Sequence record: OM386662.1
DNA: 64,000 bases
Reading direction: 5' to 3' (one strand)
Source of the DNA: Escherichia phage vB_EcoM_ESCO47
Shown: positions 1-64,000 of the stretch, one piece after another
Layout: the number at the start of each line of letters is the position of its first letter
Numbering within the stretch: position 1 is the first letter of the stretch
Made by a program: the position numbers and the translations under genes
The notes under the pieces: generated by a model
The model's input: only the letters and a program-made list of their open reading frames with translations
The model's database searches: none
What the model was told of the DNA's origin: nothing

Positions 1-1
1 G

Positions 2-334
2 TCAGCAGGTATAAATGTCAAAGACAAAAAGGGACACCATTCTTATGGTATGTTTCAAAATTATTTACCGACAATGAAATCAAGAACAAAGGAACTCGGA
101 TATAATATGTCCGATTCTCAAATTAAGAAAATGCTATCTAAGCGGTCTAATTCAGCAAGATGGGCTTATATCGAATTTTCTTATTGGTTAAATATACATA
201 ATGGGGATATAAGAAAAGCTATATCTTCGTATAATGCGGGATGGAACCAAAAAGCAGGCCAGAAATATGCTAGTGAAGTCCTGGAAAAGGCTAATTACCT
301 TAAATCGCATAAACTACTGGAAACACACGAATGA
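2..334 (+). CDS. 5'-truncated CDS, open to window start; possible lytic-transglycosylase-like protein (vs.1 position)
   Basis: Reading frame has no stop back to base 2; YNAGW motif resembles SLT-domain signature; lies upstream of vs/tk as in T4. Confidence 0.4.
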   Translation, partial: SAGINVKDKKGHHSYGMFQNYLPTMKSRTKELGYNMSDSQIKKMLSKRSNSARWAYIEFSYWLNIHNGDIRKAISSYNAGWNQKAGQKYASEVLEKANYLKSHKLLETHE

Positions 335-675
335 CCAAAATATTGCTTTTATTGGTTAGTATAGCTTCATTTGCAGCAAACGCAGTCACCAAATATGCGG
401 AAGTTGTGGAGTATACAAATAGAACGTCTTCTGATTATTGTGGTAAAAACAAAGCGTGCCAGGTGGATTTTGCACAAAAACTTTTATATGCATACAAAGA
501 TGGAGAAAAAGACGGAATGTCTCCCTATAAGTCAGAGACATTAATTAAACGATACAATAAAAAATGGCAAGTACTAGAATGTTCGGCAGCGGCACCAAAG
601 GATAAAGCATTATGTGATTCTATGGTAGACCGCTTAGTTGATTCATATACAAGAGGACTAACTTCTTGTGATTAA
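331..675 (+). CDS. Small secreted protein, 114 aa, in the T4 vs position
   Basis: N-terminal signal-peptide-like hydrophobic segment; size and position match T4 vs (positional only). Confidence 0.45.
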   Translation: MTKILLLLVSIASFAANAVTKYAEVVEYTNRTSSDYCGKNKACQVDFAQKLLYAYKDGEKDGMSPYKSETLIKRYNKKWQVLECSAAAPKDKALCDSMVDRLVDSYTRGLTSCD

Positions 676-1135
676 AAACTATATCAAGGGCGATATCGTC
701 GCCCTGTTTTCTGAAGGTAAAAATATTGCTCATGGGTGCAATTGTTTCCATACAATGGCTGCCGGTGTAGCAGGTCAATTGGCTAAAGCTTTTCCTAAAA
801 TATTAGAAGCTGATAAGCTTCAAACCGAATGGGGTGATGAGACTAAACTTGGTTCATTTTCTGTTTACGAAAAGTATTTTAAAACTCATAAGGCATATTG
901 CTTTAATCTTTATACACAGTTTGAGCCGGGACCTAATTTTGAGTACTCTGCTTTAATGAATTGTATGTTAGAATTAAATGACTTCGGTAAAAATAAATTA
1001 GCTAAACCGGTAATTTATATGCCACGAATTGGAGCCGGAATTGGTGGTGGAAATTGGGATGTCATCGAAGAGATTTTAGATACGTATTCCACTAAACTAG
1101 AAATTGTGATTGTTGATTGGGAACCGTTATTATGA
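668..1135 (+). CDS. Macro-domain-like protein (candidate ADP-ribose binding/hydrolase), tk.4 position
   Basis: GDI...HGCNCFHTMAAGVAGQL and C-terminal IGAGIGGGNW glycine-rich loops resemble macro domain motifs; GTG start overlapping upstream stop. Confidence 0.45.
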   Translation: MIKNYIKGDIVALFSEGKNIAHGCNCFHTMAAGVAGQLAKAFPKILEADKLQTEWGDETKLGSFSVYEKYFKTHKAYCFNLYTQFEPGPNFEYSALMNCMLELNDFGKNKLAKPVIYMPRIGAGIGGGNWDVIEEILDTYSTKLEIVIVDWEPLL

Positions 1136-1344
1136 ATATACATTATCCACATCCATATGACCCAAAGAATAAGGCAGTAATTATTCGTCAATGGGAACGC
1201 ATTTGTCGTACCAAATGTCCAATTAATAGTCCACATGATGTAGATAAAGACTACATCGGAACATTAGTTGAATATACCTTTATTGATAAGAAAGGCCGTA
1301 AACAACATGTAGAAGAATATTGCTTAAAGGTGACATGGCTATGA
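1117..1344 (+). CDS. Hypothetical protein (tk.3 position)
   Basis: 75-aa ORF, same strand, overlapping junctions typical of T4 early operons. Confidence 0.35.
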   Translation: MGTVIMNIHYPHPYDPKNKAVIIRQWERICRTKCPINSPHDVDKDYIGTLVEYTFIDKKGRKQHVEEYCLKVTWL

Positions 1345-1547
1345 GTCAAACAAAAATTCTTACAGGTGCTAAATGCGAAAAATGCGAATGGCCTGTAGTT
1401 TTTGCTTTATGCAATGACGAAATGGCTTGTGATTTTGATTATTGGTGTTACTGTTCGAACAAAGGTTGTAGCAATCATAAAGGTGAAGGTTTTTACTCAG
1501 GATTTTACCCTTACCCAGATTTCGTTAAAGAAGGTGAACCTAAATGA
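1320..1547 (+). CDS. Cys-rich small protein (putative zinc-binding)
   Basis: CEKCEW...CNDEMAC...CYCSNKGC cysteine clusters. Confidence 0.4.
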   Translation: MLKGDMAMSQTKILTGAKCEKCEWPVVFALCNDEMACDFDYWCYCSNKGCSNHKGEGFYSGFYPYPDFVKEGEPK

Positions 1548-1726
1548 AATTAACTAAAGAAGAGAAAGCTAAACTGTTCGAACTTATCCATGACCTATTG
1601 GATGAGCAAGCAGCCACCAATGCGTACGATGAATATGCTCCTTTAACAGATGAAGAATATCAAGCATTGATGGAATCATTTGACAGGAAAGAACAAGAAC
1701 TCATTGACTACGTGAATTCACTATAA
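1544..1726 (+). CDS. Hypothetical acidic small protein
   Basis: 60-aa ORF translationally coupled (ATGA overlap) to neighbours. Confidence 0.4.
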   Translation: MKLTKEEKAKLFELIHDLLDEQAATNAYDEYAPLTDEEYQALMESFDRKEQELIDYVNSL

Positions 1727-1735
1727 GGGACTCTT

Positions 1736-2317
1736 ATGGCTAGTTTAATTTTTACATATGCCGCTATGAACGCTGGTAAGTCTGCTTCATTACTTACTGC
1801 CGCACACAACTATAAAGAACGTGGCATGGGTGTATTAGTTCTTAAACCGGCTATTGATACTCGCGATTCAAAAGGTGAAATAGTCTCTCGTATTGGTATT
1901 CGTCAGGATGCCAATATAATTACAAAAGACATGGATATCTTTGAATTCTATAAATGGGCTGCAGCACAAAAGGATATTCATTGTGTATTTGTTGATGAAG
2001 CTCAGTTCTTAACTACTGAAAAGGTGTATCAACTTAGTCGTATTGTTGACGTGTACAATGTGCCGGTAATGGCATATGGACTACGAACAGATTTTAAAGG
2101 TAATCTATTTGAAGGTTCTCAAGCATTAATGGCTATTGCCGATAAGCTTGTTGAACTTAAAGGTGTCTGTCATTGTGGTAAAAAGGCCACAATGGTAGCT
2201 AGAGTCACGGAAGACGGACTTCCAATTACAGACGGCAGTCAAATTGAAATTGGTGATACCGATAGATATGTGTCATTATGCCGGAAGCATTGGAACGATT
2301 TGACAGGATTGTTATAA
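1736..2317 (+). CDS. tk: Thymidine kinase
   Basis: 193 aa; P-loop AAMNAGKS, DEAQF, C-terminal CxxC...C zinc motif; same length as T4 Tk. Confidence 0.9.
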   Translation: MASLIFTYAAMNAGKSASLLTAAHNYKERGMGVLVLKPAIDTRDSKGEIVSRIGIRQDANIITKDMDIFEFYKWAAAQKDIHCVFVDEAQFLTTEKVYQLSRIVDVYNVPVMAYGLRTDFKGNLFEGSQALMAIADKLVELKGVCHCGKKATMVARVTEDGLPITDGSQIEIGDTDRYVSLCRKHWNDLTGLL

Positions 2318-2338
2318 ATACTAATATCTAACTAAGAG

Positions 2339-2557
2339 GTGTATATGCAGCATTTAAACGAAAGACAACTTCGTAATCTTACTGTTAGCCAATTAGATGA
2401 AATTCGAAGAGAGATTGGACATTCAATTTCTCATTTAAAAGAAGATATCCGTCAAACTGGTTCTAAAGCAGATTATACCCGTATGCGTAAGCTGGAAAAA
2501 TACCTCACAGATGTTAAGGCCGTCCAAAGGCGTAAAATTAATACAGGTCAAAAATAA
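2339..2557 (+). CDS. Hypothetical protein (rI.-1 position)
   Basis: 72-aa ORF with RBS AGGAGG upstream. Confidence 0.45.
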
Positions 2558-2569
2558 CAGGAGGCCGTT

Positions 2570-2869
2570 ATGGCCTTAAGAGCAATGGCCTTATTGGCAA
2601 TGCTTGGGTTGTTTGTAGCAACTACACCTTTTGTAAGTACTGCATATGTTGACCCACATTTTGATAACTATATGGAATCAGGGATTAAAAATGTTTATTC
2701 TCTATTTGAAATCCATAATGTAGAGAATTCTGAAAAATTTTATTCTTATATGGCTAAAAGTTTTAAAGCTAATCCCTGTCAAGATGCATTTGAATGCCAT
2801 GAACAAGGAACCAGAACCGCTAGACAGTTCGCAGAGTTTATGAATATAAAATTAAACGACTCATTCTGA
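2570..2869 (+). CDS. rI: Lysis-inhibition regulator rI
   Basis: 99 aa; N-terminal signal-anchor MALRAMALLAMLGL and VDPHFDNYMESGI region match my recollection of T4 RI; adjacent to tk as in T4. Confidence 0.65.
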   Translation: MALRAMALLAMLGLFVATTPFVSTAYVDPHFDNYMESGIKNVYSLFEIHNVENSEKFYSYMAKSFKANPCQDAFECHEQGTRTARQFAEFMNIKLNDSF

Positions 2870-2892
2870 TGCATTTTAAATGCGACATAATC

Positions 2893-2920
2893 AAAGTCCC
2901 TTCCGAAAGGTTGGGACTTT
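2893..2920 (+). terminator. Rho-independent terminator
   Basis: AAAGTCCC...GGGACTTT stem followed by T-run. Confidence 0.55.
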
Positions 2921-2933
2921 TTGGCATTTAGCA

Positions 2934-2963
2934 GTTTACATCTCGGTAAAATGGTGTTATAGT
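2934..2963 (+). promoter_or_regulatory. T4-type early promoter (-35 GTTTAC, -10 TATAGT, conserved downstream box)
   Basis: GTTTACA, 18-nt spacer, TATAGT, then AGTCCTATCAA box and AGGAG RBS. Confidence 0.55.
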
Positions 2964-2991
2964 AGTCCTATCAAATAAAGAGGAGAACAAA

Positions 2992-3099
2992 ATGAAACTT
3001 TTGCTTATTGTATATGTTGTGATACAATACAACTATCCGATGTTCACATTCAATATGGTGAACAATATAATAAATCTTATTGAGAAGAGCATACAATGA
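2992..3099 (+). CDS. Small hydrophobic ORF (35 aa)
   Basis: ATG 7 nt after AGGAG; below ORF-track cutoff; ATGA overlap with next gene. Confidence 0.3.
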   Translation: MKLLLIVYVVIQYNYPMFTFNMVNNIINLIEKSIQ

Positions 3100-3305
3100 G
3101 TTTATACGATCCTAGCGGTGATTCTGAAAATGGCGTTATCCTTTTAAAAGGTGAACGAACCAAAGAAATGGATATTGATGATGTTGAAGTGTCAAGTTGG
3201 ACCTTGATACCTGGTGGGATTTGTCTTGAACAGGACGATAACTTCATTTGCCTAGACGCTGGCCAAGTAGAAGCTCTCTATAGTATTTTAAAACATAACC
3301 GTTAA
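3096..3305 (+). CDS. Hypothetical protein
   Basis: 69-aa ORF. Confidence 0.4.
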   Translation: MSLYDPSGDSENGVILLKGERTKEMDIDDVEVSSWTLIPGGICLEQDDNFICLDAGQVEALYSILKHNR

Positions 3306-3317
3306 GAGGAAATTATT

Positions 3318-3872
3318 ATGATTATTGAAACATCTGTTCTGTTTGGCGACCTGACAGCCGATGTAATTGATAATGCAATCGTGCTTAAACAAGAAGATGA
3401 TACAGTTGTTCTGACCATCCGGGATATTCAGAGTCTGTACGACTTGTCTATTATTGACACAGAGCAATATATTAGAGCGAACAGTCGACTTTTTAAAATC
3501 AATGATGAAGTCGTTGCCCGGTTACATCGTGGTGAAAACGGTTTTAATCTGGAAACCGAATGGGTTTGTTTATCCATTAATAACCGTTCAGAATTTTTAG
3601 AGAAAATTTTTAAACTGTTCCAAGAAGAGTGTGTACCTGAGCTTGAGTGGAAAGTCCCGGGTTGTGATGCAGTTATGCATTCAAGCGAAACCTTTGAAGG
3701 TGATGAAGAAGGTGATTATAATACTGAATTCAGTGTCCACCAACATCAAGGTCGCGATATGTTATCTATCATCCAAACCCACGATGGTGAAGCTGAAGTA
3801 GTATTCACTAAAGACGAATTGAAAGTTCTGGTAAAATACCTGAACACTATTATCCCAACTATGAACGCGTAA
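3318..3872 (+). CDS. Hypothetical protein
   Basis: 184-aa ORF with GAGG RBS. Confidence 0.5.
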   Translation: MIIETSVLFGDLTADVIDNAIVLKQEDDTVVLTIRDIQSLYDLSIIDTEQYIRANSRLFKINDEVVARLHRGENGFNLETEWVCLSINNRSEFLEKIFKLFQEECVPELEWKVPGCDAVMHSSETFEGDEEGDYNTEFSVHQHQGRDMLSIIQTHDGEAEVVFTKDELKVLVKYLNTIIPTMNA

Positions 3873-3881
3873 GGAATTATT

Positions 3882-4322
3882 ATGATTATTAATACAAACT
3901 CTTGGCACGCTAAATTACACGACCATTTTTATGACTGTCATTCTCGACCACACTCTTTATGTGCTTACTTCTGGAAAATTGTATGGGTCTGCTTTATTTG
4001 TTCTGTGCTTGCAGGCAGTACAGTCTTCGGTTTAACTGTTGCAGGTGCTGGTGTATTAGAGCATTTCTTTGTATTAAGTACTCCTGTTAGTTTGAGTCTT
4101 GGGTTTGTTTTAGGGCTGGCTATACTAGCGGTAGCATTTGGTTTAATGTACAGTCTAATGAATTTATGGTCCTGGTACGATTTACGTAAAGAAGAAAAAG
4201 AATTAGAACGAATTAAAGCCAAGCGTGAAGGCCGAGAAACTAAAGAAAACGTTTTCATTCAATATATCAAAGCTTGTAAATCTAAGATGTGTCCGGTAAT
4301 CCACTTCGAGGACATTAAATGA
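3882..4322 (+). CDS. Integral membrane protein
   Basis: Several hydrophobic helices (VWVCFICSVLAGSTVFGL..., LGFVLGLAILAVAFGLMY). Confidence 0.5.
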   Translation: MIINTNSWHAKLHDHFYDCHSRPHSLCAYFWKIVWVCFICSVLAGSTVFGLTVAGAGVLEHFFVLSTPVSLSLGFVLGLAILAVAFGLMYSLMNLWSWYDLRKEEKELERIKAKREGRETKENVFIQYIKACKSKMCPVIHFEDIK

Positions 4323-5305
4323 GAACTGTTATGAAGGGCTATTTTGGCTCACATCTTTATGGAACTAGTACGCCAGAATCTGACGTTGATTTTAAAGAAA
4401 TTTATGTCCCTCATGCTCGTGATATCTTGACCGGTAACGTTAAAGAACATATGAGCAAGAACACGAATAACACATCTTCTAAGAACACAAAAGACGACGT
4501 GGACCATGAGTTGTATAGTCTCAAATATTTCTTTAAACTAGCTGCGGACGGCGAAACCGTCGCATTAGATATGCTTCACACTCCACAAAGTCTAGTAGTT
4601 AAATCTGATTTGCCTGATGTATGGAAGTATATTCAAGATAACAGGTCTCGTTTCTATACAACTAACATGAAATCTTATTTAGGGTATGTCCGTAAGCAAG
4701 CTTCCAAATATGGTGTTAAGGGTTCTCGATTGGCTGTTCTTCGTCAAGCCCTTAAACGTTCTAATGAACGGGGACAATACTTTGATAATGGTGCAGTAAT
4801 TCGTTTATCACATATGAAGAATGTTCTGCCTGTAGGTGAATTTGCTTCGTGGGTTGAAACCGAAAACGAGAAAACAGGTAAGCAAACATTCTATAATCTG
4901 TTAGACCGTAAATTCCAAGACACGTTAACCAATAAAGAGTTCAATGCCATCCTGGTTAAACTGGAAGAGAACTATGGTGAACGTGCTCGTAAGGCGGAAG
5001 CCAACGAAGGTATTGACTGGAAAGCATTGAGTCATGCATGTCGTGGTGGACTTCAACTATTGGAAATTTACAAAACCGGCGACCTGGTTTACCCACTTCA
5101 GGATGCTCCATTTATTCTCGATGTTAAGCTTGGTAAACATACATTTAAAACTGTACAAGAATTCCTAGAAGATATCGTTGACCAAGTTGAACAAGCATCA
5201 GAACAAGCCGCTAAGAACGGTATGCAACAAAAAGTAGATATGAGTTTCTGGGATGATTTCCTTGAGCAAGTCTATCTCGAAAATCATAATTCTTACTATA
5301 AATAG
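4319..5305 (+). CDS. Predicted Pol-beta-fold nucleotidyltransferase-like protein
   Basis: GSHLYGTSTPESDVDF matches the hG[GS]...D.D minimal nucleotidyltransferase motif. Confidence 0.45.
   Translation: MRTVMKGYFGSHLYGTSTPESDVDFKEIYVPHARDILTGNVKEHMSKNTNNTSSKNTKDDVDHELYSLKYFFKLAADGETVALDMLHTPQSLVVKSDLPDVWKYIQDNRSRFYTTNMKSYLGYVRKQASKYGVKGSRLAVLRQALKRSNERGQYFDNGAVIRLSHMKNVLPVGEFASWVETENEKTGKQTFYNLLDRKFQDTLTNKEFNAILVKLEENYGERARKAEANEGIDWKALSHACRGGLQLLEIYKTGDLVYPLQDAPFILDVKLGKHTFKTVQEFLEDIVDQVEQASEQAAKNGMQQKVDMSFWDDFLEQVYLENHNSYYK
5297..5304 (+). promoter_or_regulatory. Late-promoter-like TATAAATA box
   Basis: Exact TATAAATA about 29 nt upstream of ATG 5333. Confidence 0.3.
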
Positions 5306-5332
5306 ATAAATAACTCTTAACTTGAGGTAAAT

Positions 5333-5614
5333 ATGAAAAAATTAGTAATTGGTTTATTTGCAGTAATGATGGCGTTCTCTGTTGGTGCTACCACGGGTGC
5401 TACCAGCGGTAGTGCAGGCGCTGGTGGTAACCAGTCTTCTGGGCCTTCCAATGGTTCGGTAAATGCGTCACATTCTCAGGGTATTGAGAACATTAAATCA
5501 AGCTATATTAATAGCACGGCCGGACAAGCAACTGAAGCATGGTCAAAGGGTCGAGTAGTTACTCGCTCCGTATTCTGTGATATGCCTAATTATGTTGCTA
5601 AGTGCGATAAGTAA
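5333..5614 (+). CDS. Secreted Gly/Ser/Asn-rich small protein
   Basis: Signal peptide MKKLVIGLFAVMMAFSVGA then low-complexity G/S/N stretch; two C-terminal Cys. Confidence 0.5.
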   Translation: MKKLVIGLFAVMMAFSVGATTGATSGSAGAGGNQSSGPSNGSVNASHSQGIENIKSSYINSTAGQATEAWSKGRVVTRSVFCDMPNYVAKCDK

Positions 5615-5619
5615 ATGTG

Positions 5620-5638
5620 GGGACCTTCGGGTCCCTTT
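5620..5638 (+). terminator. Rho-independent terminator with TTCG tetraloop
   Basis: GGGACC-TTCG-GGTCCC followed by TTT. Confidence 0.6.
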
Positions 5639-5666
5639 AGGGGGTTAAAATATTTTTAAAAAAGTA

Positions 5667-5695
5667 GTGTACATGCTTTTAGGATATGTTATTAT
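5667..5695 (+). promoter_or_regulatory. T4-type early promoter
   Basis: GTGTAC -35, 17-nt spacer, TATTAT -10, then AGACCTATC box. Confidence 0.5.
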
Positions 5696-5712
5696 AGACC
5701 TATCGAAACGAA

Positions 5713-6714
5713 ATGAGTAAATTGGAGAATAAAATGTTCAACGTTCAAATCAAAAAAGGTATCTATCGTAATAACGAAATCTCTGGTTCTTATGTCGCCA
5801 CAAAGACCTGGTTCCCGGCAAAGCTTAATCCTGAGTGTTCTCACCTCGGTGATGGTAAAGTTTTCATTATGATTGATGGTTCTGAACGTGGAGTATGGGT
5901 CTTTAAATCAGATATCGTTATGGAAGGAGTTGAGACCTCTCCAGTTACAGTTGTTGAAAGCAACGAAGACATGAAAACTCGTATCAATAAACGCTTTAAA
6001 GTAATGAATATGATGACGAATGGCATTATCAATGGCAAAATTCGTTCACTCATTATTTCAGGTGCAGCTGGTATTGGTAAAACGTATTCTCTGGATAAAG
6101 CACTTAATAACGCTAATGATAATGGTTTCATCAAATACAAAAGCATTAATGGTAAAATCTCTGGTATTGGCCTTTACGAACAACTTTGGCTCAACCGTGA
6201 TGCAGACAGCGTTCTCTTAATCGACGACGTTGATGTATTCTCAGATATGGACATCTTGAACCTTCTTAAAGCAGCATTAGATACTGGTGATAAACGCAAA
6301 GTTTGTTGGAGCACTGCGTCATCTTATCTCGATGATAAGGGTATTGATAAAGAATTTGAGTTTGAAGGTACTATCGTTTTCATTACAAACGTTGATATCG
6401 ATAAAGAGTTAGAACGCGGTTCGAAACTTGCTCCACACCTTCAGGCTTTAGTATCTCGTTCAGTGTATCTTGACCTTGGAGTACACTCTAATGAAGAGAT
6501 TATGGTTCGAGTTGAAGATGTAATATTATCTACTGACATGATGCAGAAACGTGGTCTGACTGATGCAGAAACGTATAAAGCATTATCTTGGATGAAGGCT
6601 AACGTATCTCGTCTTCGCAATGTATCATTACGTACGGCTCTTTATGTAGCAGATTTTATTTCAACTGATAAAGATGGTTGGGAGGAAATCTCTGAAGTAA
6701 CTTTACTGAAATAA
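5713..6714 (+). CDS. P-loop ATPase (AAA-like)
   Basis: Walker A GAAGIGKT and Walker-B-like LLIDDVD. Confidence 0.55.
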   Translation: MSKLENKMFNVQIKKGIYRNNEISGSYVATKTWFPAKLNPECSHLGDGKVFIMIDGSERGVWVFKSDIVMEGVETSPVTVVESNEDMKTRINKRFKVMNMMTNGIINGKIRSLIISGAAGIGKTYSLDKALNNANDNGFIKYKSINGKISGIGLYEQLWLNRDADSVLLIDDVDVFSDMDILNLLKAALDTGDKRKVCWSTASSYLDDKGIDKEFEFEGTIVFITNVDIDKELERGSKLAPHLQALVSRSVYLDLGVHSNEEIMVRVEDVILSTDMMQKRGLTDAETYKALSWMKANVSRLRNVSLRTALYVADFISTDKDGWEEISEVTLLK

Positions 6715-6852
6715 GCTTATAGGAAGTTCTGAGATAACAAAAGCCATAAAGATGAATAATCATATGGCTTACCTCAAAGAAGGACACCAGGAACCTACTG
6801 AGGGCATAGAAATATTTAAAAATAATGATGTACAAATCAAAGAGGATATGTT

Positions 6853-7140
6853 ATGGATTTTATGCAAAAAATTAAAGCCGCAGTCGAACTCTATGCTCAT
6901 CGTATGGTTAGTTCTACGATGCAATATAGCGAGGAGGTTCGCCAGGACTCTTCCTTGAAAGGAAAAACTAAAGCCTTAATTACCTTAGATCGTTTGCAAA
7001 AGAATGCCGTAGAGATGCTCCAGTACGACAAGGGTGTATATAAGAAAGAACAGGAAGAGAAACTTAAATCTGAAAAATTAAAGAAAATCCCGAAGTCGGT
7101 TTGGTTCAGTGGAAAAAATACCGAAAAAAGTTTCTTTTAG
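6853..7140 (+). CDS. Hypothetical protein
   Basis: 95-aa ORF; overlapping alternative ORF 6752..6958 is less likely. Confidence 0.35.
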   Translation: MDFMQKIKAAVELYAHRMVSSTMQYSEEVRQDSSLKGKTKALITLDRLQKNAVEMLQYDKGVYKKEQEEKLKSEKLKKIPKSVWFSGKNTEKSFF

Positions 7141-7142
7141 TT

Positions 7143-7171
7143 GTTTACAAGGTCTATGGTTATGTTATTAT
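7143..7171 (+). promoter_or_regulatory. T4-type early promoter
   Basis: GTTTAC, 17-nt spacer, TATTAT, AGACCTATCAA box, GGAGG RBS. Confidence 0.55.
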
Positions 7172-7198
7172 AGACCTATCAACTACTGGAGGTAAAAC

Positions 7199-7723
7199 AT
7201 GAACGCTAAAGATATTTTCAATCTGGTAAATTATAACGACGGTAAATTTAAATCTGAAGCACAAAGCAAGTTCTTTAATGATGTTGCTTATGGTAACGAG
7301 ATTACCGTAGACGGAGGTCAGATTTTCAAATCTCGCTGGAATTGGATTGTTATCATCGATTCAGTTGGAATTGTGGAAGTCTACAAAAACACCAACAAAA
7401 AACGTACTCTTCACTGGAGTCGTGCTACAAACGCAGAGTATCAGGCAAAACGTAAAGCACATAACATGCCTACTGAGTCTGATATCCAAAACATTAAATC
7501 AGATATCGAATACTACGACAGTCTGATTGCAGAACAACAAGCAGTTATTGACAAGTTCGACGAAATCAAAGCTTGTAAAGAAATTCCTGAATTTATGCGG
7601 GAATCAGTAAACGAACAGTACGCCCTCACTTCAGGTCGTATCGAGCAGTACAAATCACAACGAGCAGAACGCCAAGCACTTCTTCGGAAATTTGAAGAAC
7701 GTTTAAAGACGGTTCACGCATAA
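7199..7723 (+). CDS. Hypothetical protein
   Basis: 174-aa ORF after early promoter and RBS. Confidence 0.5.
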   Translation: MNAKDIFNLVNYNDGKFKSEAQSKFFNDVAYGNEITVDGGQIFKSRWNWIVIIDSVGIVEVYKNTNKKRTLHWSRATNAEYQAKRKAHNMPTESDIQNIKSDIEYYDSLIAEQQAVIDKFDEIKACKEIPEFMRESVNEQYALTSGRIEQYKSQRAERQALLRKFEERLKTVHA

Positions 7724-7785
7724 ACGCTTTACCCAAGGATGGGTTATAATGGTTTTGAGTTCCAATTCAATCTGAGGAAATAGAT

Positions 7786-8763
7786 ATGAGTATTACATCA
7801 AACGCAGTAAAACATGAAATCAATGTATTATGCTCCAAACAACTTCCGATTTGGTTTGCTACCAGCAATCGTCGCGAATCTCTTAATTATGAAGCGATCG
7901 CTGTTCAAGTTCATCAACTGTTAATTACTAAATTTGATTTCCATGTACCGTCAGAAATCTATATTAAGTTGGCTATTACGTTGCTTAAAGAGTGCAAAAA
8001 TTATGGTCGCTCTATGGCAGACGGTATTTTCAACGCGTTGAACAAGCTTAATGTTCTGTCAATGGTTAACTCAAACAATATTTTGCGTAATCTCGGACGT
8101 ACTGATCTGTTCTGTCGTGAAAAAGGTAAAATGACACTCAAACAGATCGCCCATCATCTCAACCAGAACCAGTCTAGGTTTATCGCAGTATCGGCACGGT
8201 TACAGACTGGTCTGAATCGTCAGATGAATTTTAAAACGTTTTCAAAATATCCGGGTTATAACGAATTCTTTAAATGCGAAGTCCAGAACATTGGTGGTAA
8301 AACCGTGTTGGTTGTTCGTGTAACATTTGAAGGACGTCGTCAGCATTATTTTAATATTATCGGGTCCGGCCTTCAACATTTAGGTTTTATCGACGAAGTT
8401 AAGATTTTACGTCAACCGAACGGATTCTCGATTGGGTACGAATGCACGTTAAAAGATGAGTTTTTAGAAAAAGCTCCTCCTAAATTCGTTGAAGCACCGC
8501 CGATTATGGCAACACGTGATATTGCCGAAGAAGACAAGCTTCAAGAGCTTATCGACAATCTTGAATCAGGATTTGATCAACCTGTACAGAAATTTAAATC
8601 AAAACATGCTGAACAAATCAAATATTTTGAAGAACTGATTAATGAGCTTAATGTAACTATTCAACAGACTGACGATGAAATCTCTCGATTAGCCGGTATG
8701 AATGGTAAAAATAAAACCGAACGAGCTAATCTTATTCAGGTTGTAAAACTTCTTAAGGAATGA
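7786..8763 (+). CDS. Hypothetical protein
   Basis: 325-aa ORF. Confidence 0.5.
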   Translation: MSITSNAVKHEINVLCSKQLPIWFATSNRRESLNYEAIAVQVHQLLITKFDFHVPSEIYIKLAITLLKECKNYGRSMADGIFNALNKLNVLSMVNSNNILRNLGRTDLFCREKGKMTLKQIAHHLNQNQSRFIAVSARLQTGLNRQMNFKTFSKYPGYNEFFKCEVQNIGGKTVLVVRVTFEGRRQHYFNIIGSGLQHLGFIDEVKILRQPNGFSIGYECTLKDEFLEKAPPKFVEAPPIMATRDIAEEDKLQELIDNLESGFDQPVQKFKSKHAEQIKYFEELINELNVTIQQTDDEISRLAGMNGKNKTERANLIQVVKLLKE

Positions 8764-8821
8764 TGTACAACCAAGGACGGATGGAGTATAATCATTCTAT
8801 CTTAACCAAGAGGAGAACATT

Positions 8822-9775
8822 ATGAAAACTCGTTCACATTACATTGATTACTTTGCAGGTCTTATCGCTAACGTTCATGCCCAACGTGCTTCTGGTGTAC
8901 TAGGATTTGATGTTCCACACCGAGATGTAGTAAGTGGTATTCTTCGAGATTTTGGTACATACATAGGCCAAGAAAATCATATCTGTAAAGATACTCAAAA
9001 TGCATATTCTCATTCATTAGGGACACTGCTTCAATGGTTCAAACGTTCTCGTTTATTATCTTCTACTGTAGCTCGCGATAACATTAAAAACTTTATGAAG
9101 CCGAGCTTTATTAAATCTGTGACATCTAAAACCGATTTGGTTGAATTCACTATTGTTAATGATGTTAAAAAGACTCGTTTGGCTGATTGGTTAACTACCA
9201 TTCCTGAAACTAAATTTGCTGATAAATTTGCTTGTGAATTCAATAACCAAGTGAATATGCTTTTTAAACATTCTCGTAAATTATTCACAGGCGGCGATGA
9301 TCGTACAAATACAGTTCATGCTAAAGATTGGGTTACTGCAGTGTTCAAACCAACCGGTAATGGTACCGCATCATTATCAATTGATATTCAGGTTCCTTAT
9401 TATTACTCACGTAATCTCGGCACCATGAAAGCTGAAGAAATTAAGAAGCACAATAAAACCATTCGTTCGCTGACTTATAAACTTCGCATGATGTTAAGAA
9501 TCATGGACGTGGTAGAAATGTATGATGAAACCGAAGATAACGGTTCAATGTTATTCAGTTCTCGTATTCAAATTAAGCTGAAGAACCCTAATACGTATAA
9601 ACCTAAGCCTATTAAAGAACCTAAAGTAGAAAAAGTTGATAATTTAAGAGAAGAACGCGAATATCTCAAATCTCGTCTGAAAGAAGTCGAAGCCCAGATT
9701 GCAGAACAAACTAAATCGTTAAAAGCTCTGAATGCGAAAGCGGATGGTTTACGAAATGCCATTGAGGTTTTATAA
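8822..9775 (+). CDS. Hypothetical protein with C-terminal coiled coil
   Basis: 317-aa ORF; AGGAG RBS; heptad-like charged C-terminus. Confidence 0.5.
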   Translation: MKTRSHYIDYFAGLIANVHAQRASGVLGFDVPHRDVVSGILRDFGTYIGQENHICKDTQNAYSHSLGTLLQWFKRSRLLSSTVARDNIKNFMKPSFIKSVTSKTDLVEFTIVNDVKKTRLADWLTTIPETKFADKFACEFNNQVNMLFKHSRKLFTGGDDRTNTVHAKDWVTAVFKPTGNGTASLSIDIQVPYYYSRNLGTMKAEEIKKHNKTIRSLTYKLRMMLRIMDVVEMYDETEDNGSMLFSSRIQIKLKNPNTYKPKPIKEPKVEKVDNLREEREYLKSRLKEVEAQIAEQTKSLKALNAKADGLRNAIEVL

Positions 9776-10080
9776 TGAAACTACGTCTTTTAGAGGATAT
9801 TGATATGAACACTAATCACCGCTTGGTTAAGTTTATTGACGATAGTTCAAAGATTGAATTTGTTCAGCGAGATAAAATCCACGGTGAAGAAGAGTTCGTT
9901 CCTCCGGCATGGAACGAAATAATGAAAATGGTTGAACGACGTGAAAATGCTGCCAAATCGGCAGCAAAACATCCATGCCCGGAATGTGGAACTATCCAAG
10001 TCCAACTGGTTAACTGGACCACTGATAACTTGAAATTGAAATGTCGTAAATGCTTCCACAAATTTGAGAGAACATTATAA
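9775..10080 (+). CDS. Zinc-ribbon protein
   Basis: CPECG...CRKC motif; ATGA coupling to upstream gene. Confidence 0.45.
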   Translation: MKLRLLEDIDMNTNHRLVKFIDDSSKIEFVQRDKIHGEEEFVPPAWNEIMKMVERRENAAKSAAKHPCPECGTIQVQLVNWTTDNLKLKCRKCFHKFERTL

Positions 10081-10493
10081 TGAGATATAGCCTTCGTTGT
10101 TTTATTGCAGCTTTAGTTTTTGTCATCATTCCATTCATTTGGAGCAGCCAGAATACTTACATGGAAACTAAAGTAATTCCTGTGGAGGTAGTGGAATTAA
10201 TCTCAGGCCAATCTACAGGAAAATATTCTAAATTGGAATTTATTGCAGTTTATAAAGATGAACAAGGTCGAGTTTTTGACAGGCATGTATCTCCATCATT
10301 TTATACGCTTCTGAATAAAGGTGATACGATAGCTATAGAAATTCGTGAGATGGATATCAAACAAACTACTAAAGATAACCTGATTTGGTTCTTTGGTACA
10401 GTGTTGATGTTCTCTATCGGTATCACAGGTTTTATTACATGTATTGTATTTGGTGTTGCATATTTAATCGATGAAAGGAAAAATAATGTTTAA
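10080..10493 (+). CDS. Membrane protein
   Basis: N- and C-terminal hydrophobic helices. Confidence 0.45.
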   Translation: MRYSLRCFIAALVFVIIPFIWSSQNTYMETKVIPVEVVELISGQSTGKYSKLEFIAVYKDEQGRVFDRHVSPSFYTLLNKGDTIAIEIREMDIKQTTKDNLIWFFGTVLMFSIGITGFITCIVFGVAYLIDERKNNV

Positions 10494-10749
10494 AGTGTAT
10501 GGTTATGACTCTACTATTCATAAATGCATTTATTGTGATAATGCGAAACGATTGCTGACTGTTAAGAAACAGCCATTCGAATTCATTAATGTTATGCCAG
10601 AAAAAGGTGTGTTCGACGATGAGAAAATTGCTGAGCTTCTGGTTAAGCTTGGACGTGAATCACAAGTCGGATTGACTATGCCTCAAGTGTTTGCTCCTGA
10701 CGGAAGTCACATTGGTGGATTTGACCAACTGCGAGAATATTTTAAATGA
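10486..10749 (+). CDS. nrdC: Glutaredoxin/thioredoxin NrdC
   Basis: 87 aa from MFKVYGYD; CIYC active-site motif; same length as T4 NrdC. Confidence 0.8.
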   Translation: MFKVYGYDSTIHKCIYCDNAKRLLTVKKQPFEFINVMPEKGVFDDEKIAELLVKLGRESQVGLTMPQVFAPDGSHIGGFDQLREYFK

Positions 10750-11081
10750 ACGATATTGATTTCGCCAAAGCATATAAATTTGTAGCAACTCTTCTCGGCC
10801 CTGACGCTCCTACTAAGCTTGAAGTTTTAAATTCGATTCCGACTTCATTGGTTCGAGATGCTGAAATATGGACATGGGACGACCCGGCTGTTTGTGAAGA
10901 CCTGTATATTCTGATGAATGACTTGATGGTTAAAAAGCCTGAAACAATGGTTACTATTACTGCTGAAGAATATAATCGCCTACAAGCCATAGAAGAGCTT
11001 CTGTGGAACATTGAATCAGCTTTGCCGTCTGGACTAGAATCCTGGATTGATTATGAAGAGCTCAATAAACTCCGCGGTTAA
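10746..11081 (+). CDS. Hypothetical acidic protein
   Basis: 111-aa ORF, ATGA coupled to nrdC. Confidence 0.45.
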   Translation: MNDIDFAKAYKFVATLLGPDAPTKLEVLNSIPTSLVRDAEIWTWDDPAVCEDLYILMNDLMVKKPETMVTITAEEYNRLQAIEELLWNIESALPSGLESWIDYEELNKLRG

Positions 11082-11130
11082 ACCGTGGTATTCGGCTCGA
11101 TGGGAGACTGTCGAGCCGGACGTCGAAACA

Positions 11131-11160
11131 GTTTACAACGACGAAGAAACATGTTATGAT
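11131..11160 (+). promoter_or_regulatory. T4-type early promoter
   Basis: GTTTAC, 18-nt spacer, TATGAT; preceded by an 8-bp inverted repeat at about 11092-11117. Confidence 0.45.
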
Positions 11161-11200
11161 GAACCTTCAATAAATGAATTAATTGATATGGAGTATGGTT

Positions 11201-11614
11201 ATGAATATTTCTGAAACTCGCGGTAAATGGTTCAAGATTGTTAAAGAAGATGAAGAACTACAAGCCAAGTTTCCTGAATTAAAGAAAGGAACAATCATCA
11301 AGGTAATTGGTATTTCAACAACGGCTGACCTGTCTGGTGGCATCGTTGAAGTGATGTTGTCTACTGGCGAGAAACTTTGCATCAACGACCGTGATATTGG
11401 TTTTTGGTGTTTCTGGGAATCTGATTCAATAGATGAACTCGAAGAAATTGACCAAGTAGTTCGTGACAGTGAACTACTTGGTGAATTCGAAGGGGAACGT
11501 ATTTCTTATGCTTTAGCTAAATTAGCCGCACAAGAAAATAATGACGGCTATGAAGGTAATCTGATGCAAGCCGCAGCGGAATACATTGAATATTTAGAAA
11601 GACGTTTAAGTTAA
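11201..11614 (+). CDS. Hypothetical acidic protein
   Basis: ORF-track 11183 start is TTG; ATG at 11201 has GGAG at good spacing. Confidence 0.45.
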   Translation: MNISETRGKWFKIVKEDEELQAKFPELKKGTIIKVIGISTTADLSGGIVEVMLSTGEKLCINDRDIGFWCFWESDSIDELEEIDQVVRDSELLGEFEGERISYALAKLAAQENNDGYEGNLMQAAAEYIEYLERRLS

Positions 11615-11623
11615 AGGTTTATT

Positions 11624-11803
11624 ATGAAAACTGAATTATTTTATGGCGAAAGAAAAAATGGACAAAAATCCTGGAAATTTGTTATGACTGGGGCTCCAAA
11701 CAATCCGACTATGGCTACTTCAATTATTTCAGTAACACGTCCTACTAAGAAAATGATTCGTCAATATAAACGTTTTCATCGAGACTTTTATAACGTTTAC
11801 TAA
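11624..11803 (+). CDS. Small ORF (59 aa)
   Basis: Just below ORF-track cutoff; fills gap before gene 49. Confidence 0.3.
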   Translation: MKTELFYGERKNGQKSWKFVMTGAPNNPTMATSIISVTRPTKKMIRQYKRFHRDFYNVY

Positions 11804-11805
11804 AT

Positions 11806-11837
11806 TATAAATACCCTTATCTATTTAAGGTAAGGGT
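11806..11837 (+). promoter_or_regulatory. Late-promoter-like TATAAATA box plus hairpin covering the gene 49 ribosome-binding site
   Basis: TATAAATA 11806-11813; ACCCTTA/TAAGGGT stem 11813-11837 spans the AAGG/AGGG upstream of ATG 11843. Confidence 0.45.
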
Positions 11838-11842
11838 TTATC

Positions 11843-12316
11843 ATGTTATTATCAGGCGCAAAATATAAAGAAGAAAAACAAAAATTTTATGATGCACAGA
11901 ATGGTAAGTGTCCTATTTGCCACCGTGAATTAGACCCTGATGTTCAAGGTAACCATCTTGACCACGACCACGAATTAAACGGGCCAAAAGCCGGTAGAGT
12001 TCGTGGATTACTCTGTAATCTGTGCAACGCAGCAGAAGGTCAAATGAAGCATAAGTTCAACCGTTCCGGTCTTAAAGGCTGTGATGTCGACTACCTAGAA
12101 TGGCTTGAAGCTCTTCTTGCTTATTTGAAACAAGATTATTCTGATAATAATATCCATCCTAATTTTGTTCCAGACAAAACTAAAGAGTTCTCAAGACTAT
12201 GTAAAGAGGAAATGATGGCTGAGATGCTTCAAAGAGGATTTGAATATAATGAATCTGATACTAAAACACAATTAATAGCTTCATTCAAAAAGCAGCTTAG
12301 AAAGAGTTTAAAATGA
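11843..12316 (+). CDS. 49: Endonuclease VII (Holliday-junction resolvase)
   Basis: 157 aa; CPICHREL...HLDHDHEL...CNLCN zinc/HNH-like motifs as in T4 gp49. Confidence 0.85.
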   Translation: MLLSGAKYKEEKQKFYDAQNGKCPICHRELDPDVQGNHLDHDHELNGPKAGRVRGLLCNLCNAAEGQMKHKFNRSGLKGCDVDYLEWLEALLAYLKQDYSDNNIHPNFVPDKTKEFSRLCKEEMMAEMLQRGFEYNESDTKTQLIASFKKQLRKSLK

Positions 12317-14130
12317 AAATCGAAAAAGAAATTGAAGGATTAATTCATAAAACTAATAAAGATCTTTTGAACGAGAATGCTAATAAAGATTCTCGTGTTT
12401 TTCCAACTCAACGGGACCTTATGGCTGGTATTGTGTCTAAGCACATTGCCAAAAATATGGTCCCGTCTTTTATTATGAATGCGCATGAAAGCGGAATCAT
12501 TCACATGCATGATATTGATTATTCTCCTGCTCTTCCGTTTACTAATTGCTGTTTAGTCGATTTAAAGGGGATGCTTGAGAATGGATTTAAATTAGGCAAT
12601 GCTCAAATTGAAACGCCTAAATCTATTGGCGTTGCTACTGCAATTATGGCACAAATTACTGCACAAGTTGCTTCACACCAGTATGGCGGAACTACATTTG
12701 CGAATGTTGATAAAGTTCTTTCTCCTTATGTTAAACGCACATACGCTAAACATGTTGAAGATGCAGAAAAATGGCAAATACCAGACATTCTGAATTATGC
12801 TCAATCCAAAACAGAAAAAGATGTCTATGACGCATTCCAAGCTTACGAATATGAAGTGAACACGTTATTCAGTTCAAACGGACAAACTCCTTTTGTTACT
12901 ATAACATTTGGAACAGGAACTGATTGGACTGAACGAATGATTCAGAAGGCAATTCTTAAAAACCGCATTAAAGGCCTTGGTCGTGATGGAATAACTCCTA
13001 TTTTTCCTAAACTTGTTATGTTTGTTGAAGAAGGTGTTAATCTTTATAAAGATGATCCGAACTATGATATTAAACAGCTTGCTCTAGAGTGCGCAAGCAA
13101 AAGAATGTATCCTGATATTATTTCAGCTAAGAACAATAAAGCTATCACTGGCTCATCTATTCCTGTTTCTCCAATGGGTTGCCGCAGTTTCTTGAGTGTG
13201 TGGAAAGATTCAACCTGTAATGAAATTCTTGACGGACGTAATAATCTCGGTGTTGTAACACTGAATCTTCCTCGTATCGCATTGGATTCTTATATTGGAA
13301 CACAGTTCAATGAACAGAAATTTATCGAATTATTTAATGAACGAATGGATTTATGTTTTGAAGCTTTGATGTGTAGAATTAGTTCCTTAAAAGGAGTTAA
13401 AGCGACTGTTGCTCCTATTCTTTATCAAGAAGGTGCATTCGGGGTTCGTCTTAAACCTGATGACGACATAATTGAGTTATTTAAAAACGGTAGAAGTTCA
13501 GTGTCTTTGGGATACATTGGTATTCACGAATTGAATATTCTTGTTGGACGCGATATTGGGCAAGAAATTTTAACTAAAATGAATGCTCATCTTAAACAGT
13601 GGACTGAAAGAACTGGATTTGCTTTTAGTTTATATTCTACTCCTGCTGAAAACCTTTGTTATCGCTTCTGTAAACTCGATACAGAAAAATATGGAAGTGT
13701 AAAAGATGTTACCGATAAAGGTTGGTACACTAACAGTTTCCATGTTTCAGTAGAAGAAAATATTACTCCATTTGAAAAGATTTCTCGTGAAGCGCCATAT
13801 CATTTCATTGCGACAGGTGGTCACATTTCTTATGTCGAACTTCCTGATATGAAAAATAACTTAAAAGGACTTGAGGCTGTGTGGGATTATGCTGTACAAC
13901 ATTTAGATTATTTTGGTGTTAATATGCCAGTAGATAAATGTTTTACATGTGGAAGTACCCATGAAATGACTCCTACTGAAAACGGATTTGTTTGTTCAGT
14001 TTGTGGAGAAACTGATCCTAAAAAGATGAATACCATAAGAAGAACATGTGGTTATTTGGGAAATCCGAACGAACGCGGATTTAATCTAGGTAAAAATAAA
14101 GAAATCATGCATAGGGTTAAACACCAATGA
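12313..14130 (+). CDS. nrdD: Anaerobic ribonucleoside-triphosphate reductase
   Basis: 605 aa; C-terminal glycyl-radical region and CxxC...CxxC zinc ribbon; uninterrupted. Confidence 0.9.
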   Translation: MKIEKEIEGLIHKTNKDLLNENANKDSRVFPTQRDLMAGIVSKHIAKNMVPSFIMNAHESGIIHMHDIDYSPALPFTNCCLVDLKGMLENGFKLGNAQIETPKSIGVATAIMAQITAQVASHQYGGTTFANVDKVLSPYVKRTYAKHVEDAEKWQIPDILNYAQSKTEKDVYDAFQAYEYEVNTLFSSNGQTPFVTITFGTGTDWTERMIQKAILKNRIKGLGRDGITPIFPKLVMFVEEGVNLYKDDPNYDIKQLALECASKRMYPDIISAKNNKAITGSSIPVSPMGCRSFLSVWKDSTCNEILDGRNNLGVVTLNLPRIALDSYIGTQFNEQKFIELFNERMDLCFEALMCRISSLKGVKATVAPILYQEGAFGVRLKPDDDIIELFKNGRSSVSLGYIGIHELNILVGRDIGQEILTKMNAHLKQWTERTGFAFSLYSTPAENLCYRFCKLDTEKYGSVKDVTDKGWYTNSFHVSVEENITPFEKISREAPYHFIATGGHISYVELPDMKNNLKGLEAVWDYAVQHLDYFGVNMPVDKCFTCGSTHEMTPTENGFVCSVCGETDPKKMNTIRRTCGYLGNPNERGFNLGKNKEIMHRVKHQ

Positions 14131-14597
14131 ATTATGATAGATTTTATCCTTGTGATTTTGTGAATGGCCCTGGTTGCAGGGTCGTTCTTTTCGTTACAGG
14201 TTGTTTGCATAAATGCGAAGGGTGTTATAATAAATCAACATGGAATGCTAGAAATGGTATTCCATTCACTGGTGAAACACTAGAACAATTAATTGAATGT
14301 TTGAATAATGATTATATAGAAGGATTGACTATAACCGGAGGTGACCCTCTCTATCCTGATAACAGAGATGTGATTCACTCCGTGGTTCAAACTATTAAAA
14401 ATCTTTATCCAAATAAAAGCATTTGGTTGTGGACAGGATATAAGTTTGAAGATATTAAACAACTAGAAATGCTTAAATATGTTGATGTTATTATTGATGG
14501 GAAGTATGAGAAAAATCTTCCGACCAAAAAACTGTGGCGAGGATCAGATAATCAGCGACTTTGGTCAAATACCGATGGGGTGTGGAAACATGATTAA
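14127..14597 (+). CDS. nrdG: Anaerobic RNR activating enzyme (radical SAM)
   Basis: 156 aa; CDFVNGPGCRVVLFVTGCLHKCEGC radical-SAM cysteine motif. Confidence 0.85.
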   Translation: MNYDRFYPCDFVNGPGCRVVLFVTGCLHKCEGCYNKSTWNARNGIPFTGETLEQLIECLNNDYIEGLTITGGDPLYPDNRDVIHSVVQTIKNLYPNKSIWLWTGYKFEDIKQLEMLKYVDVIIDGKYEKNLPTKKLWRGSDNQRLWSNTDGVWKHD

Positions 14598-14712
14598 ATT
14601 GAATTACATTATGGATACTATAAATGGTATGATTTTTAATTTTGGTCCAGAATTTTATTCGCAATACAGTTTAGTGCTTATCAATGCTTGGTTAATCAAT
14701 TAAGGGTAAAAT

Positions 14713-14928
14713 ATGTATAAATTTCGTAAAGGTTTAGCTGATTTTCTTACAACTGTAACGTTCTTTTTGTTTATGGCAGTTGGAGCTATTTTTCTTATTC
14801 CTTTTACTGTTGTATTTTTCATGATTAGTTTAATTTCTCCGGAAAAGGGTTTATCCTCCAGCGAATTCAATGAACGTTTGGACAAAATTACTAATAAACT
14901 GAATTCTGTTCTTGATAAAAAGGCTTAA
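14713..14928 (+). CDS. Small membrane protein
   Basis: Hydrophobic segment TVTFFLFMAVGAIFLIPFTVVFFMISLI. Confidence 0.4.
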   Translation: MYKFRKGLADFLTTVTFFLFMAVGAIFLIPFTVVFFMISLISPEKGLSSSEFNERLDKITNKLNSVLDKKA

Positions 14929-14930
14929 TT

Positions 14931-15242
14931 ATGATTAGTTTTGAGCGGTATGTGGTGGAGAGATGGAATGGGTTTGATATGTTCGGTAATGACTATTATT
15001 TCTATGAATGTAGTCTAAATCCTAGTTTCTGGGCCGGACGTGAATCTGATCTCGAAGAAATTAATGCTCGCGCCGACCTGTTAGGTGAACTCCCTACAGT
15101 ATACTTTAGCTTTGACGAGTCAGGTTTCGTTATCCAAGTTTATTTTCCTGAAGAAAATTCAGGTGATGATTCTGTTAACCCGCCTTATTGGGCTTACCAG
15201 GGGATTATTTCTCGTGGAACAAAACAAGAACCTACAGAATAA
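14931..15242 (+). CDS. Hypothetical acidic protein
   Basis: 103-aa ORF, ATTATG coupling. Confidence 0.45.
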   Translation: MISFERYVVERWNGFDMFGNDYYFYECSLNPSFWAGRESDLEEINARADLLGELPTVYFSFDESGFVIQVYFPEENSGDDSVNPPYWAYQGIISRGTKQEPTE

Positions 15243-15243
15243 A

Positions 15244-15537
15244 ATTGAAATCTACGGTATCCCTGAAGAAGTTGGTCGTTGTCCTGGATGCCATATGGTC
15301 ACAAAACTTTTAAAGGAACTCAATGCTCCTTTTACCTTTTATAAAGTCCTCACTAATAATGGTAAGATTGAATATGACCGTCCTTTAATCGTATCTCTTG
15401 CTAAACGTGCAGGATTCACTTCACTTAATATTCGTTATCCTGTCATATTTTTAAATGATAAGAAACAAAAGAATATTGCAGAGTTTAAAGAGTCTCTAAT
15501 TTCATTAGGATATGACTCTGATATAATCGAAGATTGA
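15244..15537 (+). CDS. nrdH: NrdH-like glutaredoxin (start codon uncertain)
   Basis: IEIYGIPEEVGRCPGCHMV with CPGC redox motif; no in-frame ATG/GTG/TTG between upstream stop (15240-15242) and the motif. Confidence 0.4.
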   Translation: MEIYGIPEEVGRCPGCHMVTKLLKELNAPFTFYKVLTNNGKIEYDRPLIVSLAKRAGFTSLNIRYPVIFLNDKKQKNIAEFKESLISLGYDSDIIED

Positions 15538-15645
15538 CCAGGAGCCGTCTGGTCTTCTTTAACCCACTTCCTATATAATCTATTAGATTTCTTTCCTCTT
15601 TATCACAGTGTGCCCCTCTCAAATCAAAAATATTTTCATAAAGCA

Positions 15646-15674
15646 GTTTACTTTTGCCTATGGTGTGATACAGT
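15646..15674 (+). promoter_or_regulatory. T4-type early promoter
   Basis: GTTTAC, 17-nt spacer, TACAGT. Confidence 0.4.
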
Positions 15675-15702
15675 AGTATTAACAACGTGTAAAGGAGCTC
15701 GT

Positions 15703-16113
15703 ATGAAGATACAAACTGATTCTACCCTAACCGAGCTCCATGAGCAAATAGAAGAACTCGGACTACCATGGTTTGAAGTTCCAATTTATGATTTCACAAT
15801 AGTGCCCTTGACTCCTGAAGATGAGGATGTCGCATCAGAGATATTTGAAGATGTTGAAATCGGTGATTCGTATGGTGTGACTCTTTCGTACAGTTCTGTT
15901 ATAGTTCTTACGATAAACTTGAATGAATCATGGGTGAACACCTTAGCGCATGAAATCGTTCATATCAAAAACAGTATTGCGGCGCATAAAGGGATAAAGT
16001 GGTGTGTAAACAATGACGAGGCTGAAGCCTACCTAGTCGGATGGTTATCTGAACAACTTTTTAAATTTTACACAAATCGTTTAAAAACAGTTTACACACC
16101 AAATGATAAGTGA
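15703..16113 (+). CDS. HExxH-motif protein (possible small metallopeptidase)
   Basis: ATG after AGGAG; LAHEIVHIKNS contains HExxH. Confidence 0.4.
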   Translation: MKIQTDSTLTELHEQIEELGLPWFEVPIYDFTIVPLTPEDEDVASEIFEDVEIGDSYGVTLSYSSVIVLTINLNESWVNTLAHEIVHIKNSIAAHKGIKWCVNNDEAEAYLVGWLSEQLFKFYTNRLKTVYTPNDK

Positions 16114-16119
16114 TACTAT
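16090..16119 (+). promoter_or_regulatory. T4-type early promoter overlapping end of upstream CDS
   Basis: GTTTACA ... GATACTATCGACCTATCAA box. Confidence 0.4.
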
Positions 16120-16330
16120 CGACCTATCAACTACCGATGAGAACATTATGCTTATCAAAGATAAAGAAATTAAAGTTGACTGGTATTATTCGGTAAATGG
16201 CTATCCTGTACAGGTAACCAAAGTGACTGACCAAGATGTATGGTATCGTCCTTTGAAACGGCCTGACTCACCATTAATGGTATGTAATCATTCGGTGTTT
16301 TGTTCGGTAGCAAAGGAAATTAAATCATGA
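16103..16330 (+). CDS. Hypothetical protein (start may be ATG 16148)
   Basis: 75-aa ORF; first 45 nt lie inside predicted promoter. Confidence 0.35.
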   Translation: MISDTIDLSTTDENIMLIKDKEIKVDWYYSVNGYPVQVTKVTDQDVWYRPLKRPDSPLMVCNHSVFCSVAKEIKS

Positions 16331-16575
16331 GCCTGAAAATACACGCAAAGAGAAATGTTATTACCCTGAATCTTGACGACGAACGTTTGATTTTTATTAC
16401 TATCACAGATAAAAATATTGAAATTGCTAATGGTCCTAAGGCTTATTGCTGTCCTGTTAAGAATTGGAAACACGTAACATTTCTTACTTTAGGCGACCTC
16501 CTTGAAGATATTAAATTGGATTTAGGAATTCGAGATATCCAATACATTAAAAATATTATTGATGCTAACTGCTGA
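16327..16575 (+). CDS. Hypothetical protein
   Basis: 82-aa ORF, ATGA coupling. Confidence 0.4.
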   Translation: MSLKIHAKRNVITLNLDDERLIFITITDKNIEIANGPKAYCCPVKNWKHVTFLTLGDLLEDIKLDLGIRDIQYIKNIIDANC

Positions 16576-16582
16576 GGTAACT

Positions 16583-16876
16583 ATGGGTAAAACTATCCGT
16601 CGTAAAGAATTGACTGTAAAAGATTTTTATTATTCAGGACGCCGTAAAGCACCTGACGGTGTAAGTCAGGATCAAGTTGAAGAAAATATCTTCCGTTCCG
16701 ATAAGTGGAAACGTATGCGCGGAACCAGTTCTGAAGTTAAAAAGCATCAAAGCAGCCTTTTACGAGGCGAAGTAAGAAAATTGAAAAAAGATGTTTACAG
16801 TAAAGAGGATTATGATTATAATACTTCTCATACTGAAGCCAAACGTAAAGCCAATGAATGTTTCAAATACAGTTGA
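16583..16876 (+). CDS. Basic small protein
   Basis: Start MGKTIRRKEL after GAGG; Lys/Arg-rich. Confidence 0.4.
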   Translation: MGKTIRRKELTVKDFYYSGRRKAPDGVSQDQVEENIFRSDKWKRMRGTSSEVKKHQSSLLRGEVRKLKKDVYSKEDYDYNTSHTEAKRKANECFKYS

Positions 16877-16886
16877 GGAAATTGAT

Positions 16887-17036
16887 ATGACTATTTTAAC
16901 AGAATCCGTAAAACGCACTCTCTACAAGCAAGGTCTTTATTCACTGCCACGTGCTCCTAAAGCAGATTCAAGCAAATGGACCCTGGCAAAGTGGATTAAG
17001 TTTATTGACGAAAATGGGACTTGGAACACAAAATGA
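16887..17036 (+). CDS. Small ORF (49 aa)
   Basis: ATG preceded by GAGGAAATTGAT, the same 15-mer that precedes ATG 17309. Confidence 0.3.
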   Translation: MTILTESVKRTLYKQGLYSLPRAPKADSSKWTLAKWIKFIDENGTWNTK

Positions 17037-17233
17037 ACACTGAAAATATTGTGTCATGGCAACTTCGTGAAGAACGCGCCGAATTCTTTGCCAACATGAA
17101 ACTCAACGGTGTTGAGGACGAAGACTTTTTACGCTGGTTCTGGATTTACAAATATAAAGAATGCCAACATGCCGTGCTATTGACTTGCGCAGTTATGTAC
17201 GAAGGCTGGAAAGGTGCCAAAAAGTTCGGATAA
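17033..17233 (+). CDS. Hypothetical protein
   Basis: ATGA coupling; 66 aa. Confidence 0.4.
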   Translation: MNTENIVSWQLREERAEFFANMKLNGVEDEDFLRWFWIYKYKECQHAVLLTCAVMYEGWKGAKKFG

Positions 17234-17308
17234 CGATTTACAAACTCTTGGGAGTAGAGTATAATACTCCCAATGGATAATAAAATTTTAATTACCGAGG
17301 AAATTGAT

Positions 17309-17641
17309 ATGTCTACTGAAATCAAAAATGTTGTTAACTCCTTTGCCTACGATAAAGTTGTAGATCTGATGGAAAAAGGCAATTCTGTTACTCCTCAAAT
17401 TCTTGATGCATGGGAAGCGCGCCTTTATGAAATCATGCAGAAACATGATCAAAAAATCGGACGTAATTCAATTCGTGAAATTCTGGTTCAGTACATTCTC
17501 TCTGAATTTGATGTTGCAGCATTTGGTGTTGAATCAAAAGCTTACCAGAAACATGAAATCTCTGAAACGACTATCCGTCGTATGAAGAATCAGCGTAAGA
17601 AAAAATTCGTTGACCTGAAAATTGTTAAGGCGGCAAAATGA
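17309..17641 (+). CDS. Hypothetical protein
   Basis: Start MSTEIKNV after GAGGAAATTGAT. Confidence 0.45.
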   Translation: MSTEIKNVVNSFAYDKVVDLMEKGNSVTPQILDAWEARLYEIMQKHDQKIGRNSIREILVQYILSEFDVAAFGVESKAYQKHEISETTIRRMKNQRKKKFVDLKIVKAAK

Positions 17642-17865
17642 GCTTAAACGAAACTTTGATTAATGACCTTCGTTTAGCTGGTTATGAAGTAAACACCAAT
17701 AACATTGGTTTGATTCAGATCGAAGGTCCTGGATTTATTTTAGAACATGAATTCAATCAGTGGTGGTTATATGAATCATATGACGATTCACTGCATTTTG
17801 AATACGTCGACCAGTTTGATCGTTTAGATGATGCTCTGGAAGCGGCTAAGTCGATGAGTCTATAG
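17638..17865 (+). CDS. Hypothetical acidic protein
   Basis: 75-aa ORF, ATGA coupling. Confidence 0.4.
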   Translation: MSLNETLINDLRLAGYEVNTNNIGLIQIEGPGFILEHEFNQWWLYESYDDSLHFEYVDQFDRLDDALEAAKSMSL

Positions 17866-17879
17866 TCGATAGTATCTCG

Positions 17880-17915
17880 TGCTTTAAGACGGGTCTTCAA
17901 ATATTATGATATAAT
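17880..17915 (+). promoter_or_regulatory. Putative promoter upstream of gene 55 (atypical)
   Basis: TGCTTTA box 17880-17886; TATAAT 17910-17915 followed by AGACCTATGAA box; no clear -35. Confidence 0.3.
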
Positions 17916-17944
17916 AGACCTATGAATTGAGCCAAGAGGTACTT

Positions 17945-18505
17945 ATGACTAATGTAAAGTTAACCAAAAATAACTATGTAAATAACAAAGAGCTTCTCGC
18001 TGCTATAACGGAGTGGAAAAAGGAGCTCCTAAATAATAAAGACCATAATAAAATTGTTCGACAGAATGATACAATAGGGTTGGCAATTATGCTAATTGCT
18101 GAAGGTCTCTCTAAACGTTTTAACTTTTCAGGATACACCCAGTCTTGGAAACAAGAAATGATTGCCGACGGAATTGAAGCTTCTATTAAAGGACTTCATA
18201 ATTTTGATGAGACTAAATACACTAACCCACATGCATACATAACTCAAGCTTGTTTTAATGCTTTTGTCCAACGTATCAAAAAAGAGCGTAAGGAAGTTGC
18301 AAAGAAATATAGTTACTTCGTTCATAATGTCTATGACAGCCATGACGATGATATGGTAGCGTTGGTAGATGAAACCTTTATTCAGGACATTTACGATAAA
18401 ATGACGCATTACGAAGAATCTGCTTATAAAGCTCCTGGGGCTGAAAAGAAGGAAACTGTTCGCGATTCACCAAGTTTGGATTTTTTATATGAGGACGACA
18501 ATTGA
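17945..18505 (+). CDS. 55: Late-transcription sigma factor gp55
   Basis: 186 aa from MTNVKL after GAGGT; [12 protein letters not shown]...EWKKEL region matches my recollection of T4 gp55. Confidence 0.8.
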
Positions 18506-18707
18506 CATCTCTAATTTTTTAGAAGAACCATTTGATGAAGCATTACCTTATTCCGTAAAAATGTTGGGTCGAGAAGCATTTAAAATTAATTTCGATATCG
18601 ACCCTTTAAATCCACATGACGTATCCTTTTCAATTAATGGACAAGAAGTTGAGTACACGTTTAGTATTGAAGAGGATGGACGTTTTTATTTTAATTTGAT
18701 GAGATAA
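18489..18707 (+). CDS. Hypothetical protein
   Basis: 72-aa ORF overlapping end of gene 55. Confidence 0.35.
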
Positions 18708-18708
18708 T

Positions 18709-19074
18709 ATGAATACCGAGATTATTGAAAGCGCTGAACATAAATTGGCTAAAGAATTTGAAGAAATTCGTGAAGCCGAAAACAAAGAAGCCGAAGATAA
18801 AGTAGCCAAAATGCTACAAGAAATCCAAAAGAAAAATGAAGCTGAAGCCGCTAAGAAAGCCGAAAAGATTCTTAAAAAGAATCGCGGTGAACTCAACCGT
18901 CTTTATGCTCATGCGCAAGAAGCTGCAATTCAAAATAACTTCGAAGCTTATGAATACGCTATTAAAAAATCTCGTGATATTCTGCGTCAACCTTACACCG
19001 ACGAATTGATTAAAATTCAGTGGGTTACCACTCGTCAGGCTATTGAGGATATCATTAATGGCATTAGTAAATAA
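18709..19074 (+). CDS. Coiled-coil protein
   Basis: 121 aa, charged E/K/A-rich. Confidence 0.45.
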   Translation: MNTEIIESAEHKLAKEFEEIREAENKEAEDKVAKMLQEIQKKNEAEAAKKAEKILKKNRGELNRLYAHAQEAAIQNNFEAYEYAIKKSRDILRQPYTDELIKIQWVTTRQAIEDIINGISK

Positions 19075-19258
19075 ACCATTTAAACGGCTTCTAGTAGGAG
19101 CCGCTTTTAGACTTCGCTCTTATGGTGATATTTGTATCAAGCAGTCCGAAACCGAATACAAAATGATTGGACGTACGTCTGATGGTATTTTTCAGATTGA
19201 GCCTGTAGCGAAGGTATGGGTAGATTCACATCAACTTAAAAAATGGTGGCAGCGTTGA
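19058..19258 (+). CDS. Hypothetical protein
   Basis: ORF-track 19043..19258; internal ATG 19058 more plausible. Confidence 0.3.
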   Translation: MALVNKPFKRLLVGAAFRLRSYGDICIKQSETEYKMIGRTSDGIFQIEPVAKVWVDSHQLKKWWQR

Positions 19259-19267
19259 ATAATTTAA

Positions 19268-19293
19268 AGGAAGCACTAGTGCTTCCTTTTTTT
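19268..19293 (+). terminator. Rho-independent terminator
   Basis: AGGAAGCAC-TA-GTGCTTCCT then TTTTTT. Confidence 0.6.
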
Positions 19294-19317
19294 GCTTTCT
19301 ATACGGGATGATAGAAT
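19293..19317 (+). promoter_or_regulatory. MotA-box middle promoter upstream of gene 47
   Basis: TGCTTTC then 19 nt to TAGAAT; shares GGATGATAGAAT with the gene 39 promoter. Confidence 0.45.
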
Positions 19318-19341
19318 GAATTATCTTAATGAGGAAATGAT

Positions 19342-20361
19342 ATGAAAATTTTGCAATTAGGTGACTTCCATATCGGGGTCAAACAAGACGACCCATGGGT
19401 TCAAGATATTCAGCGTGACGGCATTCGACAAGCAATTGAGTATTCTAAGAAAAACGGAATTAACACATGGATTCAATATGGTGATTGGTTTGATGTCCGT
19501 AAAGCAATAACACATCGCACAATGGAATTTAACCGTGAACTGGTCAACATGATTACTAAAGCTGGTATTCGTGTCCATGTAACTATCGGGAATCATGACA
19601 TTGCGTTCAAGAATACAATAACACCAAATACGGTTTCTGAACTACTTACCCAATTTGAAAACTTTACAATCTATGAACATCCAACTACAGTAGATTTCGA
19701 CGGTTGTCTTATTGATATTATTCCATGGATGTGTGAAGAGAATACAGGCGAAATCTTAGAACATATCAAAACGAGTTCAGCCGCGTATTGTGTTGGGCAC
19801 TGGGAACTGAATGGCTTTTATTTCTATAAAGGAATGAAGTCTCATGGGCTTGAACCTGATTTCTTAAAGACTTATAAACAAGTCTGGTCCGGCCACTTCC
19901 ACACAATCTCTGAAGCTGCTAACGTCAAATATATTGGGACACCATGGACCCTTACTGCAGGTGATGAGAATGATCCTCGCGGATTCTGGGTATTTGACAC
20001 TGATGTTGAACGTATGGAATTTATTCCTAATGAAACAACATGGCATCGACGAATCACTTATCCGTTTAAAGGCAAAATCAATTATTCTGATTATACTAAT
20101 CTAGCCGTACGTGTTATAGTATCAGAAATTGATTCAGAGTTGACTAAGTTTGAATCTGAACTTGAAAAAGTAGTTCACTCTCTTCGTATGGTTTCTAAAG
20201 TTGATAACAGTGTTGAATCTGATGACGACCAGGAAATCGAGATTAAATCACTTCAAGATATCATTAAAGAATATATTGACGCGATTCCAGATATCTCGGA
20301 CGAAGACAGAGAAGCGCTGGTCAAATATTCCAACGAACTTTATATTGAGGCAACACAATGA
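19342..20361 (+). CDS. 47: Recombination nuclease subunit gp47 (Mre11-like)
   Basis: 339 aa; MKILQLGDFH, GNHD phosphoesterase motifs. Confidence 0.85.
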   Translation: MKILQLGDFHIGVKQDDPWVQDIQRDGIRQAIEYSKKNGINTWIQYGDWFDVRKAITHRTMEFNRELVNMITKAGIRVHVTIGNHDIAFKNTITPNTVSELLTQFENFTIYEHPTTVDFDGCLIDIIPWMCEENTGEILEHIKTSSAAYCVGHWELNGFYFYKGMKSHGLEPDFLKTYKQVWSGHFHTISEAANVKYIGTPWTLTAGDENDPRGFWVFDTDVERMEFIPNETTWHRRITYPFKGKINYSDYTNLAVRVIVSEIDSELTKFESELEKVVHSLRMVSKVDNSVESDDDQEIEIKSLQDIIKEYIDAIPDISDEDREALVKYSNELYIEATQ

Positions 20362-20615
20362 CTTTAGATGAATTTAACAATGCTGGACTCAGGCTTGAAG
20401 TTGAAATGGACGTTAAAGATGATGATGGATTCGAGAACACTATCAAGTATTGGATTGAGCCATTACGCGTTGAAGGCAATGAAGTTAAAGCAGTTCATGT
20501 CTGCACCGACTGGGCTATTGAATTTAGCTTTAATATAATGGACGACGATACTCCTGGCTCTATTCTTAAAATGGCTGAAGCATGTATCAAGGATGCGTAT
20601 AATGACGAAGACTGA
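20358..20615 (+). CDS. Hypothetical acidic protein
   Basis: 85-aa ORF, ATGA coupling. Confidence 0.45.
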   Translation: MTLDEFNNAGLRLEVEMDVKDDDGFENTIKYWIEPLRVEGNEVKAVHVCTDWAIEFSFNIMDDDTPGSILKMAEACIKDAYNDED

Positions 20616-20841
20616 TTATGAAATCCATCGTCATGAATTTAGTATTGATGACGGTTATATTGGTGTCGTTGAATGGACTGAGAATTACGAGGAGACAACT
20701 CCTCGTTTCTTTGGAACAATGTATGTTACCTGTGAGTACGCACCGGGTGTTGTTATGTATGCAGAACTAGATGAATATTTTGCTGATAGAGATGACATGT
20801 TAAAATATGTAGAGGACTTCATTCGAAGAGAATACATATGA
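20593..20841 (+). CDS. Hypothetical protein
   Basis: 82-aa ORF. Confidence 0.45.
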   Translation: MRIMTKTDYEIHRHEFSIDDGYIGVVEWTENYEETTPRFFGTMYVTCEYAPGVVMYAELDEYFADRDDMLKYVEDFIRREYI

Positions 20842-22526
20842 AATCATTTAAATTAAATCGTGTTCGTTATAAAAATATAATGTCTGTTGGGCAAAATTTT
20901 ATCGATATCCAATTAGATAAAGTCCAAAAGACCTTAATCACAGGTAAAAATGGTGGTGGTAAATCTACGATGTTAGAAGCCATCACTTTTGGACTTTTCG
21001 GCAAACCATTTCGTGATGTTAAGAAAGGACAAATCATTAATAGCACGAACAAGAAAGAGCTCTTAGTTGAGCTTTGGATGGAATTCGATGATAAAAAATA
21101 CTTCATCAAACGAGGTCAAAAGCCCAATATTTTCGAAATCTCCGTTGACGGTGTTCGTCTCGATGAATCTGCCAGCAGTCGTGACTTCCAAGAAGAATTT
21201 GAACGTAGCATCGGAATGTCCTATGCGTCTTTTAAACAAATCGTCGTTCTTGGTACAGCAGGGTATACCCCTTTCATGGCTCTTAGCACCCCAGCTCGTA
21301 GAAAACTTGTCGAAGACCTTTTAGAAGTCGGCACACTCGCTGAAATGGATAAAATCAATAAGTCTCAAGTTCGCGAACTTAATTCCCGGGGGCAAGTTCT
21401 CGATGCCAAGAAAGATGGTGTTATCCAACAAATTAAGATTTATAATGAGAATATCGAACGTCAAAAGAAATTATCCGGTGATAATGTAGCTCGTCTACAG
21501 AATATGTATGATGACCTGGCTAAAGAAGCTCGGTCATTAAAAGCAGAAATCGAAGAAGCTAATGAGCGACTACTTAATATCGTTCTTGACGAAGACCCTA
21601 CTGAGGCATTCAACAAGATAGGACAAGAAGCATTATTGATTAAATCTAAAATTGACTCATATAACAAAGTTATTAAGATGTATCATGACGGCGGTACATG
21701 TCCTACTTGTGCATCACAGTTGCACCAGGGTGATCCTATTGTCTCTAAGATTACCGATAAGCTTCATGAATGTAATCACTCATTCGAGCAACTTACCTGT
21801 CACAGAGATAATCTGAGTGTCCTAGTGGACGAATATAGAGCTAATGTTAAGACTAAACAGGACCTTGCATCTGATATTCGTACCAAGAAACAAGCAATGA
21901 TTGCCACTATTGATAAAGCTAAGAAAGTTAAAGCTGCAATAGAGCAAGCCTCAGCAGAATTTATCGACCATGCCGATGAGATAGCTTTGCTTCAAAAAGA
22001 ACTTGATAAAATCATTAAAACAAAATCGGATATCGTTCTTGAAAAATACCATCGTGGTATTATCACAGATATGTTAAAAGATTCTGGTATTAAAGGTGCT
22101 ATCATTAAAAAATATGTGCCTCTGTTCAACAAGCAGATTAACCATTACCTTAAAATCATGGAAGCTGATTACGTGTTTTCTATTGATGAAGAATTCAATG
22201 AATCTATAAAATCCCGTGGTCGTGAAGATTTTAGTTATGCTTCATTTAGCCAAGGTGAAAAAGCACGTATTGATATCGCTTTATTGTTCACATGGCGAGA
22301 TATTGCTGAAAAGGTTTCTGGTGTTAGAATCAATACATTAATTATGGACGAAGTCATGGATTCCGCGACTGATTCTGAAGGTATTAAAGCTATTTCAACA
22401 ATTCTTAACTCTCTAACCGATGCAAACGTGTTTATAATTAGTCACAGAGACCATGACCCACAAGCTTATGGACAACATCTTCAAATGAGCAAAGTTGGAC
22501 GATTTACTGTAATGAAAGCCTCTTAA
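20838..22526 (+). CDS. 46: Recombination ATPase gp46 (Rad50/SbcC-like)
   Basis: 562 aa; Walker A GKNGGGKST, CPTC zinc hook, C-terminal LIMDEV Walker B. Confidence 0.9.
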   Translation: MKSFKLNRVRYKNIMSVGQNFIDIQLDKVQKTLITGKNGGGKSTMLEAITFGLFGKPFRDVKKGQIINSTNKKELLVELWMEFDDKKYFIKRGQKPNIFEISVDGVRLDESASSRDFQEEFERSIGMSYASFKQIVVLGTAGYTPFMALSTPARRKLVEDLLEVGTLAEMDKINKSQVRELNSRGQVLDAKKDGVIQQIKIYNENIERQKKLSGDNVARLQNMYDDLAKEARSLKAEIEEANERLLNIVLDEDPTEAFNKIGQEALLIKSKIDSYNKVIKMYHDGGTCPTCASQLHQGDPIVSKITDKLHECNHSFEQLTCHRDNLSVLVDEYRANVKTKQDLASDIRTKKQAMIATIDKAKKVKAAIEQASAEFIDHADEIALLQKELDKIIKTKSDIVLEKYHRGIITDMLKDSGIKGAIIKKYVPLFNKQINHYLKIMEADYVFSIDEEFNESIKSRGREDFSYASFSQGEKARIDIALLFTWRDIAEKVSGVRINTLIMDEVMDSATDSEGIKAISTILNSLTDANVFIISHRDHDPQAYGQHLQMSKVGRFTVMKAS

Positions 22527-23239
22527 TGAGGCTTATGTTTACAGTTATCAAAATGCCAACGATGCATATTAGCAGGGATCCCTATTTTATCGCAATGAGG
22601 ACATTTAATTTTCTTGTCCTCTTTTTTCTTTCTGTTAGGATTTGATTTACAGAATTTTATATGCGGCTTTAACGCCGATAACTTAGTAGTTAAGCCACAA
22701 AACGGGCAAGAATCTTCTTTCCAAATTTTCGTGGCCATGGTTTTAATTATTTTATCCTTTGTTTCTTGATCAAGTTTTACTATTTTAGGCGTAGGGCCTT
22801 GTTTACAGTTATCAAAATGCCAACGTCTCATGTTTCCTTCAGTGCCAGTTAAACCGCAGTGTGGACATGTAATCTTTGGTTTATTTTTTGCAGACTCGGA
22901 CATTTTCTTACGAGTTTCAGCAGTGAATTCTTTGTTCTTTTGAACTTCTTGATTCTTACGTCGAAGCCATCCAAATAATTTGTTTTTGCTTCTATCTGCT
23001 TTAGGAGATGAGATAGTCATCATACGAGCAGCATATATTAAAGAGGCATTATCTGGATGGATTTTTACTAGCAGTTGATGTGCCAAATAATGTTCTTCTG
23101 GTGTTAAATCTACTAAGTTTAAAGCATCATCACTTCCACCTAAACATTGTGGTATAATGTAATGACGTTCTGTATAACCATCTAAACTTCTTGATTTAGC
23201 ATTGGTGATAAGCTTTTCGTATATTGAGTTATAATTCAT
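22523..23239 (-). CDS. Free-standing HNH homing endonuclease with three C-terminal zinc-finger-like repeats
   Basis: HYIIPQCLGGSDDALNLVDLTPEEHYLAHQL HNH motif; three CP(H/F)CG...H(F/I)...CK repeats; only sizeable minus-strand gene in the block. Confidence 0.65.
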   Translation of the reverse strand: MNYNSIYEKLITNAKSRSLDGYTERHYIIPQCLGGSDDALNLVDLTPEEHYLAHQLLVKIHPDNASLIYAARMMTISSPKADRSKNKLFGWLRRKNQEVQKNKEFTAETRKKMSESAKNKPKITCPHCGLTGTEGNMRRWHFDNCKQGPTPKIVKLDQETKDKIIKTMATKIWKEDSCPFCGLTTKLSALKPHIKFCKSNPNRKKKEDKKIKCPHCDKIGIPANMHRWHFDNCKHKPH

Positions 23240-23293
23240 TTACTAAATCCTTATTTGATACAGCAACAGATAAATTGATAAACCTATTTATAT

Positions 23294-23318
23294 TGCTTTA
23301 AACACGGAGATTTATAAT
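23294..23318 (+). promoter_or_regulatory. MotA-box middle promoter upstream of rpbA/45
   Basis: TGCTTTA then 19 nt to TATAAT (23313-23318). Confidence 0.4.
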
Positions 23319-23508
23319 GGCTGAATTTTCAACCGGACAACAACTTCTAGCTGTTCCAGAAATTAAAAAATATGTTCTGACTAATACCTTTTCAGGTGAA
23401 GAACATATTGTTACTGAAGAAATGCTCAAAAATGCTTTTAAAAATGAGTATTATAAAATAATGTCTAATCGTTCAAATGCTTTTATTGTTAGCGACTACT
23501 ATGACTAA
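23317..23508 (+). CDS. Hypothetical protein (45.2 position)
   Basis: 63-aa ORF with GGAGA RBS; its ATG overlaps the predicted -10. Confidence 0.35.
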   Translation: MAEFSTGQQLLAVPEIKKYVLTNTFSGEEHIVTEEMLKNAFKNEYYKIMSNRSNAFIVSDYYD

Positions 23509-23521
23509 AGAGAGAAATAAT

Positions 23522-23938
23522 ATGTTTACTACTGCTAAAGGTTTTACTGCTGCTGATCTGAAAGTTACTTCTATTCGTACTGACGCTAACCCACATAACC
23601 GGAATCGTGTTCGTAAAGCATGGGTCCTGCATTGTGATGATGTAAGCGCTAAGAAACTTCAGTCTCTGCCACAAGAAATTAAATTCATGCTGTATGGTTT
23701 CATTGATAATGATGTTTCCGATAAGTGGATCGAACTAATGCGCAAACATCGTGAAAATGCTATCGCAGCTGGTGGTAAAATGATTCTAGATAAAGATGGT
23801 TCAGAACGATTGGAAGACTTCTATTGTGTAGACTCAAATGACCAACTTATTGCAGCCGGTGAAATTGTAGCTGCTAAGATTCCAGAATATATTGAAACAC
23901 TGCCTGAAGCTATTAAAAAGCAAATGGTTGCTGCATAA
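23522..23938 (+). CDS. rpbA: RNA polymerase-binding protein RpbA
   Basis: Position between 46 and 45 and size as in T4; start chosen at MFTTAKGF. Confidence 0.55.
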   Translation: MFTTAKGFTAADLKVTSIRTDANPHNRNRVRKAWVLHCDDVSAKKLQSLPQEIKFMLYGFIDNDVSDKWIELMRKHRENAIAAGGKMILDKDGSERLEDFYCVDSNDQLIAAGEIVAAKIPEYIETLPEAIKKQMVAA

Positions 23939-23987
23939 TATTTTTGATATAAAATAAACTTCTTGATTTGAATTGAAAGGAAATAAA

Positions 23988-24674
23988 ATGAAACTGACTA
24001 AAGACACCATCGCTATTCTTAAAAACTTTGCTTCCATTAACTCTGGTGTCATGCTTACTCCAGGTAAGTTTATTATGACTCGGGCTATTAACGGAACCAC
24101 ATATGCTGAAGCAACTATTACTGACGAAATTGATTTTGAAGTTGCTCTTTATGACCTTAACAGTTTTTTAAGTATTCTGAGTCTTGTTTCTGATGATGCA
24201 GAAATTTCTATGAATGAAGACGGTAATATTAAAATCGCCGACACTCGTTCTACTGTTTACTGGCCAGCCGCAGACAAGAGTACAATCGTATTCCCTAACA
24301 AACCAATTCAGTTCCCGGTAGCATCGGTTATCACTGAAATTAAAGCTGAAGACCTTCAGCAATTGCTTCGAGTTTCACGTGGACTCCAGATCGATACAAT
24401 TGCTATCACTAATAAAGATGGTAAAATCGTTGTAAATGGTTATAACAAAGTTGAAGACTCTGGTCTTACTCGTCCTAAGTATTCTTTGACTCTGACTGAT
24501 TATGATGGTTCTAATAACTTCAACTTTGTAATCAATATGGCTAACATGAAAATTCAACCAGGCAATTACAAAGTTATGCTCTGGGGAGCTGGTGATAAAG
24601 TTGCAGCCAAGTTCGAAAGCTCTCAAGTTAGTTATGTTATTGCAATGGAAGCTGATTCCACTCACGATTTCTAA
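23988..24674 (+). CDS. 45: Sliding clamp gp45
   Basis: 228 aa from MKLTKDT; same length as T4 gp45. Confidence 0.85.
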   Translation: MKLTKDTIAILKNFASINSGVMLTPGKFIMTRAINGTTYAEATITDEIDFEVALYDLNSFLSILSLVSDDAEISMNEDGNIKIADTRSTVYWPAADKSTIVFPNKPIQFPVASVITEIKAEDLQQLLRVSRGLQIDTIAITNKDGKIVVNGYNKVEDSGLTRPKYSLTLTDYDGSNNFNFVINMANMKIQPGNYKVMLWGAGDKVAAKFESSQVSYVIAMEADSTHDF

Positions 24675-24741
24675 GCTTTACGTTTAATATGTTATGATTT
24701 GGAGGAGAAATCCTCCACTTTTTGATAATGAGGAAAATTAT

Positions 24742-25704
24742 ATGATTACCATCAATTCCAAAGAACACATTCTAGAACAGAAATATCGTCCTTCTTCCAT
24801 TGACGAATGTATTCTGCCTGCGTATGACCATGAAACATTCAAGTCTTTAGTATCTAAAGGAAAACTTCCTCATATTATTTTGCACTCTCCTTCTCCTGGC
24901 ACAGGTAAAACAACCGTAGCAAAAGCATTATGTAATGATATCAATGCAGAAATGATGTTCGTCAACGGTTCTGATTGTAAGATTGATTTTGTGCGTGGCC
25001 CGTTAACTGCATTCGCTCGTTCAGTCTCAATGGAAGGCAAGCCTAAAGTTATTGTTATTGATGAATTTGACCGTAGTGGCCTCGCCGAATCACAACGTCA
25101 CCTTCGTACGTTTATGGAAGAATTCTCTAGTAACTGCTCTATTGTTATTACTGCTAACAACATCGATGGAATTATTGAACCATTACGTAGTCGTTGTCGA
25201 GTTATCGAATTCGGACGTCCAACCGAAGAAGATAAAATCTCAATGATGAAGAAAATGATTCATCGTATGGTTGAAATCTGTAAGAATGAAAATATCGAAA
25301 TCGCTGATATGAAAGTTGTTGCAGCTCTGGTTAAAAAGAACTTCCCGGACTTTCGTCGTACAATCGGTCAATTAGACCAGTACTCGTCTAAAGGTGTTCT
25401 TGATGCTGGTATTTTGTCTATCGTAACTAATGACCGTGGCACGGTCTCTGATGTTATCGAAGCAATGAAGAACAAAGATATCAAACAGCTTCGTGCATTA
25501 GCTCCAAAATACGCTGCAGATTATTCATGGTTCATCGATAAATTAGTTTCAGAATGTTATGACCAAGTTGCACCTGGTAAAAGTATTATTTCGCTTTATG
25601 AAATCGCAGGCGAAAATAATAAGTTTCATGGATTAGCAAGTAATATTGAATTACATGTTATGTATATGCTTCTTCAACTGACCTGTGAACTGACTTGGAA
25701 ATAA
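24742..25704 (+). CDS. 44: Clamp-loader large subunit gp44
   Basis: 320 aa from MITINSKE; Walker [18 protein letters not shown] motif. Confidence 0.85.
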
Positions 25705-25705
25705 T

Positions 25706-26269
25706 ATGAACTTATTCGATGATGACGTCCGGCTTAACGAGCACCAAATTGCATGGAAGTCTAATGACGCTGATGCGATTCAAAAATGTGCTGATATGTT
25801 TAAAGAAAAACCTGAGAATGAATTCTTTAAAATCATTAATGCTATTAATGAAAAGAAATCTATGTCAATTGCTCAGGTCGACTACTCAAAATTTATGGTT
25901 GAGAACTCATTATCCCAGTTCCCAGAATGTATGCCAGCTGTTTACATGATGAACTTAGTCGGTTCTGAATTAAGTGATGAAGCGCACTTCAACTATATGA
26001 TGGCGGCAATTCCGCGCGGTCGTCGATTCTCTAAATGGGCTAAACTAGTCGAAGACACTTCAGAGTTACTAGTTATCAAACTGTTGATGAAACATTACAC
26101 AATCAACATGAATGATGCTACAGAGTATAAGCGGCTCCTTGAAAAAAATAACAAGTTGCCAATAGTCCTTAAAGAACTGAAGGCCATGGTCACTGATGAA
26201 TTTCTCAAAGAAGTTACCAAAAACGTGAAAGAACAAAAACAATTTAAAAAAATAGCATTGGAATGGTAA
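25706..26269 (+). CDS. 62: Clamp-loader small subunit gp62
   Basis: 187 aa, same as T4 gp62; immediately downstream of 44. Confidence 0.8.
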
Positions 26270-26271
26270 AA

Positions 26272-26640
26272 ATGATTGAAATTAAATTGAAGAACCCTGA
26301 AGATTTTCTGAAAGTCAAAGAGACTTTGACCCGTATGGGCATCGCTAATAACAAGGATAAAGTCCTTTACCAGTCTTGTCATATCCTCCAAAAGCAAGGT
26401 AAGTATTATATCGTCCACTTTAAAGAAATGTTGCGTATGGATGGACGTCAGGTTGATATTGACGGTGAAGACTATCAGCGACGTGATTCGATTGCCCAGT
26501 TGCTTGAAGACTGGGGATTGATTGTTATTGAAGACTCTGCTCGTGAAGATCTATTTAGCCTGACTAATAACTTCCGAGTTATCTCTTTTAAACAGAAAGA
26601 TGACTGGACTTTGAAAGCAAAATATACAATTGGTAATTAA
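26272..26640 (+). CDS. regA: Translational repressor RegA
   Basis: 122 aa from MIEIKLKNPEDFLKVKETLTRMGIANNKD, closely matching T4 RegA as I recall it. Confidence 0.85.
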   Translation: MIEIKLKNPEDFLKVKETLTRMGIANNKDKVLYQSCHILQKQGKYYIVHFKEMLRMDGRQVDIDGEDYQRRDSIAQLLEDWGLIVIEDSAREDLFSLTNNFRVISFKQKDDWTLKAKYTIGN

Positions 26641-26645
26641 AGCAA

Positions 26646-26664
26646 TGGGACTTCGGTCCCATTT
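26646..26664 (+). terminator. Rho-independent terminator with TTCG tetraloop
   Basis: TGGGAC-TTCG-GTCCCA then TTT. Confidence 0.55.
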
Positions 26665-26722
26665 GGAGTATAATGTCTATAACAACAAACAAAGACAATA
26701 ACTCGTCTATAAAGGAAAAATA

Positions 26723-29434
26723 ATGCAAGAATTTTATTTGACAGTAGAACAGATTGGTGACTCAATTTTCGAACGTTATATCGATTCTAACGGTCGTGAA
26801 CGTGTTCGTGAAGTAGAGTATAAGCCATCATTGTTTGCACATTGTCCCGAAAGTCAGGCTACAAAATATTTTGATATCTATGGTAAACCATGTACTCGTA
26901 AGTTATTCGCTAATATGCGTGACGCATCTCAGTGGATTAAACGCATGGAAGATATCGGTCTTGAAGCATTAGGTATGGACGATTTTAAATTGTCTTATAT
27001 CAGTGATACGTATCCGGTTGATATCAAATACGACCATACTAAAATTCGTGTAGCGAACTTTGACATCGAAGTAACATCTCCTGACGGGTTCCCTGAGCCG
27101 TCACAAGCAAAACATCCTATTGATGCTATCACTCATTATGACTCAATTGATGACAGGTTTTATGTATTTGACCTTTTGAATTCTCCATATGGTAATGTAG
27201 AAGAATGGTCTATCGAAATTGCGGCTAAGCTTCAAGAACAAGGCGGTGATGAAGTTCCATCCGAAATTATCGACAAAATTGTTTATATGCCGTTTGATAA
27301 TGAAAAAGAATTATTGATGGAATATCTCAATTTCTGGCAACAGAAAACTCCTGTCATTTTAACCGGATGGAACGTTGAGACATTTGATATTCCATATGTG
27401 TATAACAGAATCAAGAATATTTTTGGTGAATCCACAGCAAAACGGTTGTCACCACATCGCAAGACTCGTGTTAAAGTTATTGAAAACATGTATGGTTCAC
27501 GAGAAATCATTACATTGTTTGGTATCTCTGTTCTTGATTATATCGACCTTTACAAAAAGTTCTCTTTCACGAACCAACCGTCATATTCTCTGGACTATGT
27601 TTCAGAATTTGAATTGAATGTTGGTAAACTGAAATACGACGGTCCTATTTCTAAACTTCGCGAAAGTAATCATCAACGATATATAAGCTATAACATCATC
27701 GACGTATATCGTGTATTGCAAATTGATGCTAAACGCCAGTTCATTAACTTGAGCTTGGACATGGGTTATTATGCTAAAATTCAGATTCAATCTGTGTTCA
27801 GTCCAATTAAAACTTGGGACGCTATTATTTTTAATAGCCTTAAAGAACAAAACAAGGTGATTCCACAAGGTCGTTCGCATCCAGTTCAACCTTACCCGGG
27901 TGCTTTTGTTAAGGAACCTATTCCAAATCGATACAAATATGTGATGAGCTTCGACCTCACATCTCTGTATCCAAGCATCATTCGCCAAGTGAATATTAGC
28001 CCAGAAACAATAGCAGGAACGTTTAAAGTAGCTCCATTACATGATTATATTAACGCTGTTGCTGAACGTCCTTCTGATGTGTACAGTTGTTCTCCTAACG
28101 GCATGATGTATTATAAAGACCGTGACGGTGTTGTTCCAACTGAAATCACTAAAGTCTTTAATCAACGTAAAGAACATAAAGGTTATATGCTTGCGGCTCA
28201 ACGTAATGGTGAAATAATTAAAGAGGCCTTACATAATCCTAATCTTTCTGTTGATGAACCATTAGATGTTGATTATCGTTTTGACTTCACTGACGAGATT
28301 AAAGAAAAGATTAAAAAGTTGTCTGCTAAATCTCTTAATGAAATGTTGTTTAGAGCTCAACGTACTGAAGTTGCAGGTATGACTGCACAAATTAACCGTA
28401 AATTGCTCATCAACTCGCTTTATGGTGCACTTGGAAACGTTTGGTTCCGTTATTACGATTTGCGTAATGCAACTGCAATCACAACATTCGGTCAAATGGC
28501 TTTACAATGGATTGAACGTAAAGTTAATGAATATCTTAACGAAGTTTGTGGTACACAAGGCGAAGCTTTCGTTCTATATGGTGATACAGACTCCATTTAC
28601 GTATCTGTAGATAAAATTATTGATAAGGTTGGTGAATCTAAATTCCGCGATACTAACCATTGGGTAGACTTCTTAGATAAGTTCGCTCGTGAACGTATGG
28701 AACCTGCTATTGATAGAGGTTTCCGTGAAATGTGCGAATACATGAATAATAAGCAACATTTGATGTTCATGGACCGAGAAGCTATCGCTGGGCCTCCGCT
28801 TGGTTCTAAAGGTATTGGTGGATTCTGGACTGGTAAGAAACGTTATGCATTAAACGTGTGGGATATGGAAGGAACCAGATACGCTGAACCTAAGCTTAAA
28901 ATCATGGGTCTCGAAACACAGAAATCTTCGACTCCTAAAGCAGTACAGAAAGCTCTTAAGGAATGTATTCGTCGTATGCTTCAGGAAGGCGAAGAATCAT
29001 TACAAGAATATTTTAAAGAGTTTGAAAAAGAGTTCCGTCAGCTGGATTATATTAGCATCTCATCAGTGTCATCGGCAAATAACATTGCTAAATATGATGT
29101 CGGTGGATTCCCAGGTCCTAAATGTCCATTCCATATTCGTGGAATTCTGACATATAACCGAGCTATCAAAGGTAATATTGATGCTCCACAAGTTGTAGAA
29201 GGTGAAAAGGTATACGTTCTGCCTTTACGTGATGGAAACCCGTTCGGTGATAAATGTATCGCATGGCCATCTGGTACAGAAATCACTGATTTGATTAAAG
29301 ACGACGTGCTTCGTTGGATGGACTACACTGTTCTCCTTGAGAAGACATTTATTAACCCACTTGAAGGATTCACGTCAGCAGCGAAACTCGATTATGAGAA
29401 GAAAGCATCTCTGTTCGATATGTTCGATTTTTGA
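26723..29434 (+). CDS. 43: DNA polymerase gp43 (family B)
   Basis: 903 aa; exonuclease FDIE and polymerase YGDTDS motifs; near-identical to my recollection of RB69 gp43. Confidence 0.95.
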   Translation: MQEFYLTVEQIGDSIFERYIDSNGRERVREVEYKPSLFAHCPESQATKYFDIYGKPCTRKLFANMRDASQWIKRMEDIGLEALGMDDFKLSYISDTYPVDIKYDHTKIRVANFDIEVTSPDGFPEPSQAKHPIDAITHYDSIDDRFYVFDLLNSPYGNVEEWSIEIAAKLQEQGGDEVPSEIIDKIVYMPFDNEKELLMEYLNFWQQKTPVILTGWNVETFDIPYVYNRIKNIFGESTAKRLSPHRKTRVKVIENMYGSREIITLFGISVLDYIDLYKKFSFTNQPSYSLDYVSEFELNVGKLKYDGPISKLRESNHQRYISYNIIDVYRVLQIDAKRQFINLSLDMGYYAKIQIQSVFSPIKTWDAIIFNSLKEQNKVIPQGRSHPVQPYPGAFVKEPIPNRYKYVMSFDLTSLYPSIIRQVNISPETIAGTFKVAPLHDYINAVAERPSDVYSCSPNGMMYYKDRDGVVPTEITKVFNQRKEHKGYMLAAQRNGEIIKEALHNPNLSVDEPLDVDYRFDFTDEIKEKIKKLSAKSLNEMLFRAQRTEVAGMTAQINRKLLINSLYGALGNVWFRYYDLRNATAITTFGQMALQWIERKVNEYLNEVCGTQGEAFVLYGDTDSIYVSVDKIIDKVGESKFRDTNHWVDFLDKFARERMEPAIDRGFREMCEYMNNKQHLMFMDREAIAGPPLGSKGIGGFWTGKKRYALNVWDMEGTRYAEPKLKIMGLETQKSSTPKAVQKALKECIRRMLQEGEESLQEYFKEFEKEFRQLDYISISSVSSANNIAKYDVGGFPGPKCPFHIRGILTYNRAIKGNIDAPQVVEGEKVYVLPLRDGNPFGDKCIAWPSGTEITDLIKDDVLRWMDYTVLLEKTFINPLEGFTSAAKLDYEKKASLFDMFDF

Positions 29435-29475
29435 TATAATGCCATGGACGGCAAACTAACCTAAATGAGAGAAAT

Positions 29476-30108
29476 ATGAAAACCACTCCTATTACTATCG
29501 CAATTGACGCAATCGTAAAGCAAGCTTCATCTCTGGCTACTATGGCTAAAGTAATTAGTCAAAATTCAGCTCGATACAATGCCATTCTTGAAACCTTGCG
29601 ACGTCCTGGTCTGAGTAATTATGAAAGTCGTGTAATTATTACCGGTGTCGGTAAAAATGCTAATATCGCAACTAAAGCTTCTGAAACATTTGCTTCACTC
29701 GGTATCCCGAGTATGTACTTGAACACTGGGCATTATTCTCACGGTGATGCAGGATTCATTGCGCCTAATGATGTGTTGATTCATATTAGTCGTTCTGGTA
29801 AAACTGAAGAAATGATTGGCGTGGCTAAGCATCTTAAAATGATTCGTCCGAACGTCAAACAGATTCTGTTGCATTGTAACCCGGACATTCCACAAGAAAA
29901 TGAAGCCCTTTTTGATTACTCTTTCTGTACAGGCATCGCAGTAGAGGTTGATGAGAATTCTCTGGCTCCGACTATGTCAACTACATTGTTGTTAGCGCTT
30001 ATCGATACGTTTGCTATCAACCTTTCATCTGAACGTGGATTTACCTCTAATGACTTCCTTAAGTTCCACCCTGGTGGTGCACTAGGTGCCATGTTACGAG
30101 GCGAATAA
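29476..30108 (+). CDS. SIS-domain sugar-phosphate isomerase, KdsD/GutQ-like (putative arabinose-5-phosphate isomerase)
   Basis: VIITGVGKNANIATKASETFASLG...HGDAGFI...ISRSGKTEE...LAPT.STT...HPGGALG parallels the KdsD SIS domain; no CBS domains. Confidence 0.65.
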   Translation: MKTTPITIAIDAIVKQASSLATMAKVISQNSARYNAILETLRRPGLSNYESRVIITGVGKNANIATKASETFASLGIPSMYLNTGHYSHGDAGFIAPNDVLIHISRSGKTEEMIGVAKHLKMIRPNVKQILLHCNPDIPQENEALFDYSFCTGIAVEVDENSLAPTMSTTLLLALIDTFAINLSSERGFTSNDFLKFHPGGALGAMLRGE

Positions 30109-30251
30109 TGAAAGCAATAGCAATAGGACTTTTACTATTGATGCTTGTTATGACTATCTACTGGAGCTTAACTGCTCCAGTAATGGTTCCGACTCTTATA
30201 ATCGGATGGATTATGATTGGACTACAAGCAAAGTATGAATGCTTTAACTAG
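30108..30251 (+). CDS. Small membrane ORF (47 aa)
   Basis: TAATG coupling to SIS gene; two hydrophobic segments; below ORF-track cutoff. Confidence 0.3.
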   Translation: MKAIAIGLLLLMLVMTIYWSLTAPVMVPTLIIGWIMIGLQAKYECFN

Positions 30252-30292
30252 AATAGTGTACAATACTCCTACTTACCAATGAGGACCACAAC

Positions 30293-31978
30293 ATGAAAAA
30301 AGCTGTTATTCTTGGTGCTGGACTGGCAACTCGTTTGTATCCAATAACGCATCATATTCCTAAGGTGCTTGTTAACTATAAACAAGACACTATTCTGAGC
30401 AATTTGTATACAATTTATTCTGATCTTGGCGCAGACGAAATTATTGTAGTAGTTCATTCAAAATTTGCTGAAACTGTTCGAGCTTATTGTGAGCAAGAAG
30501 GGTTCAATGTGACTATTCGTACAGTTGATGAAGCGTATGGATCTGCTTATGCTCTTGCTAAATTACACAAAGATTTAGACGGCCATAATGTAATTGTTAA
30601 CTGGTGTGATATTATTCCTGATTTTGGTTCATGGTCATGGAATGTTAACGCAATCTATGTTAAGGGCGACGAATGTCGATATAATTTCGACGGTGAAAAT
30701 ATCACTAACGTAGGTTCAACAGGTGGTAATGTTGTAGGAATTTATCAGTTCAAAGACTGGGAATTCTATATGGGTTCTACCGATGAGGAAATTCATGAAT
30801 ACTGCAAAGGACGTGATTTCGTAGAATTCCTTTACGGCAGCGCATTCAATAAATCAGAGCTTATGAATCTAATTGATTTAGGTGATATGCCTAAACTTGA
30901 AAAAGCTCATGAAGTTCGTGAACTTAATCGTAGTTTTAATGCAGTTGAAATTGGTGAAGAAACTGTAACTAAATTCGCATTAACCGAACAGGGTCGAGCT
31001 CTTCAGAAAGATGAGATTTCATGGTATCTTAAAGTGAAATCAGATTCAGTTCCTCAGTTAGTTTCTGTTAATGAAAATAACTTTGAAATGGAACGCATTA
31101 AAGGTAGGCCGGCATTTGAATATATTAAATCCAAATCAAGTCTTGCTCGTCCACAAATTGTTGATGCAATTTTAGATGCACTGAAATTCAGCACAGACAC
31201 TTATTTTGTAAGTCCTGAAACTGTTCGTCGTGATTTCACTAAAGAATTCTATACTAAAGTTATTGATCGTTGTGAAAGCATTCAACCATTGATTGATTCA
31301 TTTGGTAAAATCACACATGTGAACTACACCAAGATTGGACGTCTGAAGCCAATGCTGAAACAAGCTTTAGAACACCTTATTCGTTATCATAACCGTTCTC
31401 AGGGACAGTACTCTGTTATTCATGGTGACCCGAACTTCAGTAATACTATGATTACTGATAACGGCGAAGTCAAGTTTATCGACCCTCGTGGATATTTTGG
31501 CGAAACCAAGATTTACGGCCCGAAATTGTATGATGAAGCTAAAGTGCTTTATGCTGTTTCAGGTTATGATGAATTCAATGCTAATCCGACCTGGGGGCAG
31601 TTTACTATTGATGAAACAACTTGTAATGTGTCTATTAACATCAATCCATTAGTTTACAAATATGGAAAGATGAGTTCGTTTAACGAGTATCATCATTTGG
31701 CAGTGGCAATTATCTGGATTGCATTAGGTGGTTATTTCAAGAATAATCCACTTAAAGCGGTAGCCGCATATTATAAAGGTATGGAACTTCTGACTAAGCA
31801 ATTACGTAACATGGGCCGTGTACTTCAGGACGGCTCTATTAGTTATGACGTAGCAGAACCTGTAACGGCTACACTGATTACAAAAAATCCTGGTAAATGG
31901 GTACTAACTGATAAAGAAACTGGTGTTTCCTATCGTCCAATCGGTGGCGATATCACTCATCAATGGGAACGAATCTAA
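30293..31978 (+). CDS. Bifunctional sugar-1-phosphate nucleotidyltransferase (N-terminal) / kinase-like (C-terminal) protein
   Basis: N-terminal AVILGAGLATRLYPIT...PKVLV nucleotidyltransferase signature; C-terminal HGDPNFSNTMI...FIDPRGYF resembles the APH/choline-kinase catalytic loop. Confidence 0.6.
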   Translation: MKKAVILGAGLATRLYPITHHIPKVLVNYKQDTILSNLYTIYSDLGADEIIVVVHSKFAETVRAYCEQEGFNVTIRTVDEAYGSAYALAKLHKDLDGHNVIVNWCDIIPDFGSWSWNVNAIYVKGDECRYNFDGENITNVGSTGGNVVGIYQFKDWEFYMGSTDEEIHEYCKGRDFVEFLYGSAFNKSELMNLIDLGDMPKLEKAHEVRELNRSFNAVEIGEETVTKFALTEQGRALQKDEISWYLKVKSDSVPQLVSVNENNFEMERIKGRPAFEYIKSKSSLARPQIVDAILDALKFSTDTYFVSPETVRRDFTKEFYTKVIDRCESIQPLIDSFGKITHVNYTKIGRLKPMLKQALEHLIRYHNRSQGQYSVIHGDPNFSNTMITDNGEVKFIDPRGYFGETKIYGPKLYDEAKVLYAVSGYDEFNANPTWGQFTIDETTCNVSININPLVYKYGKMSSFNEYHHLAVAIIWIALGGYFKNNPLKAVAAYYKGMELLTKQLRNMGRVLQDGSISYDVAEPVTATLITKNPGKWVLTDKETGVSYRPIGGDITHQWERI

Positions 31979-32364
31979 TGCACCGTGTAGAAAACATGCT
32001 TAATCTTTGTTTTGATGTCGATGATTGCATCACGGAATGGAATAACACTCGTGATTACGTGAACTTCAAGCCAGACAGCGAAATGGTGTCTGCTATTAAT
32101 GCCTTGTATGATGCAGGGCATACCATAACGCTTTACACTGCTCGCGGTATGAAGTCGGTAGGTCCTGGTCGTATAGCAATTGACATTCTCCCAAGTCTGA
32201 TTCAGAACTTGGAAAACATTGGTTTGAAGTACCATAATTTGCTAACACATAAACCAGTATATGATTGGATTATCGACGACAAAGCTATGCGTCCTGACGA
32301 ATTCAAAGCTCTTATGAATAAAGGCGAATTCGAAACATTTAAATCATATAAACCTAATCTATAA
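31978..32364 (+). CDS. Small HAD-like phosphatase (putative)
   Basis: LCFDVDDCIT (motif I-like), HTITLYTARG (motif II), YDWIIDDKA (motif IV-like); TAATG coupling. Confidence 0.45.
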   Translation: MHRVENMLNLCFDVDDCITEWNNTRDYVNFKPDSEMVSAINALYDAGHTITLYTARGMKSVGPGRIAIDILPSLIQNLENIGLKYHNLLTHKPVYDWIIDDKAMRPDEFKALMNKGEFETFKSYKPNL

Positions 32365-32421
32365 TAATTTAAGTAAGACCTGCAAAAACCATCGCGTCAA
32401 TTAACGTGAGATGCAAAAAAA

Positions 32422-33582
32422 ATGAATACTTTTAAAATCGGAACGAATTTTGATTTAGCTCTTCTTGATAAAATCGTAGAGCTCAATAAAACTTATCCTA
32501 ATAGCTTAATAAACGAAGTATACGGCTCTACAAGAGAAATGGCTTTTGTAGCAGCCAGACCTGATTTTAGGCTTCCTGACGTTGACAAAAAGATGTTAGA
32601 AGATTACGTTAAACGTTGTAACGAATTAGGTATTTGCTTTAACTATACACTCAACACGATAAATCCTGGTTCAAAAAGAGAACTAGTTGAGTGGAAGAAG
32701 AAAGCTATTCAGGATTATGTTCAGTATCTTTGGTCAATAGGCGTATGGCGTATTACTATCGCTAACCCTGTTGTTATGGAAATTGTTCGTGAAGTCAATA
32801 AAGACATTGAGATTGAAGTTTCAACAATTCTACATGTCGATGCTGTAACTCAAATCAAATACTTGCATGACCAATATAATATTAAAAAGGTCTGTTGCGG
32901 AATTCATAAGAACCGTTCAGTTTCTTTCCTGAAGCGTGCAGCAGAGTTTTGCAATAAGAACAATATAATATTTGAAGTTCTTGTAAATGAGTTCTGTTCT
33001 AATGCTGGTAAAGGGTATACAACACATTGTAGTTATCGTGACTCTTGCTATATTTTCCATAGTACTGATGTTACAGTTGATGATGCTAAATCCTTAAACG
33101 GATATCCAATGCAACACTGCATTAAAGCTCGTGATACAGACCCATTTAACTGGTTGAGAACTCGTTTTGTTCGTCCTCAAGATTTGAAACTTTATAATGA
33201 TATTGGTATCACTCAATTCAAAGTTTCAGGACGTACAGGTAGCACAGACTACATTTTGAAAGTTCTTGAAGCATACGCTTCTGAAAAGTTTGAAGGTAAT
33301 TTGTTAGAACTGTGGAAGCCTTTAGAGACTATTTTCACTCTTGAAAATGAAACTGAGTTTTCACATACAGTAAATATTGAAACCTCTTTGTTAGATGGCT
33401 TTTTAGAAAAAAGGTGGTTCAGACATCCAGATTTCGATTGTGCTAATGAAATCTGCGGGACGACGTGTACATATTGTGAAAGATATTATAAACGTCAATT
33501 ATCTAAAAACGGGTTATCAGAAAATTCTATATCTATTATTGATATAACTAACTCTGATGACGCTTTGAGGTACCCGGAATGA
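32422..33582 (+). CDS. Peptidase-U32-family protein (PrtC/RlhA/TrhP/UbiU-like putative Fe-S enzyme)
   Basis: Architecture and blocks ITIANPVVMEIVRE, IEIEVST, IFEVLVNEFCSNAGKGYTTHCSYRDSC parallel the U32 core as I recall it. Confidence 0.5.
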   Translation: MNTFKIGTNFDLALLDKIVELNKTYPNSLINEVYGSTREMAFVAARPDFRLPDVDKKMLEDYVKRCNELGICFNYTLNTINPGSKRELVEWKKKAIQDYVQYLWSIGVWRITIANPVVMEIVREVNKDIEIEVSTILHVDAVTQIKYLHDQYNIKKVCCGIHKNRSVSFLKRAAEFCNKNNIIFEVLVNEFCSNAGKGYTTHCSYRDSCYIFHSTDVTVDDAKSLNGYPMQHCIKARDTDPFNWLRTRFVRPQDLKLYNDIGITQFKVSGRTGSTDYILKVLEAYASEKFEGNLLELWKPLETIFTLENETEFSHTVNIETSLLDGFLEKRWFRHPDFDCANEICGTTCTYCERYYKRQLSKNGLSENSISIIDITNSDDALRYPE

Positions 33583-33818
33583 TTTCTAGAAAAACTTTTA
33601 ACCACCAACTTAATGAAGAGATTTTGACTATGAAAATTAACAGCATCGAACAAATTCTTAAAAAGGCCCTTATGGGCCTGTTTGAAACTAAAGCGGCTAA
33701 AGTGATTAAAGAACCTGTTCAACTAGAATATTACGCTGATGCATTTCTTCATAGTGTTCTTGGAAGTATCGATGCTGAAGCTTTACGTTATATCAACATC
33801 GCTAAGAAATTCAAATAA
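33579..33818 (+). CDS. Hypothetical protein
   Basis: 79-aa ORF (alternative start ATG 33630). Confidence 0.35.
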   Translation: MISRKTFNHQLNEEILTMKINSIEQILKKALMGLFETKAAKVIKEPVQLEYYADAFLHSVLGSIDAEALRYINIAKKFK

Positions 33819-33860
33819 GCTTTATGAATTGAGTATATAATAAATTGTATTGAGGTAAAC

Positions 33861-34577
33861 ATGGGAAAACATAACACAATGAAATATATCAAAGCCGCAG
33901 ATTTTCAAGCCGCATTTAAAGCAGTCAATCGTGAAATTTTAGAAAACCCGGAATTCGTAACTGATTCTCGTATTGGTCGTTGTAATGAAATTGGGTCTAT
34001 GACAGTAGTTGTTGACACTCCATCATCATTCAAAATGACCGACCCACGTATTAACCGCATCTCTTATGAATATGCCGAAGACTTCTGGAAATTTATGATT
34101 TCTGGTGGTACTGATGCAGAAGAAGCATTTAAGGCATATCCTAACGTTGCTAAATTTATTTCTAAACCAAAATCAGATGCTTTGCCTGCGAACTTCAACA
34201 CTTTCTATGGTCCTCGCATTGCGGCCCAATTACCAACTCTTCTAAAAGAACTTAAAGAGAAGCCTAACTCTCGAAGAGTTGTGTTCCAAATTCTAGAAAG
34301 TTCTGATCAGGCTTTGCTTGATTCGGACGAAACACTTGAATATCCATGTACTGACTCGGTGACTTATTATATTCGCGATGGTAAGCTTTATACCCACTGT
34401 CATATGCGTTCTCAGAACTGTGCTGTTGTTATGCAGTTGGATTTTTATCTCCAAGGAAAATTACTTCATTATATCGCTAACGAATGTGGTGTAGAAGTTG
34501 GTGATTATACTCATACCATGGTAAGTGCCCATGTGTTTGAACGTGATTTTGATTATGTTAAAGGATTCCTTGACTAA
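33861..34577 (+). CDS. 42: dCMP hydroxymethylase gp42 (thymidylate-synthase family)
   Basis: 238 aa; EYPCTDSVTYYIRDGKLY...HMRSQN thymidylate-synthase-like catalytic Cys region; position as in T4. Confidence 0.8.
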   Translation: MGKHNTMKYIKAADFQAAFKAVNREILENPEFVTDSRIGRCNEIGSMTVVVDTPSSFKMTDPRINRISYEYAEDFWKFMISGGTDAEEAFKAYPNVAKFISKPKSDALPANFNTFYGPRIAAQLPTLLKELKEKPNSRRVVFQILESSDQALLDSDETLEYPCTDSVTYYIRDGKLYTHCHMRSQNCAVVMQLDFYLQGKLLHYIANECGVEVGDYTHTMVSAHVFERDFDYVKGFLD

Positions 34578-35476
34578 TGGCTATTTTCCGCGTACCTATC
34601 TTGAGTATGCGGTCTTATGAAACCGGACAGTATGCTATCCTTAAGGATGGCAACTTCCAACTTCATTTGCACCGTGCTAATCCAGGTGATGTGATTACAT
34701 ATCCACGTAATGCATCTGATATTAAAGAATGTGAACGTCTTTTCCCAGAATTTAAGTTTGTTCCATTATGGTATAAAGATAACGCGTATAACACTCGTAA
34801 ATATTTCTGGTCTGAAAATGAATTTGTGGTTGATTCATTAATTGCTTATTATGATTGTGATTTTCTAATCACAGATATCACTGGATATGATGGTGTTTTT
34901 GATGTAGAATTCAATTTCAATATCACTGCAGACCCTAATAAACCACGTTTTTATATTGACGAATTCTTAAAAACCGATATGTTGTCGGTTAATCGTTCAC
35001 TTCAAACTACTGTGTTGAATGAACGTCAAAAAGAAGTGCTGGTTAACGCAGGTGCAGATGGTAATAAGATTATCGTAACGCAGAAAGTTATACGTCCTTC
35101 CATCATGCAGCGTCTTGTAGGTGATTTGGCTCCTATTCATCTAGATGGTATTTTTCATCCATTTCGAATTAGTGACCCGTGCTATCGTTTTGAACAAGTG
35201 GTTGAATGTGCAATTCAATTAGGCCAACCACTTTATATAACCGATCCAAATAATAGCTTCGACAGAAATAAGTATCCTGAAGAAGCGCTGATTCGAATTT
35301 TTAAACCAACTAAAACTGAGTACTATCAAATTCTTAAAGGACGTCCGAAGATTCAATATTTCGAAAATCCTGAAGAAGTATTCCATCCAGGTCTTGGTGA
35401 GTTCATCTACTTTAACGCTTTAATTTCTTCGCCGTATAATATACCTAAATATGAAGATGTCGTAATCGAGGAATAA
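34577..35476 (+). CDS. Unknown 299-aa protein in the T4 beta-glucosyltransferase position (candidate DNA glycosyltransferase)
   Basis: ATGGC overlap with gene 42 stop; no resemblance to T4 beta-gt as I recall it; function inferred from position only. Confidence 0.3.
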   Translation: MAIFRVPILSMRSYETGQYAILKDGNFQLHLHRANPGDVITYPRNASDIKECERLFPEFKFVPLWYKDNAYNTRKYFWSENEFVVDSLIAYYDCDFLITDITGYDGVFDVEFNFNITADPNKPRFYIDEFLKTDMLSVNRSLQTTVLNERQKEVLVNAGADGNKIIVTQKVIRPSIMQRLVGDLAPIHLDGIFHPFRISDPCYRFEQVVECAIQLGQPLYITDPNNSFDRNKYPEEALIRIFKPTKTEYYQILKGRPKIQYFENPEEVFHPGLGEFIYFNALISSPYNIPKYEDVVIEE

Positions 35477-35477
35477 A

Positions 35478-36026
35478 ATGGCTAAAATTATTTTAGTAGA
35501 TGGCCCAGATAATGCTGGTAAAACAACTTTCATTAATGACATAATGGAAATTAGTGAAAGATATGTAAAGATTGATTTCCCTAAACGAACTGTAGATGGA
35601 CGCTTTGATGTTAAGTCTCGAAATGAAGTAGGCTGTTTCGAAACAATGCTAAATTATTTAGACCCTACTAAGATTTATCTGTTAGACCGTGGATATATTA
35701 GTAACTGGGTTTACGGACGTATTCGACAAGATGCGGACTCGGTTCTTGACGTTTATGAACAGGATTATGTTCGTCTTTGCCAAAACCATGATGTGTTCAC
35801 AATTATTTTAACACGTAACGAAATGACTGAAAGTTTTGAAGACGACCTTATCACGTTGTCTGCTCATGGCTTTAATTTTGTTATCTCACTTTTTGAAGAG
35901 TTTGCTGCTCATAATGGAATACAATCTTATCAGTTATTAAACCATGATGGTGCTAACAAAGTTATAGGATTTAATGTAAGTGAACGCAATGCATTGATTG
36001 CAGAAATTATCAAATGGGCTCGTTAA
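35478..36026 (+). CDS. P-loop nucleotide kinase, thymidylate-kinase-like
   Basis: Walker A ILVDGPDNAGKTT and LDRGYISNWVYG resembling the TMK DRY motif. Confidence 0.5.
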   Translation: MAKIILVDGPDNAGKTTFINDIMEISERYVKIDFPKRTVDGRFDVKSRNEVGCFETMLNYLDPTKIYLLDRGYISNWVYGRIRQDADSVLDVYEQDYVRLCQNHDVFTIILTRNEMTESFEDDLITLSAHGFNFVISLFEEFAAHNGIQSYQLLNHDGANKVIGFNVSERNALIAEIIKWAR

Positions 36027-36047
36027 GAGCCTATTTAAAGTTTAAAA

Positions 36048-36072
36048 TGCTGTATAACCTGTAGTATATAAT
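36048..36072 (+). promoter_or_regulatory. MotA-box middle promoter upstream of uvsX
   Basis: TGCTGTA then 19 nt to TATAAT. Confidence 0.45.
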
Positions 36073-36126
36073 CATCCTATCTTTTAAACGTGAGTAAAAT
36101 ATAATGACGCCTATGGAAAAAATACA

Positions 36127-37299
36127 ATGTCTGATTTAAAATCTCGTCTGATTAAAGCTTCTACTTCCAAAATGACCGCTGACTTGACTAAGTCTAAGCT
36201 CTTTAATAATCGTGATGAAGTCCCTACTCGTATTCCTATGTTGAATATTGCATTAGGTGGTGCATTGAATGCTGGTTTGCAGTCTGGTTTGACTATTTTT
36301 GCTGCCCCGTCTAAACACTTTAAAACATTGTTTGGGTTGACAATGGTTGCCGCATATATGAAGAAATACCCAGATGCGATCTGTTTGTTCTATGATTCAG
36401 AATTTGGTGCTTCAGAATCTTATTTCCGTTCAATGGGTGTTGATTTGGACCGCGTAGTTCACACTCCAATCCAATCAGTAGAACAACTTAAAGTTGATAT
36501 GACTAATCAGCTTGATGCAATCGAACGCGGTGAAAAGGTTATCATCTTTATTGACTCAATCGGTAACACAGCGTCTAAGAAAGAAACTGAAGATGCATTG
36601 AACGAAAAAGTTGTTGGTGATATGTCTCGTGCTAAGGCACTTAAATCTCTGTTCCGCATTGTGACCCCGTATCTGACTATTAAAGATATTCCGTGTGTTG
36701 CAATTAACCATACAGCAATGGAAATCGGCGGATTGTATCCTAAAGAGATTATGGGCGGCGGTACAGGTATTCTTTATTCTGCCAACACGGTATTTTTTAT
36801 CTCTAAACGTCAGGTTAAAGAAGGTACAGAATTGGCCGGTTATGACTTCACGTTGAAAGCAGAAAAATCTCGCACAGTTAAAGAGAAATCTACATTCCCG
36901 ATCACTGTTAATTTTGATGGTGGTATCGACCCATTCAGTGGCTTGTTAGAAATGGCAACTGAAATTGGTTTTGTAGTTAAGCCTAAAGCAGGTTGGTATG
37001 CTCGTGAATTCCTTGACGAAGAAACCGGTGAAATGGTTCGTGAAGAAAAATCCTGGCGAGCTAAAGCCACAGATTGCGTAGAATTCTGGGGACCTTTGTT
37101 TAAACACAAACCTTTCCGAGATGCAATTGAAACTAAATATAAACTAGGTGCTATCTCTTCTATTAAAGAAGTTGACGACGCAGTTAACGAATTAATCAAT
37201 GCTAAAACGTCTTCGAAAATTCCGGTAAAAGCTTCTGGTGCTCCATCTGCAGCTGATATCGAAAATGATTTAGACGATATGGAAGATTTTGATGAATAA
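36127..37299 (+). CDS. uvsX: RecA-like recombinase UvsX
   Basis: 390 aa; RecA-fold Walker A region; acidic C-terminus. Confidence 0.9.
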   Translation: MSDLKSRLIKASTSKMTADLTKSKLFNNRDEVPTRIPMLNIALGGALNAGLQSGLTIFAAPSKHFKTLFGLTMVAAYMKKYPDAICLFYDSEFGASESYFRSMGVDLDRVVHTPIQSVEQLKVDMTNQLDAIERGEKVIIFIDSIGNTASKKETEDALNEKVVGDMSRAKALKSLFRIVTPYLTIKDIPCVAINHTAMEIGGLYPKEIMGGGTGILYSANTVFFISKRQVKEGTELAGYDFTLKAEKSRTVKEKSTFPITVNFDGGIDPFSGLLEMATEIGFVVKPKAGWYAREFLDEETGEMVREEKSWRAKATDCVEFWGPLFKHKPFRDAIETKYKLGAISSIKEVDDAVNELINAKTSSKIPVKASGAPSAADIENDLDDMEDFDE

Positions 37300-37633
37300 T
37301 CTTGATGATTTGAATCTAGAAATCGTTGATGAATCCCCTTCTTCGGAAGGGGAGGACATTCGCAAAGAACGTGTGTTTAATGAATCTCTTAAAGTTATCC
37401 AATCGGCAATGGAGAACGTCATTCAAGAGATTCTTATTACACTTGAAGATGGTTCTCATCATATAGTCTATATTACAAAATTAGACTGGGTTGATGGAAA
37501 AATCGTAATGGACTTTGCAGTTCTTGATCAGGACAGAAAAGCAGAACTTGTGCCGCATGTTGAAAAGTGTGTTACAATGCAAGTACAACAAGCTTTTAAT
37601 GAACGAACCAAGAAAAAATTTAAATTCTTTTAA
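37289..37633 (+). CDS. 40: gp40-position protein (head-vertex assembly chaperone in T4)
   Basis: 114 aa between uvsX and 41 as in T4; positional. Confidence 0.5.
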   Translation: MMNNLDDLNLEIVDESPSSEGEDIRKERVFNESLKVIQSAMENVIQEILITLEDGSHHIVYITKLDWVDGKIVMDFAVLDQDRKAELVPHVEKCVTMQVQQAFNERTKKKFKFF

Positions 37634-37642
37634 GGAGTTATC

Positions 37643-39085
37643 GTGGTAGAAATTATTTTGTCTCATCTTGTATATGACCAGACTTATTTTTCTAAAGTCT
37701 GGCCGTATATGGATTCTGAGTATTTTGAGCGTGGACCGGCAAAAAATGTCTTTAAAATTATAAAGAACCACGTTAACGAATACAGTGCTATGCCATCTAT
37801 TAACGCATTAAAGGTGGCTTTAGATAATAGTTCTTTAACCGAAAACGAGTATAAAGGAACTTCCGATTTAATCGATAAATTGGTCGATTCTCCTGAAGAC
37901 CCTGATTGGTTGGTTAAAGAAACCGAGAAATATGTCCAGCAAAAAGCAATGTATAATGCTACGTCTAAAATCATTGAGATTCAGACTAATGCTGAACTTC
38001 CACCTGAACAACGTAATAAGAAAATGCCTGACGTAGGAGCTATTCCAGACATTATGCGTCAAGCACTTTCAATCTCATTTGATAGTTATGTCGGTCATGA
38101 CTGGATGGATGACTATGAAGCTCGTTGGTTATCTTATCAGAATAAAGCACGTAAGGTCCCGTTCAAATTAAACATTTTGAATAAAATCACTAAAGGTGGT
38201 GCTGAAACCGGTACACTGAATGTTTTAATGGCTGGTGTTAACGTCGGTAAATCTTTAGGCCTTTGTTCACTTGCTGCAGATTATCTTCAAACAGGTCATA
38301 ATGTTCTTTATATTTCCATGGAAATGGCTGAAGAAGTTTGTGCTAAGCGTATAGATGCAAACATGCTTGACGTATCACTTGATGATATCGATGATGGTAA
38401 TGTATCTTATGCTGAATATAAAGCCAAGATGGAAAAATGGCGTTCAAAATCCACATTAGGACGTTTAGTAGTTAAACAGTATCCTACCGGCGGAGCTAAT
38501 GCTAATACATTCCGTGCATTACTTAACGAATTAAAACTCAAGAAGAACTTCGTTCCTTCTGTAATCATGATTGACTACTTGGGTATTTGTGGGTCTTGTC
38601 GTATCAGAGTTTACACTGAAAATAGCTACACATTAGTTAAAGCTATCGCAGAAGAACTTCGTGCTTTAGCGGTAGAATCTGAAACTGTTCTATGGACTGC
38701 AGCTCAGGTTGGTCGAGCAGCATGGGACGCTTCTGATATGAACATGAGTGATATCGCAGAATCAGCAGGTTTACCGGCGACAGCAGACTTCATGTTAGCA
38801 GTAATTGAGACCGAAGAACTTGCTCAAGCAGAACAGCAGCTCATTAAACAAATCAAATCACGGTATGGTGATAAGAACAAATGGAATAAATTCCTGATGG
38901 GTGTACGTAAAGGCAATCAGAAGTGGGTTGAAATTGAACAAGAAGGTATGAACACCACAAACACGGTAAATGAAAACGCAGGTGCTCAGATGCGTCACGC
39001 GGAAGCGAATCGTACGGAACGCGTAGGAAAAGCTAAAGCGACTAGAGCAGATTTAGACAATCTAGCCAATGAATTAAAATTTTAA
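37643..39085 (+). CDS. 41: Replicative helicase gp41 (DnaB-like)
   Basis: 480 aa; GTG start after AGGAG; Walker A GVNVGKS. Confidence 0.9.
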   Translation: MVEIILSHLVYDQTYFSKVWPYMDSEYFERGPAKNVFKIIKNHVNEYSAMPSINALKVALDNSSLTENEYKGTSDLIDKLVDSPEDPDWLVKETEKYVQQKAMYNATSKIIEIQTNAELPPEQRNKKMPDVGAIPDIMRQALSISFDSYVGHDWMDDYEARWLSYQNKARKVPFKLNILNKITKGGAETGTLNVLMAGVNVGKSLGLCSLAADYLQTGHNVLYISMEMAEEVCAKRIDANMLDVSLDDIDDGNVSYAEYKAKMEKWRSKSTLGRLVVKQYPTGGANANTFRALLNELKLKKNFVPSVIMIDYLGICGSCRIRVYTENSYTLVKAIAEELRALAVESETVLWTAAQVGRAAWDASDMNMSDIAESAGLPATADFMLAVIETEELAQAEQQLIKQIKSRYGDKNKWNKFLMGVRKGNQKWVEIEQEGMNTTNTVNENAGAQMRHAEANRTERVGKAKATRADLDNLANELKF

Positions 39086-39090
39086 TAAAA

Positions 39091-39108
39091 AGGAGACTTC
39101 GGTCTCCT
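39091..39108 (+). terminator. Putative terminator hairpin with TTCG tetraloop
   Basis: AGGAGAC-TTCG-GTCTCCT then TTTCGGGG (weak T-run). Confidence 0.45.
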
Positions 39109-39114
39109 TTCGGG

Positions 39115-39144
39115 GTTTACACCGCTCTTAAATCATGTTACTAT
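39115..39144 (+). promoter_or_regulatory. T4-type early promoter
   Basis: GTTTAC, 18-nt spacer, TACTAT, AGACCTATCAA box, GGAG RBS. Confidence 0.55.
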
Positions 39145-39170
39145 AGACCTATCAACTACTGGAGAACAAA

Positions 39171-39488
39171 ATGAAAACTATCGATTGCAAAGCAGAGTTT
39201 AAAGTTTTTTACCATGGCTCAAGCAGTGCAGCAAACATCGAAAACATGCTTTGTCCTCCTGAAGAAACAGGTGTACTGTCTGAAACCGGACGTAAGAAAA
39301 ACCTAAATCGAGTATTCTTTACTGAAGACATTGGTTTAGCAAAGATTTATGCAGGACGAGCAGCACGATCCTATGGAGGTGAACCACGTCTTTATCGAGT
39401 AATCACTCCGGTAGACGTAGTTCAAATGAATGATACTAAAGGTGCTACGGTATATCACGCCGAATGGGCCTTCTGTGAGGAAATATGA
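39171..39488 (+). CDS. Hypothetical protein
   Basis: 105-aa ORF. Confidence 0.45.
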   Translation: MKTIDCKAEFKVFYHGSSSAANIENMLCPPEETGVLSETGRKKNLNRVFFTEDIGLAKIYAGRAARSYGGEPRLYRVITPVDVVQMNDTKGATVYHAEWAFCEEI

Positions 39489-39673
39489 GCAAATTAACTA
39501 AAGTTACTTTTATCGGTTGGTTTAAAAGCGGTGAGATGTTCACTAAAGATATCATGTTATCAGGTGATCGCGAAGAAATCGAGTGGGTTACGGTACAACT
39601 TGCTGAAGTGAACAACGCATTAGTTAAAGCATTTGTTAATGACGAGAAAGTTTTCGAAGCAGATTTTCGATAA
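39485..39673 (+). CDS. Hypothetical protein
   Basis: 62-aa ORF, ATGA coupling. Confidence 0.4.
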   Translation: MSKLTKVTFIGWFKSGEMFTKDIMLSGDREEIEWVTVQLAEVNNALVKAFVNDEKVFEADFR

Positions 39674-39686
39674 TTTTAAAATAACT

Positions 39687-39716
39687 GTTTACAGGCCCCA
39701 CATACTGTGTTACTAT
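39687..39716 (+). promoter_or_regulatory. T4-type early promoter
   Basis: GTTTAC, 18-nt spacer, TACTAT, TCTATCAACTACAGAGG box. Confidence 0.5.
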
Positions 39717-39744
39717 CTTTCTATCAACTACAGAGGAAATTGAA

Positions 39745-40113
39745 ATGAAAAAATTAATCGCTTTAGCAATGGTATTTGGATTAACCGGATGTGGTGCCCA
39801 TGGCTTTATCCCTAATAACGTCGGCCAATTGATTTACAATCCGAATGTTAAACAGTATGACCAACCTAAAGTTGAAGTGGAAGACCCAGTTACTGTAGGT
39901 AATCGAATGATTCAAGCTGATGCTCATGCTCAACGTTATCGTGATTCTGATACTGTAGCTGTGTCAAAAGAACAGCGCGTTAAAGAACATTGCTTACAGG
40001 CTACTGAAATCGCATTCATTCGCTATGTTGAAACAACTGGTAAAGAGCCTTCCCAGAAACAAATCGCGAATAACTACGTCCAGTGTATTGAACGTTTAAA
40101 CAAATTTAATTAA
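39745..40113 (+). CDS. Putative lipoprotein
   Basis: MKKLIALAMVFGLTGCG lipobox-like signal. Confidence 0.5.
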   Translation: MKKLIALAMVFGLTGCGAHGFIPNNVGQLIYNPNVKQYDQPKVEVEDPVTVGNRMIQADAHAQRYRDSDTVAVSKEQRVKEHCLQATEIAFIRYVETTGKEPSQKQIANNYVQCIERLNKFN

Positions 40114-40174
40114 TTGGTTTACGCCAAAGTTAAAACAAGATACTATAAACATAACAAATCAAGAGGAAATTAAC

Positions 40175-40423
40175 ATGGAATTATTCGTAGCTAGTTCAGT
40201 AGCAGTTTTAATCGCAGGTATTGGTTCAATCATCATTTACATGTTGCCTTGGGTAATCGCACTTATTCGTGGCACAAAAAGCACAACAGCAATCTTCTTT
40301 GTATCTTTACTCTTTAACTGGACGATGGTTGGTTGGATTGGAACTTTAATTTGGTCTATCGTTGCCAAAAAGAAATCGGCTCAGCAGCCTCAACAAGTAA
40401 TTATTATTCGAGAAAAAGAATAA
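40175..40423 (+). CDS. Small membrane protein
   Basis: Two hydrophobic helices. Confidence 0.45.
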   Translation: MELFVASSVAVLIAGIGSIIIYMLPWVIALIRGTKSTTAIFFVSLLFNWTMVGWIGTLIWSIVAKKKSAQQPQQVIIIREKE

Positions 40424-40427
40424 ACTT

Positions 40428-40458
40428 GTTTACATTATAGATGGACTATAGTATAGTA
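40428..40458 (+). promoter_or_regulatory. T4-type early promoter
   Basis: GTTTAC ... TATAGTAGTCCTATCAA box. Confidence 0.5.
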
Positions 40459-40486
40459 GTCCTATCAAATCAACTAAGGAGATAAA

Positions 40487-40780
40487 ATGAAAAAGTTATC
40501 ATTGGCAGCAATCTTACTTGCAGTATCATGCGCACCGGCTCCAGTTACGGCAGGTTATGATAAAGACCTCTGTGAGTGGTCAATGACTGCAAATCAAGAA
40601 GATGTTGAACAACAAATCTTCTCTGATATCATGAACATCACTAAACGAGACCGTCCTAATATGGTTAATAAAGTTGTTGAACAACTTAAGTCTGGCGGTA
40701 TCATGCAGTACAATTATGTTTTGTATTGTGACCCTAATTTTGATAACAAAGATATCGTAACCGAAATCACAGGTGAATAA
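40487..40780 (+). CDS. sp: Spackle-like periplasmic protein
   Basis: 97 aa with signal peptide; GYDKDLCEWSM segment matches my recollection of T4 Sp; 61.x position. Confidence 0.55.
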   Translation: MKKLSLAAILLAVSCAPAPVTAGYDKDLCEWSMTANQEDVEQQIFSDIMNITKRDRPNMVNKVVEQLKSGGIMQYNYVLYCDPNFDNKDIVTEITGE

Positions 40781-40781
40781 T

Positions 40782-41432
40782 ATGATTTATTATATGCACA
40801 AAAATGCGCCATTTAAATATGGTAAATTTCCTAATGCACAATGTTATAATATAACGCCGAATGAAAATAATAACGGATATCATCTCGGTGTAATTTTTGT
40901 AATTGTTAAAGATAACGAAATCGTCGCCTGGGCGGATTTTAAAGGTACAACATATGATGTTAATCCTGTGCCTTTCACATATTACAATATAACGGATTTG
41001 GCATATGATTATAATTGGTTTAATCATGACACGTTGGCTCATATTGAAGGTGTAGGATTTGACATCTCTTATTCTAGCTATTCATTATGTCCTATGAGCC
41101 GAGCTCACGGTAAAGATGCATCATATCTTTCAATTCGTAAACGTGTAAACTTCAAACGTAGTACAGATTATGTTGGTGGTCTCTTTGTTAAAGATAATAA
41201 AATAACCCGTATTAGTTATCCTTTAAGTGTAGGTCAAAAAGATGTTGATGTTGATTTAGACTTAACTGAAAATAACATTAATCGTATTGCTTCTGTATAT
41301 TTTGATATCGATGAAAAAATTGTAGTGTGTGGATACGAATTACCACCTGAAGAAAAGGCTGAAGCAATTGAAGTCGAATTAGAAATTTCTGTTGATGACC
41401 AAATATTTAATGCATTTATGAATCGAGGTTAA
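40782..41432 (+). CDS. Hypothetical protein
   Basis: ORF-track start 40773 is GTG; ATG 40782 follows upstream stop. Confidence 0.45.
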   Translation: MIYYMHKNAPFKYGKFPNAQCYNITPNENNNGYHLGVIFVIVKDNEIVAWADFKGTTYDVNPVPFTYYNITDLAYDYNWFNHDTLAHIEGVGFDISYSSYSLCPMSRAHGKDASYLSIRKRVNFKRSTDYVGGLFVKDNKITRISYPLSVGQKDVDVDLDLTENNINRIASVYFDIDEKIVVCGYELPPEEKAEAIEVELEISVDDQIFNAFMNRG

Positions 41433-41433
41433 A

Positions 41434-41631
41434 ATGGCTACTGCAATTTGCACTGGTTCTAAAATTAGTGTTTTTACAAGTTTTGAAGATTATGAAGTTG
41501 TTTCAAAACACCAATGCCATATTAGCGTAAAAGCTAATGACGGTGTAATTTGGAATATTCCACAGTATGAAGGCACTACATATGAAGTCACAGATATAAA
41601 TGGTGACAAAGCAATCTTTGTAATTGATTAA
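41434..41631 (+). CDS. Hypothetical small protein
   Basis: 65-aa ORF. Confidence 0.4.
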   Translation: MATAICTGSKISVFTSFEDYEVVSKHQCHISVKANDGVIWNIPQYEGTTYEVTDINGDKAIFVID

Positions 41632-41650
41632 ATATACTCAGGAGGTACCT

Positions 41651-42118
41651 ATGGGTATTATTAACACCGCAATAGATTCTGTTTACGCATATAAGTTTAT
41701 TCGACTAATGCAAAAACCTTTTACCGAATGGAAAGCATACGAAGCCAAAATTATCGATGAACGTGGAAGTGTTCTTAAACGTCCTTCTACTCCCGAAGAA
41801 AAAGCGGCGTATACACCTTTTCATGCTTCAGTTCGTTCAATGAAGCGAATGATGAGCACTGTTCCGGGTCTTAATGGAATGGCCTCAATGATGTCTGCCT
41901 GGAGTGCTGTAGCTTCACGCTATAACATTACGGAAGAACAACAGAAAGAAATATTTAAAGAACTCCCTTTATTTGAGGATATGGTTGCTGGTGATTCAGG
42001 CGGCAGTCCTCAAGCTATTGCATCAGGAACAACTACAGGTGCAGTCGTAAATAAAGGTCCAGACCAAATTCCTTCCAAGAAAAGAAAGCGAATTAAAGTA
42101 AATATTAATAAGTTGTGA
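41651..42118 (+). CDS. Hypothetical protein
   Basis: ATG after AGGAGGT. Confidence 0.45.
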   Translation: MGIINTAIDSVYAYKFIRLMQKPFTEWKAYEAKIIDERGSVLKRPSTPEEKAAYTPFHASVRSMKRMMSTVPGLNGMASMMSAWSAVASRYNITEEQQKEIFKELPLFEDMVAGDSGGSPQAIASGTTTGAVVNKGPDQIPSKKRKRIKVNINKL

Positions 42119-42157
42119 TAAGATGGCCTTATTAATTTAAGGCCTCTGGAGAATACT

Positions 42158-43180
42158 ATGGCTGAATGGATAGATAATGAATTTGCTTATCGTGCGTTTT
42201 CTCACCTACCTCGTTTTAGACAAATCAATAATTCAAGCACATTTAAATTAACATTTCGTTGTCCAGTTTGTGGCGACTCCCAGACAGATGCAATGAAAGC
42301 CCGCGGTTGGTATTATGGCGGTACTCCTGGCAATGTACATTGTTATAACTGTCAATATCATAATACAATTTCTGGATACTTAAAAGAGTATGATGAAGAG
42401 CTTTATCGCGAATATCTAATGGAAGTTCGTAAAGAAAAAGCTAGAATGGAACCAAAGATTGAAAAGTTTCCTGAAGCTAAGCCGGAACCAGAGAAAAAGA
42501 CTATAAATTCTTTGCCGTCTTGTTCTCGTCTGGACAAGTTGCCTGAAGAGCATCCTATTGTGAAATATGTTAAGTCTCGATGCATTCCTAAAGAATCATG
42601 GAATAGACTATGGTTCACATTAGAATGGCCTAAATTGGTCAACAAGATTCAACCAGGGACATACAAGAAAGAGATTCCTGAACCACGTTTAGTGATTCCT
42701 ATTTTTAATAAAGATGGGAAGGCCGAGTCATTCCAAGGACGTGCACTTCGTAAAGATGCTCCTCAGAAATATATCACTATTAAAGCGTTTGAGACGGCAA
42801 CGAAAATATACGGTGTTGAACGTGTTAAGGAAGGAGATGTCTGGGTAATGGAAGGTCCTATTGATAGTTTATTCATACCCAATTCAATAGCTATTACAGG
42901 CGGCTCGATAGATTTAGATATGGTACCATTTAAAGAACGTCGGGTATGGGTAATGGATAATGAACCTAGGCATCCGGATACTATAGCTCGTATGAAACGT
43001 TTGGTAGATGCAGGCGAACGTGTCATGTTCTGGGATAAAGCTCCATGGAGATCAAAGGATGTGAATGATATGGTAATGAAAGAAAATGCAACACCAAATG
43101 AAATCCTTGAATATATGAAACAGAATATTTCAAGTGGGTTGCATGCTAAAATGAGATTATCTAAATATTCTAAAATTTAG
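42158..43180 (+). CDS. 61: DNA primase gp61
   Basis: 340 aa; N-terminal zinc ribbon CPVCGDS...CYNC; TOPRIM-like core. Confidence 0.85.
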   Translation: MAEWIDNEFAYRAFSHLPRFRQINNSSTFKLTFRCPVCGDSQTDAMKARGWYYGGTPGNVHCYNCQYHNTISGYLKEYDEELYREYLMEVRKEKARMEPKIEKFPEAKPEPEKKTINSLPSCSRLDKLPEEHPIVKYVKSRCIPKESWNRLWFTLEWPKLVNKIQPGTYKKEIPEPRLVIPIFNKDGKAESFQGRALRKDAPQKYITIKAFETATKIYGVERVKEGDVWVMEGPIDSLFIPNSIAITGGSIDLDMVPFKERRVWVMDNEPRHPDTIARMKRLVDAGERVMFWDKAPWRSKDVNDMVMKENATPNEILEYMKQNISSGLHAKMRLSKYSKI

Positions 43181-43374
43181 ACCAATCCTACTAGTGCAAA
43201 AGCAATATCAACTACTGTGTCAAGAGGCACAGAAGGAACGATAATACCGTTAGCAACTAGCAATGGAGCAATACCGAAATTCCAAGAAATGATTCCACCA
43301 ATAACAACAGCGGCTAAAATCGTTTTCTTTTTATGTCCTTTGATAGCGGCGATTAACAACGGTAACTTAAGCAT
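43177..43374 (-). CDS. Small hydrophobic membrane protein (paralog of 43367..43570)
   Basis: Minus-strand ORF with GGAG upstream; sits between 61 and 56 where T4 has dam. Confidence 0.4.
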   Translation of the reverse strand: MLKLPLLIAAIKGHKKKTILAAVVIGGIISWNFGIAPLLVANGIIVPSVPLDTVVDIAFALVGLV

Positions 43375-43570
43375 GCAAATTAACTCCGATTGCTTTGATT
43401 ATTGAAAGTATATGCTGTAACTCCACTTGTGGTAATATAATAGCTTGAGTTGCGGCCAATGGAACTATTACTAGATTCCATACTAAAACGTCCACAGCAA
43501 GAAAAAAGAATATCAACTTACGTGATTCTTTATTTGTTAACTTCCAGATTTGATAGAACACAGTTCCCAT
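43367..43570 (-). CDS. Small hydrophobic membrane protein (paralog of 43177..43374)
   Basis: Strong AGGAGG 5 nt upstream of ATG on minus strand; shares W-N-x-x-I-x-P-L...I-I-x-P-x-V pattern with its neighbour. Confidence 0.45.
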   Translation of the reverse strand: MGTVFYQIWKLTNKESRKLIFFFLAVDVLVWNLVIVPLAATQAIILPQVELQHILSIIKAIGVNLHA

Positions 43571-43658
43571 AAATCCTCCTACGTTATAGGTTTATTTATG
43601 CTTTTTATCAGGTTTGGTATAATTAACATCTCTTAAACATGAATTGAAAGGAAATAAA

Positions 43659-44180
43659 ATGGCGCACTTTAACGAATGTTCACAACTGATTGCTGGTGTT
43701 GATAAAGCTGAAGAAGCTTATTTTAATGCTCTTATTCACGAAGATAAAGACCCGTTGCAGGTAATGCTTGATATGCAGAAATCTTTACAGGTTCGTCTGG
43801 CAAATGACAAGCCTGAACATAACAAACATCCTGATGAATTGGCCACTGCTGGTGAAGTCGTTGATTGGCTACGCAATCAGAAAGATTATATTGACGATGA
43901 ATTCCGTGAACTTCTGACTTCTCTTGGTGGTATGAGCAATGGTGAAAAAGCCGCCAGCAGTGTATGGAAGCCGTGGAAGGCGCAACATGCTGAATATCGA
44001 AATCGTCGTATCGATGAACTGTCTCCTGAAGACCAGCTTGAAATCAAATTTGAAATGATTGATATTCTCCATTTCGTTCTGAATATGTTCCAAGGTCTTG
44101 GTCTTACTGCTGAAGAAATCTTTAAATTGTACTACCTGAAGAACAAACATAATTTTGAACGCCAGGATAATGGATATTAA
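43659..44180 (+). CDS. 56: dCTPase/dUTPase gp56 (MazG-like)
   Basis: 173 aa from MAHFNEC; position between 61 and soc as in T4. Confidence 0.75.
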   Translation: MAHFNECSQLIAGVDKAEEAYFNALIHEDKDPLQVMLDMQKSLQVRLANDKPEHNKHPDELATAGEVVDWLRNQKDYIDDEFRELLTSLGGMSNGEKAASSVWKPWKAQHAEYRNRRIDELSPEDQLEIKFEMIDILHFVLNMFQGLGLTAEEIFKLYYLKNKHNFERQDNGY

Positions 44181-44182
44181 GA

Positions 44183-44190
44183 TATAAATA
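44183..44190 (+). promoter_or_regulatory. Late-promoter TATAAATA box upstream of soc
   Basis: Exact TATAAATA about 29 nt upstream of soc ATG. Confidence 0.4.
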
Positions 44191-44218
44191 CACCTGTAAT
44201 TAACTAAAGGAGTAAATT

Positions 44219-44470
44219 ATGGGTGGATATGTAAATATCAAAACGTTCGACCATGAAGTAGCAGGTGGTACAGTAGAAGGTACCGAGGTTTCTGTTGCAT
44301 TTGAAGTTTATTCTAATGCTCATCGAATCTCAGGTGCGCACTATCAGACTTTCCCGTCTGAAGAACCAGCCTATGATACTGTGGTTGACACCGCAGATGA
44401 TTGGGCAACAGCAAATGAAGCTATGTTTACCCCAGAACCTGCACCGGTTCCTCCAGGACCCGGTGCATAA
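44219..44470 (+). CDS. soc: Small outer capsid protein Soc
   Basis: 83 aa; GYVNIKTF...ISGAHYQTFPSE matches my recollection of T4 Soc. Confidence 0.8.
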   Translation: MGGYVNIKTFDHEVAGGTVEGTEVSVAFEVYSNAHRISGAHYQTFPSEEPAYDTVVDTADDWATANEAMFTPEPAPVPPGPGA

Positions 44471-44480
44471 GTTAATTATA

Positions 44481-44505
44481 AGGAATCCTTCGGGATTCCT
44501 TTTTT
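44481..44505 (+). terminator. Rho-independent terminator with TTCG tetraloop
   Basis: AGGAATCC-TTCG-GGATTCCT then TTTTT. Confidence 0.6.
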
Positions 44506-44515
44506 CGTTTCTACA

Positions 44516-44545
44516 GTTTACATCCTTGTAAAACAGTGTTATAGT
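44516..44545 (+). promoter_or_regulatory. T4-type early promoter
   Basis: GTTTAC, 18-nt spacer, TATAGT, AGTCCTATCAA box, GAGGAG RBS. Confidence 0.55.
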
Positions 44546-44573
44546 AGTCCTATCAAAACAAGAGGAGAACACT

Positions 44574-44789
44574 ATGTTAAATCGTTGGATTAAACCTAAT
44601 CAAACCTTAGATGAAGTTATTGCTCGTCAGGTTATACAGAAATATGATCTTCAACTATGGTATGCTGAAGTTGTTGTGCATTCATTCATGATGCATGCTG
44701 ATGGCTCAGTCGAATTTAATGCAGAAATCCGTAATGATTTTGAAGATGAAGGCCTGCCTAAAGTTGCATTTGTAAGAGGGTTCTTATAA
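44574..44789 (+). CDS. Hypothetical protein
   Basis: 71-aa ORF. Confidence 0.4.
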   Translation: MLNRWIKPNQTLDEVIARQVIQKYDLQLWYAEVVVHSFMMHADGSVEFNAEIRNDFEDEGLPKVAFVRGFL

Positions 44790-45130
44790 TGTTTAAGTGG
44801 TTTAAAGAATTGTTTGCTTCCACCCCAGGACAAGGAATGGTTCCTATTGATACCCATGCACCTAAAAAAGAGTATATCTACGCGGGTGATGGTATGATGG
44901 AAGAAGTGGTTTGTCCGGCTGAAAAAGCAGATAATGTTGGACAGGTGGCATCTAGTTTAAACGCGTCAGAGTTAAAGTCTCAATTAGAAAAATTAAAAGA
45001 AGAACGTTCTCAAAGGCAAACATACATAGACGCTGCGGCAATAACGACAGTAGCTTCTGTAAGCTCATGGTCTGGGGATTCCTGTTCAAGTTCTTCTGAT
45101 TGTAGTTCAAGCTCTGGGAGCTGCGACTAA
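44789..45130 (+). CDS. Hypothetical protein with Ser/Cys-rich low-complexity C-terminus
   Basis: C-terminal SVSSWSGDSCSSSSDCSSSSGSCD. Confidence 0.4.
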   Translation: MFKWFKELFASTPGQGMVPIDTHAPKKEYIYAGDGMMEEVVCPAEKADNVGQVASSLNASELKSQLEKLKEERSQRQTYIDAAAITTVASVSSWSGDSCSSSSDCSSSSGSCD

Positions 45131-45309
45131 TGAATAAAATTGTCAAGTGGTTTAAAAGTTGGAACGATGGTATTGAGCATAAAGACTGGCTTGATGTTCT
45201 TGATGAGAATTTATCTAAAGAGATTCAAGAACACGAAAAGAAGCAAGTTGAAGCCGAAGGTATCCGTCTTGTGAAACTTTATATGGGCGAACCTAGGAGA
45301 ACATTATGA
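45130..45309 (+). CDS. Small ORF (59 aa)
   Basis: TAATG coupling; N-terminus [11 protein letters not shown] resembles MFKWFKELF of upstream ORF. Confidence 0.3.
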
Positions 45310-45455
45310 CGTGTACCAAAGAAGCTGAAGCCAGAGCAAAGGAAGCTTTAGATTTGCTTCTCAAAATCGGTAGTAAAATGATGGAAGAGAACGAAAAATA
45401 CATCCAAGAAAATAAAACTCCGGATGGTCCATTAGTTGGTAAGAGGAAATCATAA
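45306..45455 (+). CDS. Small ORF (49 aa)
   Basis: ATGA coupling on both sides. Confidence 0.3.
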
Positions 45456-45853
45456 TGAAAGCTAATTTATACCACATACATATCGACGGTCAAAAATTCC
45501 CTATTGAAGTATTGATCCCTAGTGAGTGGTCAGCGTATAACACTGAAATGTACCGGCGCATTGAAGAACAGTTTTTAACGAGTATTTCTCCTAAAGGTTA
45601 CGAAGTAGAAATCCGACTGGCCGGTGAATTCCACTATGACCCATCTTCGCCATTTGACGTAAGTGAAATCATCATTAATAAAGGATTCGTTAGTCCTGGC
45701 AATAGTTCGTCTCTTTATGGTTACATAAACGATATCATTATCTGCGGAAATAAATTCAGTATATTCCATGAAGAAGACTTGAGAGAGTTCAAAAAGTTGG
45801 TATGGAACTACTTCGGTGAAACCGGGTTTAATTTTATTAAGGCGCCTAAATGA
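45455..45853 (+). CDS. Hypothetical protein
   Basis: 132-aa ORF. Confidence 0.4.
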   Translation: MKANLYHIHIDGQKFPIEVLIPSEWSAYNTEMYRRIEEQFLTSISPKGYEVEIRLAGEFHYDPSSPFDVSEIIINKGFVSPGNSSSLYGYINDIIICGNKFSIFHEEDLREFKKLVWNYFGETGFNFIKAPK

Positions 45854-46332
45854 TGGCTAAAATACTCGAATTAGAATTTTATATTCGTGATAACCGTGGC
45901 CAAACTCGTCCTTATGATGACACAGTTTGCGTTATCTTAGTACCATCTGACACTAGTAACAGTTCATCTGAAAGCCTCGAAAAGGCTATTAATAGTATGG
46001 CTCTTCCTGAAAACGTTATGCTTAAAATAAAGCATAATAAAAATGTTGAGATGCAACCAGGTAGCCCATTTACAGTAGTAGAAGCATTGCTGATTAAAGG
46101 TTATAGTTATCCTAACAACAGATCAGAAGGCGAGAACTCTAAAGAAATTTTCTTTACAACTCCTGATAAAGACTGTCTCGAAGGACGAAGCTATCTTGTA
46201 GGAAGCACTTCTGACGTACTCGAAATCCAACGTCAGATCTGGACGCATTTTGATATCGGACTTCGCTTTACGTTAACAGAGTCAGCCCTTCTAGAACAAT
46301 CTCTTCGTCGACGCATGTACGGTGGTTTCTAA
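45850..46332 (+). CDS. Hypothetical protein
   Basis: 160-aa ORF. Confidence 0.4.
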   Translation: MMAKILELEFYIRDNRGQTRPYDDTVCVILVPSDTSNSSSESLEKAINSMALPENVMLKIKHNKNVEMQPGSPFTVVEALLIKGYSYPNNRSEGENSKEIFFTTPDKDCLEGRSYLVGSTSDVLEIQRQIWTHFDIGLRFTLTESALLEQSLRRRMYGGF

Positions 46333-46511
46333 TGGATTTAATGAGCATGTTTGATGAGCCTGAAGTTGAGGCTCCTAAAGCACAACGTGGAGAACTCGTT
46401 GACGAACTGGACATTATTATACAGCGTCACGGGTTTAATCTTCCTATAGAAGTCCTGAAAGACCTAGCGTCTTACTACGATGATCCACCTCCTTGGGCCC
46501 CTTGGTCATAA
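46332..46511 (+). CDS. Small acidic ORF (59 aa)
   Basis: TAATG coupling; below ORF-track cutoff. Confidence 0.3.
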   Translation: MDLMSMFDEPEVEAPKAQRGELVDELDIIIQRHGFNLPIEVLKDLASYYDDPPPWAPWS

Positions 46512-46596
46512 CAGTTATCCCTCCTTAACGACGTGGTATCCAACTATCACGTCGCCTCTTAGAGTATACATCACTCACAATTTAGCCGAATTTTTA

Positions 46597-46626
46597 GTGT
46601 ACATCCTTAAAGAACAGTGTTACTAT
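46597..46626 (+). promoter_or_regulatory. T4-type early promoter
   Basis: GTGTAC, 18-nt spacer, TACTAT, TCTCCTATCAA box. Confidence 0.5.
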
Positions 46627-46654
46627 TCTCCTATCAACTTCAGGAGAAATCAAA

Positions 46655-47266
46655 ATGTTTTTACCTTATAATGAATGTGAAATTGAAGAAATGGTTCGCC
46701 GAGCACAAGACCCTGTGTTCCAAGAAGACCTGCAATACAAAATTGATGAAGTGTTCAGTGATTCTGAGCAGAGCACTCTTTGGCAGTGCATGGAAAATAA
46801 ACCGGATTGCATTCAACAAGAGTTGGATTCAATCATTCGTAAAAATTGGTCATCTTCTGTGCCAACGGTCCTTTATCGTGGAATTTCTAAGAAAACTCTA
46901 AAAATGTTAGATTCTGTAGGATGTGTAGGAGCTACTATCAAGTTTGACCGAGTAATGAGCTTTAGTTCAGTATTTGGTGTAGCACGTAATTTTGCTTCAC
47001 ACAATTTTTATGGAACTAAACAAATATTCTGTGTTAAGAATGCTCCATTCGCTTTTAACTTCAGAGAAACAATGCTTGACATGATTTTGGCTGCGCCATC
47101 TTGCGAGTTCAGCGGAGCTTTCCCTGAAGCGACTAGACGGTCTAATGTTCGTTTAGTATCTGATGAGTGTGAATTTATGTTCCCGATCGGGACTACACTA
47201 CGTGTAGATTCTGTTACTGAAGAAGGAACTTATCGGATATGGAATCTGTCTATTATCGGTTACTGA
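46655..47266 (+). CDS. ADP-ribosyltransferase, ModA/ModB-like
   Basis: 203 aa; LYRG (Arg motif), FSS, and ECEFMF (ExE) in the order expected for R-S-E ADP-ribosyltransferases; mod position. Confidence 0.55.
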   Translation: MFLPYNECEIEEMVRRAQDPVFQEDLQYKIDEVFSDSEQSTLWQCMENKPDCIQQELDSIIRKNWSSSVPTVLYRGISKKTLKMLDSVGCVGATIKFDRVMSFSSVFGVARNFASHNFYGTKQIFCVKNAPFAFNFRETMLDMILAAPSCEFSGAFPEATRRSNVRLVSDECEFMFPIGTTLRVDSVTEEGTYRIWNLSIIGY

Positions 47267-47339
47267 CCGGATTGGAATAACCGGAAGGAACTCAGAACCA
47301 TTATAATACATAAATTTTTAAAGCATTTTACGAAAAAGA

Positions 47340-47368
47340 GTGTACAATACCTGAGAACATGATACTAC
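47340..47368 (+). promoter_or_regulatory. T4-type early promoter
   Basis: GTGTAC, 17-nt spacer, TACTAC, AGACTTATCAG box. Confidence 0.4.
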
Positions 47369-47417
47369 AGACTTATCAGCTAAATGCCCCAACGTCCGTA
47401 AGACGGAAGAAAATATT

Positions 47418-48170
47418 ATGAAATTATCAAACATCCAAATCAAGAAAATCGAACGTCGTTTAGATCACACCAGAGCTTCTGCAAAGAGGCGCTCTAAGGA
47501 TTTTAACTTAGACTTTAATTACCTTAAAAACATTCTTGATCAAAAGGTCTGCGCTTACTCAGGTGAAACCTTTGATAACAAGGTTGAAGGTGAGAAATTA
47601 TCCTTAGAACGTTTTAATAACGATATCGGTTACATTAAAGGTAACGTTATTCCTGTCAAGAAAAAATATAACGCAGCACGTTCAGATTTTACTTTAGCCG
47701 AACTCATCGAGAAACGTGAAATAATCGCTGGACGTATCGCTACTCCTAGCGCAAAGAAAGTTGAAAAGCTTAATCTCGATGAAAAGAAATGGGCTGAAAT
47801 CAAACACACTTATACACAAATTAAAAATATCCAAAACAAACGTAAGAGCCGTATCGATCATATTGAAAAAATGACTAAAGGTAAAAGCACCTTATCTAAA
47901 GAAGACCAATTAAAAGTTGTCGGATTAAAAGCCCGCATCGATGGTTCCAGAGTTGCCGAAGGACGTGAAGTAACAAAGTTAAATGTTCTTCTTAAAGGTT
48001 CTGATTGGAAAACTAAAACCAAGTTATCCGACGCAGAAACGCTTTTTGATACATATGATAAAGTTATCCAAGGATTACAACGTTTCGAAAAGATTGGTTT
48101 CATCGGTAAATTAAAATTGAAACGTGGTTTACCACTTAACACTTCTATCTTTAAATTGATTAAAGGTTGA
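47418..48170 (+). CDS. Basic 250-aa protein in the T4 srd position
   Basis: Positional only; Lys/Arg-rich. Confidence 0.35.
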   Translation: MKLSNIQIKKIERRLDHTRASAKRRSKDFNLDFNYLKNILDQKVCAYSGETFDNKVEGEKLSLERFNNDIGYIKGNVIPVKKKYNAARSDFTLAELIEKREIIAGRIATPSAKKVEKLNLDEKKWAEIKHTYTQIKNIQNKRKSRIDHIEKMTKGKSTLSKEDQLKVVGLKARIDGSRVAEGREVTKLNVLLKGSDWKTKTKLSDAETLFDTYDKVIQGLQRFEKIGFIGKLKLKRGLPLNTSIFKLIKG

Positions 48171-48171
48171 T

Positions 48172-48483
48172 ATGATGTATTATGCTTATTCAATAGCTTA
48201 TCGGGATTTCGAAGGATTCGTCCAACCGGTTCAGCTAGACTCTGAAAAACCGGCAATATTTTTTAAAAAGGAAGTTGCTGACAAAGTTTTCGATTATATT
48301 AAAAAGGAATACAAACAGGCTTTACGCATGGGAAGAATGAAAATGGTGGTTACACCTCGTAAGTTTTGGTTTGATAAAGTCGAAATGAAACATATAAAAT
48401 TAGATGAGGAGACTGAAAAATTATACCGACGAATTCTTGAAACAGGACGAGTCATTCGTGTACAGGTGGCAGGATTATTATGA
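48172..48483 (+). CDS. Hypothetical protein (dda.1 position)
   Basis: 103-aa ORF, ATGA coupling to dda. Confidence 0.4.
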   Translation: MMYYAYSIAYRDFEGFVQPVQLDSEKPAIFFKKEVADKVFDYIKKEYKQALRMGRMKMVVTPRKFWFDKVEMKHIKLDEETEKLYRRILETGRVIRVQVAGLL

Positions 48484-49793
48484 AATTTGATGATTTGACG
48501 GACGGCCAGAAAAACGCCTTTAATGTTGTTATGAAGGCAATCAAAGAAAAGAAACACCATGTAACTATTAATGGTCCGGCTGGTACAGGTAAAACAACAC
48601 TCACACGGTTTATTGTTGAAGCTCTTATTTCAGCAGGTGAATCAGGTGTTATCTTAGCAGCCCCGACTCACGCCGCCAAAAAGGTTCTAAGTAAATTGGC
48701 CGGACAAGAAGCATCTACTATCCATAGTATTCTTAAAATCAACCCAACAACATACGAAGAAAACGTGTTATTTGAACAGAAACAGGCTCCTGATCTGGCA
48801 CTATGTCGAGTATTAGTGTTTGATGAAGCATCGATGTGTGATCGAAAACTTTTCCAGATTATGTTGGCAAGTATTCCAAAATGGTGTACAGTAATTGGCG
48901 TAGGTGACAGATGTCAGATTCGTCCTGTTGACCCAGGTGAAACAACAGCATATTTGAGCCCATTCTTTACGCATAAAGATTTTGTCCAATGTGACCTTAC
49001 AGAAGTCAAACGTAGTAATGCACCAATTATTGATGTTGCTACCGATATTCGTAATGGTAAATGGATTTATGATAAAATTGTTGACGGACATGGCGTTCAT
49101 GGCTACACTGATTTAAAATCATATATGATGAACTATTTTAATATCGTCAAAACGCCGGAAGACCTTTTCGAAAATCGAATGATGGCCTTCACAAATAAAT
49201 CTGTGGATAAATTAAATTCTGTTATTCGACGTAAGCTTTATCAAACAGAAGCTCCATTTATTAAAGATGAAGTTATTGTCCTTCAAGAACCTGTCACCAA
49301 GTCGTATAAACTCGATGGCAAAAATATGACTGAAATGCTTTTCAATAATGGCCAATTCGTTCGTATTAGAGACGCAGTTGAAACGTCCACATTTGTTAAA
49401 GCAAAGGGTGTTCCAGGCGAATATATGATACGATACTGGAATCTTAGTATTGAAACCTACGGTGATGATGAAGAATATAACAGAGAAGATATAAAGGTTA
49501 TTTCTTCGGATGAAGAGCTTTACAAATTTAATCTATTTTTAGCAAAAACAGCTGAAACGTATAAGTTCTGGAATAAAGGCGGTAAAGCTCCTTGGAATGA
49601 TTTCTGGGATGCTAAGCGAATGTTCACAAAGGTTAAAGCCCTTCCGGTATCAACCTTCCATAAAGCACAAGGTATGTCTGTTGATACGGCCTTTGTTTAT
49701 ACACCGTGTATCCATTACGCTGATTCTGAATTAGCAAAACAACTTCTGTACGTCGGTGCCACTCGTGGACGATTTGACGTCCATTATATTTGA
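48480..49793 (+). CDS. dda: DNA helicase Dda (SF1)
   Basis: 437 aa; MKFDDLTDGQKNAFNVVMKAIKEKKHHVTINGPAGTGKTT matches my recollection of T4 Dda. Confidence 0.9.
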   Translation: MKFDDLTDGQKNAFNVVMKAIKEKKHHVTINGPAGTGKTTLTRFIVEALISAGESGVILAAPTHAAKKVLSKLAGQEASTIHSILKINPTTYEENVLFEQKQAPDLALCRVLVFDEASMCDRKLFQIMLASIPKWCTVIGVGDRCQIRPVDPGETTAYLSPFFTHKDFVQCDLTEVKRSNAPIIDVATDIRNGKWIYDKIVDGHGVHGYTDLKSYMMNYFNIVKTPEDLFENRMMAFTNKSVDKLNSVIRRKLYQTEAPFIKDEVIVLQEPVTKSYKLDGKNMTEMLFNNGQFVRIRDAVETSTFVKAKGVPGEYMIRYWNLSIETYGDDEEYNREDIKVISSDEELYKFNLFLAKTAETYKFWNKGGKAPWNDFWDAKRMFTKVKALPVSTFHKAQGMSVDTAFVYTPCIHYADSELAKQLLYVGATRGRFDVHYI

Positions 49794-49804
49794 TTGAGGA
49801 AATT

Positions 49805-50482
49805 ATGAATAATGATGTTATTATAGACTTTGAAACATTCGGTAATACGTCTAAAGCTGCGGTTATTGACCTTGCAGTTATTGCGTATAATTCCAACCCT
49901 GAAGTCGTAGAGACGTTTGAAGAACTCGTTCAACGTGGTAAACGAATTAAATTTAATCTTGCTTCACAGAAAGGAAAACGTGTTTTTGCTAAGACTACTA
50001 TGAAATGGTGGAAAGAGCAGTCAGATGAAGCTCGCAAAAACTTGGCACCAACTGAAGACGATGTTACCACTTTAGAGGGTATTAAAATCTTTTTGGACTA
50101 TTGCCGAGATAATAAAGTGGACCAATGGAAATCACAGATGTGGTGTCGTGGTATGAGCTTTGACTTTCCGATTCTGGTTGATTTAATTCGAGATCTTTAT
50201 CGTGACGAAGGTGTCCCAGAAGCAGAAATCGATACTGATAAACTTGAACCGGTTAAATTCTGGGCTCAACGTGACATCCGTACTGCAATTGAAGCTTACT
50301 CGTTGACGCGTGGATTAAGTATGTGTCCATTGCCAATGGGTACATTAAAAGGATTCGTTGCCCACGACAGTATTCATGATTGTGCTAAAGATATTTTGAT
50401 GTTAAAATATGCTCAACGTTATGCACTTGGACTTGAAGATGTGCCCGAGAATCCAGACCCATTAAGTGTAAAACAACGATAA
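49805..50482 (+). CDS. dexA: Exonuclease A (DEDD 3'-5' exonuclease)
   Basis: VIIDFETFGN exo I motif, HDSIHDCAKD exo III-like; position after dda. Confidence 0.7.
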   Translation: MNNDVIIDFETFGNTSKAAVIDLAVIAYNSNPEVVETFEELVQRGKRIKFNLASQKGKRVFAKTTMKWWKEQSDEARKNLAPTEDDVTTLEGIKIFLDYCRDNKVDQWKSQMWCRGMSFDFPILVDLIRDLYRDEGVPEAEIDTDKLEPVKFWAQRDIRTAIEAYSLTRGLSMCPLPMGTLKGFVAHDSIHDCAKDILMLKYAQRYALGLEDVPENPDPLSVKQR

Positions 50483-50486
50483 AACA

Positions 50487-50515
50487 GTTTACATCCTCTG
50501 TAGATATGTTATAAT
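50487..50515 (+). promoter_or_regulatory. T4-type early promoter
   Basis: GTTTAC, 17-nt spacer, TATAAT, TCTATCAACTACAGAGG box. Confidence 0.55.
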
Positions 50516-50556
50516 TCGTTCTATCAACTACAGAGGTAAGTAATACGATTACTGAT

Positions 50557-51048
50557 ATGGATCTAGCAAGTATGTACGGCACTCTTATTAAACCATTAAA
50601 AATTAAGGAACCAAAAATGGCTATCAAAATCGGCAAAACCTACAAACTGGTTGAACCTGAAATTAAAACTCCTGTACTGGTCGCTTCATATCATACTTTA
50701 AGCCTCCTTTTAGGTGATGAAGATTTCGAAATCGTATCTTTTAAAAGACATGTTTGGTTTGAAGGTTATGAAATAACGACTCGTCATCGTTCTTCAGGCC
50801 GAGTGGAAAATATTACTGTTTATACACACGAACTCGAGTTGTTTGAAGAATTGGTTCAAAAAGTTGTTGAAGACCCCACCGATCTTCTGTGTAAAGCAGT
50901 AAGCATTCGTCGTCCATTTGATAATCGTCGGATTTGTGGATGGGTAACTGATCAGTGGATTGAAGATGGTGTTGAGCTCTTGAACGTGGTCCATGATGGT
51001 GATTTTACTGTATGTCCACGTAGTGCAGTGGTTAATGTATTGAATTAA
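50557..51048 (+). CDS. Hypothetical protein in motB position (start may be ATG 50617)
   Basis: 163-aa ORF; positional. Confidence 0.4.
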   Translation: MDLASMYGTLIKPLKIKEPKMAIKIGKTYKLVEPEIKTPVLVASYHTLSLLLGDEDFEIVSFKRHVWFEGYEITTRHRSSGRVENITVYTHELELFEELVQKVVEDPTDLLCKAVSIRRPFDNRRICGWVTDQWIEDGVELLNVVHDGDFTVCPRSAVVNVLN

Positions 51049-51051
51049 TAG

Positions 51052-51080
51052 TTTTACTTCTCCTCTAGACATGATACTAT
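51052..51080 (+). promoter_or_regulatory. T4-type early promoter
   Basis: TTTTAC, 17-nt spacer, TACTAT, AACTTATCAACTAGAGGAG box. Confidence 0.45.
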
Positions 51081-51106
51081 AAACTTATCAACTAGAGGAG
51101 AATAAT

Positions 51107-51634
51107 ATGTTAGTTTATCGAGTAGAACGTAGTTTTTGTACCCAAAGAGAATATTTGCCTTCAGTCGGATACGAAAACGGTGAAATGGTTCGTACCTGGG
51201 AGATATCCTGGAATAAAGAACCACGCTCACCTTACGGATGGTCTGGCACCGACAACTCTGAAGAAACCTGGGAATTCCTTGATAAACACGGGATATTGTC
51301 AGGCAACTTCTATCATAACGACGGCAATATAAACGCCCCTAATCGTCCTACAATCAAAAATGATCACCTCTTATCAAAAAATATTTTAAAACAAAATAAC
51401 CTTGATTTCATAGACCAAATAGCTGATTGGTTAGAGACAGGTGAATTTTACTTTGCGTTTGATACGGTCGACACGGTGTACCGATGGTTTGATAACTCCG
51501 ATGACATAGAACTCTTGAAGGCTAAAGGTTACTACATCGCGGTCTATGATGCTCCTGACGTCATTTTAGGCGACTCTCAACTTTTGTTCAAACGTTCTTC
51601 GGCAGAACAAGTTGATTTTATTTTAATAAAATGA
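51107..51634 (+). CDS. Hypothetical protein
   Basis: 175-aa ORF. Confidence 0.45.
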   Translation: MLVYRVERSFCTQREYLPSVGYENGEMVRTWEISWNKEPRSPYGWSGTDNSEETWEFLDKHGILSGNFYHNDGNINAPNRPTIKNDHLLSKNILKQNNLDFIDQIADWLETGEFYFAFDTVDTVYRWFDNSDDIELLKAKGYYIAVYDAPDVILGDSQLLFKRSSAEQVDFILIK

Positions 51635-51663
51635 TGTACAAACTGATAGTATTTTGTTACTAT
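51635..51663 (+). promoter_or_regulatory. T4-type early promoter
   Basis: TGTACA, 17-nt spacer, TACTAT, AGACCTATCAA box, GAGGAG RBS. Confidence 0.5.
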
Positions 51664-51691
51664 AGACCTATCAAAACAAGAGGAGAACATT

Positions 51692-51886
51692 ATGAAAACT
51701 TTATTAACTCAAGATCAATTTGAAGATATCCTTTTCGACCCAGAATTAGTTGTTGTTCAAAAAGAAATTACTAGTGGTCTTGAACACCATTCTTACGTAT
51801 ACGTTTATGAAAATGACAAACCAGTTATGGTTGCAGTACGTCACATCACAGGCGAAGGCACAACTTACTGGAAGGAAGCAATCTAA
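51692..51886 (+). CDS. Hypothetical protein
   Basis: 64-aa ORF. Confidence 0.4.
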
Positions 51887-52308
51887 TGGCTATTAAATTT
51901 GAAGTTAACAAATGGTACCAATTTAAAGATAAACGTGCCCAAGAAGAGTTTATTAAAGACCACACTGATAATGGGATTTATGCACGACGTCTTGGCATGG
52001 AACCATTTAAAGTATTAGATGTTGACCATCTTGGTCGTCCTACTAAAATTGTGACATCTACTGGCATGGTTGGATACGCAACAGGCGGTGATATCCTTGA
52101 TGAAAACTTTATCTGGCTCTCCACGAATGAAGCAGAGTTCTTTGTCGAAGTTGGAAATCCATACCAGGCAGCTGAAGAACAAGAACATGAAGAGCAAGAA
52201 CCAATGCCAGAATTGACTGAGTTCCCTTTACTGAAAGTTACTATTGAAAATAATGAACAAGCATGGTCTTTGTATCAAATGTTGAAAGCTCACTTTAAGG
52301 AACAATAA
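51886..52308 (+). CDS. Hypothetical acidic protein
   Basis: 140-aa ORF, TAATG coupling. Confidence 0.45.
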
Positions 52309-52487
52309 TGCCGTTATACGACTATAAATGCCAATCTGAAGATTGTGGTCATGAATATGAAAAAATTAAAAGAATTTCTGAACGAGAAAACGATGTTTGC
52401 CCTGAATGTCATCGTCTGTCTACTCGTCGGGTTTCTGCTCCTAAACATGTGAACGGTGGTTTTTACGACTTACTTAAGAAGGATTGA
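52308..52487 (+). CDS. FmdB-like zinc-ribbon small protein (59 aa)
   Basis: [18 protein letters not shown]...CPECH; below ORF-track cutoff. Confidence 0.4.
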   Translation: MPLYDYKCQSEDCGHEYEKIKRISERENDVCPECHRLSTRRVSAPKHVNGGFYDLLKKD

Positions 52488-52489
52488 TT

Positions 52490-52915
52490 ATGGCTTTTAA
52501 AGGTTTTGAAGTTGGTAAGAAATATCGTATTATCAAAGGACAGGAAGATAATTTCTTGAGAATTCTTAATACGACTGGTAAACGTCTTAATACTAATCTG
52601 CATACTACTTTATTGTCCAAAGATTTTATTGTGGAAGAGATGATTGGTTATGGTGTTTCGATTATTGCTGTAGAAGCTGTAGGCGATTACGGCCGAACTA
52701 TTCATAGTATGCAAGGTGATATTCTGCTTTATGGTGCAGAATTTAAATTCTTTGAAGAAGTTCCGGAACCAGATACAGCTGTCGATTTCAAAAAAGGCTC
52801 TATAGAATTTGTTGATGGTTCGGTGATCGTATCAGGCGATGTGGTCATTACAGTTAAAAGTGAACAAGGGCGTTTGGCTGCAATTGATGCACTTCAGAAA
52901 ATTAAATTTAAATAA
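52490..52915 (+). CDS. Hypothetical protein
   Basis: ORF-track start 52484 is TTG; ATG 52490 more plausible. Confidence 0.45.
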   Translation: MAFKGFEVGKKYRIIKGQEDNFLRILNTTGKRLNTNLHTTLLSKDFIVEEMIGYGVSIIAVEAVGDYGRTIHSMQGDILLYGAEFKFFEEVPEPDTAVDFKKGSIEFVDGSVIVSGDVVITVKSEQGRLAAIDALQKIKFK

Positions 52916-52932
52916 GGGCTTCGGCCCTTTTT
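52915..52932 (+). terminator. Rho-independent terminator with TTCG tetraloop
   Basis: AGGGC-TTCG-GCCCT then TTTTT. Confidence 0.55.
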
Positions 52933-52956
52933 GCTTTAGATTTCGGATGATAGAAT
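52932..52956 (+). promoter_or_regulatory. MotA-box middle promoter upstream of gene 39
   Basis: TGCTTTA then 19 nt to TAGAAT; GGATGATAGAAT shared with the gene 47 promoter. Confidence 0.45.
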
Positions 52957-52978
52957 ACCTTCATAACGAGGAGACAAC

Positions 52979-54796
52979 ATGATTAAAAATGAAATTAAAG
53001 TATTATCAGACGTAGAACATATTAAGAAACGTAGTGGTATGTATATTGGTTCTTCGGCTAAAGAAGCACATGAGCGTTTTTTGTTTGGTAAATATCAACA
53101 AGTTGAATATGTTCCTGGTCTGGTTAAATTAATCGATGAGATTATTGACAACTCGGTTGATGAAGCTATTCGTACATCATTTAAGTTCGCAAATAAAATT
53201 GATGTGCAAATTAAAAATAATCAAGTTTCGGTGGAAGATAACGGACGTGGTATTCCTCAAGGTTTAGTTACCGACCAAACAGGTGAACAAATTCCTGGGC
53301 CTGTAGCAGCCTGGACTATTCCAAAGGCCGGCGGTAACTTTGGCGATGACTCTGAACGCAAGACCGGTGGTATGAACGGCGTCGGGAGTAGTTTAACTAA
53401 TATCTTCTCTACGTTGTTTACAGGCATCACGTCAGATGGCGAAAATGAAATCACTGTTAATTGTTCAAACGGAATGGAAAACAAATCATGGTCTTCTAAG
53501 AAATCTAAAGGTAAAGGAACTAAAGTAATCTTCACTCCTGATTTCTCTTCATTTGAAGAGCATAATTTATCTCAAATTTATTTAGATATTACTTTAGACC
53601 GACTTCAAACATTGGCAGTCGTTTATCCTGATATCAAGTTCACATTTAATGGTAAAAAGGTTGATGGTAATTTTAAACGATTTGCTAAACAATTTGGCGA
53701 AGATAACATCATTCAAGAAAACGATAAAGTGTCAATCGCATTCACAACATCGCCTGACGGTTTTCGACATTTGACGTATGTGAACAACATTCATACTAAA
53801 AATGGTGGACATCATGTTGAATGTGTAATGGATGATATCTGCGAACATCTTTTGCCCGGTATTAAAAAGAAATATAAGGGTATTGAGGTAACTAAAGCTC
53901 GTGTTAAAGAATGTCTCACGATGCTGATGTTTATTCGTGATATGAGCAACATGCGTTTTGATTCTCAGACTAAAGAACGTTTAACGTCAACGTATGGTGA
54001 TATTCGTAATCATATCCAATTAGATGCTAAGAAAATTGCTCAGTCACTTCTTAAAAATGAAGCTCTGATTATGCCTATTGTTGAAGCAGCATTAGCTCGT
54101 AAATTAGCAGCAGAAAAGGCCGCCGAAACTAAAGCAGCTAAAAAGGCCACTAAAGCAAAAGTTCATAAGCATATTAAAGCTAATCAATGTGGTAAAGATG
54201 CAGATACGACATTGTTCTTAACAGAAGGTGATTCGGCAATTGGTTATCTCATTGATGTTCGTGACCGTGAACTACACGGCGGATTCCCATTACGTGGTAA
54301 GGTGATGAATAGCTGGGGTATGTCATATGCTGATATGATGAAGAACAAAGAGCTCTTTGATATCTGTGCTATCACAGGTCTTATTCTCGGTGAAAAGGCA
54401 GAGAACACGAACTATCGTAATATCGCAATTATGACCGATGCCGATCATGACGGTCTTGGAAGTATCTATCCGGCTTTGCTTGCTTTCTTTAGTAATTGGC
54501 CTGAATTGTTTGAACAAGGACGTATTCGCTTTGTTAAAACTCCGGTAATTATTGCACAAATTGGCAAAACACAAAAATGGTTTTATACTGTAGCTGAGTA
54601 TGAAGAAGCTAAAGAATCATTACCAAAACACGGTATTCGATATATTAAAGGACTTGGTTCACTTGAAAAATCCGAATACCGTGAAATGATTCAGAATCCA
54701 GTTTATGACGTAGTTAAATTGCCTGAAAACTGGAAAGAGTTGTTTGAAATGTTGATGGGTAATGACCCGGATCTTCGTAAAGAATGGATGTCCTAA
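52979..54796 (+). CDS. 39: Topoisomerase II large subunit gp39 (GyrB-like), single uninterrupted ORF covering the gene 60 region
   Basis: 605 aa; GHKL ATPase motifs (ELIDNSVDE, GRGIP) and TOPRIM-like C-terminus in one frame. Confidence 0.9.
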   Translation: MIKNEIKVLSDVEHIKKRSGMYIGSSAKEAHERFLFGKYQQVEYVPGLVKLIDEIIDNSVDEAIRTSFKFANKIDVQIKNNQVSVEDNGRGIPQGLVTDQTGEQIPGPVAAWTIPKAGGNFGDDSERKTGGMNGVGSSLTNIFSTLFTGITSDGENEITVNCSNGMENKSWSSKKSKGKGTKVIFTPDFSSFEEHNLSQIYLDITLDRLQTLAVVYPDIKFTFNGKKVDGNFKRFAKQFGEDNIIQENDKVSIAFTTSPDGFRHLTYVNNIHTKNGGHHVECVMDDICEHLLPGIKKKYKGIEVTKARVKECLTMLMFIRDMSNMRFDSQTKERLTSTYGDIRNHIQLDAKKIAQSLLKNEALIMPIVEAALARKLAAEKAAETKAAKKATKAKVHKHIKANQCGKDADTTLFLTEGDSAIGYLIDVRDRELHGGFPLRGKVMNSWGMSYADMMKNKELFDICAITGLILGEKAENTNYRNIAIMTDADHDGLGSIYPALLAFFSNWPELFEQGRIRFVKTPVIIAQIGKTQKWFYTVAEYEEAKESLPKHGIRYIKGLGSLEKSEYREMIQNPVYDVVKLPENWKELFEMLMGNDPDLRKEWMS

Positions 54797-54818
54797 GCTC
54801 CTTCGGGAGCTTTATTTT
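54796..54818 (+). terminator. Putative terminator with TTCG tetraloop
   Basis: AGCTCC-TTCG-GGAGCT then TTATTTT. Confidence 0.5.
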
Positions 54819-54838
54819 AATTTTAATAAGGCTTAATT

Positions 54839-55939
54839 ATGAAAGTTATGTTTATCCCATCTCGTGCAGTCCCATTTAATCCTGACCGTGTACAAGGTGG
54901 TCTTGAAGCGGTACATTTAAATGTGTTGAAATATTTAGTTTCTATCGGTGCCGATATTGATTATATCGGTTTTGATAACGACACATTTGGTGATTGGAAA
55001 GTTACACACCATCCTGTTGGCCATCTTACTAAATTCAGTCTAGGTATGAGTTATACTATGGCTCGTAAGATTGTTGAACTGGCCGGCATCCATGAATACG
55101 ATTTTGTTGTTACTATGGAACCGACTAAACTAACCGTTCAGGCAATTAAAGACGCAGGTCTCTCTAAAGTTCATAAGAATTTTATGGCAACACCATTTGA
55201 ACCTGTATCTCGTGGCATTGTTCAAATTTGGGACCAGACTATTCAAATTCATAAGAACGGTGGTAAGAGTTATGCTCCTACTAAAGCCTTCCGTGAATTT
55301 GAACGCAAATATTGTCATATGACTTCAGGTCTGACAGACAAAATTGATTATGATTATTGGCGAGCAAATCCGTTGTTTGAAGCCGAAGATTATCCGGTTA
55401 TTTGTTTGAATGAGAAACCTGAAGTTCTTCCAGCAACTGATCTGATTATTAGTGCACAACGTTATGACACTAAAATGCGTCGTACTGATGTTGCTCTTGA
55501 AGCGATTAAAGCGCTCGGCGAAAATGGTGCAGGATACTGTCCTAGTAAATGGGCACCACCGGCTAAGTATCCAGTAACTATTGATGCTCCACATAGTGAA
55601 ATCATGGAACGCCTTAAAACAGCTAAAGCACTTATCAATACGTGTCCTGACACCGGCACGGTAGAGAATAGTTCTATTGAAGCTATTTCTAAAGGTGTAC
55701 CTGTGATTCAGCTAGTCTTTAAAGATTATCCACATGCTACGTTTGAATATGACCCTGACACGGTACGTGTAGAGATTGATGCTTCCACCCCTAAGAAAGA
55801 AGTAGTTATGCTTTACACAAAAGCTGTATTAGAATTCACTGACACATACGAATCACGAGTCAAACGTGCAGAATATGTATGGCAAAAGTATAATCGGGAT
55901 GCAGTTGTAGCGATGTGGGATAAAATCTTCACAGCGTAA
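54839..55939 (+). CDS. GT-B (GT4-like) glycosyltransferase, candidate DNA hmC glycosyl/arabinosyl-transferase
   Basis: N-terminal MKVMFIPSR...GGLEAVHLNVLKYL and C-terminal ENSSIEAISKGVPVI resemble GT4 motifs; lies between 39 and rIIA. Confidence 0.55.
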   Translation: MKVMFIPSRAVPFNPDRVQGGLEAVHLNVLKYLVSIGADIDYIGFDNDTFGDWKVTHHPVGHLTKFSLGMSYTMARKIVELAGIHEYDFVVTMEPTKLTVQAIKDAGLSKVHKNFMATPFEPVSRGIVQIWDQTIQIHKNGGKSYAPTKAFREFERKYCHMTSGLTDKIDYDYWRANPLFEAEDYPVICLNEKPEVLPATDLIISAQRYDTKMRRTDVALEAIKALGENGAGYCPSKWAPPAKYPVTIDAPHSEIMERLKTAKALINTCPDTGTVENSSIEAISKGVPVIQLVFKDYPHATFEYDPDTVRVEIDASTPKKEVVMLYTKAVLEFTDTYESRVKRAEYVWQKYNRDAVVAMWDKIFTA

Positions 55940-56031
55940 ATCCTGAATAGCCTGAGGCACTATTACACATAAGATGATAAATTATATGGTCTTTGGTAAT
56001 AGTGTCATAGGAATCTACTGAAGAGAATATT

Positions 56032-56232
56032 ATGAGAACATATAACGTGGACTTGGAACTTTTTGATAAAGCGGTGCTCCGGGAATTCCGGCTTATCCAA
56101 AGATTTTTTGATATCGAGTCAGCAGAGTCCTTTAAAGAACGCTTTAAAGAAATTCGATATAAAATACAAACCGATACAGCTACTAAAGAAGAACTTCTTG
56201 AAGTAGCAGAAATTTTTAAACGTAACTTGTGA
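56032..56232 (+). CDS. Hypothetical protein (rIIA.1 position)
   Basis: 66-aa ORF. Confidence 0.4.
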   Translation: MRTYNVDLELFDKAVLREFRLIQRFFDIESAESFKERFKEIRYKIQTDTATKEELLEVAEIFKRNL

Positions 56233-56244
56233 CGAGAGAAAAAT

Positions 56245-58458
56245 ATGATTATTGAAACGGCTAAAGAAACGATTATTGGTTCAGGCGGTAAGAGCACAGC
56301 ATTCACTATTCAAGCAAACAGTAAAGTGTATAAGATTCTTTCTAACGATCTTTACACAAACAAAGAACGAGCTTGTGTACGTGAATTAATCACAAACTGT
56401 ATTGATGGGCAAATTCTTAATGGCTGCACTGATAAGTTTATTGTTCAGGCACCAGGTCGTTTAGACCCACGTTTTGTAGTTCGAGACTTTGGTCCTGGTA
56501 TGAGTGATTTCACCATTCGAGGTAATGACGAAGAGCCAGGAATTTATAACTCATATTTTGCTTCAACTAAAACATCGAGTAACGATTTCATTGGTGGATT
56601 CGGACTCGGTTCTAAAGCTCCATTAGCATATACTGATACGTTTAACATTACTTCTTATCATAATGGTGAAGTTCGTGGTTATGTAATTTATCAAGATGAC
56701 AGTGGTCCACAGATTAAGCCAACCTTCGTAGATAAGATGGGTCCTGATGACCGGACCGGTGTTGAAGTAGTTGTGCCTGTTAACCCAGAAGATTTTGAAA
56801 AGTTCGCATCCGAAATTGCTTATGTTATGCGTCCTCTCGGCGATATTGCAGAAGTTCGTGGTGTTAAAGATATCAAATACTTCCCTGATTTCGACGACGT
56901 TTATCTGGCCAAGGATGCTCCATGGGGTGAACGTGGTAACATCATGGCTGTTTATGGTGGTATTGTATATCCTATCAGTGACGCTATTAAAGAACAAACA
57001 TGGATGATGACGCGATGCACTACAGCTTATATTAAATTCCCCATGGGTGAACTAGATGTAGCCCCGTCTCGTGAAGCATTGTCATTTGATAAACGTACAG
57101 TAGCAAATATCCATAAACGTGTTGCAGAAATTGATGCAAAATTATTTGCTGAAGATTCTAAGAAATGGATTGATTGTGAATATCCACGTCATGTATTCCG
57201 TGAAATCGATTCTCTTGGTTACTCTGCTCGTAAATACATGGAAAAAGCTGGTTCTAATATTGAATCACTGAAATATTCTAAAGAACAGCTAACTTATTCT
57301 GAGTTGTACAAACGTTTTAAAATGGGTCCTGAATGGTGCAACCTTGGTGTTGTATACGATATCGTTTCAGACCCACGTCTTCGTCGTATTCGTGAAAGCG
57401 GAAGCTCGTCTGCAACTATTTCAATTAATAGCCTGCTAGGTATTAGCCGTAAGCATATTGATATTGTTATTGACGATGTGAAAGGCCGCGTACCAATGAT
57501 GCGTGCTCTGAACGATGCTTTGACTTCCACTGATGCATCAACACTCGTTGATAAGGTTCCTTCCGGATGGGGTAGTAGCGTATTATTCATTAACCCGGAA
57601 GATGAAGTTGCAATGAAACTTCTAGAACGATTAAAGGTTATTTTCGCTGGGGATAGCCTTAAATTTTATAAGACATCTGAAATTCTTGCATTAGTTAAAC
57701 CGTGGATTGAAGTTAAAGAACGTTCATCGCAGCCTCGTCCTAAATCCCCAAGTGCTCATCGGTTCTTTAAGAATGAAAACGATGTTTGGGTATCAGAAGA
57801 TCTCTTTATTCCAGCGAGTGAAGCTGATGAAATCCAAGGTTATGCTATAGTTCGTAATCGTTCTAATGCTGAATGTCTTGACGCAGATAAAGGTTGGTTG
57901 AACTATGACTCCAATTTCTTGACCCGTATTGCTGATTTGTCAGGTATTAAAGAGTTCACTGTAGTCCGTCCACAGATTGCTAAGAAAGTTCGTAAACTTG
58001 GTGAAGTAGAATGCTTGTTCGAAAAATCAATTAATGACTATATTACGCTAATTGATAAAGTGGATTATGATGAGTATGTATCACCAAGTCGTAGAGCACA
58101 GCCTTATTTGAATCATATTACTCGTAATGAAGAGCTTAACTTCCTTAGTAAGTATTTTAGCTCTAAGAACAAAGAAATCAGTAAAGATTTTGCAAAACTT
58201 TCAACAGTAAATAATCGTTGGGGATGGAATCGATTCTCAGGTGTTACTAACAGAGAACTGAATAAGAAGTTGGAATTGTGTGCTAAAATTTTCGATAAGC
58301 TTAAAGATAATGCTTACGATAATGATGATAAAATGGTTATTGAATTCGAAACCAATTATCATATTGTGTCAGACTACATGGGACGACGTGGTACTCTTTC
58401 CAAAGAACAGGTCGCTCAAATCGTTAAATTCATGAAGGCCGTGGAAGCGGCCAAATAA
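56245..58458 (+). CDS. rIIA: rIIA protein
   Basis: 737 aa; N-terminal VRELITNCIDG...DFGPGMSD...GGFGLGSK GHKL-type ATPase fold. Confidence 0.9.
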   Translation: MIIETAKETIIGSGGKSTAFTIQANSKVYKILSNDLYTNKERACVRELITNCIDGQILNGCTDKFIVQAPGRLDPRFVVRDFGPGMSDFTIRGNDEEPGIYNSYFASTKTSSNDFIGGFGLGSKAPLAYTDTFNITSYHNGEVRGYVIYQDDSGPQIKPTFVDKMGPDDRTGVEVVVPVNPEDFEKFASEIAYVMRPLGDIAEVRGVKDIKYFPDFDDVYLAKDAPWGERGNIMAVYGGIVYPISDAIKEQTWMMTRCTTAYIKFPMGELDVAPSREALSFDKRTVANIHKRVAEIDAKLFAEDSKKWIDCEYPRHVFREIDSLGYSARKYMEKAGSNIESLKYSKEQLTYSELYKRFKMGPEWCNLGVVYDIVSDPRLRRIRESGSSSATISINSLLGISRKHIDIVIDDVKGRVPMMRALNDALTSTDASTLVDKVPSGWGSSVLFINPEDEVAMKLLERLKVIFAGDSLKFYKTSEILALVKPWIEVKERSSQPRPKSPSAHRFFKNENDVWVSEDLFIPASEADEIQGYAIVRNRSNAECLDADKGWLNYDSNFLTRIADLSGIKEFTVVRPQIAKKVRKLGEVECLFEKSINDYITLIDKVDYDEYVSPSRRAQPYLNHITRNEELNFLSKYFSSKNKEISKDFAKLSTVNNRWGWNRFSGVTNRELNKKLELCAKIFDKLKDNAYDNDDKMVIEFETNYHIVSDYMGRRGTLSKEQVAQIVKFMKAVEAAK

Positions 58459-58467
58459 GGAAACATT

Positions 58468-59403
58468 ATGTACAATATCAAATGCTTGTCCCAAGAAGAA
58501 CAGTTAGAAGCTTACGGCCTGGTTGAATCAGGCAAATGGACCCGTAAAGAAATTGCCGATTACTTTGACATTTCAACAGATACTCTTCGTAAGATTGTTA
58601 AGAATTTTAAAGCTGAAGAGAAAGCCTCTGAATTTGAAGACGAAGAACAGGTCCCAGAAAATAATGAACCTATTATTACAGGTCATCGTCCAGAAATCGT
58701 ATGGAACGCGTCGTCTAAATTTATTTCAATTATTGAAGGACGCGATTCATATAATGCGACACCAACAAGCCATGCGAATTTTGAAGAAATTAAAGCTAAT
58801 TTGGTCGCAGGAAACTTTGCTAAAGCTATCGAACTTATTAACCTCAAGAAAGCTATTACTAAGTATGTTGATGGTAATATTATTATTGAAGGTGGTCGCC
58901 TATTTTATCAAGGAATAGAAATTCGTTCAGGACTTGTCGATCGTATTATCGACTCTATGGAAAAAGGCGAAGACTTTAAATTTTATCTGCCATTCCTTGA
59001 AAACTTGTTAGAAAACCCAAGTGAAAAAGCAGTTCAACGCTTATTCGACTTCTTGGTTGCAAACGATATTGAAATCACTGAAGACGGTCATTTCTACGCA
59101 TGGAAAGTAGTTCGTAAAGACTATTTAGATTGCTATAGTGGCACATTTGATAACTCGCCTGGTAAAGTTGTTTCAATGCCTCGTACTCGTGTTAACGATG
59201 ATGATACTCAAACTTGTTCCAGTGGTCTACATGTTTGTGCTAAATCATATATTCGTTACTTTGGTTCTAGCTCAGATAAAGTTGTTAAGGTTAAAGTTCA
59301 TCCACGTGATGTTGTATCCATCCCAGTTGACTACGGTGATGCTAAGATGCGTACTTGTCGTTATGAAGTAATTTCAGACGTTACTGAATTATTTGCAGAA
59401 TAA
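58468..59403 (+). CDS. rIIB: rIIB protein
   Basis: 311 aa; MYNIKCL start and FLENLLENPS...DFLVANDIEITEDG region match my recollection of T4 rIIB. Confidence 0.9.
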   Translation: MYNIKCLSQEEQLEAYGLVESGKWTRKEIADYFDISTDTLRKIVKNFKAEEKASEFEDEEQVPENNEPIITGHRPEIVWNASSKFISIIEGRDSYNATPTSHANFEEIKANLVAGNFAKAIELINLKKAITKYVDGNIIIEGGRLFYQGIEIRSGLVDRIIDSMEKGEDFKFYLPFLENLLENPSEKAVQRLFDFLVANDIEITEDGHFYAWKVVRKDYLDCYSGTFDNSPGKVVSMPRTRVNDDDTQTCSSGLHVCAKSYIRYFGSSSDKVVKVKVHPRDVVSIPVDYGDAKMRTCRYEVISDVTELFAE

Positions 59404-59408
59404 TAATT

Positions 59409-59430
59409 GGGGACTTCGGTCCCCTTTTTT
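59409..59430 (+). terminator. Rho-independent terminator with TTCG tetraloop
   Basis: GGGGAC-TTCG-GTCCCC then TTTTTT. Confidence 0.65.
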
Positions 59431-59444
59431 CTTTAGGGGTAATT

Positions 59445-59732
59445 ATGATTCATCCATTTGACGTATCAGAATCCAAAATTGCTAATCTTCGCGGTCATCA
59501 TAAGTGTAAATCAGTTTATTGTGCTAAATTGGTAAAACATCCTGGCGATGCACACTACGGCTGGTTAGAATGTGACGAAGTTGTTATTGAAATCCCTCCT
59601 GTGGATGCAGAATACCTTGAAGAAGGTGATCGCATTTATTTAGGTGAACTACATATTAGAGGTATCTATGGTAAAGACGAACTTGGGACTACTGAGACTG
59701 AAGAGTCTTCCGACATTTATCCTGTCGAATGA
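59445..59732 (+). CDS. Hypothetical protein
   Basis: 95-aa ORF. Confidence 0.4.
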   Translation: MIHPFDVSESKIANLRGHHKCKSVYCAKLVKHPGDAHYGWLECDEVVIEIPPVDAEYLEEGDRIYLGELHIRGIYGKDELGTTETEESSDIYPVE

Positions 59733-59748
59733 GTTTCTGACTAGCGAA

Positions 59749-60225
59749 ATGAAGGTAAAGATCGCGGATACAGCCAAGTATTCTCTTAGTCAAGACCCTG
59801 ATCAAATCAAAGAAGACGTAGTTCGTCGTTGTAAGGTTGCAGTCTTTGCCGAGTATGTAGTCGCTAATTGGTTAGATGGATATGTTAATAAAGGCATTGA
59901 AGATGTTGAAGACCCTTACACGTATGCATGGGATGTTCTAGCTCATCCTAAATACTGTGGATTGCGTGTAGAAGTCAAGACTCATCAGATGGACTCACGT
60001 TGGATTTCAGTCACTACAGGATATAGTGGCGATTATCCGGGTGGTAATGGAATCAATATAGGGCCCTTCTTGAATCATCGAGTCGCAGATTGCATTATTA
60101 TATTAAATGCCAAAGAAACCTCACCTGACGTCTTCTCTTATTCTATAAAGTTCGCGGGAGACCATGAAGACCTAAAGAAAATCGTCCGCAAGAGCAACTA
60201 CAACGGGTGGTATCTTCATCTTTAA
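59749..60225 (+). CDS. Hypothetical protein in the T4 denB position
   Basis: ATG 59749 follows upstream stop; ORF-track 59644 start overlaps previous gene; positional only. Confidence 0.35.
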   Translation: MKVKIADTAKYSLSQDPDQIKEDVVRRCKVAVFAEYVVANWLDGYVNKGIEDVEDPYTYAWDVLAHPKYCGLRVEVKTHQMDSRWISVTTGYSGDYPGGNGINIGPFLNHRVADCIIILNAKETSPDVFSYSIKFAGDHEDLKKIVRKSNYNGWYLHL

Positions 60226-60237
60226 TTTCATAAAAGT

Positions 60238-60268
60238 GTTTACAGCTAAGTAGGACTATGATATAGTA
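60238..60268 (+). promoter_or_regulatory. T4-type early promoter
   Basis: GTTTAC ... TATAGTAGTCCTATC box, GGAGG RBS. Confidence 0.5.
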
Positions 60269-60293
60269 GTCCTATCTAAAGGAGGATAACATC

Positions 60294-60557
60294 ATGAAAT
60301 TTAAATTTTTCTACGCAAAACATAAAGTGACCGGTGAGTTTGTTTCAATGTACAACACCGCAGATGACGAAGGGATGATTTATACCCATTTGGGTCTATC
60401 TCATTGGGATTCAGACGTGCCTTATATGTCATCTGAAGCCGAAATAACTCGTCTGGTTAATGGACATATGAACGACCATTTTGGTGTTATTCTTTCTAAA
60501 GACCTTAAAGAGGTTATCAACAAAGGATATATGGAACTCGCGGAAGTTGAGATATGA
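60294..60557 (+). CDS. Hypothetical protein
   Basis: 87-aa ORF. Confidence 0.4.
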   Translation: MKFKFFYAKHKVTGEFVSMYNTADDEGMIYTHLGLSHWDSDVPYMSSEAEITRLVNGHMNDHFGVILSKDLKEVINKGYMELAEVEI

Positions 60558-60749
60558 GCTCTAAAATGTGGATAGGAATATGGTTGCTTAGTATCCCAAT
60601 GATTTGTATAATATTTTCAATTGCATTGAGGTACTTATGAAAAATGCACTTCTTATTGTACTAAGAACAATTTGTGATACGGGTTTTTACATTGCATGTT
60701 CGTTCACTGGAACATGGTTGGCTTTAACATATTTTAATGTAATTTAATT

Positions 60750-60780
60750 GTTTACATCAAGGTAGGATTATGGTATAGTA
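60750..60780 (+). promoter_or_regulatory. T4-type early promoter
   Basis: GTTTAC ... TATAGTAGTCCTATCAA box. Confidence 0.5.
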
Positions 60781-60807
60781 GTCCTATCAAAATATGAGGA
60801 ACACAAA

Positions 60808-61008
60808 ATGACTAAGCTTTTTAAAGATGTTGAAATTGGTGAAAAATTTGTCCTGAATAATGGTCAGCAGCTTATTCGTGTAGCTTCTATAGCCGGACAA
60901 ACTCATAACTGCATCGCCCCGACGTATTGGACCCGATTCTTTATTGAGGATGACACCGAATGTTTAACTGTTGAAGAGCTTTTTGAACGTTCTGATATAA
61001 CCGAATAA
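60808..61008 (+). CDS. Hypothetical protein
   Basis: 66-aa ORF. Confidence 0.4.
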   Translation: MTKLFKDVEIGEKFVLNNGQQLIRVASIAGQTHNCIAPTYWTRFFIEDDTECLTVEELFERSDITE

Positions 61009-61084
61009 AATTGTACAAACTCCTGAGAGCAGAGTATAATGCTCTCATGGATTACAAAACATCAACTTACTTGAGGAAATTTAT

Positions 61085-61534
61085 ATGAACAATTACATGA
61101 CTCGTCGCGATATCCTGGCAGCTGGTGGTACTACGGTTGCTTACGTTCAGAATGGTAAATACCAGTCAGGTGAACCATCTAAAGCGGTTGCAGCACAACC
61201 TGGATTCTACTTCTTTGTTAAAGGTTTTAGTAACTCTCGTGTAGTAGCTGCCCGGTTTTATGTAGGTAATCAACGTTCTAAACAGGGACTTGATGGTATT
61301 GTAGCTAATATCCGTAAACAACGTTCTCAAGCTGCTCGCACCATGGCCACCAACAACGTAATTTACGAAGTGTTATACGTCCCAGCATCTAAGATGAAAC
61401 CTCTGACAACCGGCATTGGTAAAAGACAGTTAGTGATGGCTTTCACTCGCAATCACAGTTCAGATCTACAGACACTGGAAGAAATGAACCGAATTCTGGC
61501 CGACAACTTTAAATTCATCTTACAGAGTTACTAA
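61085..61534 (+). CDS. ndd: Ndd-position protein (nucleoid disruption in T4)
   Basis: 149 aa, position between rIIB and 52 as in T4; sequence identity not verifiable from memory. Confidence 0.45.
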
Positions 61535-61576
61535 TCCGGTAATAAAACGGCGTCTTAGGACGCCACTGGGGAAATT

Positions 61577-61741
61577 ATGCAACCGATTTTAACTTTTATC
61601 TGGTTAGTGACTGTTATTGTGTTGGTAACCCTTTTTGCAGCAGGTGTATGGGTTCCAGGTCCTTTTGTTGTTGGATTTATTTGTGTGTGGTTCATACTAG
61701 ACGCAATCGTTAAATTTTTAGTAACGGTATTTAACCGATGA
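61577..61741 (+). CDS. Small membrane ORF (54 aa) in the T4 ac position
   Basis: Hydrophobic; + strand alternative to the antisense ORF 61555..61749. Confidence 0.3.
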   Translation: MQPILTFIWLVTVIVLVTLFAAGVWVPGPFVVGFICVWFILDAIVKFLVTVFNR

Positions 61742-61882
61742 TTAAACAAATCTTTGGCTACTCGATAGCCCTTGCTGCTTTATTAGTGGCATTATATTAT
61801 GGTGTTATGTTCGGGCTAATCCAAGTCGTGCTTTTCATTTCTGATGTTATTATGGCACTACATTCACTAGTATGGTAAATTT

Positions 61883-63208
61883 ATGCAACTGAATAATCGT
61901 GATTTAAAAAGTATTATTGATAATGAAGCACTAGCGTATGCAATGTATACGGTTGAAAACCGTGCAATCCCAAACATGATTGATGGGTTTAAACCGGTTC
62001 AACGATTTGTTATTCATCGTGCATTGGACTTGGCTCGTGGAAACAAAGAAAAATTCCATAAACTGGCTTCAATCGCTGGTGGTGTAGCTGATCTCGGTTA
62101 TCACCACGGTGAATCTTCAGCACAAGATGCCGGTGCTCTGATGGCTAACACATGGAATAACAACTATCCATTATTAGATGGACAAGGCAACTTTGGTTCA
62201 CGAACGGTTCAAAAGGCTGCAGCATCTCGTTATATTTTTGCTCGTATCAGTAAAAATTTCTATAACGTCTATAAAGATTCTGAGTATGCTCCAGAACATG
62301 AAGATAAAGAACACGTTCCACCAAAATTCTATCTTCCAATTATCCCGACGGTTCTATTGAACGGTGTTTCTGGTATCGCAACCGGGTATGCAACAAGCAT
62401 TCTGCCTCATAGTTTTAAATCTGTTAAGAAGGCTGTATTACAAGCTCTTCAAGGTAAAAATATCACTAAGCCTAAAGTTGAATTCCCAGAGTTTCGCGGC
62501 GAAGTGCATGAAGTTGAAGACCGATATGAAATTCACGGCACATATAAATTCACATCTCGGACTCAAATGCAAATCACCGAGATTCCATATAAATTTGATC
62601 GTGAAACGTATGTGAGTAAAGTTCTCGACCCGTTAGAAGATAAAGGGTTGATTACATGGGAAGATGACTGCGGTGAACATGGTTTCGGATTTAAGGTGAA
62701 GTTCCGTAAAGAGTATTCGCTTCCGGACGATGAAGCTCTTCGTCATGAGAAAATCATGAAAGACTTTAGTCTTATTGAACGTCGTTCCCAGAACATTACT
62801 GTTATCAATGAAAAAGGCAAGTTGGCTGTATATGATAACGTTGTTGATTTGATTAAAGATTTTGTTGAAGTCCGTAAGACTTACGTTCAAAAACGTATTG
62901 ACAACAAAATCGTTGAATCAGAAAAAGCTTTTAAACTAGCTTTTGCCAAGGCGCATTTTATCAAGAAAGTTATTGCCGGTGAAATCGTGATTCAAGGCAA
63001 GACTCGTAAAGCTTTGACCGAAGAGTTATCACAAGTGGAAATGTATAAAGAACATGTAGACAAGTTAGTAGGTCTTAACATCTTCCATATCACATCAGAT
63101 GAAGCACGTAAACTAGCAGAAGAAGCTAAAGCTAAGAAAGAAGAAAATGAGTACTGGAAATCTACAGATGTCGTAGCAGAGTACACTAAAGACCTGGAGT
63201 CTCTATGA
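61883..63208 (+). CDS. 52: Topoisomerase II medium subunit gp52 (GyrA-like)
   Basis: 441 aa; N-terminus MQLNNRDLKSIIDNEALAYAMYTVENRAIPNMIDGFKPVQR matches my recollection of T4 gp52. Confidence 0.85.
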   Translation: MQLNNRDLKSIIDNEALAYAMYTVENRAIPNMIDGFKPVQRFVIHRALDLARGNKEKFHKLASIAGGVADLGYHHGESSAQDAGALMANTWNNNYPLLDGQGNFGSRTVQKAAASRYIFARISKNFYNVYKDSEYAPEHEDKEHVPPKFYLPIIPTVLLNGVSGIATGYATSILPHSFKSVKKAVLQALQGKNITKPKVEFPEFRGEVHEVEDRYEIHGTYKFTSRTQMQITEIPYKFDRETYVSKVLDPLEDKGLITWEDDCGEHGFGFKVKFRKEYSLPDDEALRHEKIMKDFSLIERRSQNITVINEKGKLAVYDNVVDLIKDFVEVRKTYVQKRIDNKIVESEKAFKLAFAKAHFIKKVIAGEIVIQGKTRKALTEELSQVEMYKEHVDKLVGLNIFHITSDEARKLAEEAKAKKEENEYWKSTDVVAEYTKDLESL

Positions 63209-63288
63209 GCTTCACAGGCCTAGCCCTCGGGTTCTTGGTCACAGTCACATTGTTAGTCATCTTACTTCTATGGTTAGACCGTGAATGA

Positions 63289-63309
63289 GGAGCCTTCGGG
63301 CTCCTTTTT
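63289..63309 (+). terminator. Rho-independent terminator with TTCG tetraloop
   Basis: GGAGCC-TTCG-GGCTCC then TTTTT. Confidence 0.6.
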
Positions 63310-63329
63310 GTGCATTTTTACACAAAACA

Positions 63330-63358
63330 GTTTACATGCGCGTCAAGCATGATATTAT
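63330..63358 (+). promoter_or_regulatory. T4-type early promoter
   Basis: GTTTAC, 17-nt spacer, TATTAT, AGACCTATCAA box. Confidence 0.55.
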
Positions 63359-63397
63359 AGACCTATCAAAACAAAACAACCATTTGGAGAAATAAAA

Positions 63398-64000
63398 TGT
63401 CTAAAGTTACTTACATCATCAAAGCTTCTGAAAACGTCCTGAATGAAAAAACCGCTGCGATAATGGTTTATATCATTAAGAACAACTTCTGCACCGCTGC
63501 TGATGTCCGTGAAGCCCTGGAAGCAGAATACAATGCATCAATTGTTAACTCTAACATTGGTGTACTGATTAAGAAAGGTTTAATCGAAAAATCAGGTGAT
63601 GGACTTGTAGCAACTGGTGAAGCAATGGATATAGTCCAGAAAGCAGCTGATCTGTTTGCTCAAGAAAATGCACCGGAACTTCTGCGGAAACGTAACACTC
63701 GTAAAGCTCGCGGAGTTACTCCTGAGATGCAAGTTCTTGCAGATTTTGTTTTCGAAAATATTAAAGACAAAGTTGAAGTTAAAGAAATTGGTGAAAACCG
63801 TAGTAACTTAGAAGTTCGATTCGCAAAACGAGTTTTAGGTATTCGTCAAATTGAAATTCGTCGAGATGGATGTCTTCGTATCTTTGCATACAACATGACA
63901 GAAACCGAGTCAAAACTGTTTACTTCTCTTGAAAACGGTGTTAAGATAAAAGTCGGTGGTAAATATACCTACATTGATTTCCCTAATGTAACAAAAGAAA
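63398..64000 (+). CDS. motA: Middle-transcription activator MotA (3'-truncated at window end)
   Basis: MSKVTYIIKASENVLNEKTA...NSNIGVLIKKGLIEKSGDGL matches my recollection of the T4 MotA N-terminal domain. Confidence 0.6.

Follow-up and report, generated by a model that had tools for sequence, protein, structure and literature searches.

The cytosine modification of phage RB69 has been described in two papers. Thomas et al. (2018, PMC6024577) found no homologs of a-gt, b-gt or ba-gt in RB69, reported that its DNA contains arabinose, and proposed ORF003c as a candidate arabinosyltransferase. In the work of Lee et al. (2026, PMC13326640) the cytosine of RB69 was found to be fully replaced by mono- or poly-arabinosylated 5-hydroxycytosine, the arabinose being ether-linked to the 5-hydroxyl of the 5-hydroxycytosine. 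RB69 gp48 expressed in E. coli gave 5hodCMP, with the oxygen derived from O2 and a flavin bound to the protein, while gp46:47 was predicted to act as the first arabinosyltransferase and gp3 as the second, both with models resembling bacterial glycosyltransferases (PMC13326640). In both papers the genes of the pathway lie between gene 43 and uvsX (PMC6024577, PMC13326640), which is also their position in the DNA described here.

The window analysed was a stretch of 64,000 nucleotides (64 kb) from Escherichia phage vB_EcoM_ESCO47 (OM386662.1), and all positions are counted from its first letter. The best megablast matches of the window were all to Mosigvirus genomes, with approximately 91% nucleotide identity over 78-85% of the query. 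Along its entire length, the 6.7-kb stretch from gene 43 to uvsX (29.4-36.1 kb) matched RB69 and about 150 relatives at 96% identity. By these matches the phage is an RB69-like Mosigvirus, and its nucleotide identity of only about 91% to the sequenced relatives makes it look like a distinct, new species of this known genus.

The interval between gene 55 and gene 47 of the window contained three small open reading frames on the plus strand, a putative terminator and a predicted MotA-box promoter, and no a-gt. Gene 55, encoding the late-transcription sigma factor, was located at 17945-18505 on the plus strand (phrog_234, E 4.4e-68), and its product shared 91% amino acid identity with T4 gp55 and 95.5% with RB69 gp55. 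The mechanically called frame (17927-18505) opens at a TTG at 17927; the likely start is the ATG at 17945, which follows an AAGAGG Shine-Dalgarno sequence. Gene 47, encoding an SbcD/Mre11-like nuclease subunit, was located at 19342-20361 on the plus strand (phrog_100, E 4e-133; Pfam Metallophos), with 76% amino acid identity to T4 gp47 and 97% to RB69 gp47. The genes for 46.2, 46.1 and gp46 follow gene 47 downstream.

The three small reading frames were each assigned to a family known from T4. The first (18489-18707, plus strand, 72 aa) matched Pfam DUF5491 (E 2.4e-15, 57 bits against a cutoff of 27) and phrog_1169 (E 5e-23), and is a homolog of a-gt.5 with 48% amino acid identity to the T4 protein and 87% to that of RB69. 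The second (18709-19074, plus strand, 121 aa) matched DUF2654 (E 1.4e-28, 99 bits against a cutoff of 25) and phrog_951 (E 3e-36), and is a homolog of a-gt.4, 60% identical to T4 and 93% identical to RB69 over the shared part, with an N-terminal insertion of 17 aa that RB69 and AV109 lack. The third matched phrog_1648 (E 1.2e-28) and is a homolog of a-gt.3, also on the plus strand, with 45% amino acid identity to T4 and 47% to RB69; it occupies either 19058-19258 from an ATG (66 aa) or 19043-19258 from a TTG (71 aa), the ATG at 19058 being the more likely start. At the nucleotide level this a-gt.3 allele was of the VR7/AV109 type, with 84-86% identity to VR7, VR25 and TH54 and to AV109. The assignments rest on profile matches above threshold together with the position of the genes directly 3' of gene 55. 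The genes are tightly packed, with an overlap of 17 nt between 55 and a-gt.5, a gap of 1 nt between a-gt.5 and a-gt.4, and an overlap of 17 nt between a-gt.4 and a-gt.3.

The order a-gt.5, a-gt.4, a-gt.3 was the same in the window, T4, RB69 and Jiaodavirus KP17. Since the trio also stands behind gene 55 in RB69 and KP17, these genes are conserved residents of the interval and not replacements of a-gt, a correction to the sequence-only reading, which had named them only as small ORFs. The a-gt.N names are positional only, and reading frames so named should not be read as glucosylation genes. Sequence searches of the PDB with the three small proteins gave nothing meaningful, and a full-text literature search for a-gt.2, a-gt.3, a-gt.4 and a-gt.5 found no paper. 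In Tequatrovirus, Mosigvirus and Jiaodavirus alike the trio comes after the late sigma factor gene, irrespective of how the phage modifies its cytosine. It may tentatively be viewed as an autonomous conserved module with a possible link to gp55 or late transcription and, its name notwithstanding, none to glycosylation, although we hold this to be somewhat less probable than the opposite.

Immediately after the a-gt.3 stop codon, alignment revealed a hairpin and a promoter shared with RB69, giving a clean junction. The putative intrinsic terminator (plus strand) consists of a hairpin at 19266-19289 with a 10-bp stem and a 4-nt loop, followed by a T-run to 19296. The predicted RNA fold had an energy of -13.5 kcal/mol and a z of -3.5, and an equivalent hairpin was found in RB69 and AV109. 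The predicted MotA-type middle promoter of genes 47/46 (19290-19317, plus strand) has the box tttTGCTTtc, a 12-nt spacer and the -10 element TAGAAT, so that TGCTTTC-N12-TAGAAT is read at 19293-19317, and is conserved in RB69. MotA promoters were defined by a TGCTT core that is followed, after 11-13 nt, by a TAnnnT -10 element, and by a motA gene encoded by the phage; the element has this arrangement, and motA is encoded at 63361-63999. The combination of MotA box and -10 motif was counted 24 times in the window where 6.1 were expected, a fourfold excess that was reached in 0 of 100 shuffled sequences. Judged from these motifs, the terminator would end the unit of 55, a-gt.5, a-gt.4 and a-gt.3, and the MotA-dependent middle promoter would restart transcription into genes 47/46. 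Both elements lie just beyond the segment 18489-19258 to which attention was first drawn, and still within the 55-47 interval. The earlier description of the interval as three small reading frames (72, 121 and 71 aa), a terminator and a MotA-type promoter without a-gt was borne out in every element.

In T4 the a-gt gene lies between 55 and 47, as the sequence-only reading had stated and the T4 gene order confirmed. No homolog of approximately 400 aa was present between the two genes of the window, where the reading frames are of 72, 121 and 66-71 aa. When T4 a-gt was compared with the 64-kb window by tblastn the best E value was 0.16; this match, at 5863-6099, falls inside an AAA-ATPase-like reading frame (phrog_1250) and was dismissed as fortuitous. 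With T4 b-gt or RB14 ba-gt as the query, the E values against the window were 0.5 or worse (tblastn, and phmmer with filters off). An HMM built from the a-gt sequences of T4 and KP17 and run with filters off against six-frame reading frames of at least 50 aa from the window gave a best E of about 0.7-0.8, with 6 bits or less, while gp47, used as the positive control of the filters-off HMM and phmmer searches, was recovered at E 1e-190. Pfam scans of selected large reading frames of the window, mainly those without a T4 homolog together with the modification cluster, gave no match to a glycosyltransferase family. Two 330-aa reading frames without Pfam matches (7759-8760 and 8792-9772) were considered as transferases and set aside; both fall into PHROGs without an assigned function, and neither resembles a-gt or b-gt in sequence.

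The absence of glucosyltransferases established in this way covers the 64 kb of the window, out of a genome of some 168 kb. In Mosigvirus mar005p1, whose complete genome has 168,962 bp, a-gt, b-gt and ba-gt were likewise absent by tblastn and by HMM and phmmer searches with filters off. A search of the phage collection with T4 a-gt gave matches in 657 records, whose identity bands fitted Tequatrovirus (at least 90%), Jiaodavirus (approximately 66%) and a few distant phages, and none of the bands fitted the approximately 150 Mosigvirus records.

All of the RB69 genes for cytosine arabinosylation were found in the window, at 94-100% amino acid identity and in the same places as in RB69. They bear out the earlier remark that new sugar genes lie elsewhere, namely an isomerase, a nucleotidyltransferase/kinase and a phosphatase at 29476-32364 and a second transferase at 54839-55939. 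The first is a predicted arabinose-5-phosphate isomerase (29476-30108; RB69 ORF055c, 98.6%; Pfam SIS; PMC13326640 Table 1). It is followed by a nucleotidyltransferase/sugar kinase fusion predicted to act in NDP-arabinose synthesis (30293-31978; RB69 ORF053c:052c, 99%; PMC13326640 Table 1), for which Pfam gave NTP_transferase and weak kinase-like matches, and by a predicted arabinose-5-P phosphatase (31963-32364; RB69 ORF051c, 96.9%; PMC13326640 Table 1). Taken together, the supply genes for NDP-arabinose showed amino acid identities of 97-99.5% with their RB69 homologs. A U32-peptidase-like protein (32422-33582; RB69 ORF050c, 99.2%; Pfam Peptidase_U32) lies next to these. All of these genes, and those of the set that follow, are on the plus strand.

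The putative 5-hydroxy-dCMP synthase, which would replace T4 gene 42, is a thymidylate-synthase homolog at 33861-34577. It shares 99.2% amino acid identity with RB69 gp48, from which it differs by two substitutions (T17A and A127T), and its Cys163 (catalytic) and Asp194 (dCMP-specifying) align with Cys148 and Asp179 of T4 gp42. It was the sole match of the thymidylate-synthase family to a gp42 query in the window, and with only 25-29% identity to T4 gp42 it is not a T4-type gp42. The adjoining gene at 34577-35476 occupies the position of T4 b-gt and encodes predicted arabinosyltransferase 1 (RB69 gp46:47; PMC13326640 Table 1). It is a single reading frame in the window, with 98-100% amino acid identity to RB69 ORF047c and ORF046c and no sequence similarity to T4 a-gt or b-gt. 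The sequence-only reading had called this an unrelated gene in the b-gt slot, which holds for the sequence but not for the function, since the product is a predicted first DNA arabinosyltransferase (PMC13326640). Predicted arabinosyltransferase 2 lies at 54839-55939 (RB69 ORF003c, 97.5%; phrog_8302, E 3e-220; PMC6024577, PMC13326640). A thymidylate-kinase-like nucleotide kinase (RB69 ORF045c, 94.5%) was located at 35478-36026, and the gene 56 dCTPase at 43659-44180, with 96.5% identity to RB69 gp56 and 72% to T4 gp56. The gp56 dCTPase supplies dCMP and excludes dCTP from the DNA. With a 5hodCMP synthase, genes for the supply of NDP-arabinose and two predicted arabinosyltransferases, the window appears to encode a system of the RB69 type.

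The explanation that best accounts for these observations, and one held with high confidence, is that the Mosigvirus lineage does without glucosyl-hmC, carries neither a-gt nor b-gt and uses arabinosyl-5-hydroxycytosine instead. Where no glucosyl-hmC is made, a DNA alpha- or beta-glucosyltransferase would be of no use to the lineage. In the proposed pathway the thymidylate-synthase homolog (33861-34577) would convert dCMP to 5-hydroxy-dCMP, which would then be phosphorylated and incorporated in DNA. The phage-encoded enzymes at 29476-32364 would lead from ribulose-5-P to NDP-arabinose, and the glycosyltransferases at 34577-35476 and 54839-55939 would arabinosylate the 5-hydroxyl on the DNA. 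By analogy the DNA of this phage should carry the same modification as that of RB69; the DNA chemistry and enzymology are those of the RB69 literature, and gene content, homologies and motifs are what was read from the present sequence. The 55-47 interval contains its conserved core alone, the trio behind gene 55; of the variable cargo of other T-even phages, neither a-gt.2 nor a homing endonuclease, a-gt or 47.1 is present.

It had been proposed that glucosylation was replaced here by another modification of hmC. Replacement by another sugar is supported, but the hmC part is not, as the base is very probably 5-hydroxycytosine: the thymidylate-synthase homolog is almost identical to the RB69 gp48 that makes 5-hydroxy-dCMP. 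The absence of a-gt is real but ordinary and already explained, having been published for RB69 in 2018, with the base revised to 5-hydroxycytosine in 2026. The label 'hmC modification' should become 5-hydroxycytosine, and the value of the result lies mainly in correct annotation. Classed as an arabinosyl-5hoC phage, this phage is predicted to be resistant to many restriction enzymes and would presumably be insensitive to defences directed against glucosyl-hmC.

The earlier claim that a-gt was lost combines an absence, which holds for the interval, the window and mar005p1, with a direction of change, for which loss is the more parsimonious polarity. This argument rests on pairwise identities rather than on a tree. 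Jiaodavirus KP17 carries a-gt in the same slot as T4, with 66% amino acid identity to the T4 protein, and its flanking gp47 and gp55 are 70% and 77% identical to those of T4. The divergence of the KP17 a-gt is thus like that of its neighbours, which fits vertical descent, and gp47 and gp55 of the window (76% and 91%) are nearer to T4 than those of KP17, which would place Mosigvirus within the a-gt-bearing clade. The opposite polarity, in which a-gt was never in Mosigvirus and was gained at this site by Tequatrovirus and Jiaodavirus, for instance with a homing endonuclease like mobB, draws on the character of the interval as a landing site for mobile elements, where mobB adjoins a-gt in T4 and an HNH endonuclease is found in AV109-type Mosigviruses, and on the lack of any detectable a-gt remnant in the window or RB69. 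Set against the shared slot in T4 and KP17, the matching divergence of the flanking genes and the closer affinity of the gp47 and gp55 of the window to T4, such a gain is unlikely, and loss of a-gt in the Mosigvirus lineage is preferred.

A short interval would also result if a-gt and a-gt.2 had been removed by an assembly artefact or by a deletion in the laboratory, and no record of the phage collection has the same uninterrupted junction from a-gt.3 through the terminator to gene 47, the matches to a 372-nt query spanning 609-815 nt. The junction is nevertheless clean, with the a-gt.3 stop followed by a complete hairpin and the promoter conserved in RB69, and the Mosigvirus relatives are all without a-gt, so that at most the 174-nt a-gt.2 would be affected; an artefact is accordingly very improbable. 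That the DNA is still glucosylated by an a-gt or b-gt homolog moved elsewhere, for which the only support is the remaining approximately 100 kb of the genome outside the window, is hardly credible, given that no such gene occurs in the complete mar005p1 genome or in RB69 (PMC6024577) and that the window has only an enzyme of the 5hodCMP-synthase type in place of the T4-type dCMP hydroxymethylase that would provide the hmC acceptor.

The comparison with T4 proposed in the sequence-only reading was made, and found the window to be without a-gt.2, mobB, a-gt and 47.1. In the direction of transcription the T4 interval reads 55, a-gt.5, a-gt.4, a-gt.3, a-gt.2, mobB, a-gt, 47.1, 47. The flanking genes, the order of the trio and the 17-nt overlap between 55 and a-gt.5 are common to T4 and the window, while a-gt.2, the HNH endonuclease mobB, the 400-aa alpha-glucosyltransferase and 47.1 are found in T4 only, with no counterparts at this spot of the window. 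A mobB/mobC-like HNH gene was observed elsewhere in the window, at 22523-23239 on the minus strand. A second difference lies between gene 43 and uvsX, where T4 has imm.1, imm, 42, b-gt and segA and the window has the arabinosylation cluster. KP17 shares gene 55, the three small a-gt.5, a-gt.4 and a-gt.3 homologs and gene 47 with the window, but keeps a-gt and has one extra small reading frame before gene 47.

The closest correspondence is with RB69 and the other Mosigviruses, in which the order 55, a-gt.5, a-gt.4, a-gt.3, terminator, middle promoter, 47 is the same and a-gt is likewise absent; imm and imm.1 are also relocated in the window as they are in RB69. Within the interval a-gt.2 is the sole RB69 gene missing from the window. 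The interval is seen here in the smallest form so far, being without a-gt.2, endonuclease and transferase. The RB69 a-gt.3 differs strongly from the VR7/AV109-type allele of the window, with only 47% identity. Since the window departs from RB69 both in its a-gt.3 allele and in having no a-gt.2, the interval is a mosaic. This allele and the minimal form of the interval, with a junction unseen in the phage collection, are new but minor additions to what is known of RB69 and its relatives.

The modification cluster, comprising the RB69-type cytosine-arabinosylation genes between gene 43 and uvsX, matched its relatives at a higher nucleotide identity than the regions compared outside it. Window positions 29000-37000 aligned with RB69 over their full length at 96% nucleotide identity, while searches of the phage collection with positions 1-25000 and 17900-20400 gave approximately 91% identity across 78-85% of the query, and the blocks outside the cluster matched the complete Mosigvirus genome mar005p1 at roughly 66-96%. 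The higher identity of the cluster could reflect either stronger constraint or a more recent exchange of the cluster. Two genes that are split in the RB69 GenBank record are each unsplit in the window: the 561-aa nucleotidyltransferase/kinase (30293-31978; ORF053c/052c) and the predicted 299-aa arabinosyltransferase 1 (34577-35476; ORF047c/046c). The latter agrees with the statement that the 046c/047c split in RB69 is a sequencing error, and 052c/053c have likewise been taken as a single protein (PMC13326640). The cluster also contains a U32-peptidase-like protein (32422-33582) with 99% identity to RB69 ORF050c, and its published assignment in the pathway ('sugar or heterocycle reductase') is so far only a guess.

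Within the 55-47 interval, the a-gt.4 homolog (18709-19074) carries a 17-aa insertion (ESAEHKLAKEFEEIREA) relative to RB69 and AV109, which is located in the charged N-terminal part; conservation reaches 93% in the C-terminal DUF2654 portion. The adjacent a-gt.3 (19058-19258) has only 47% amino acid identity to RB69 a-gt.3, but 84-86% nucleotide identity to the alleles of VR7/VR25/TH54-type phages and AV109, and this distribution of sequence similarity points to local mosaicism of the a-gt.3 region. The uninterrupted a-gt.3-terminator-gene 47 junction was absent from every record of the phage collection.

Homing endonucleases have a landing site between a-gt.3/a-gt.2 and gene 47. AV109-type Mosigviruses contain a 267-aa HNH gene there (2948-3751 of the AV109 sequence; phrog_10820, E 2.5e-75) and T4 has mobB beside a-gt (23886-24680 of the T4 sequence), whereas neither gene was found at window positions 19259-19341, between a-gt.3 and gene 47. 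A 238-aa HNH homing-endonuclease ORF is located on the minus strand at 22523-23239 (phrog_655, E 3e-64), flanked by gene 46 and 45.2 with all neighbours on the opposite strand. It has 43% amino acid identity to T4 MobB, the match covering the N-terminal half of MobB. Elsewhere, two neighbouring ORFs of about 330 aa each (7759-8760 and 8792-9772) were assigned to phrog_2257 and phrog_1435, both labelled unknown function in PHROG, and neither gave a Pfam match.

The window also differs from T4 in the position of imm.1 and imm, which in T4 lie between genes 43 and 42 but here are found at 39751-40420, in the gap between dmd and sp. The arabinose genes occupy the position that imm.1/imm have in T4, and the arrangement of imm.1/imm in RB69 is the same as that of the window.

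Follow-up and report, generated by a model that had tools for sequence, protein, structure and literature searches.

The window, by which we mean the whole 64-kb stretch of DNA that was analysed, derives from a T-even phage of the RB69 type (Mosigvirus). It spans the block of replication and recombination genes, and almost every gene is on the + strand. The features discussed here are collected in Table 1. The last of these, motA, codes for the presumed box-reading activator and was identified by its Pfam matches (MotA_activ, 1.6e-39; MotCF, 8.4e-8) and by its similarity to the T4 MotA chain 6k4y_M (E=5e-52). The asiA gene presumably lies beyond the end of the window, judging by the T4 map. 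An asiA orthologue has been reported for RB69 (PMC1524935).

Table 1. Promoter-related features and genes in the window
Feature	Position	Strand	Remarks
Terminator-like hairpin upstream of gene 47	19266..19289	+	10-bp stem, then TTTTTGC; T-run enters the MotA box; -12.6 kcal/mol, z -4.1
Gene 47 middle promoter (predicted)	19290..19317	+	box TTTTGCTTTC, 9/10; TGCTTTC 19293-19299; 12-nt spacer with TGn; TAGAAT 19312-19317; ATG 19342
Promoter-like site in gene 46	21988..22012	+	TGCTTCA-N12-TAAAAT; counterpart of T4 P46i(2) in position and sequence
Stable hairpin where the stop codons of gene 46 and the endonuclease gene converge	22506..22545	.	no U-tract on either strand
Cassette, 812 nt, replacing 73 nt of RB69-type junction	22516..23327	.	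RB69 homology ends at 22515, resumes at 23328
HNH (Mob-like) free-standing homing endonuclease gene, 238 aa	22523..23239	-	phrog_655, 2.7e-64; antiparallel to its neighbours
Candidate second MotA-type promoter	23211..23235	+	AGCTTTT-N12-TATAAT; antisense within the first endonuclease codons
Late-promoter motif	23285..23292	-	TATAAATA; 46 nt upstream of endonuclease ATG (23239)
Cassette-borne P45.2-type middle promoter (predicted) on the 45.2 translation-initiation region	23291..23319	+	box TATTGCTTTA, 10/10, 23291-23300; TGCTTTA 23294-23300; 12-nt spacer; TATAAT 23313-23318; ATG 23317-23319
Gene 45.2, 63 aa, conserved T-even protein of unknown function	23317..23508	+	Pfam Gp45_2, PF17470; N-terminus MAEFSTGQQLL
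rpbA	23522..23938	+	Pfam Phage_RpbA, 6.6e-45
Gene 45 (sliding clamp)	23988..24674	+	predicted downstream beneficiary of the 23294 promoter
uvsX middle promoter (predicted)	36045..36072	+	box AAATGCTGTA, core CTG not CTT; TGCTGTA 36048-36054; 12-nt spacer; TATAAT 36067-36072; ATG 36127
Hairpin with T-run, then gene 39 middle promoter (predicted)	52916..52956	+	GGGCTTCGGCCC hairpin; box TTTTGCTTTA, 10/10; TGCTTTA 52932-52938; 12-nt spacer with TGn; TAGAAT 52951-52956; gene 39(+60) ATG 52979
motA	63397..63999	+	cut by the window end after 201 codons

Four sites, all on the coding strand and upstream of genes 47, 45.2/rpbA/45, uvsX and 39(+60), combine a MotA-type box with a -10 element. A previous sequence-only reading had described them as TGCTT-type boxes at a fixed distance of 19 nt from the -10 hexamer. 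The geometry is indeed found at four of the four sites, the 19 nt from box start to -10 start corresponding to a 7-mer box plus the canonical 12-nt spacer, but the uvsX box reads TGCTG, and the spacing differs among relatives, as RB69 Pm:40046, ahead of gene 47, has a spacer of 11 nt and TAAAAT where the window has 12 nt and TAGAAT. Scored against (a/t)(a/t)(a/t)TGCTT(t/c)A, the boxes at 19293, 23294, 36048 and 52932 match in 9/10, 10/10, 9/10 and 10/10 positions, and the respective -10 elements are TAGAAT, TATAAT, TATAAT and TAGAAT. The published consensus for T4 middle promoters is (a/t)3TGCTTtA, 12+/-1 bp and TAtaaT, with TGn in about half of the cases (PMC2988021); T4 and the window have in common the box consensus, the 12-nt spacing, the sigma70 -10 element, frequent TGn and the presence of motA.

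Among the T4 middle promoters given as identified by Hinton (2010, PMC2988021, Table 1) are P47, P45.2, PuvsX and P39. These are positional counterparts of all four sites, at the same genes and in the same order, although the window represents a different genus (Mosigvirus) and its sites are known from sequence. For RB69, Nolan et al. (2006, PMC1524935, Additional File 4) predicted the middle promoters Pm:40046, Pm:36813, Pm:24034 and Pm:5538, and these are at orthologous positions: Pm:5538 is identical to the site at 52932, Pm:24034 near-identical to that at 36048, and Pm:40046 close to that at 19293, which is also the counterpart of T4 P47. Pm:36813 (CGCTTTA-N12-TATAAT), which in RB69 lies 31 nt ahead of the ATG, is missing from the window, which has a cassette-borne version instead. 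A literature search for genome-wide maps of transcription start sites of T4 or a Mosigvirus yielded nothing usable.

With the transcription start placed 7 nt after the -10 element, starts are predicted at about 19324, 23325, 36079 and 52963. Three of these would produce ordinary leaders of 16–48 nt with a Shine-Dalgarno sequence, namely 18 nt for gene 47, 48 nt for uvsX (from A36079) and 16 nt for gene 39 (from A52963), while the fourth, at 23294, differs. The arrangement of a terminator hairpin (GGGCTTCGGCCC type) abutting the box at gene 39 and gene 47 also occurs at T4 P39 and P47. These two promoters were said to have a sequence in common, and this proved correct: GGATGATAGAAT is found exactly twice in the window, at precisely these two positions. 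Either common descent of terminator-promoter modules or convergence on TGn plus -10 may account for the shared 12-mer. The uvsX site is the functional counterpart of T4 PuvsX, which differs in being located inside segA, while the window promoter lies 54 nt upstream of uvsX. Its core, CTG where CTT is conserved, counts against a reading as MotA promoter; the same TGCTG is seen in RB69 Pm:24034. Single changes in the core of the MotA box have been reported to be tolerated (PMC2988021).

At 23294, promoter and translation-initiation region occupy the same DNA. A GGAG Shine-Dalgarno sequence (23306-23309) lies within the promoter spacer, 7 nt upstream of the 45.2 ATG, and box, GGAG and TATAATG are packed into 29 nt. 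The overlap between the -10 element and the ATG of this 63-aa ORF, pointed out in the sequence-only reading, is evident on direct inspection, as the last two bases of the -10 are shared with the start codon. The predicted +1 (A23325) lies 8 nt beyond the first base of the start codon, inside codon 3. Since this start lies within 45.2, the 23294 promoter should serve rpbA and gene 45, and 45.2 should be expressed from upstream transcripts; rpbA is the first gene with an intact Shine-Dalgarno sequence and ATG on transcripts from about 23325. Past the predicted start, no in-frame ATG, GTG or TTG occurs in 45.2 before codon 36, and no such codon is preceded by a Shine-Dalgarno sequence. Leaderless translation of 45.2 was considered and rejected, as its ATG lies upstream of the predicted +1.

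This situation differs from that at T4 P45.2, where transcription starts 11 nt upstream of 45.2. A similar layout does however exist elsewhere in T4, at P47 and the small ORF 47.1, with a GCTTTA box, GGAG in the spacer, and TATAATG, where again the -10 element shares its final two bases with the ATG. There the start site has been mapped (36576, with the 47.1 ATG at 36584) and is 8 nt inside the ORF. The two cases differ in that T4 47.1 is a hypothetical, predicted membrane ORF while 45.2 of the window belongs to a widely conserved family, and in that the T4 overlap, unlike that at 45.2, is not associated with a homing endonuclease.

The overlap at 45.2 arose because the 812-nt cassette replaced a 73-nt RB69-type segment that ran from the final codons of gene 46 through P45.2 and its leader to the ATG and opening codons of 45.2. 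The -10 element is 17 nt upstream of the 45.2 ATG in T4 and 31 nt upstream in RB69. Between Shine-Dalgarno sequence and ATG, RB69 has AACAAC and T4 has AAAAAC, neither of which is a -10 element, whereas the ATTTATA of the cassette forms one. The cassette junction is absent from RB69 but occurs in 13 records (11 distinct phages) of the collection, these being the records that cover at least 80% of a 5-kb query, out of 165 with at least 80% identity. The endonuclease ORF is present in every junction record that was fetched. Relatives with the endonuclease include a20, ST0, F2 and G2285. In eight aligned sequences, box, GGAG, TATAAT and ATG are invariant and variation ahead of the ATG is confined to three spacer positions; this argues only weakly for selection because the endonuclease-positive (HEG+) junctions are about 98% identical overall. 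Phages of Yersinia, Klebsiella and Cronobacter have homologues of the endonuclease at this site and in this orientation, and a 23294-type box is lacking in them. The element is present or absent between conserved genes of otherwise collinear genomes, as expected of a free-standing HNH (Mob-type) homing endonuclease cassette.

Insertion of endonuclease genes is known to displace promoters, with replacement promoters travelling with the endonuclease gene (PMC2988022, section 9), the T4 cases being segG/gene 32, segA/uvsX, segE, mobB and mobC (Edgell, Gibb and Belfort 2010, PMC2988022). The window resembles these in that a native intergenic promoter was displaced and the cassette brings a replacement for the downstream essential genes. 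It differs in three respects. The endonuclease gene runs in the opposite direction to its neighbours, which in T4 applies only to segD; it has a late-promoter motif of its own, placed back to back with the middle promoter and on the other strand; and the replacement promoter is fused with the ATG that follows it. The late-promoter motif abuts the MotA box of the 23294 promoter, is invariant in the 8 phages and occurs only once on the minus strand of the 64-kb window; it probably drives the endonuclease gene, with a minus-strand 5' end expected near 23279, although its use is predicted from the motif.

If 45.2 depends on longer transcripts, these have to come from upstream. The promoter-like site in gene 46 corresponds to T4 P46i(2), which is listed as identified with the sequence TGCTTCAagaagaacttgaTAAAAT (PMC2988021), and it is likely to supply transcripts that read through into 45.2. 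Such transcripts would have to cross the antisense endonuclease gene. No canonical terminator was found on the + strand from 20706 to 23317. The hairpin at the gene 46 stop codon is stable (-17.6 and -17.5 kcal/mol, z -5.9 and -7.2) and is not called a terminator, but even without a U-tract it could reduce read-through from gene 46. A further source may be the candidate promoter at 23211, with a predicted +1 at about 23242 and hence a 75-nt leader that includes the 45.2 Shine-Dalgarno sequence and ATG. Conservation of this candidate extends to every HEG+ Mosigvirus and to Yersinia phage P8, though not to the Klebsiella and Cronobacter homologues, and is confounded by the coding constraint on the endonuclease N-terminus.

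The four motifs look like the MotA-activated middle promoters to be expected in an RB69-like T-even phage and would then be ordinary biology, and this reading is supported by its agreement with every feature that can be tested on the sequence. At each of them, sigma70 of E. coli would bind the -10 element, AsiA would remodel sigma region 4, and phage MotA would bind the TGCTT box centred at -30, substituting for the -35 contact. Dependence on MotA and the exact 5' ends are predicted from the motifs and by analogy with the orthologous T4 promoters. The 29-nt junction at 45.2 would have two roles: as DNA, it would act as a middle promoter serving rpbA, gene 45 and the genes that follow; as RNA, in longer transcripts begun at the gene 47 promoter, at the P46i(2)-like site (21988) and perhaps at the 23211 candidate, the same bases would provide 45.2 with its ribosome-binding site and ATG. 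In what we regard as the best explanation, 45.2 is thus a real gene that is translated only from read-through transcripts. Taken as a whole, four sigma-appropriation middle promoters together with a cassette-remodelled junction, at which 45.2 depends on read-through, is the reading we think probable.

The strongest competing explanation is that the motif at 23294 is not used as a promoter at all and represents only the ribosome-binding region of 45.2, with 45.2, rpbA and 45 being transcribed from the 23211 candidate or by read-through from further upstream. GGAG and ATG have the same relative positions as in RB69 and T4; the 23211 site has a perfect -10 element at 12-nt spacing, and its occurrence in Yersinia phage P8, which lacks a 23294-type box, points in the same direction. 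Moreover, T4 MotA binds DNA weakly and motif matches do not prove activity (PMC2988021). We nevertheless consider this explanation unlikely. For a 10/10 box with 12-nt spacing and a 6/6 -10 element, the expectation for a 64-kb strand is 0.01 matches, and the single occurrence on the + strand, which is the best match there, is the one at 23294. The ATTTATA of the cassette creates a -10 element at the exact distance from the box, which the corresponding sequences of RB69 and T4 do not. Finally, a clear separate gene 45 promoter was not seen between rpbA and 45, where there is just an ambiguous TGCTGCA-N12-TATAAA, not counted as a P45 orthologue, so that loss of the 23294 promoter would remove the proximal middle promoter of the clamp gene.

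Far less probable is that the sites are ordinary sigma70 promoters of the early type, or chance matches in AT-rich DNA, and independent of MotA. The -10 elements are good ones, two sites have the extended -10 TGn, and T4 PuvsX has been described as partly MotA-independent on unmodified DNA in vitro (PMC2988021). However, a sigma70 -35 element is not in evidence at any of the four sites, the best match to TTGACA at 16–18 nt being 2/6 or worse; the TTGCTT hexamer is only 14 nt from the -10 element, and a reading as -35/-10 pair was rejected on these grounds. A prediction of sigma70-type promoters called none at 19293 or 23294. The window does have an actual early-type promoter ahead of motA (GTTTACA-N17-TATTAT), and it is unlike the four sites. 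The retention of the boxes at orthologous positions in RB69 and T4 also counts against this explanation, as do their enrichment and strand bias: TGCTT-N14-TANNNT has 18 matches in the window as against 3.7 expected, 16 of them on the coding strand, and boxes of at least 9/10 followed by a -10 of at least 5/6 occur 13 times on the + strand, compared to 0.8 in shuffles. The four sites belong to a set of roughly a dozen comparable ones in the window. The same scoring gives 5 matches on the minus strand (0.8 in shuffles), and this excess indicates that the background of non-functional or unexplained motif matches is not negligible. A separate observation concerns the modA-srd spacer of the window, where there is an antisense MotA-type promoter sequence that matches the consensus perfectly and would have its minus-strand 5' end near 47293. 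This promoter sequence is conserved in T4 and RB69; it is absent from the published T4 table among the entries up to about 66.7 kb (PMC2988021).

The sequence-only reading had left two alternatives for the 63-aa ORF, that it is not translated from the 23294 promoter or that it is not a gene, and only the former stands. The latter might be suggested by the shortness of the ORF and by a start codon within a -10 element, but is refuted at the level of sequence evidence by full-length matches to Gp45_2 (E=9.9e-26, 89.9 bits where the cut-off is 28, all 58 profile positions covered) and phrog_1045 (2.5e-29), by annotation of 45.2 in T4 and RB69 in the same synteny, between gene 46 (here with the endonuclease gene) and rpbA, by the GGAG upstream of its ATG, and by its integrity in 8/8 HEG+ sequences despite 33–35 nucleotide differences, with dN/dS of 0.2–0.3, which leaves it hardly any probability. 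A search of IMG/VR with gp45.2 retrieved two loci, both of them RB69-type alleles without the endonuclease gene, and added no diversity.

If the 23294 promoter operates as proposed, the cassette may be viewed not as a mere passenger but as the carrier of a back-to-back regulatory module, with a late promoter for the endonuclease and, on the opposite strand, a MotA promoter fused to the ribosome-binding site and ATG of 45.2. Invasion would then have rewired the operon such that 45.2 lost its dedicated middle promoter and came to depend on read-through while MotA-driven expression of rpbA and 45 was kept. This further step is tentative, and we hold it with some doubt.

That the grammar of T4 middle-mode promoters appears to hold in one more RB69-like phage is of little general importance. 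For annotation, the case implies that a start codon buried in a promoter -10 element is no evidence against a gene in T-even genomes. The junction would be a clean and datable example of an endonuclease insertion which remodels promoter, leader and start codon without loss of downstream essential expression. Should the 5' end at 23325 be confirmed, cassette-bearing and cassette-free phages could be compared as a natural pair to probe what gp45.2 does when uncoupled from middle-mode transcription.

In the sequence-only reading, TGCTT-type boxes 19 nt upstream of -10 hexamers were reported at four sites. At all four, this distance equals a 7-mer box plus the canonical 12-nt spacer, and the box is of the TGCTT type at 19293, 23294 and 52932 but not at uvsX, where it is TGCTG. 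The element GGATGATAGAAT, described as common to the gene 47 and gene 39 promoters, has exactly two occurrences in the window, at those two promoters. T4 middle promoters follow the consensus (a/t)(a/t)(a/t)TGCTTtA, 12±1 bp, TAtaaT, with TGn present in about half of them (PMC2988021). TGCTT-N14-TANNNT was observed 18 times in the window against 3.7 expected (16 of 18 on the coding strand). When a 10-position box was scored jointly with the -10 and compared with shuffles, the + strand had 13 matches with a box of at least 9/10 and a -10 of at least 5/6, versus 0.8 in shuffles, and a perfect box with a perfect -10 (expected 0.01 per strand) occurs on this strand once, at 23294. As no -35 better than 2/6 is found at 16–18 nt at any of the four sites, these are not ordinary sigma70 promoters. 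The interpretation as MotA-box middle promoters is supported, and we infer dependence on the phage activator MotA from the sequence together with T4 data.

Predicted middle promoters and features of the endonuclease cassette
Feature	Position	Strand	Elements	Start codon or relation	Basis
gene 47 site	19293		TGCTTTC, 12 nt, TAGAAT 19312-19317	ATG 19342	read directly
45.2 site	23294	+	TGCTTTA, 12 nt, TATAAT 23313-23318	ATG 23317 overlaps -10	read directly
uvsX site	36048		TGCTGTA, 12 nt, TATAAT 36067-36072	ATG 36127	read directly
gene 39 site	52932		TGCTTTA, 12 nt, TAGAAT 52951-52956	ATG 52979	read directly
HNH homing endonuclease gene, 238 aa	22523..23239	-			phrog_655, 2.7e-64
late-promoter motif	23285-23292	-	TATAAATA	46 nt upstream of endonuclease gene	

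The phage is related to Mosigvirus (RB69-like T-even) phages, which match a 5-kb query around the 45.2 site at ~93–94% identity, no identical record being found among the database matches. Gene order is of the RB69 type (47, 46.2, 46.1, 46, 45.2, rpbA, 45, 44, 62, regA, 43 ... uvsX, 40, 41 ... 39(+60), rIIA, rIIB ... 52, motA), with almost all window genes on the + strand. The identified T4 middle promoters include P47, P46i(2), P45.2, PuvsX and P39 (PMC2988021), the sequences of which were taken from the T4 record, and 32 were predicted for RB69 in 2006 (PMC1524935, Additional File 4). Elements of this type are well known, and three of the four sites already have a counterpart among the RB69 predictions: Pm:5538 is identical in sequence to 52932, Pm:24034, corresponding to 36048, has TGCTG too, and Pm:40046, the counterpart of 19293, has an 11-nt spacer. 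Pm:36813 is the RB69 45.2 promoter. As more RB69 predictions map into the window (30240, 33818, 35416, near 43599 and 58311, among others), the four sites belong to a set of about a dozen.

The window also encodes the activator, with motA occupying 63397 up to the window edge (MotA_activ, 1.6e-39; T4 MotA match, 5e-52), and asiA is reported in RB69 as well (PMC1524935). The motA gene is cut by the window end (region 63290-63999) and is preceded by a hairpin, GGAGCCTTCGGGCTCC, with a T-run and by an early-type promoter, GTTTACA-N17-TATTAT. Relative to T4, MotA has diverged far more in its C-terminal DNA-binding domain (MotCF 8e-8) than in its N-terminal one (MotA_activ 2e-39).

MotA-type matches on the minus strand also exceed shuffles (5 vs 0.8 for a box of at least 9/10 and a -10 of at least 5/6), and include 26644 in the regA-43 intergenic region, 23911, 16840 and 16168. 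Terminator-like hairpins directly adjoin middle-promoter elements at 19258-19300, 52905-52940 and 26640-26680, the loops at 52916 and 26648 being of the UUCG type; a hairpin next to the promoter is also found in T4 P39, P47 and P43. Several -10s are followed by G, which yields TAnnATG and short mini-ORFs at 19316 (9 codons) and 26673 (16 codons). A consensus-perfect MotA-type promoter, AAATGCTTTA-N13-TATAAT, occupies 47297-47325 on the minus strand of the modA-srd intergenic region (47267-47417), directed against all neighbouring genes and into the modA 3' end; a middle-mode antisense RNA may be made from it. In RB69 the motif is conserved in position and was predicted as Pm:12081; its T4 counterpart is aaaaTGCTTTAaaactttcatggTATAAT on the + strand, at roughly 11.87-11.89 kb by estimate, and no promoter near 11.9 kb is among the entries to ~66.7 kb of the published T4 table (PMC2988021).

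Direct reading confirmed that the -10 at 23313-23318 overlaps the ATG of ORF 23317..23508, an arrangement from which it had been concluded that the ORF is either not translated from this promoter or not a gene. The latter can be rejected, as the ORF is gene 45.2: it matches Pfam Gp45_2 over the full profile (E=9.9e-26) and phrog_1045 (2.5e-29), the same position is annotated 45.2 in T4 and RB69, and the ATG is preceded by GGAG at a distance of 7 nt. The gene is also intact in all relatives examined that carry the endonuclease cassette, from which the window allele differs by 33–35 nt with a dN/dS of ~0.2–0.3. The former conclusion holds. In 11 of 11 T4 promoters extracted, the listed start is the 7th nt after the -10, and by this rule transcription from 23294 would begin at A23325, inside codon 3, giving transcripts without the 45.2 Shine-Dalgarno sequence and ATG.

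The overlap is explained by a replacement. In T4 P45.2 the -10 is 17 nt upstream of the ATG, with the mapped start 11 nt upstream, and in RB69 the -10 is 31 nt upstream. RB69 homology ends at 22515 and resumes at 23328, such that 73 RB69 nt, which spanned the final codons of gene 46, promoter and leader, and the opening codons of 45.2, are replaced by an 812-nt cassette (22516-23327) carrying the endonuclease gene. The box-GGAG-TATAATG junction lies inside the cassette and directly abuts the late-promoter motif, which has no other minus-strand occurrence in the whole window. Thirteen phage records, from 11 distinct phages, carry the junction; they are the ones whose coverage of the 5-kb query is at least 80%, and the endonuclease ORF is in all junction-carrying records that were fetched. 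Of the 165 phage records whose identity to the query is at least 80%, 13 have the cassette. Box, GGAG, TATAAT and ATG are invariant in 8 of 8 aligned sequences, and only three spacer positions vary before the ATG, which is weak evidence of constraint as overall divergence is only ~2%. Homologous endonuclease genes, also antiparallel, are found at the same site in Yersinia phage P8, Klebsiella phage Squirrel_ER27 and Cronobacter phage leE, T4-like phages from which the 23294-type box is absent.

At the far end of the cassette, gene 46 and the endonuclease gene converge, and their overlapping stop codons lie within a very stable hairpin (22506-22545; -17.6 kcal/mol, with z of about -6 to -7 for either strand) that no U-tract follows; in its outer stem, native bases of gene 46 pair with bases of the cassette. 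At the near end, the ~94% identical junction adjoins a divergent 45.2 allele, whose product differs at 14–15 of 63 residues from all other cassette-carrying Mosigviruses and from RB69, suggesting that recombination occurred immediately downstream of the cassette.

On transcripts from 23294, rpbA (ATG 23522) would be the first translatable gene, with gene 45 next. A convincing promoter for gene 45 alone was not seen in the window, nor was one predicted in RB69 (PMC1524935), so that a middle promoter retained at the junction would be advantageous. For the translation of gene 45.2, longer transcripts are then required, which could begin at 21988, a site nearly identical to T4 P46i(2), or further upstream from the gene 47 promoter. 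No canonical terminator was found on the + strand between 20706 and 23317; the stable hairpin at 22506-22545, without a U-tract, does lie on this path. A candidate additional promoter, AGCTTTT-N12-TATAAT (23211-23235, + strand), lies antisense in the endonuclease gene, within its first codons, and would yield a 75-nt leader including the 45.2 start. This motif is kept in cassette-carrying Mosigviruses and Yersinia phage P8 and not in the Klebsiella and Cronobacter homologues, a pattern confounded by coding constraint. For all these promoters we infer 5' ends and read-through, as well as MotA dependence, from sequence and by analogy with T4.

The architecture has precedents. In T4 P47 (AF158101; start 36576), the -10 TATAAT overlaps the ATG (36584) of ORF 47.1, and GGAG lies in the spacer as at 23294. 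The window counterpart of RB69 Pm:18031 (41411-41436, TGCATTT-N12-TAAAAT) has GAGG in the spacer, and its -10 overlaps the TAA that ends the upstream gene 61.2 as well as the start codon (ATG, 41434) of a conserved 65-aa ORF (phrog_3249). As the CTT core of its box is altered, the function of this site is doubtful. Displacement of intergenic promoters by endonuclease insertions is a general rule for T4 mobile elements, with promoters of downstream genes embedded in endonuclease genes at segG/32, segA, segE, mobB and mobC, and with segD as the only antiparallel case in T4 (PMC2988022). The new detail is only the cassette-borne, compacted junction of promoter and start codon, which is a further instance of this known principle.

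Follow-up and report, generated by a model that had tools for sequence, protein, structure and literature searches.

A probable Mob-type HNH homing endonuclease cassette, reversed in the gene 46/45.2 spacer of RB69-like phages and most likely recently inactivated in vB_EcoM_ESCO47

Introduction

Recombination boundaries in T4-like phages are shaped by free-standing homing endonucleases, and to our knowledge few of these enzymes have been characterised (MobE, I-TevIII and several Seg enzymes). Cloning of Mob genes is difficult, and RB69-type DNA contains modified cytosines. MobE nicks T2 nrdB and homes by double-strand-break repair (PMC2790892). The two CX2CX12-13HX3C fingers of I-TevIII bind zinc, are required for DNA binding and carry the dimer interface, and the H26A and H27A variants of this enzyme lose cleavage and keep binding (PMC1865063). 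The general base of such nucleases is a nearly invariant catalytic His, found at the C-terminal end of beta-strand 1; in PacI, a His-Me nuclease, a Tyr is the nucleophile, but it comes from a different position, an omega loop (PMC5714182).

Here we analyse an open reading frame (ORF) of the Mosigvirus ESCO47 whose product, UPW39337.1, is annotated as "putative homing endonuclease". Literature searches turned up no publication that describes an endonuclease at the gene 46/45.2 site. The features of the locus are collected in Table 1.

Table 1. Positions of the cassette, its coding features and its edges in the window (the whole 64-kb stretch of DNA analysed)
Feature	Position	Strand	Detail	Basis
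Homing endonuclease ORF	22523..23239	minus	238 aa, ATG start, UPW39337.1 of phage vB_EcoM_ESCO47	ORF list, exact sequence match
HNH (beta-beta-alpha-metal) core	23078..23170	minus	residues 24-54: E24, H26, Y27, N41, H50, H54	profile, model, MobE homology
Codon 27, TAC (Tyr); relatives CAC (His)	23159..23161	minus	general-base position, end of beta-strand 1	
Zinc finger 1	22805..22867	minus	residues 125-145, CPHCG-x7-NMRRWHFDNC	finger-3 subtype
Zinc finger 2	22649..22708	minus	residues 178-197, CPFCG...HIKFC then KSNPNR	equals first I-TevIII finger
Zinc finger 3	22541..22603	minus	residues 213-233, CPHCD...RWHFDNC	equals second I-TevIII finger
26-nt exact direct repeat	22536..22561 and 22800-22825		encodes RWHFDNCK of fingers 3 and 1	
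T4-type late promoter motif TATAAATA	23285..23292	minus	46-53 nt upstream of endonuclease ATG	
Shine-Dalgarno-like AAGGA	23248..23252	minus	8 nt before endonuclease ATG	read from sequence
Hairpin over convergent gene 46/endonuclease stops	22506..22545	both		fold energy
Retained middle-promoter-like element for downstream genes	23294..23318	plus		alignment with T4 and RB69 spacers
DNA specific to cassette-bearing genomes	22516..23293			alignments of RB69, SQ17 and pEK20 with six cassette-bearing phages

Results

An antisense gene of a homing endonuclease family

An earlier note on this DNA had described the ORF as the only large minus-strand gene, and this holds for the whole window, where it is the sole minus-strand ORF among the 47 of at least 150 aa. 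The 4-nt overlap with the stop of gene 46 that it reported was also found, the two stop codons sharing TTAA at 22523-22526. The other neighbour had been given as rpbA and is instead gene 45.2 (23317..23508), which lies directly downstream of the cassette.

The protein matches the 'homing endonuclease' group PHROG 655 (E = 2.7e-64) and has 1360 homologues (best E = 1e-160); tblastn hits include RB3 mobD and RB43 mobE. Kin of the family occur at many unrelated loci (nrdA, gene 4, topoisomerase, helicase). Variable sites among six Mosigvirus alleles are 20 synonymous vs. 3 non-synonymous (P = 6e-12), and as judged from these alleles the gene is under strong purifying selection. The strength of the homologues and this synonymous excess argue that the ORF is not a chance one. 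No Pfam or NCBIfam family scored above threshold, with weak zinc-ribbon matches only; this does not denote novelty, because neither database holds a curated model of the fingers or of this HNH subtype. No paralogue was found elsewhere in the window, and none of ten other mid-sized ORFs of the window that were checked is a homing endonuclease.

Presence or absence at a fixed site

The 46/45.2 spacer measures 54 nt in RB69, SQ17 and pEK20, and it is occupied by the 0.8-kb cassette in ESCO47 and about 12 other phages, i.e., in 13 of about 155 related records. The ESCO47 cassette is 98.0-99.3% identical to the other Mosigvirus copies, compared with 95.4-96.8% for gene 46 and 83-84% for the right flank (the flanks of cassette-bearing phages are 83-97% identical overall), and identity changes sharply at the right edge of the cassette. 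The carriers are not mutually closest in gene 46. A second endonuclease insertion lies 1.7 kb away, and all four combinations of presence and absence of the two elements exist; by this distribution the cassette is assorting independently of its neighbour. In five Straboviridae genera (Mosigvirus, Gaprivervirus, Tequatrovirus, Slopekvirus and Pseudotevenvirus), this site holds a cassette of the same lineage, antisense in each.

As in the Mob family, the gene is free-standing between conserved phage genes and present or absent among relatives. The proposal that it is a free-standing mobile endonuclease insertion is thus supported by its presence or absence at a fixed site, by a cassette more conserved than its flanks and by independent assortment; comparison of the 46-rpbA junction across relatives revealed polymorphism rather than conservation in all of them.

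The cassette-specific DNA stands in place of 13 nt of RB69, CTGTTTCATAAAC, and recodes the final three codons of gene 46 from TVS to KAS. Two further differences from RB69 closely flank the 45.2 ATG: 31 nt are deleted before it and 3 nt are inserted after it. Outside the cassette, the coding sequences of genes 46, 45.2, rpbA and 45 hold no fixed differences between carriers and non-carriers, and a candidate immune target site sought through fixed differences in genes 46 and 45.2 was not found. Only the spacer and the final part of gene 46 are peculiar to empty sites.

Regulatory elements within the cassette and at its edges

The TATAAATA motif occurs just once on the window's minus strand and is identical in all Mosigvirus copies of the cassette. 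The exact motif is also found upstream of the gene in Tequatrovirus FL08, and its TAAATA core in three other genera, suggesting that it may act as a late promoter for the endonuclease gene.

The hairpin over the convergent stops has an inner stem AAGCCTC/GAGGCTT and an outer stem ACTGTAA/TTACAGT, with energies of -20.8 and -19.4 kcal/mol on the two strands (z = -5.3 and -4.6). A similar stop-codon hairpin exists in Gaprivervirus PSD2001 (-16 kcal/mol), and none is present in FL08, PSKm2DI or Banach. It might serve as a terminator or 3'-end stabiliser. The terminator role is put conditionally because the hairpin has no proper T-run; neither an intrinsic terminator nor a noteworthy sigma-70 promoter came up in a consensus scan.

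In T4, the middle promoter P45.2 has been mapped at 33257 in the 46/45.2 spacer, and the MotA-box consensus is described (PMC2988021). The corresponding element of ESCO47 consists of a MotA box TGCTTTA, a 12-nt spacer that contains the 45.2 Shine-Dalgarno GGAG, and a TATAAT overlapping the 45.2 ATG. We infer that a P45.2-like middle promoter has been kept at the right edge of the cassette.

The HNH core and its residue 27

The family profile aligns with HNH motifs of nucleases of solved structure (McrA, a group II intron maturase and Cas8-HNH). AlphaFold2 confidently predicts one beta-beta-alpha-metal unit and three beta-beta-alpha fingers; the predicted HNH core has strands at 24-27 and 42-45 and a helix at 47-60 (mean pLDDT 87), the fold expected of HNH / His-Me finger nucleases. 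H26, N41, H50 and H54 are invariant in the family alignment and present in the ESCO47 copy, which therefore has the metal-ligand, loop-Asn and helix His/Asn features of HNH enzymes.

The family has the general-base His that closes beta-strand 1; the ESCO47 copy does not, its sequence being E-R-H-Y-I-I-P against H-H in every relative. The HH pair occurs in 127 of the 128 alignable family members, and HY in ESCO47 alone; residue 27 is His in the FL31, ST0, G2285, NHEP10, F2 and mar005p1 alleles. H27Y (CAC to TAC) is the sole amino-acid difference between ESCO47 and the FL31 and ST0 alleles, and the FL31 and ESCO47 alleles are 4 nt apart. The classic HNH core claimed in the earlier note is therefore amended at its catalytic position, a Tyr in ESCO47 where relatives have HH.

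Because Tyr replaces the general-base His, nuclease activity is doubtful for the ESCO47 genome, and we consider the copy probably catalytically dead. Since H27Y is the sole difference from two sister alleles and unique among 128 members, the loss is probably recent: the ESCO47 enzyme is most likely a recently inactivated, non-cutting protein that probably still binds DNA. It would be at an early stage of degeneration in the homing-endonuclease life cycle. H27Y comes from a single deposited genome, where sequencing or assembly could have introduced it in error.

Three zinc fingers of two subtypes

The earlier note had read three C-terminal CP(H/F)CG repeats, a near-identical 25-nt direct repeat and a triplicated module. 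Three C-x2-C...H-x3-C units do lie at 125-145, 178-197 and 213-233, the third beginning CPHCD rather than CPHCG; the direct repeat exists as well and is 26 nt long and exact, within a 77-nt repeat of 73% identity. All twelve zinc ligands of the three CX2CX11-12HX3C fingers (X12 spacing in 1 and 3, X11 in 2) are present, and the Cys/His ligands of finger 3 are invariant across the family. Finger 2 is supported by PHROGs 27406 and 12324, and finger 1 is predicted to form a beta-beta-alpha unit (strands 122-124 and 131-133, helix 134-144).

The three fingers do not stem from a recent triplication. Fingers 1 and 3 are of one subtype (RWHFDNC) and finger 2 is of another, and orthologues in other genera already carry all three. 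The exact match between fingers 1 and 3 measures 11 nt in F2, and in other genera it spans 8-20 nt. As the fingers predate the genus split and the exact run is shorter in the other copies, we rejected both a recent triplication and a gene conversion.

Apart from H27Y, the ORF, the promoter motif and the fingers are intact, as in an active gene.

Discussion

These data suggest that (i) the 22523..23239 element is very probably a homing-type endonuclease cassette; and (ii) on balance, it is a free-standing cassette of the T4 Mob (HNH) kind, reversed in the 46/45.2 spacer of an RB69-like phage, whose ESCO47 copy has most likely been inactivated recently. In relatives with an intact enzyme, the gene would be transcribed late from its own TATAAATA promoter, and the three beta-beta-alpha CX2CX11-12HX3C fingers, with short helices between them, would bind the DNA of a co-infecting phage over a long site in or close to its empty 46/45.2 junction. 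A nick or cut near the bound site would then be made by the MobE-like HNH domain at the N-terminus, and the cassette would be copied into the broken genome by recombinational repair. Carriers would be immune because the cassette replaces the junction sequence. In the ESCO47 copy, H27Y would abolish the cutting step and probably spare DNA binding.

Could the ESCO47 copy be a fully working homing endonuclease, with Tyr27 tolerated (e.g., as a nucleophile) or the T a sequencing error? The ORF, promoter motif, Shine-Dalgarno and all twelve zinc ligands are intact, the FL31 allele is only 4 nt away, and because PacI uses a Tyr as nucleophile, which can thus stand in for His chemistry in the superfamily, residual activity is possible. 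However, position 27 is His in 127 of 128 relatives, Ala at either His of the I-TevIII HH pair abolishes cleavage, and the PacI Tyr sits elsewhere in the fold; we regard a working enzyme as unlikely. Loss of cutting could instead have been turned to use, the Y27 protein being kept as a nuclease-free DNA-binder that represses both the adjacent P45.2-like promoter and the late promoter of its own gene, or shields the junction from active homologues that arrive with co-infecting phages. I-TevIII catalytic mutants still bind the homing site, I-TevI is an autorepressor whose operator overlaps its late promoter (PMC2988022), and what is left of the original spacer lies directly against the late-promoter motif (23285-23318). 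Yet the substitution is confined to a single genome and looks recent, with no other amino-acid changes, and among the 128 family members no lineage that has kept Y27 is apparent, which makes a retained binder quite improbable. Equally speculative, and to our mind very improbable, is that Tyr27 would be a selected switch rather than decay, a nuclease-dead binder seated on the homing-site remnant between the late and P45.2-like promoters. Such a binder would tune either 45.2/rpbA/45 expression or the antisense transcription that enters gene 46 late, or would guard the junction against kindred endonucleases that co-infecting phages bring in; were this true, the sharp recombination boundary at the right edge would identify the endonuclease lineage as driving module exchange near the sliding-clamp genes.

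The mobile nature of the gene can be questioned too. It always adjoins gene 46, in five genera, and its late expression motif fits a recombination role, as if it were a non-selfish phage nuclease acting with the gp46/gp47 recombination nuclease or against host DNA, its patchiness reflecting ordinary gene loss. This account is very improbable: RB69, T4 and about 90% of close relatives grow normally without the gene, loss alone does not explain a cassette more conserved than its flanks, family kin sit at unrelated loci (nrdA, gene 4, topoisomerase, helicase), and the domains are common to the proven homing enzymes MobE and I-TevIII. We therefore retain the reading of a Mob-type homing cassette with a recently inactivated copy in ESCO47.

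The cassette lineage offers a natural experiment, one insertion site having been kept across five genera, and it is unusual in its antisense orientation combined with its own putative late-promoter motif. The ST0/FL31 and ESCO47 alleles, which are nearly identical and in protein differ only at the catalytic His, would provide a clean test of the share of cutting in inheritance and flank conversion. For annotation, "homing endonuclease" is right as a family name, and activity in ESCO47 should not be presumed. Phage-therapy use of ESCO47 faces no alarming consequence.

Comparison with known systems

The architecture is modular, a MobE-type nuclease joined to I-TevIII-type fingers. RB3 MobE and the ESCO47 protein are 43% identical over residues 1-94 (E = 2e-22) and show no similarity beyond them, the C-terminal domains being unrelated. 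MobD-like proteins also belong to PHROG 655. Like the Mob genes, the ESCO47 gene is free-standing, in an intergenic spacer flanked by conserved genes of replication or recombination, and in both the C-terminal DNA-binding part is variable and family-specific. In contrast, MobE lacks its own promoter and points the same way as the genes beside it, whereas the ESCO47 gene is antisense to all of its neighbours and carries its own late-promoter motif; the second His of the HH pair is missing in the ESCO47 copy.

The RB3 I-TevIII fingers are homologous to ESCO47 fingers 2 and 3 (residues 163-234, 38% identity over 74 residues, E = 1e-10, BLASTP), and by this alignment the tandem fingers of I-TevIII (its residues about 207-264) recur in ESCO47. 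Both proteins follow a common plan, with an N-terminal nuclease and C-terminal fingers, and the ESCO47 protein has an extra upstream third finger, a second copy of the finger-3 subtype. I-TevIII, however, resides in the nrdB group I intron, is of another HNH subtype and has no detectable N-terminal similarity. An I-TevIII orthologue was rejected, the ESCO47 gene being free-standing at 46/45.2 with an N-terminal domain unlike that of I-TevIII. In its orientation the gene resembles T4 segD, the only homing endonuclease gene of that phage to run antisense, which likewise opposes the surrounding essential genes (PMC2988022). SegD, in contrast, belongs to the GIY-YIG enzymes; its gene has no identifiable promoter and is presumably expressed at a very low level, whereas the ESCO47 cassette carries an exact late-promoter motif.

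An antisense endonuclease gene between genes 46 and 45.2

ESCO47, a Mosigvirus, is a natural isolate recovered from horse dung and has 93.4% identity to its closest published relative (PMC10269720). On the plus strand, the window has the T4-type gene order 47, 46.2, 46.1, 46, 45.2, rpbA, 45, 44, 62, regA and 43. Of 47 ORFs ≥150 aa in the 64 kb, the endonuclease ORF alone is on the minus strand, and its stop codon shares TTAA at 22523–22526 with the gene 46 stop. An exact-sequence look-up returned UPW39337.1 of vB_EcoM_ESCO47, already labeled "putative homing endonuclease" in GenBank. The gene is real and the earlier note had rightly named its kind; it is an uncharacterised member of an already known kind. 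Directly after the DNA polymerase gene, a 210-aa ORF matches PHROG 5670, arabinose 5-phosphate isomerase (E = 8e-116).

Features of the endonuclease locus, its protein and related insertions
Feature	Position	Strand	Remark
Gene 46	20838..22526	+	ORF list
Endonuclease ORF	22523..23239	−	238 aa; between gene 46 and gene 45.2
Gene 45.2	23317..23508	+	ORF list
Cassette-specific DNA	22516–23293		
Hairpin over convergent stops	22506–22545	both	−20.8 and −19.4 kcal/mol; z = −5.3 and −4.6
26-nt exact repeat	22536–22561 / 22800–22825		
Codon 27 (TAC)	23159–23161	−	GTA on plus strand
AAGGA		−	8 nt before endonuclease ATG
T4-type late-promoter motif TATAAATA	23285–23292	−	46–53 nt upstream of ATG
TGCTTTA-N12-TATAAT	23294–23318	+	
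TATAATG	23313–23319	+	
Finger 1 ligands	C125/C128/H141/C145		
Finger 2 ligands	C178/C181/H193/C197		
Finger 3 ligands	C213/C216/H229/C233		
PHROG 7504 insertion, FL31	L005:1907–2797		
PHROG 7504 insertion, G2285	L007:1908–2797		split into two ORFs
Isomerase-like ORF	29476–30108		210 aa

Occupied and empty sites

A query spanning genes 46 to 45 was searched, and records were counted at ≥80% identity. About 155 records matched, only 13 of which covered the whole query; in RB69 and most other records the query was matched in two pieces and the endonuclease ORF was absent. The junction, at which an insertion had been suspected, is thus polymorphic. In RB69, SQ17 and pEK20, a 54-nt spacer is all that separates gene 46 from 45.2, and the site is also empty in T4 itself. 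Alignment places the left break of the cassette (the endonuclease gene with its insert DNA) after position 22515, so that the last three gene 46 codons encode KAS in the window vs. TVS in RB69; on the right, coding homology is restored at codon 3 of 45.2. The old spacer is still present in the right end of the insert, with its TGCTTTA-N12-TATAAT element (TGCTTTA-N11-TATAAT in T4, CGCTTTA-N12-TATAAT in RB69). The cassette-specific DNA is therefore confined to the segment listed in the table, which stands in place of 13 nt of RB69.

In T4 the counterpart of this element has been mapped as P45.2, a middle promoter that depends on MotA and starts at 33257 (PMC2988021). A 31-nt stretch between the −10 element and the start of 45.2 is missing from carriers of the cassette, so that TATAAT overlaps the 45.2 ATG, with GGAG, the ribosome-binding site of 45.2, placed in the promoter spacer. 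This overlap (TATAATG) and an extra alanine codon after the ATG of 45.2 are found in all cassette-bearing phages. Transcripts from the P45.2-like promoter would probably lack the 45.2 start, and we infer that they would begin within 45.2 and supply only rpbA and gene 45.

Evidence of mobility, the probable target and possible flanking exchange

The cassette copies of FL31, ST0, G2285, NHEP10 and F2 are 98.0–99.3% identical to the window copy, compared with 95.4–96.8% for gene 46 and only 83–84% for 45.2-rpbA-45. By gene 46 kinship, the carriers are not mutual nearest relatives: gene 46 of F2 is nearest to the non-carriers SQ17 and pEK20, and that of FL31 to RB69. Variable sites in six Mosigvirus alleles were 20 synonymous and 3 non-synonymous, with a random expectation of 81% non-synonymous (P = 6e-12); the endonuclease is therefore under selection within the lineage. 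The position between genes 46 and 45.2 is also taken by orthologues (44–67% identity) in Gaprivervirus PSD2001, Tequatrovirus FL08, Slopekvirus PSKm2DI and Pseudotevenvirus Banach; each of them is convergent with gene 46 and either meets or overlaps the end of that gene. More distant family members are found at numerous other loci, with nrdA, gene 4, topoisomerase, helicase and gene 2 as neighbours. Such a distribution is what a homing endonuclease lineage that keeps to a single target would be expected to show, and fidelity to the insertion site over five genera is noteworthy.

Fixed differences between carriers and non-carriers were not found in genes 46, 45.2, rpbA and 45. Empty sites have just one distinguishing sequence, the gene 46 end plus the spacer up to the 45.2 start, and recognition would involve this interval. 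Carriers, in which it is disrupted, would for that reason be immune.

Other insertions are polymorphic in this region. A MobD-like HNH endonuclease gene (286 aa, PHROG 655; F2 coordinates L002:653–1513) replaces 46.1 in F2, SQ17 and pEK20, but not in the window or RB69. All four combinations of this insertion and the cassette, at sites 1.7 kb apart, were found; the two assort independently. FL31 and G2285 have a third insertion, between rpbA and gene 45, for a 296-aa protein that matches PHROG 7504 'homing endonuclease'; in these phages it and the cassette bracket 45.2-rpbA.

When the window was compared with F2 and ST0, the 80 nt ending at 23319 were identical, and sharp divergence began at 23320, with ~11 differences within the next 45 nt. 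From there through 45.2, rpbA and gene 45 to about 24700, identity to every relative, carrier or not, is 75–90%, with a closest match of 84.6% in the phage collection, whereas the genes on both sides of the block are 96–100% identical. The left edge of the divergent block coincides with the cassette's right edge. Four such boundaries occur in the 7.4 kb compared, and the chance of one falling ≤10 nt from the cassette edge is ~1% by a post hoc estimate. Nuclease genes have been observed at genetic-exchange boundaries between phages (PMC10448857), and the boundary at the cassette edge is consistent with this. It is also consistent with the cassette having arrived through repair in which donor sequence was copied on the left side only. 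A second divergent patch (19400–19800, the 5′ half of gene 47) has 63–88% identity to relatives, and 96–100% further on.

Expression signals of the cassette

The late-promoter motif TATAAATA occurs once on the minus strand of the window, upstream of the endonuclease gene. It is expected ~7 times in 128 kb of both strands, and the estimated chance of finding it in the 77-nt spacer on the right strand is roughly 0.004. The motif is unchanged in all Mosigvirus copies and exact upstream of the FL08 gene, and the TAAATA core is retained in three other genera. It lies back to back with the MotA box of the plus-strand promoter. All T4 homing endonuclease genes except segD are co-oriented with their neighbours, and an opposite promoter would generate antisense RNA (PMC2988022). 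By this rule the antisense orientation is unusual for the class; that it is conserved within the cassette lineage, together with a late-promoter motif of its own, is noteworthy.

The inner stem of the hairpin over the convergent stops is made of the rewritten last gene 46 codons and the last endonuclease codons. PSD2001 has a similar hairpin, and three more distant orthologues do not. The hairpin may stop or stabilise both convergent transcripts; it has no proper T-run, and a terminator scan made no call there.

The nuclease domain and residue 27

The protein matches PHROG 655 "homing endonuclease" (E = 2.7e-64), with no Pfam or NCBIfam model above threshold. A profile of 32 family members aligned residues 21–50 to the HNH cores of E. 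coli McrA, a group II intron maturase and Cas8-HNH fusions. The AlphaFold2 model (mean pLDDT 87) has a beta-beta-alpha unit (strands 24–27 and 42–45, helix 47–60), followed by helices and three small beta-beta-alpha units, in which the finger ligands listed in the table are found. Structure searches gave weak matches only (classical zinc-finger arrays on DNA, the Rad18 UBZ finger, Cas8-HNH, GVE2 HNH and McrA).

The window copy has the motif E-R-H-Y-I-I-P vs. E-x-H-H-I-x-P in every relative. Codon 27 has changed from CAC to TAC, and apart from H27Y the protein is identical to those of FL31 and ST0; among 128 alignable family sequences, HY occurs in the window copy only. The general base of His-Me finger nucleases is a nearly invariant histidine at the C-terminal end of the first strand, and the preceding residue helps to hold the metal (PMC5714182). 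Strand 1 of the model ends at residue 27, and in I-TevIII both H26A and H27A abolish cleavage and leave binding intact (PMC1865063). These points together lead us to judge, with moderate confidence, that the ESCO47 copy would be unable to cut or would cut very poorly. Two caveats apply to inactivation: a change known from a single genome may be a sequencing error; and PacI uses a tyrosine in catalysis, albeit from a different part of the fold (PMC5714182). Loss of the catalytic histidine is noteworthy, and a single mutation at the key residue, with the rest of the gene unchanged, is in keeping with a homing endonuclease gene that is just entering degeneration, whether by selection or by drift.

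Zinc fingers and relation to MobE and I-TevIII

Fingers 1 and 3 are two copies of one subtype. RWHFDNCK in two of the fingers is encoded by an exact repeat of 26 nt, bearing out the direct repeat described in the earlier note, within a 77-nt repeat of 73% identity. All three fingers occur in orthologues of four other genera, so the arrangement is old. Of the 130 family sequences, three fingers were counted in 32 and a single finger in 86.

In the allele of Mosigvirus mar005p1 (OZ035759.1, L009:3501–4217; 80% aa identity overall), the N-terminal half shares 93–97% nt identity with the window copy and the finger 2–finger 3 region 53–76%, which suggests that the DNA-binding module was exchanged within the gene. 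The cassette is absent from other records that bear the name vB_Eco_mar005P1 (LR027383 and others). The metagenomic protein P0025 (357 aa) has a GIY-YIG-type N-terminus and seven copies of the same CX2CX12HX3C finger; the module is therefore common to HNH and GIY-YIG endonucleases.

Residues 1–94 share 43% identity with RB3 MobE (E = 2e-22), a nicking enzyme (PMC2790892). Residues 163–234 (fingers 2 and 3) share 38% identity with the C-terminal region of RB3 I-TevIII (E = 1e-10), which cuts both strands as a dimer. Its two CX2CX12-13HX3C motifs bind one zinc each, are required for DNA binding and lie in the dimer-forming region (PMC1865063). The union of a MobE-type nuclease and I-TevIII-type fingers in one protein is noteworthy.

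Follow-up and report, generated by a model that had tools for sequence, protein, structure and literature searches.

The DNA analysed here, referred to as the window throughout, is a stretch of 64 kb from a T4-like phage with roughly 88% nucleotide identity to Mosigvirus (the RB69 group) around gene 45. Gene 45 (23988–24674, + strand) encodes the sliding clamp, or DNA polymerase processivity factor (phrog_223, E=1.5e-85), and its product is 94.7% identical in amino acids to gp45 of RB69 and 76.8% to gp45 of T4. Gene 56 (43659–44180, + strand) encodes a dCTPase/dUTPase, an NTP pyrophosphohydrolase (phrog_173, E=7.5e-46), whose relatives carry the annotation dCTP pyrophosphatase. The translational repressor RegA is encoded 2.3 kb downstream of gene 45 (26272–26640, + strand; phrog_242, E=8e-60) in an ORF that opens at 26263, the ATG at 26272 being the likely start. 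The gene orders rpbA-45-44-62-regA-43 and 61-(two small minus-strand ORFs)-56 are those of T4.

Several further features of the two regions were recorded. The longest ORF of gene 44 spans 24694–25704, its clamp-loader PHROG match begins at residue 17 of that ORF, and the ATG at 24742, in line with the gene 44 starts of RB69 and T4, follows a strong Shine-Dalgarno (SD) sequence, GAGGAAAATTAT. Position 24742 is thus most likely the true start of gene 44, with GAGGAAAATTATATG (24730–24744, + strand) as its translation-initiation region, the orthologue of the RegA target at RB69 gene 44. The two minus-strand ORFs upstream of gene 56 (43177–43374 and 43367–43570; 65 and 67 aa) adjoin, both match phrog_2024 and are weakly alike (35% over 31 aa, E=6e-6); only one phrog_2024-type ORF lies between genes 61 and 56 of T4 and RB69, and the pair probably arose by tandem duplication long ago. 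A 238-aa ORF (22523–23239, − strand) in the interval from gene 46 to 45.2, the site of an annotated homing endonuclease in relatives, contains an internal direct repeat at 22536 and 22800 (26 nt exact, 73% over 77 nt) and gives a weak zinc-ribbon Pfam match below the model cutoff. Just downstream of gene 43 lies a 561-aa ORF (30293–31978, + strand) with an N-terminal nucleotidyl-transferase domain (PF00483, E=8.6e-10) and no counterpart at that position in T4; speculatively, it may help to make sugar nucleotides with which the DNA is hypermodified, as happens in RB69-group phages. Hairpins of the GGGACTTCGGTCCC type, in which a UUCG loop is followed by T runs, stand after regA (26647–26664) and at two other gene ends (39093–39110 and 59410–59427) and are probably intrinsic terminators or stabilising stem-loops.

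An exact search of the window confirmed the original prediction that genes 45 and 56 share an identical 22-nt leader ending in the ATG of each gene. The sequence TGAATTGAAAGGAAATAAAATG occurs exactly twice, at 23969–23990 and 43640–43661, both on the + strand, and no further match was found in the window even when 3 mismatches were allowed. In each copy the start codon forms the 3' end. The identity ends sharply, with t before the repeat at gene 45 and a at gene 56 and with AAACTG and GCGCAC, respectively, as the bases that follow; no homology between the two leaders was found beyond the 22 nt. From 5' to 3' the 22-mer consists of an A/U-rich upstream tract, UGAAUUGA, the SD sequence AAGGA (23977–23981 and 43648–43652), a 7-nt A-rich spacer and the AUG (23988–23990 and 43659–43661), and the RegA-type motif GAAAUA lies at 23980–23985 and 43651–43656 (all + strand). 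It has A or T at 17 of its 22 bases, contains no C and makes up the 5' half of the 30S binding site, or ribosome-binding site. The match is beyond chance when compared with random sequence, as 100 dinucleotide-preserving shuffles of the window returned 0 matches, a comparison that leaves aside that both copies are ribosome-binding sites, for which other ribosome-binding sites are the proper background.

Both leaders were predicted to be unstructured. Minimum free energies ranged from 0 to −3.1 kcal/mol, with z-scores of +0.6 to +1.6 against shuffled sequences, and a functional RNA structure was rejected on the grounds that the shuffles fold better than either leader. An upstream mini-ORF (ATG/TTG-AAT-TGA) that many leaders of the two genes contain and an in-frame TTG five codons upstream of the start (ORFs 23973 and 43644) were set aside, as neither is preceded by an SD sequence and base composition accounts for the A/T in first position. 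A full sigma-70 promoter over the leaders was also rejected, no −35/−10 pair overlapping the leader having been found at either site.

Repetition of leader DNA is found elsewhere in the window as well. Six exact repeats of at least 22 nt are present, five of them in promoter or leader DNA, and an identical 24-nt leader, CAAGAGGAGAACATTATGAAAACT, at 8807 and 51677 is part of repeated early-promoter cassettes. These cassettes, 60–78 nt long and of the form GTTTACA...TATAGTAGTCCTATCAAA...GAGGAGAACA..ATG, lie at 2917–2994, 40411–40470, 44499–44576, 46580–46657, 51617–51694, 60221–60280 and 60733–60810, and a shorter family is found at 5686, 7162, 16110, 39135, 39707 and 51071. They resemble the extended T4 early-promoter consensus and the mobile regulatory cassettes known from T4-type phages. 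In some cassette pairs the leaders are identical over 20–24 nt, so that reuse of regulatory modules is normal in this genome.

Within the window the gene 45 and gene 56 leaders nevertheless form a pair of their own. The 15-nt core TGAATTGAAAGGAAA, searched with up to 2 mismatches, was found at these two genes only within the 64 kb, and a loose version of the motif was carried by none of the 82 other predicted leaders. Gene 43 (26723) and a gene for a glutaredoxin (10486) also have the SD sequence and spacer, written as GAAAGGAAA(A/T)A(A/T)AATG. It is the upstream part of the leader, and not the SD sequence with its spacer, that sets genes 45 and 56 apart. These counts bear on the main rival to a regulatory reading, a purely generic strong ribosome-binding site, in which genes with high early expression have converged on, or retained, an optimal purine-rich unstructured leader with no trans-acting factor, and the 22-nt identity has no regulatory meaning. 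The recurrence of the SD sequence and spacer at other genes speaks for it, as does the exact 15-mer serving as ribosome-binding site of unrelated ORFs in unrelated phages (34 of 119 IMG/VR matches) and the free variation of the spacer among relatives, and generic fitness of this kind could account for much of the leader conservation. We consider it unlikely as the whole explanation. The upstream box is missing from all 82 other leaders yet is kept at the same two genes over many genera, which is not predicted by pure convergence on strength of the ribosome-binding site, and experiments have established gene 45 as a RegA target in both T4 and RB69 (PMC3014915).

The extent of this conservation was evaluated by comparison of the leaders of genes 45 and 56 across relatives. 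T4 carries the box at both genes, as TTGAATTGAAGGAAATTACATG at gene 45 and TGAATTGAAAGGAAAACTAATG at gene 56 (extended leaders ...catTTGAATTGAAGGAAATTACATG and ...taaTGAATTGAAAGGAAAACTAATG), and so does RB69, as TTGAATTGtctTGAAAGGAAATAAAATG and TGAATTGAAAGGAAAAATAATG (extended leaders cTTTGAATTGtctTGAAAGGAAATAAAATG and tacTGAATTGAAAGGAAAAATAATG). When 40 kb of T4 was searched with the 15-mer at up to 2 mismatches only gene 56 was found, the T4 gene 45 leader being a form with a 1-nt deletion. The pairs of leaders taken from 14 further genomes fall into the same motif family, as do the gene 45 leaders of Karamvirus, Gelderlandvirus, Dhakavirus, Tegunavirus, Marfavirus, Roskildevirus and Klebsiella phages. 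The family consensus is roughly U[G/U]A[A/U]UUGA(A/U)AAGG(A/U)A. Of the unique leaders of relatives, 23 of 38 at gene 56 and 9 of 21 at gene 45 contain the loose motif. The T4 gene 44 leader, TTGAATGAGGAAATTATG, belongs to the family in shortened form. Among relatives the spacer varies freely, and the box stands at a fixed distance from the SD sequence. Among environmental phages whose gp45 is only about 35% identical, AAUUUGAAAAGGAAA precedes gene 45 in a sample partly selected for AAGG; the matches listed by the gp45-alignment search for related loci are distant marine relatives.

Conservation of the motif family does not extend to the exact 22-mer. Before gene 56 the 22-mer is found in Dhakavirus NC-G and in 5 IMG/VR contigs (gp56 about 66–69% identical), and every IMG/VR match to it stands before this gene. 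Before gene 45 it was found in 0 of 21 unique leaders of relatives and in no sequence from IMG/VR, INPHARED or the JGI metagenomes, and the full 22-mer at gene 45 is thus limited to this phage among the genomes examined. The last 17 nt of the gene 45 leader, TGAAAGGAAATAAAATG, are those of the RB69 gene 45 leader. The check for conservation of both copies in relatives that had been proposed with the original prediction therefore came out differently for the two levels: perfect identity at both genes is not conserved, while the motif family is kept at both. The window itself looks mosaic. The gene 56 leader region (43560–43790) is 96.5% identical to Dhakavirus NC-G and only about 83–89% identical to other phages, and the gene 45 region (23850–24110) has its best identity, about 84–88%, to Mosigvirus, unlike NC-G.

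A recent intragenomic recombination or gene conversion event, copying one leader onto the other, had been put forward as the alternative source of the identity. It would account for the perfect match over 22 nt, for the occurrence of the full 22-mer at gene 45 in this phage alone among all genomes examined, and for the observation that in the closest relatives, Mosigvirus and RB69, the gene 45 box carries an additional TCT(TG) and the spacer at gene 56 differs. Against this, the gene 56 copy with about 100 nt of flank is 96.5% identical to that of NC-G, a phage whose own gene 45 leader, TTTGACTTGATAAGGAAACATTATG, is unlike that of the window and unrelated to it in detail. At gene 45, in turn, 17 nt of the copy are common to RB69, and T4 has an uninterrupted TTGAATTGAAGG. 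With separate orthologues for the two copies, each descends from its own orthologue. In order to compare leaders within and between genomes we calculated the mean local-alignment score of gene 45 against gene 56 leaders for 16 genomes; leaders of one genome scored 12.3 and leaders of different genomes 11.6 (permutation p=0.11). The gene 45 leader of the window aligns over more bases with the gene 56 leader of a distant 177-kb contig (score 22) than with the gene 56 leader of the window (score 19), and no flanking homology is seen outside the 22 nt. The marks of a gene-conversion tract, copies closer to each other than to their orthologues and homology in the flanks, are thus missing, as there are close orthologues, no excess within genomes and no identity of the flanks. 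A short conversion tract at one leader is formally conceivable and is disfavoured, and recent recombination as a whole was not borne out and appears very improbable. The perfect match is better read, from these alignments, as two conserved leaders that coincide in the same variant than as evidence of transfer.

The position of the 22-mer within the transcripts was considered with T4 as reference, in which middle promoters have been mapped with starts at 32626 for P45 and 16813 for P56/69 (PMC2988021 Table 1). In T4 RefSeq coordinates these starts lie 23 and 28 nt before the ATGs, so that the transcripts begin UCAUUUGAAUUGAAGGAAAUUACAUG (P45) and ACUUAUUAAUGAAUUGAAAGGAAAACUAAUG (P56/69) and the 5'UTRs are UCAUUUGAAUUGAAGGAAAUUAC (gene 45) and ACUUAUUAAUGAAUUGAAAGGAAAACUA (gene 56). 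With UTRs of 23 and 28 nt the box amounts to almost the entire 5'UTR of these middle-mode mRNAs. The MotA box has the consensus (a/t)(a/t)(a/t)TGCTTtA and lies 12 ± 1 bp before a good −10 element, TAtaaT, and MotA tolerates deviations in the box (PMC2988021). A putative MotA-dependent middle promoter precedes gene 56 of the window (43596–43623, + strand), composed of the MotA box TTATGCTTTT, a 12-bp spacer and the −10 element TATAAT (43618–43623); it is homologous to T4 P56/69 and predicts a transcript start near 43630 and a 5'UTR of about 29 nt. Gene 45 is preceded by a putative weaker middle promoter (23928–23953, + strand), in which the MotA-like TTGCTGCA (23928–23935), sitting inside the end of rpbA, is followed by a 12-bp spacer and the −10 element TATAAA (23948–23953), with a predicted transcript start near 23960 and a 5'UTR of about 28 nt. 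The middle-promoter pattern is thus complete at gene 56 and partial at gene 45. The distances from −10 to ATG are 35 and 34 nt for genes 56 and 45, respectively.

This arrangement raises the alternative that the box serves transcription or replication, either as the initial transcribed sequence of MotA middle promoters or, at gene 56, as part of the oriA RNA primer or R-loop. In T4 the box does cover roughly +5 to +24 of the transcripts mapped for P45 and P56/69, and the T4 RefSeq entry (NC_000866) has oriA at 16763, within gene 56 by 22 nt, and gives the transcript of this gene as the primer RNA; evidence has been cited for a MotA-dependent transcript priming oriA (PMC3016281). The T4 oriA position would correspond to about 43680 in the window. 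In several relatives, however, the gene 56 box directly follows the upstream coding region with no promoter-like sequence between, which favours a role at the level of the mRNA over one at the level of the promoter, and the distance of the box is fixed to the SD sequence and not to the −10 element, from which it varies between 11 and 16 nt. As for replication, no origin has been mapped at gene 45, oriC lies elsewhere and the T4 origins have no sequence motif in common (PMC3016281). A replication-origin element was therefore kept as a minor rival only and would concern the gene 56 copy at most; taken together, a transcription or replication role seems improbable.

A post-transcriptional role for the leader was evaluated from what is described for RegA. 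This protein represses about 30 mRNAs, including those of genes 44, 45, rIIB and dexA of T4/RB69, through sites that overlap the AUG or lie just 5' of it and that are A+U-rich, unstructured and without a clear consensus (PMC3014915). The T4 gene 44 leader is a well-studied RegA operator, and on RB69 gene 44 and gene 45 mRNAs the RB69 protein protects the stretch from SD to AUG, the footprint being given in review as the SD-AUG spacer only (PMC3014915). SELEX yielded the consensus aaAAUUGUUAUGUAA, which includes AAUUG, for T4 RegA and the product AAUAAUAAUAAnA for RB69 RegA (PMC3014915). RegA of the window aligns over its full length with T4 RegA (PDB 1REG, E=8.6e-58), and the positions of helix-A K14/T18/R21, W81 and F106, which are named as RNA-binding residues (PMC3014915), are conserved in the alignment. 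RB69 and the window have the same gene 45 spacer, GGAAAUAAAAUG, and the 22-mer of the window reads the same at gene 56 as at gene 45. Sengupta et al. in 2001 reportedly found the protected bases to be GAAAUA at −8 to −3 for gene 45 and GAAAAUU at −9 to −3 for gene 44. Both motifs stand at the same positions before genes 45 and 44 of the window.

The two leaders thus have the position of RegA operators, each ending in the ATG with the SD sequence 7 nt upstream, and their composition, with A or T at 17/22 bases and folding weaker than that of most shuffles; a cognate regA with conserved RNA-binding positions is present in the genome. The link to a footprinted target is direct at gene 45, where 17 nt are identical to RB69, and at gene 56 goes through the identity to the gene 45 copy only. 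The suggestion of a shared RegA operator accordingly proved plausible, more strongly so for gene 45. RegA control of gene 45 in this phage would be well founded by orthology to RB69, and control of gene 56 is probable, a reasonable inference from the same nucleotides and the intact regA. No statement on RegA control of gene 56 was found in the texts that could be read. The dCTPase probably belongs to the regA-sensitive set. SD-spacers of the GGAAAU type were tallied at roughly 17 of 84 predicted leaders in the window and are thus not specific to genes 45 and 56. With such spacers common in this phage, recognition by RegA would not need 22 identical bases, and it neither requires nor explains the shared upstream UGAAUUGA.

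Taken together, we consider it probable that the 22-mer is a conserved, unstructured and strong translation-initiation region that doubles as a RegA operator and places the clamp and the dCTPase under common control. The leader type would have been inherited separately at gene 45 and gene 56 across the Tevenvirinae, T4 and RB69 included, and both copies in this phage would happen to hold the same consensus variant, giving the perfect 22-nt match. As nearly the whole of the short 5'UTR of the gene 45 and gene 56 middle-mode mRNAs, the unstructured leader would recruit 30S subunits efficiently early in infection. RegA, as it accumulates, would bind GAAAUA(AA) between SD and AUG and compete with the ribosome, and its binding would shut off clamp and dCTPase synthesis together. 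The sequence facts, the gene identities, the conservation pattern, the predicted lack of structure and the intact regA on which this proposal draws are observed, and RegA binding to the gene 45 and gene 56 leaders of this phage, the transcript starts and any role of UGAAUUGA are what we infer from them. The leader is probably a conserved initiation leader of known kind, with gene 56 as an additional RegA-controlled member.

What this explanation leaves mildly unexplained is the gene-specific and deeply conserved UGAAUUGA box upstream of the SD sequence. The box (consensus U[G/U]A[A/U]UUGA, just 5' of AAGG) might be a distinct cis element of clamp and dCTPase mRNAs that acts beyond the mapped RegA footprint and has been kept throughout Tevenvirinae history, an idea that we put forward tentatively and hold to be rather doubtful. 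It could provide a second RegA contact, the T4 SELEX consensus containing AAUUG; it could act from the 5' end of the very short middle-mode leaders on ribosome recruitment or stability; or it could be the site for a further RNA-binding factor that co-regulates replication-fork and nucleotide-pool proteins.

If the preferred reading of a shared initiation region and RegA operator is true, the synthesis of gp45 and gp56 is tied together, and to RegA, through a common initiation region, which would make an example of post-transcriptional coordination of replisome and nucleotide-pool proteins. The current picture of T4 gene regulation is left unchanged by the finding and its practical points are modest. 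The gene 56 leader is a good candidate RegA target, the identical leader pair forms a natural control that separates effects of the operator from those of coding context, and the conserved UGAAUUGA box is a defined sequence for mutation.

The leaders can be set against four known systems. One is formed by the RegA operators of T4 and RB69, to which the window sites correspond in lying at or just 5' of the AUG, in being A+U-rich and unstructured with an A tract, and in their setting, as regA of the window belongs to the same replication gene cluster and the gene 45 leader is orthologous to the RB69 target. They differ in that no clear consensus is described for RegA operators, whereas two candidate targets are here identical over 22 nt, and in that the shared UGAAUUGA falls outside the SD-AUG region protected by RB69 RegA. 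The T4 middle promoters P45 and P56/69 are matched by a MotA box, 12-bp spacer and −10 element directly upstream of both window genes; the gene 45 box, however, reads TGCTGCA and not TGCTTtA, the starts in the window are predicted, and the 22-mer itself lies downstream of the promoter elements. With T4 oriA the likeness is that the gene 56 copy falls in the region homologous to the oriA primer transcript, but only one of the two copies is concerned and T4 origins share no motif (PMC3016281). The repeated early-promoter cassettes of T4-type phages offer a final comparison, as the window holds other leader pairs identical over 20–24 nt. Mobile regulatory cassettes (PeSL) of T4-type phages are said to have been described by Arbiol, Comeau and Krisch in 2010. 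The cassettes of the window contain a full sigma-70 early promoter, are similar over 60–78 nt and precede small accessory ORFs, whereas the identity between genes 45 and 56 covers only 22 nt, has no similarity in its flanks and stands before core genes.
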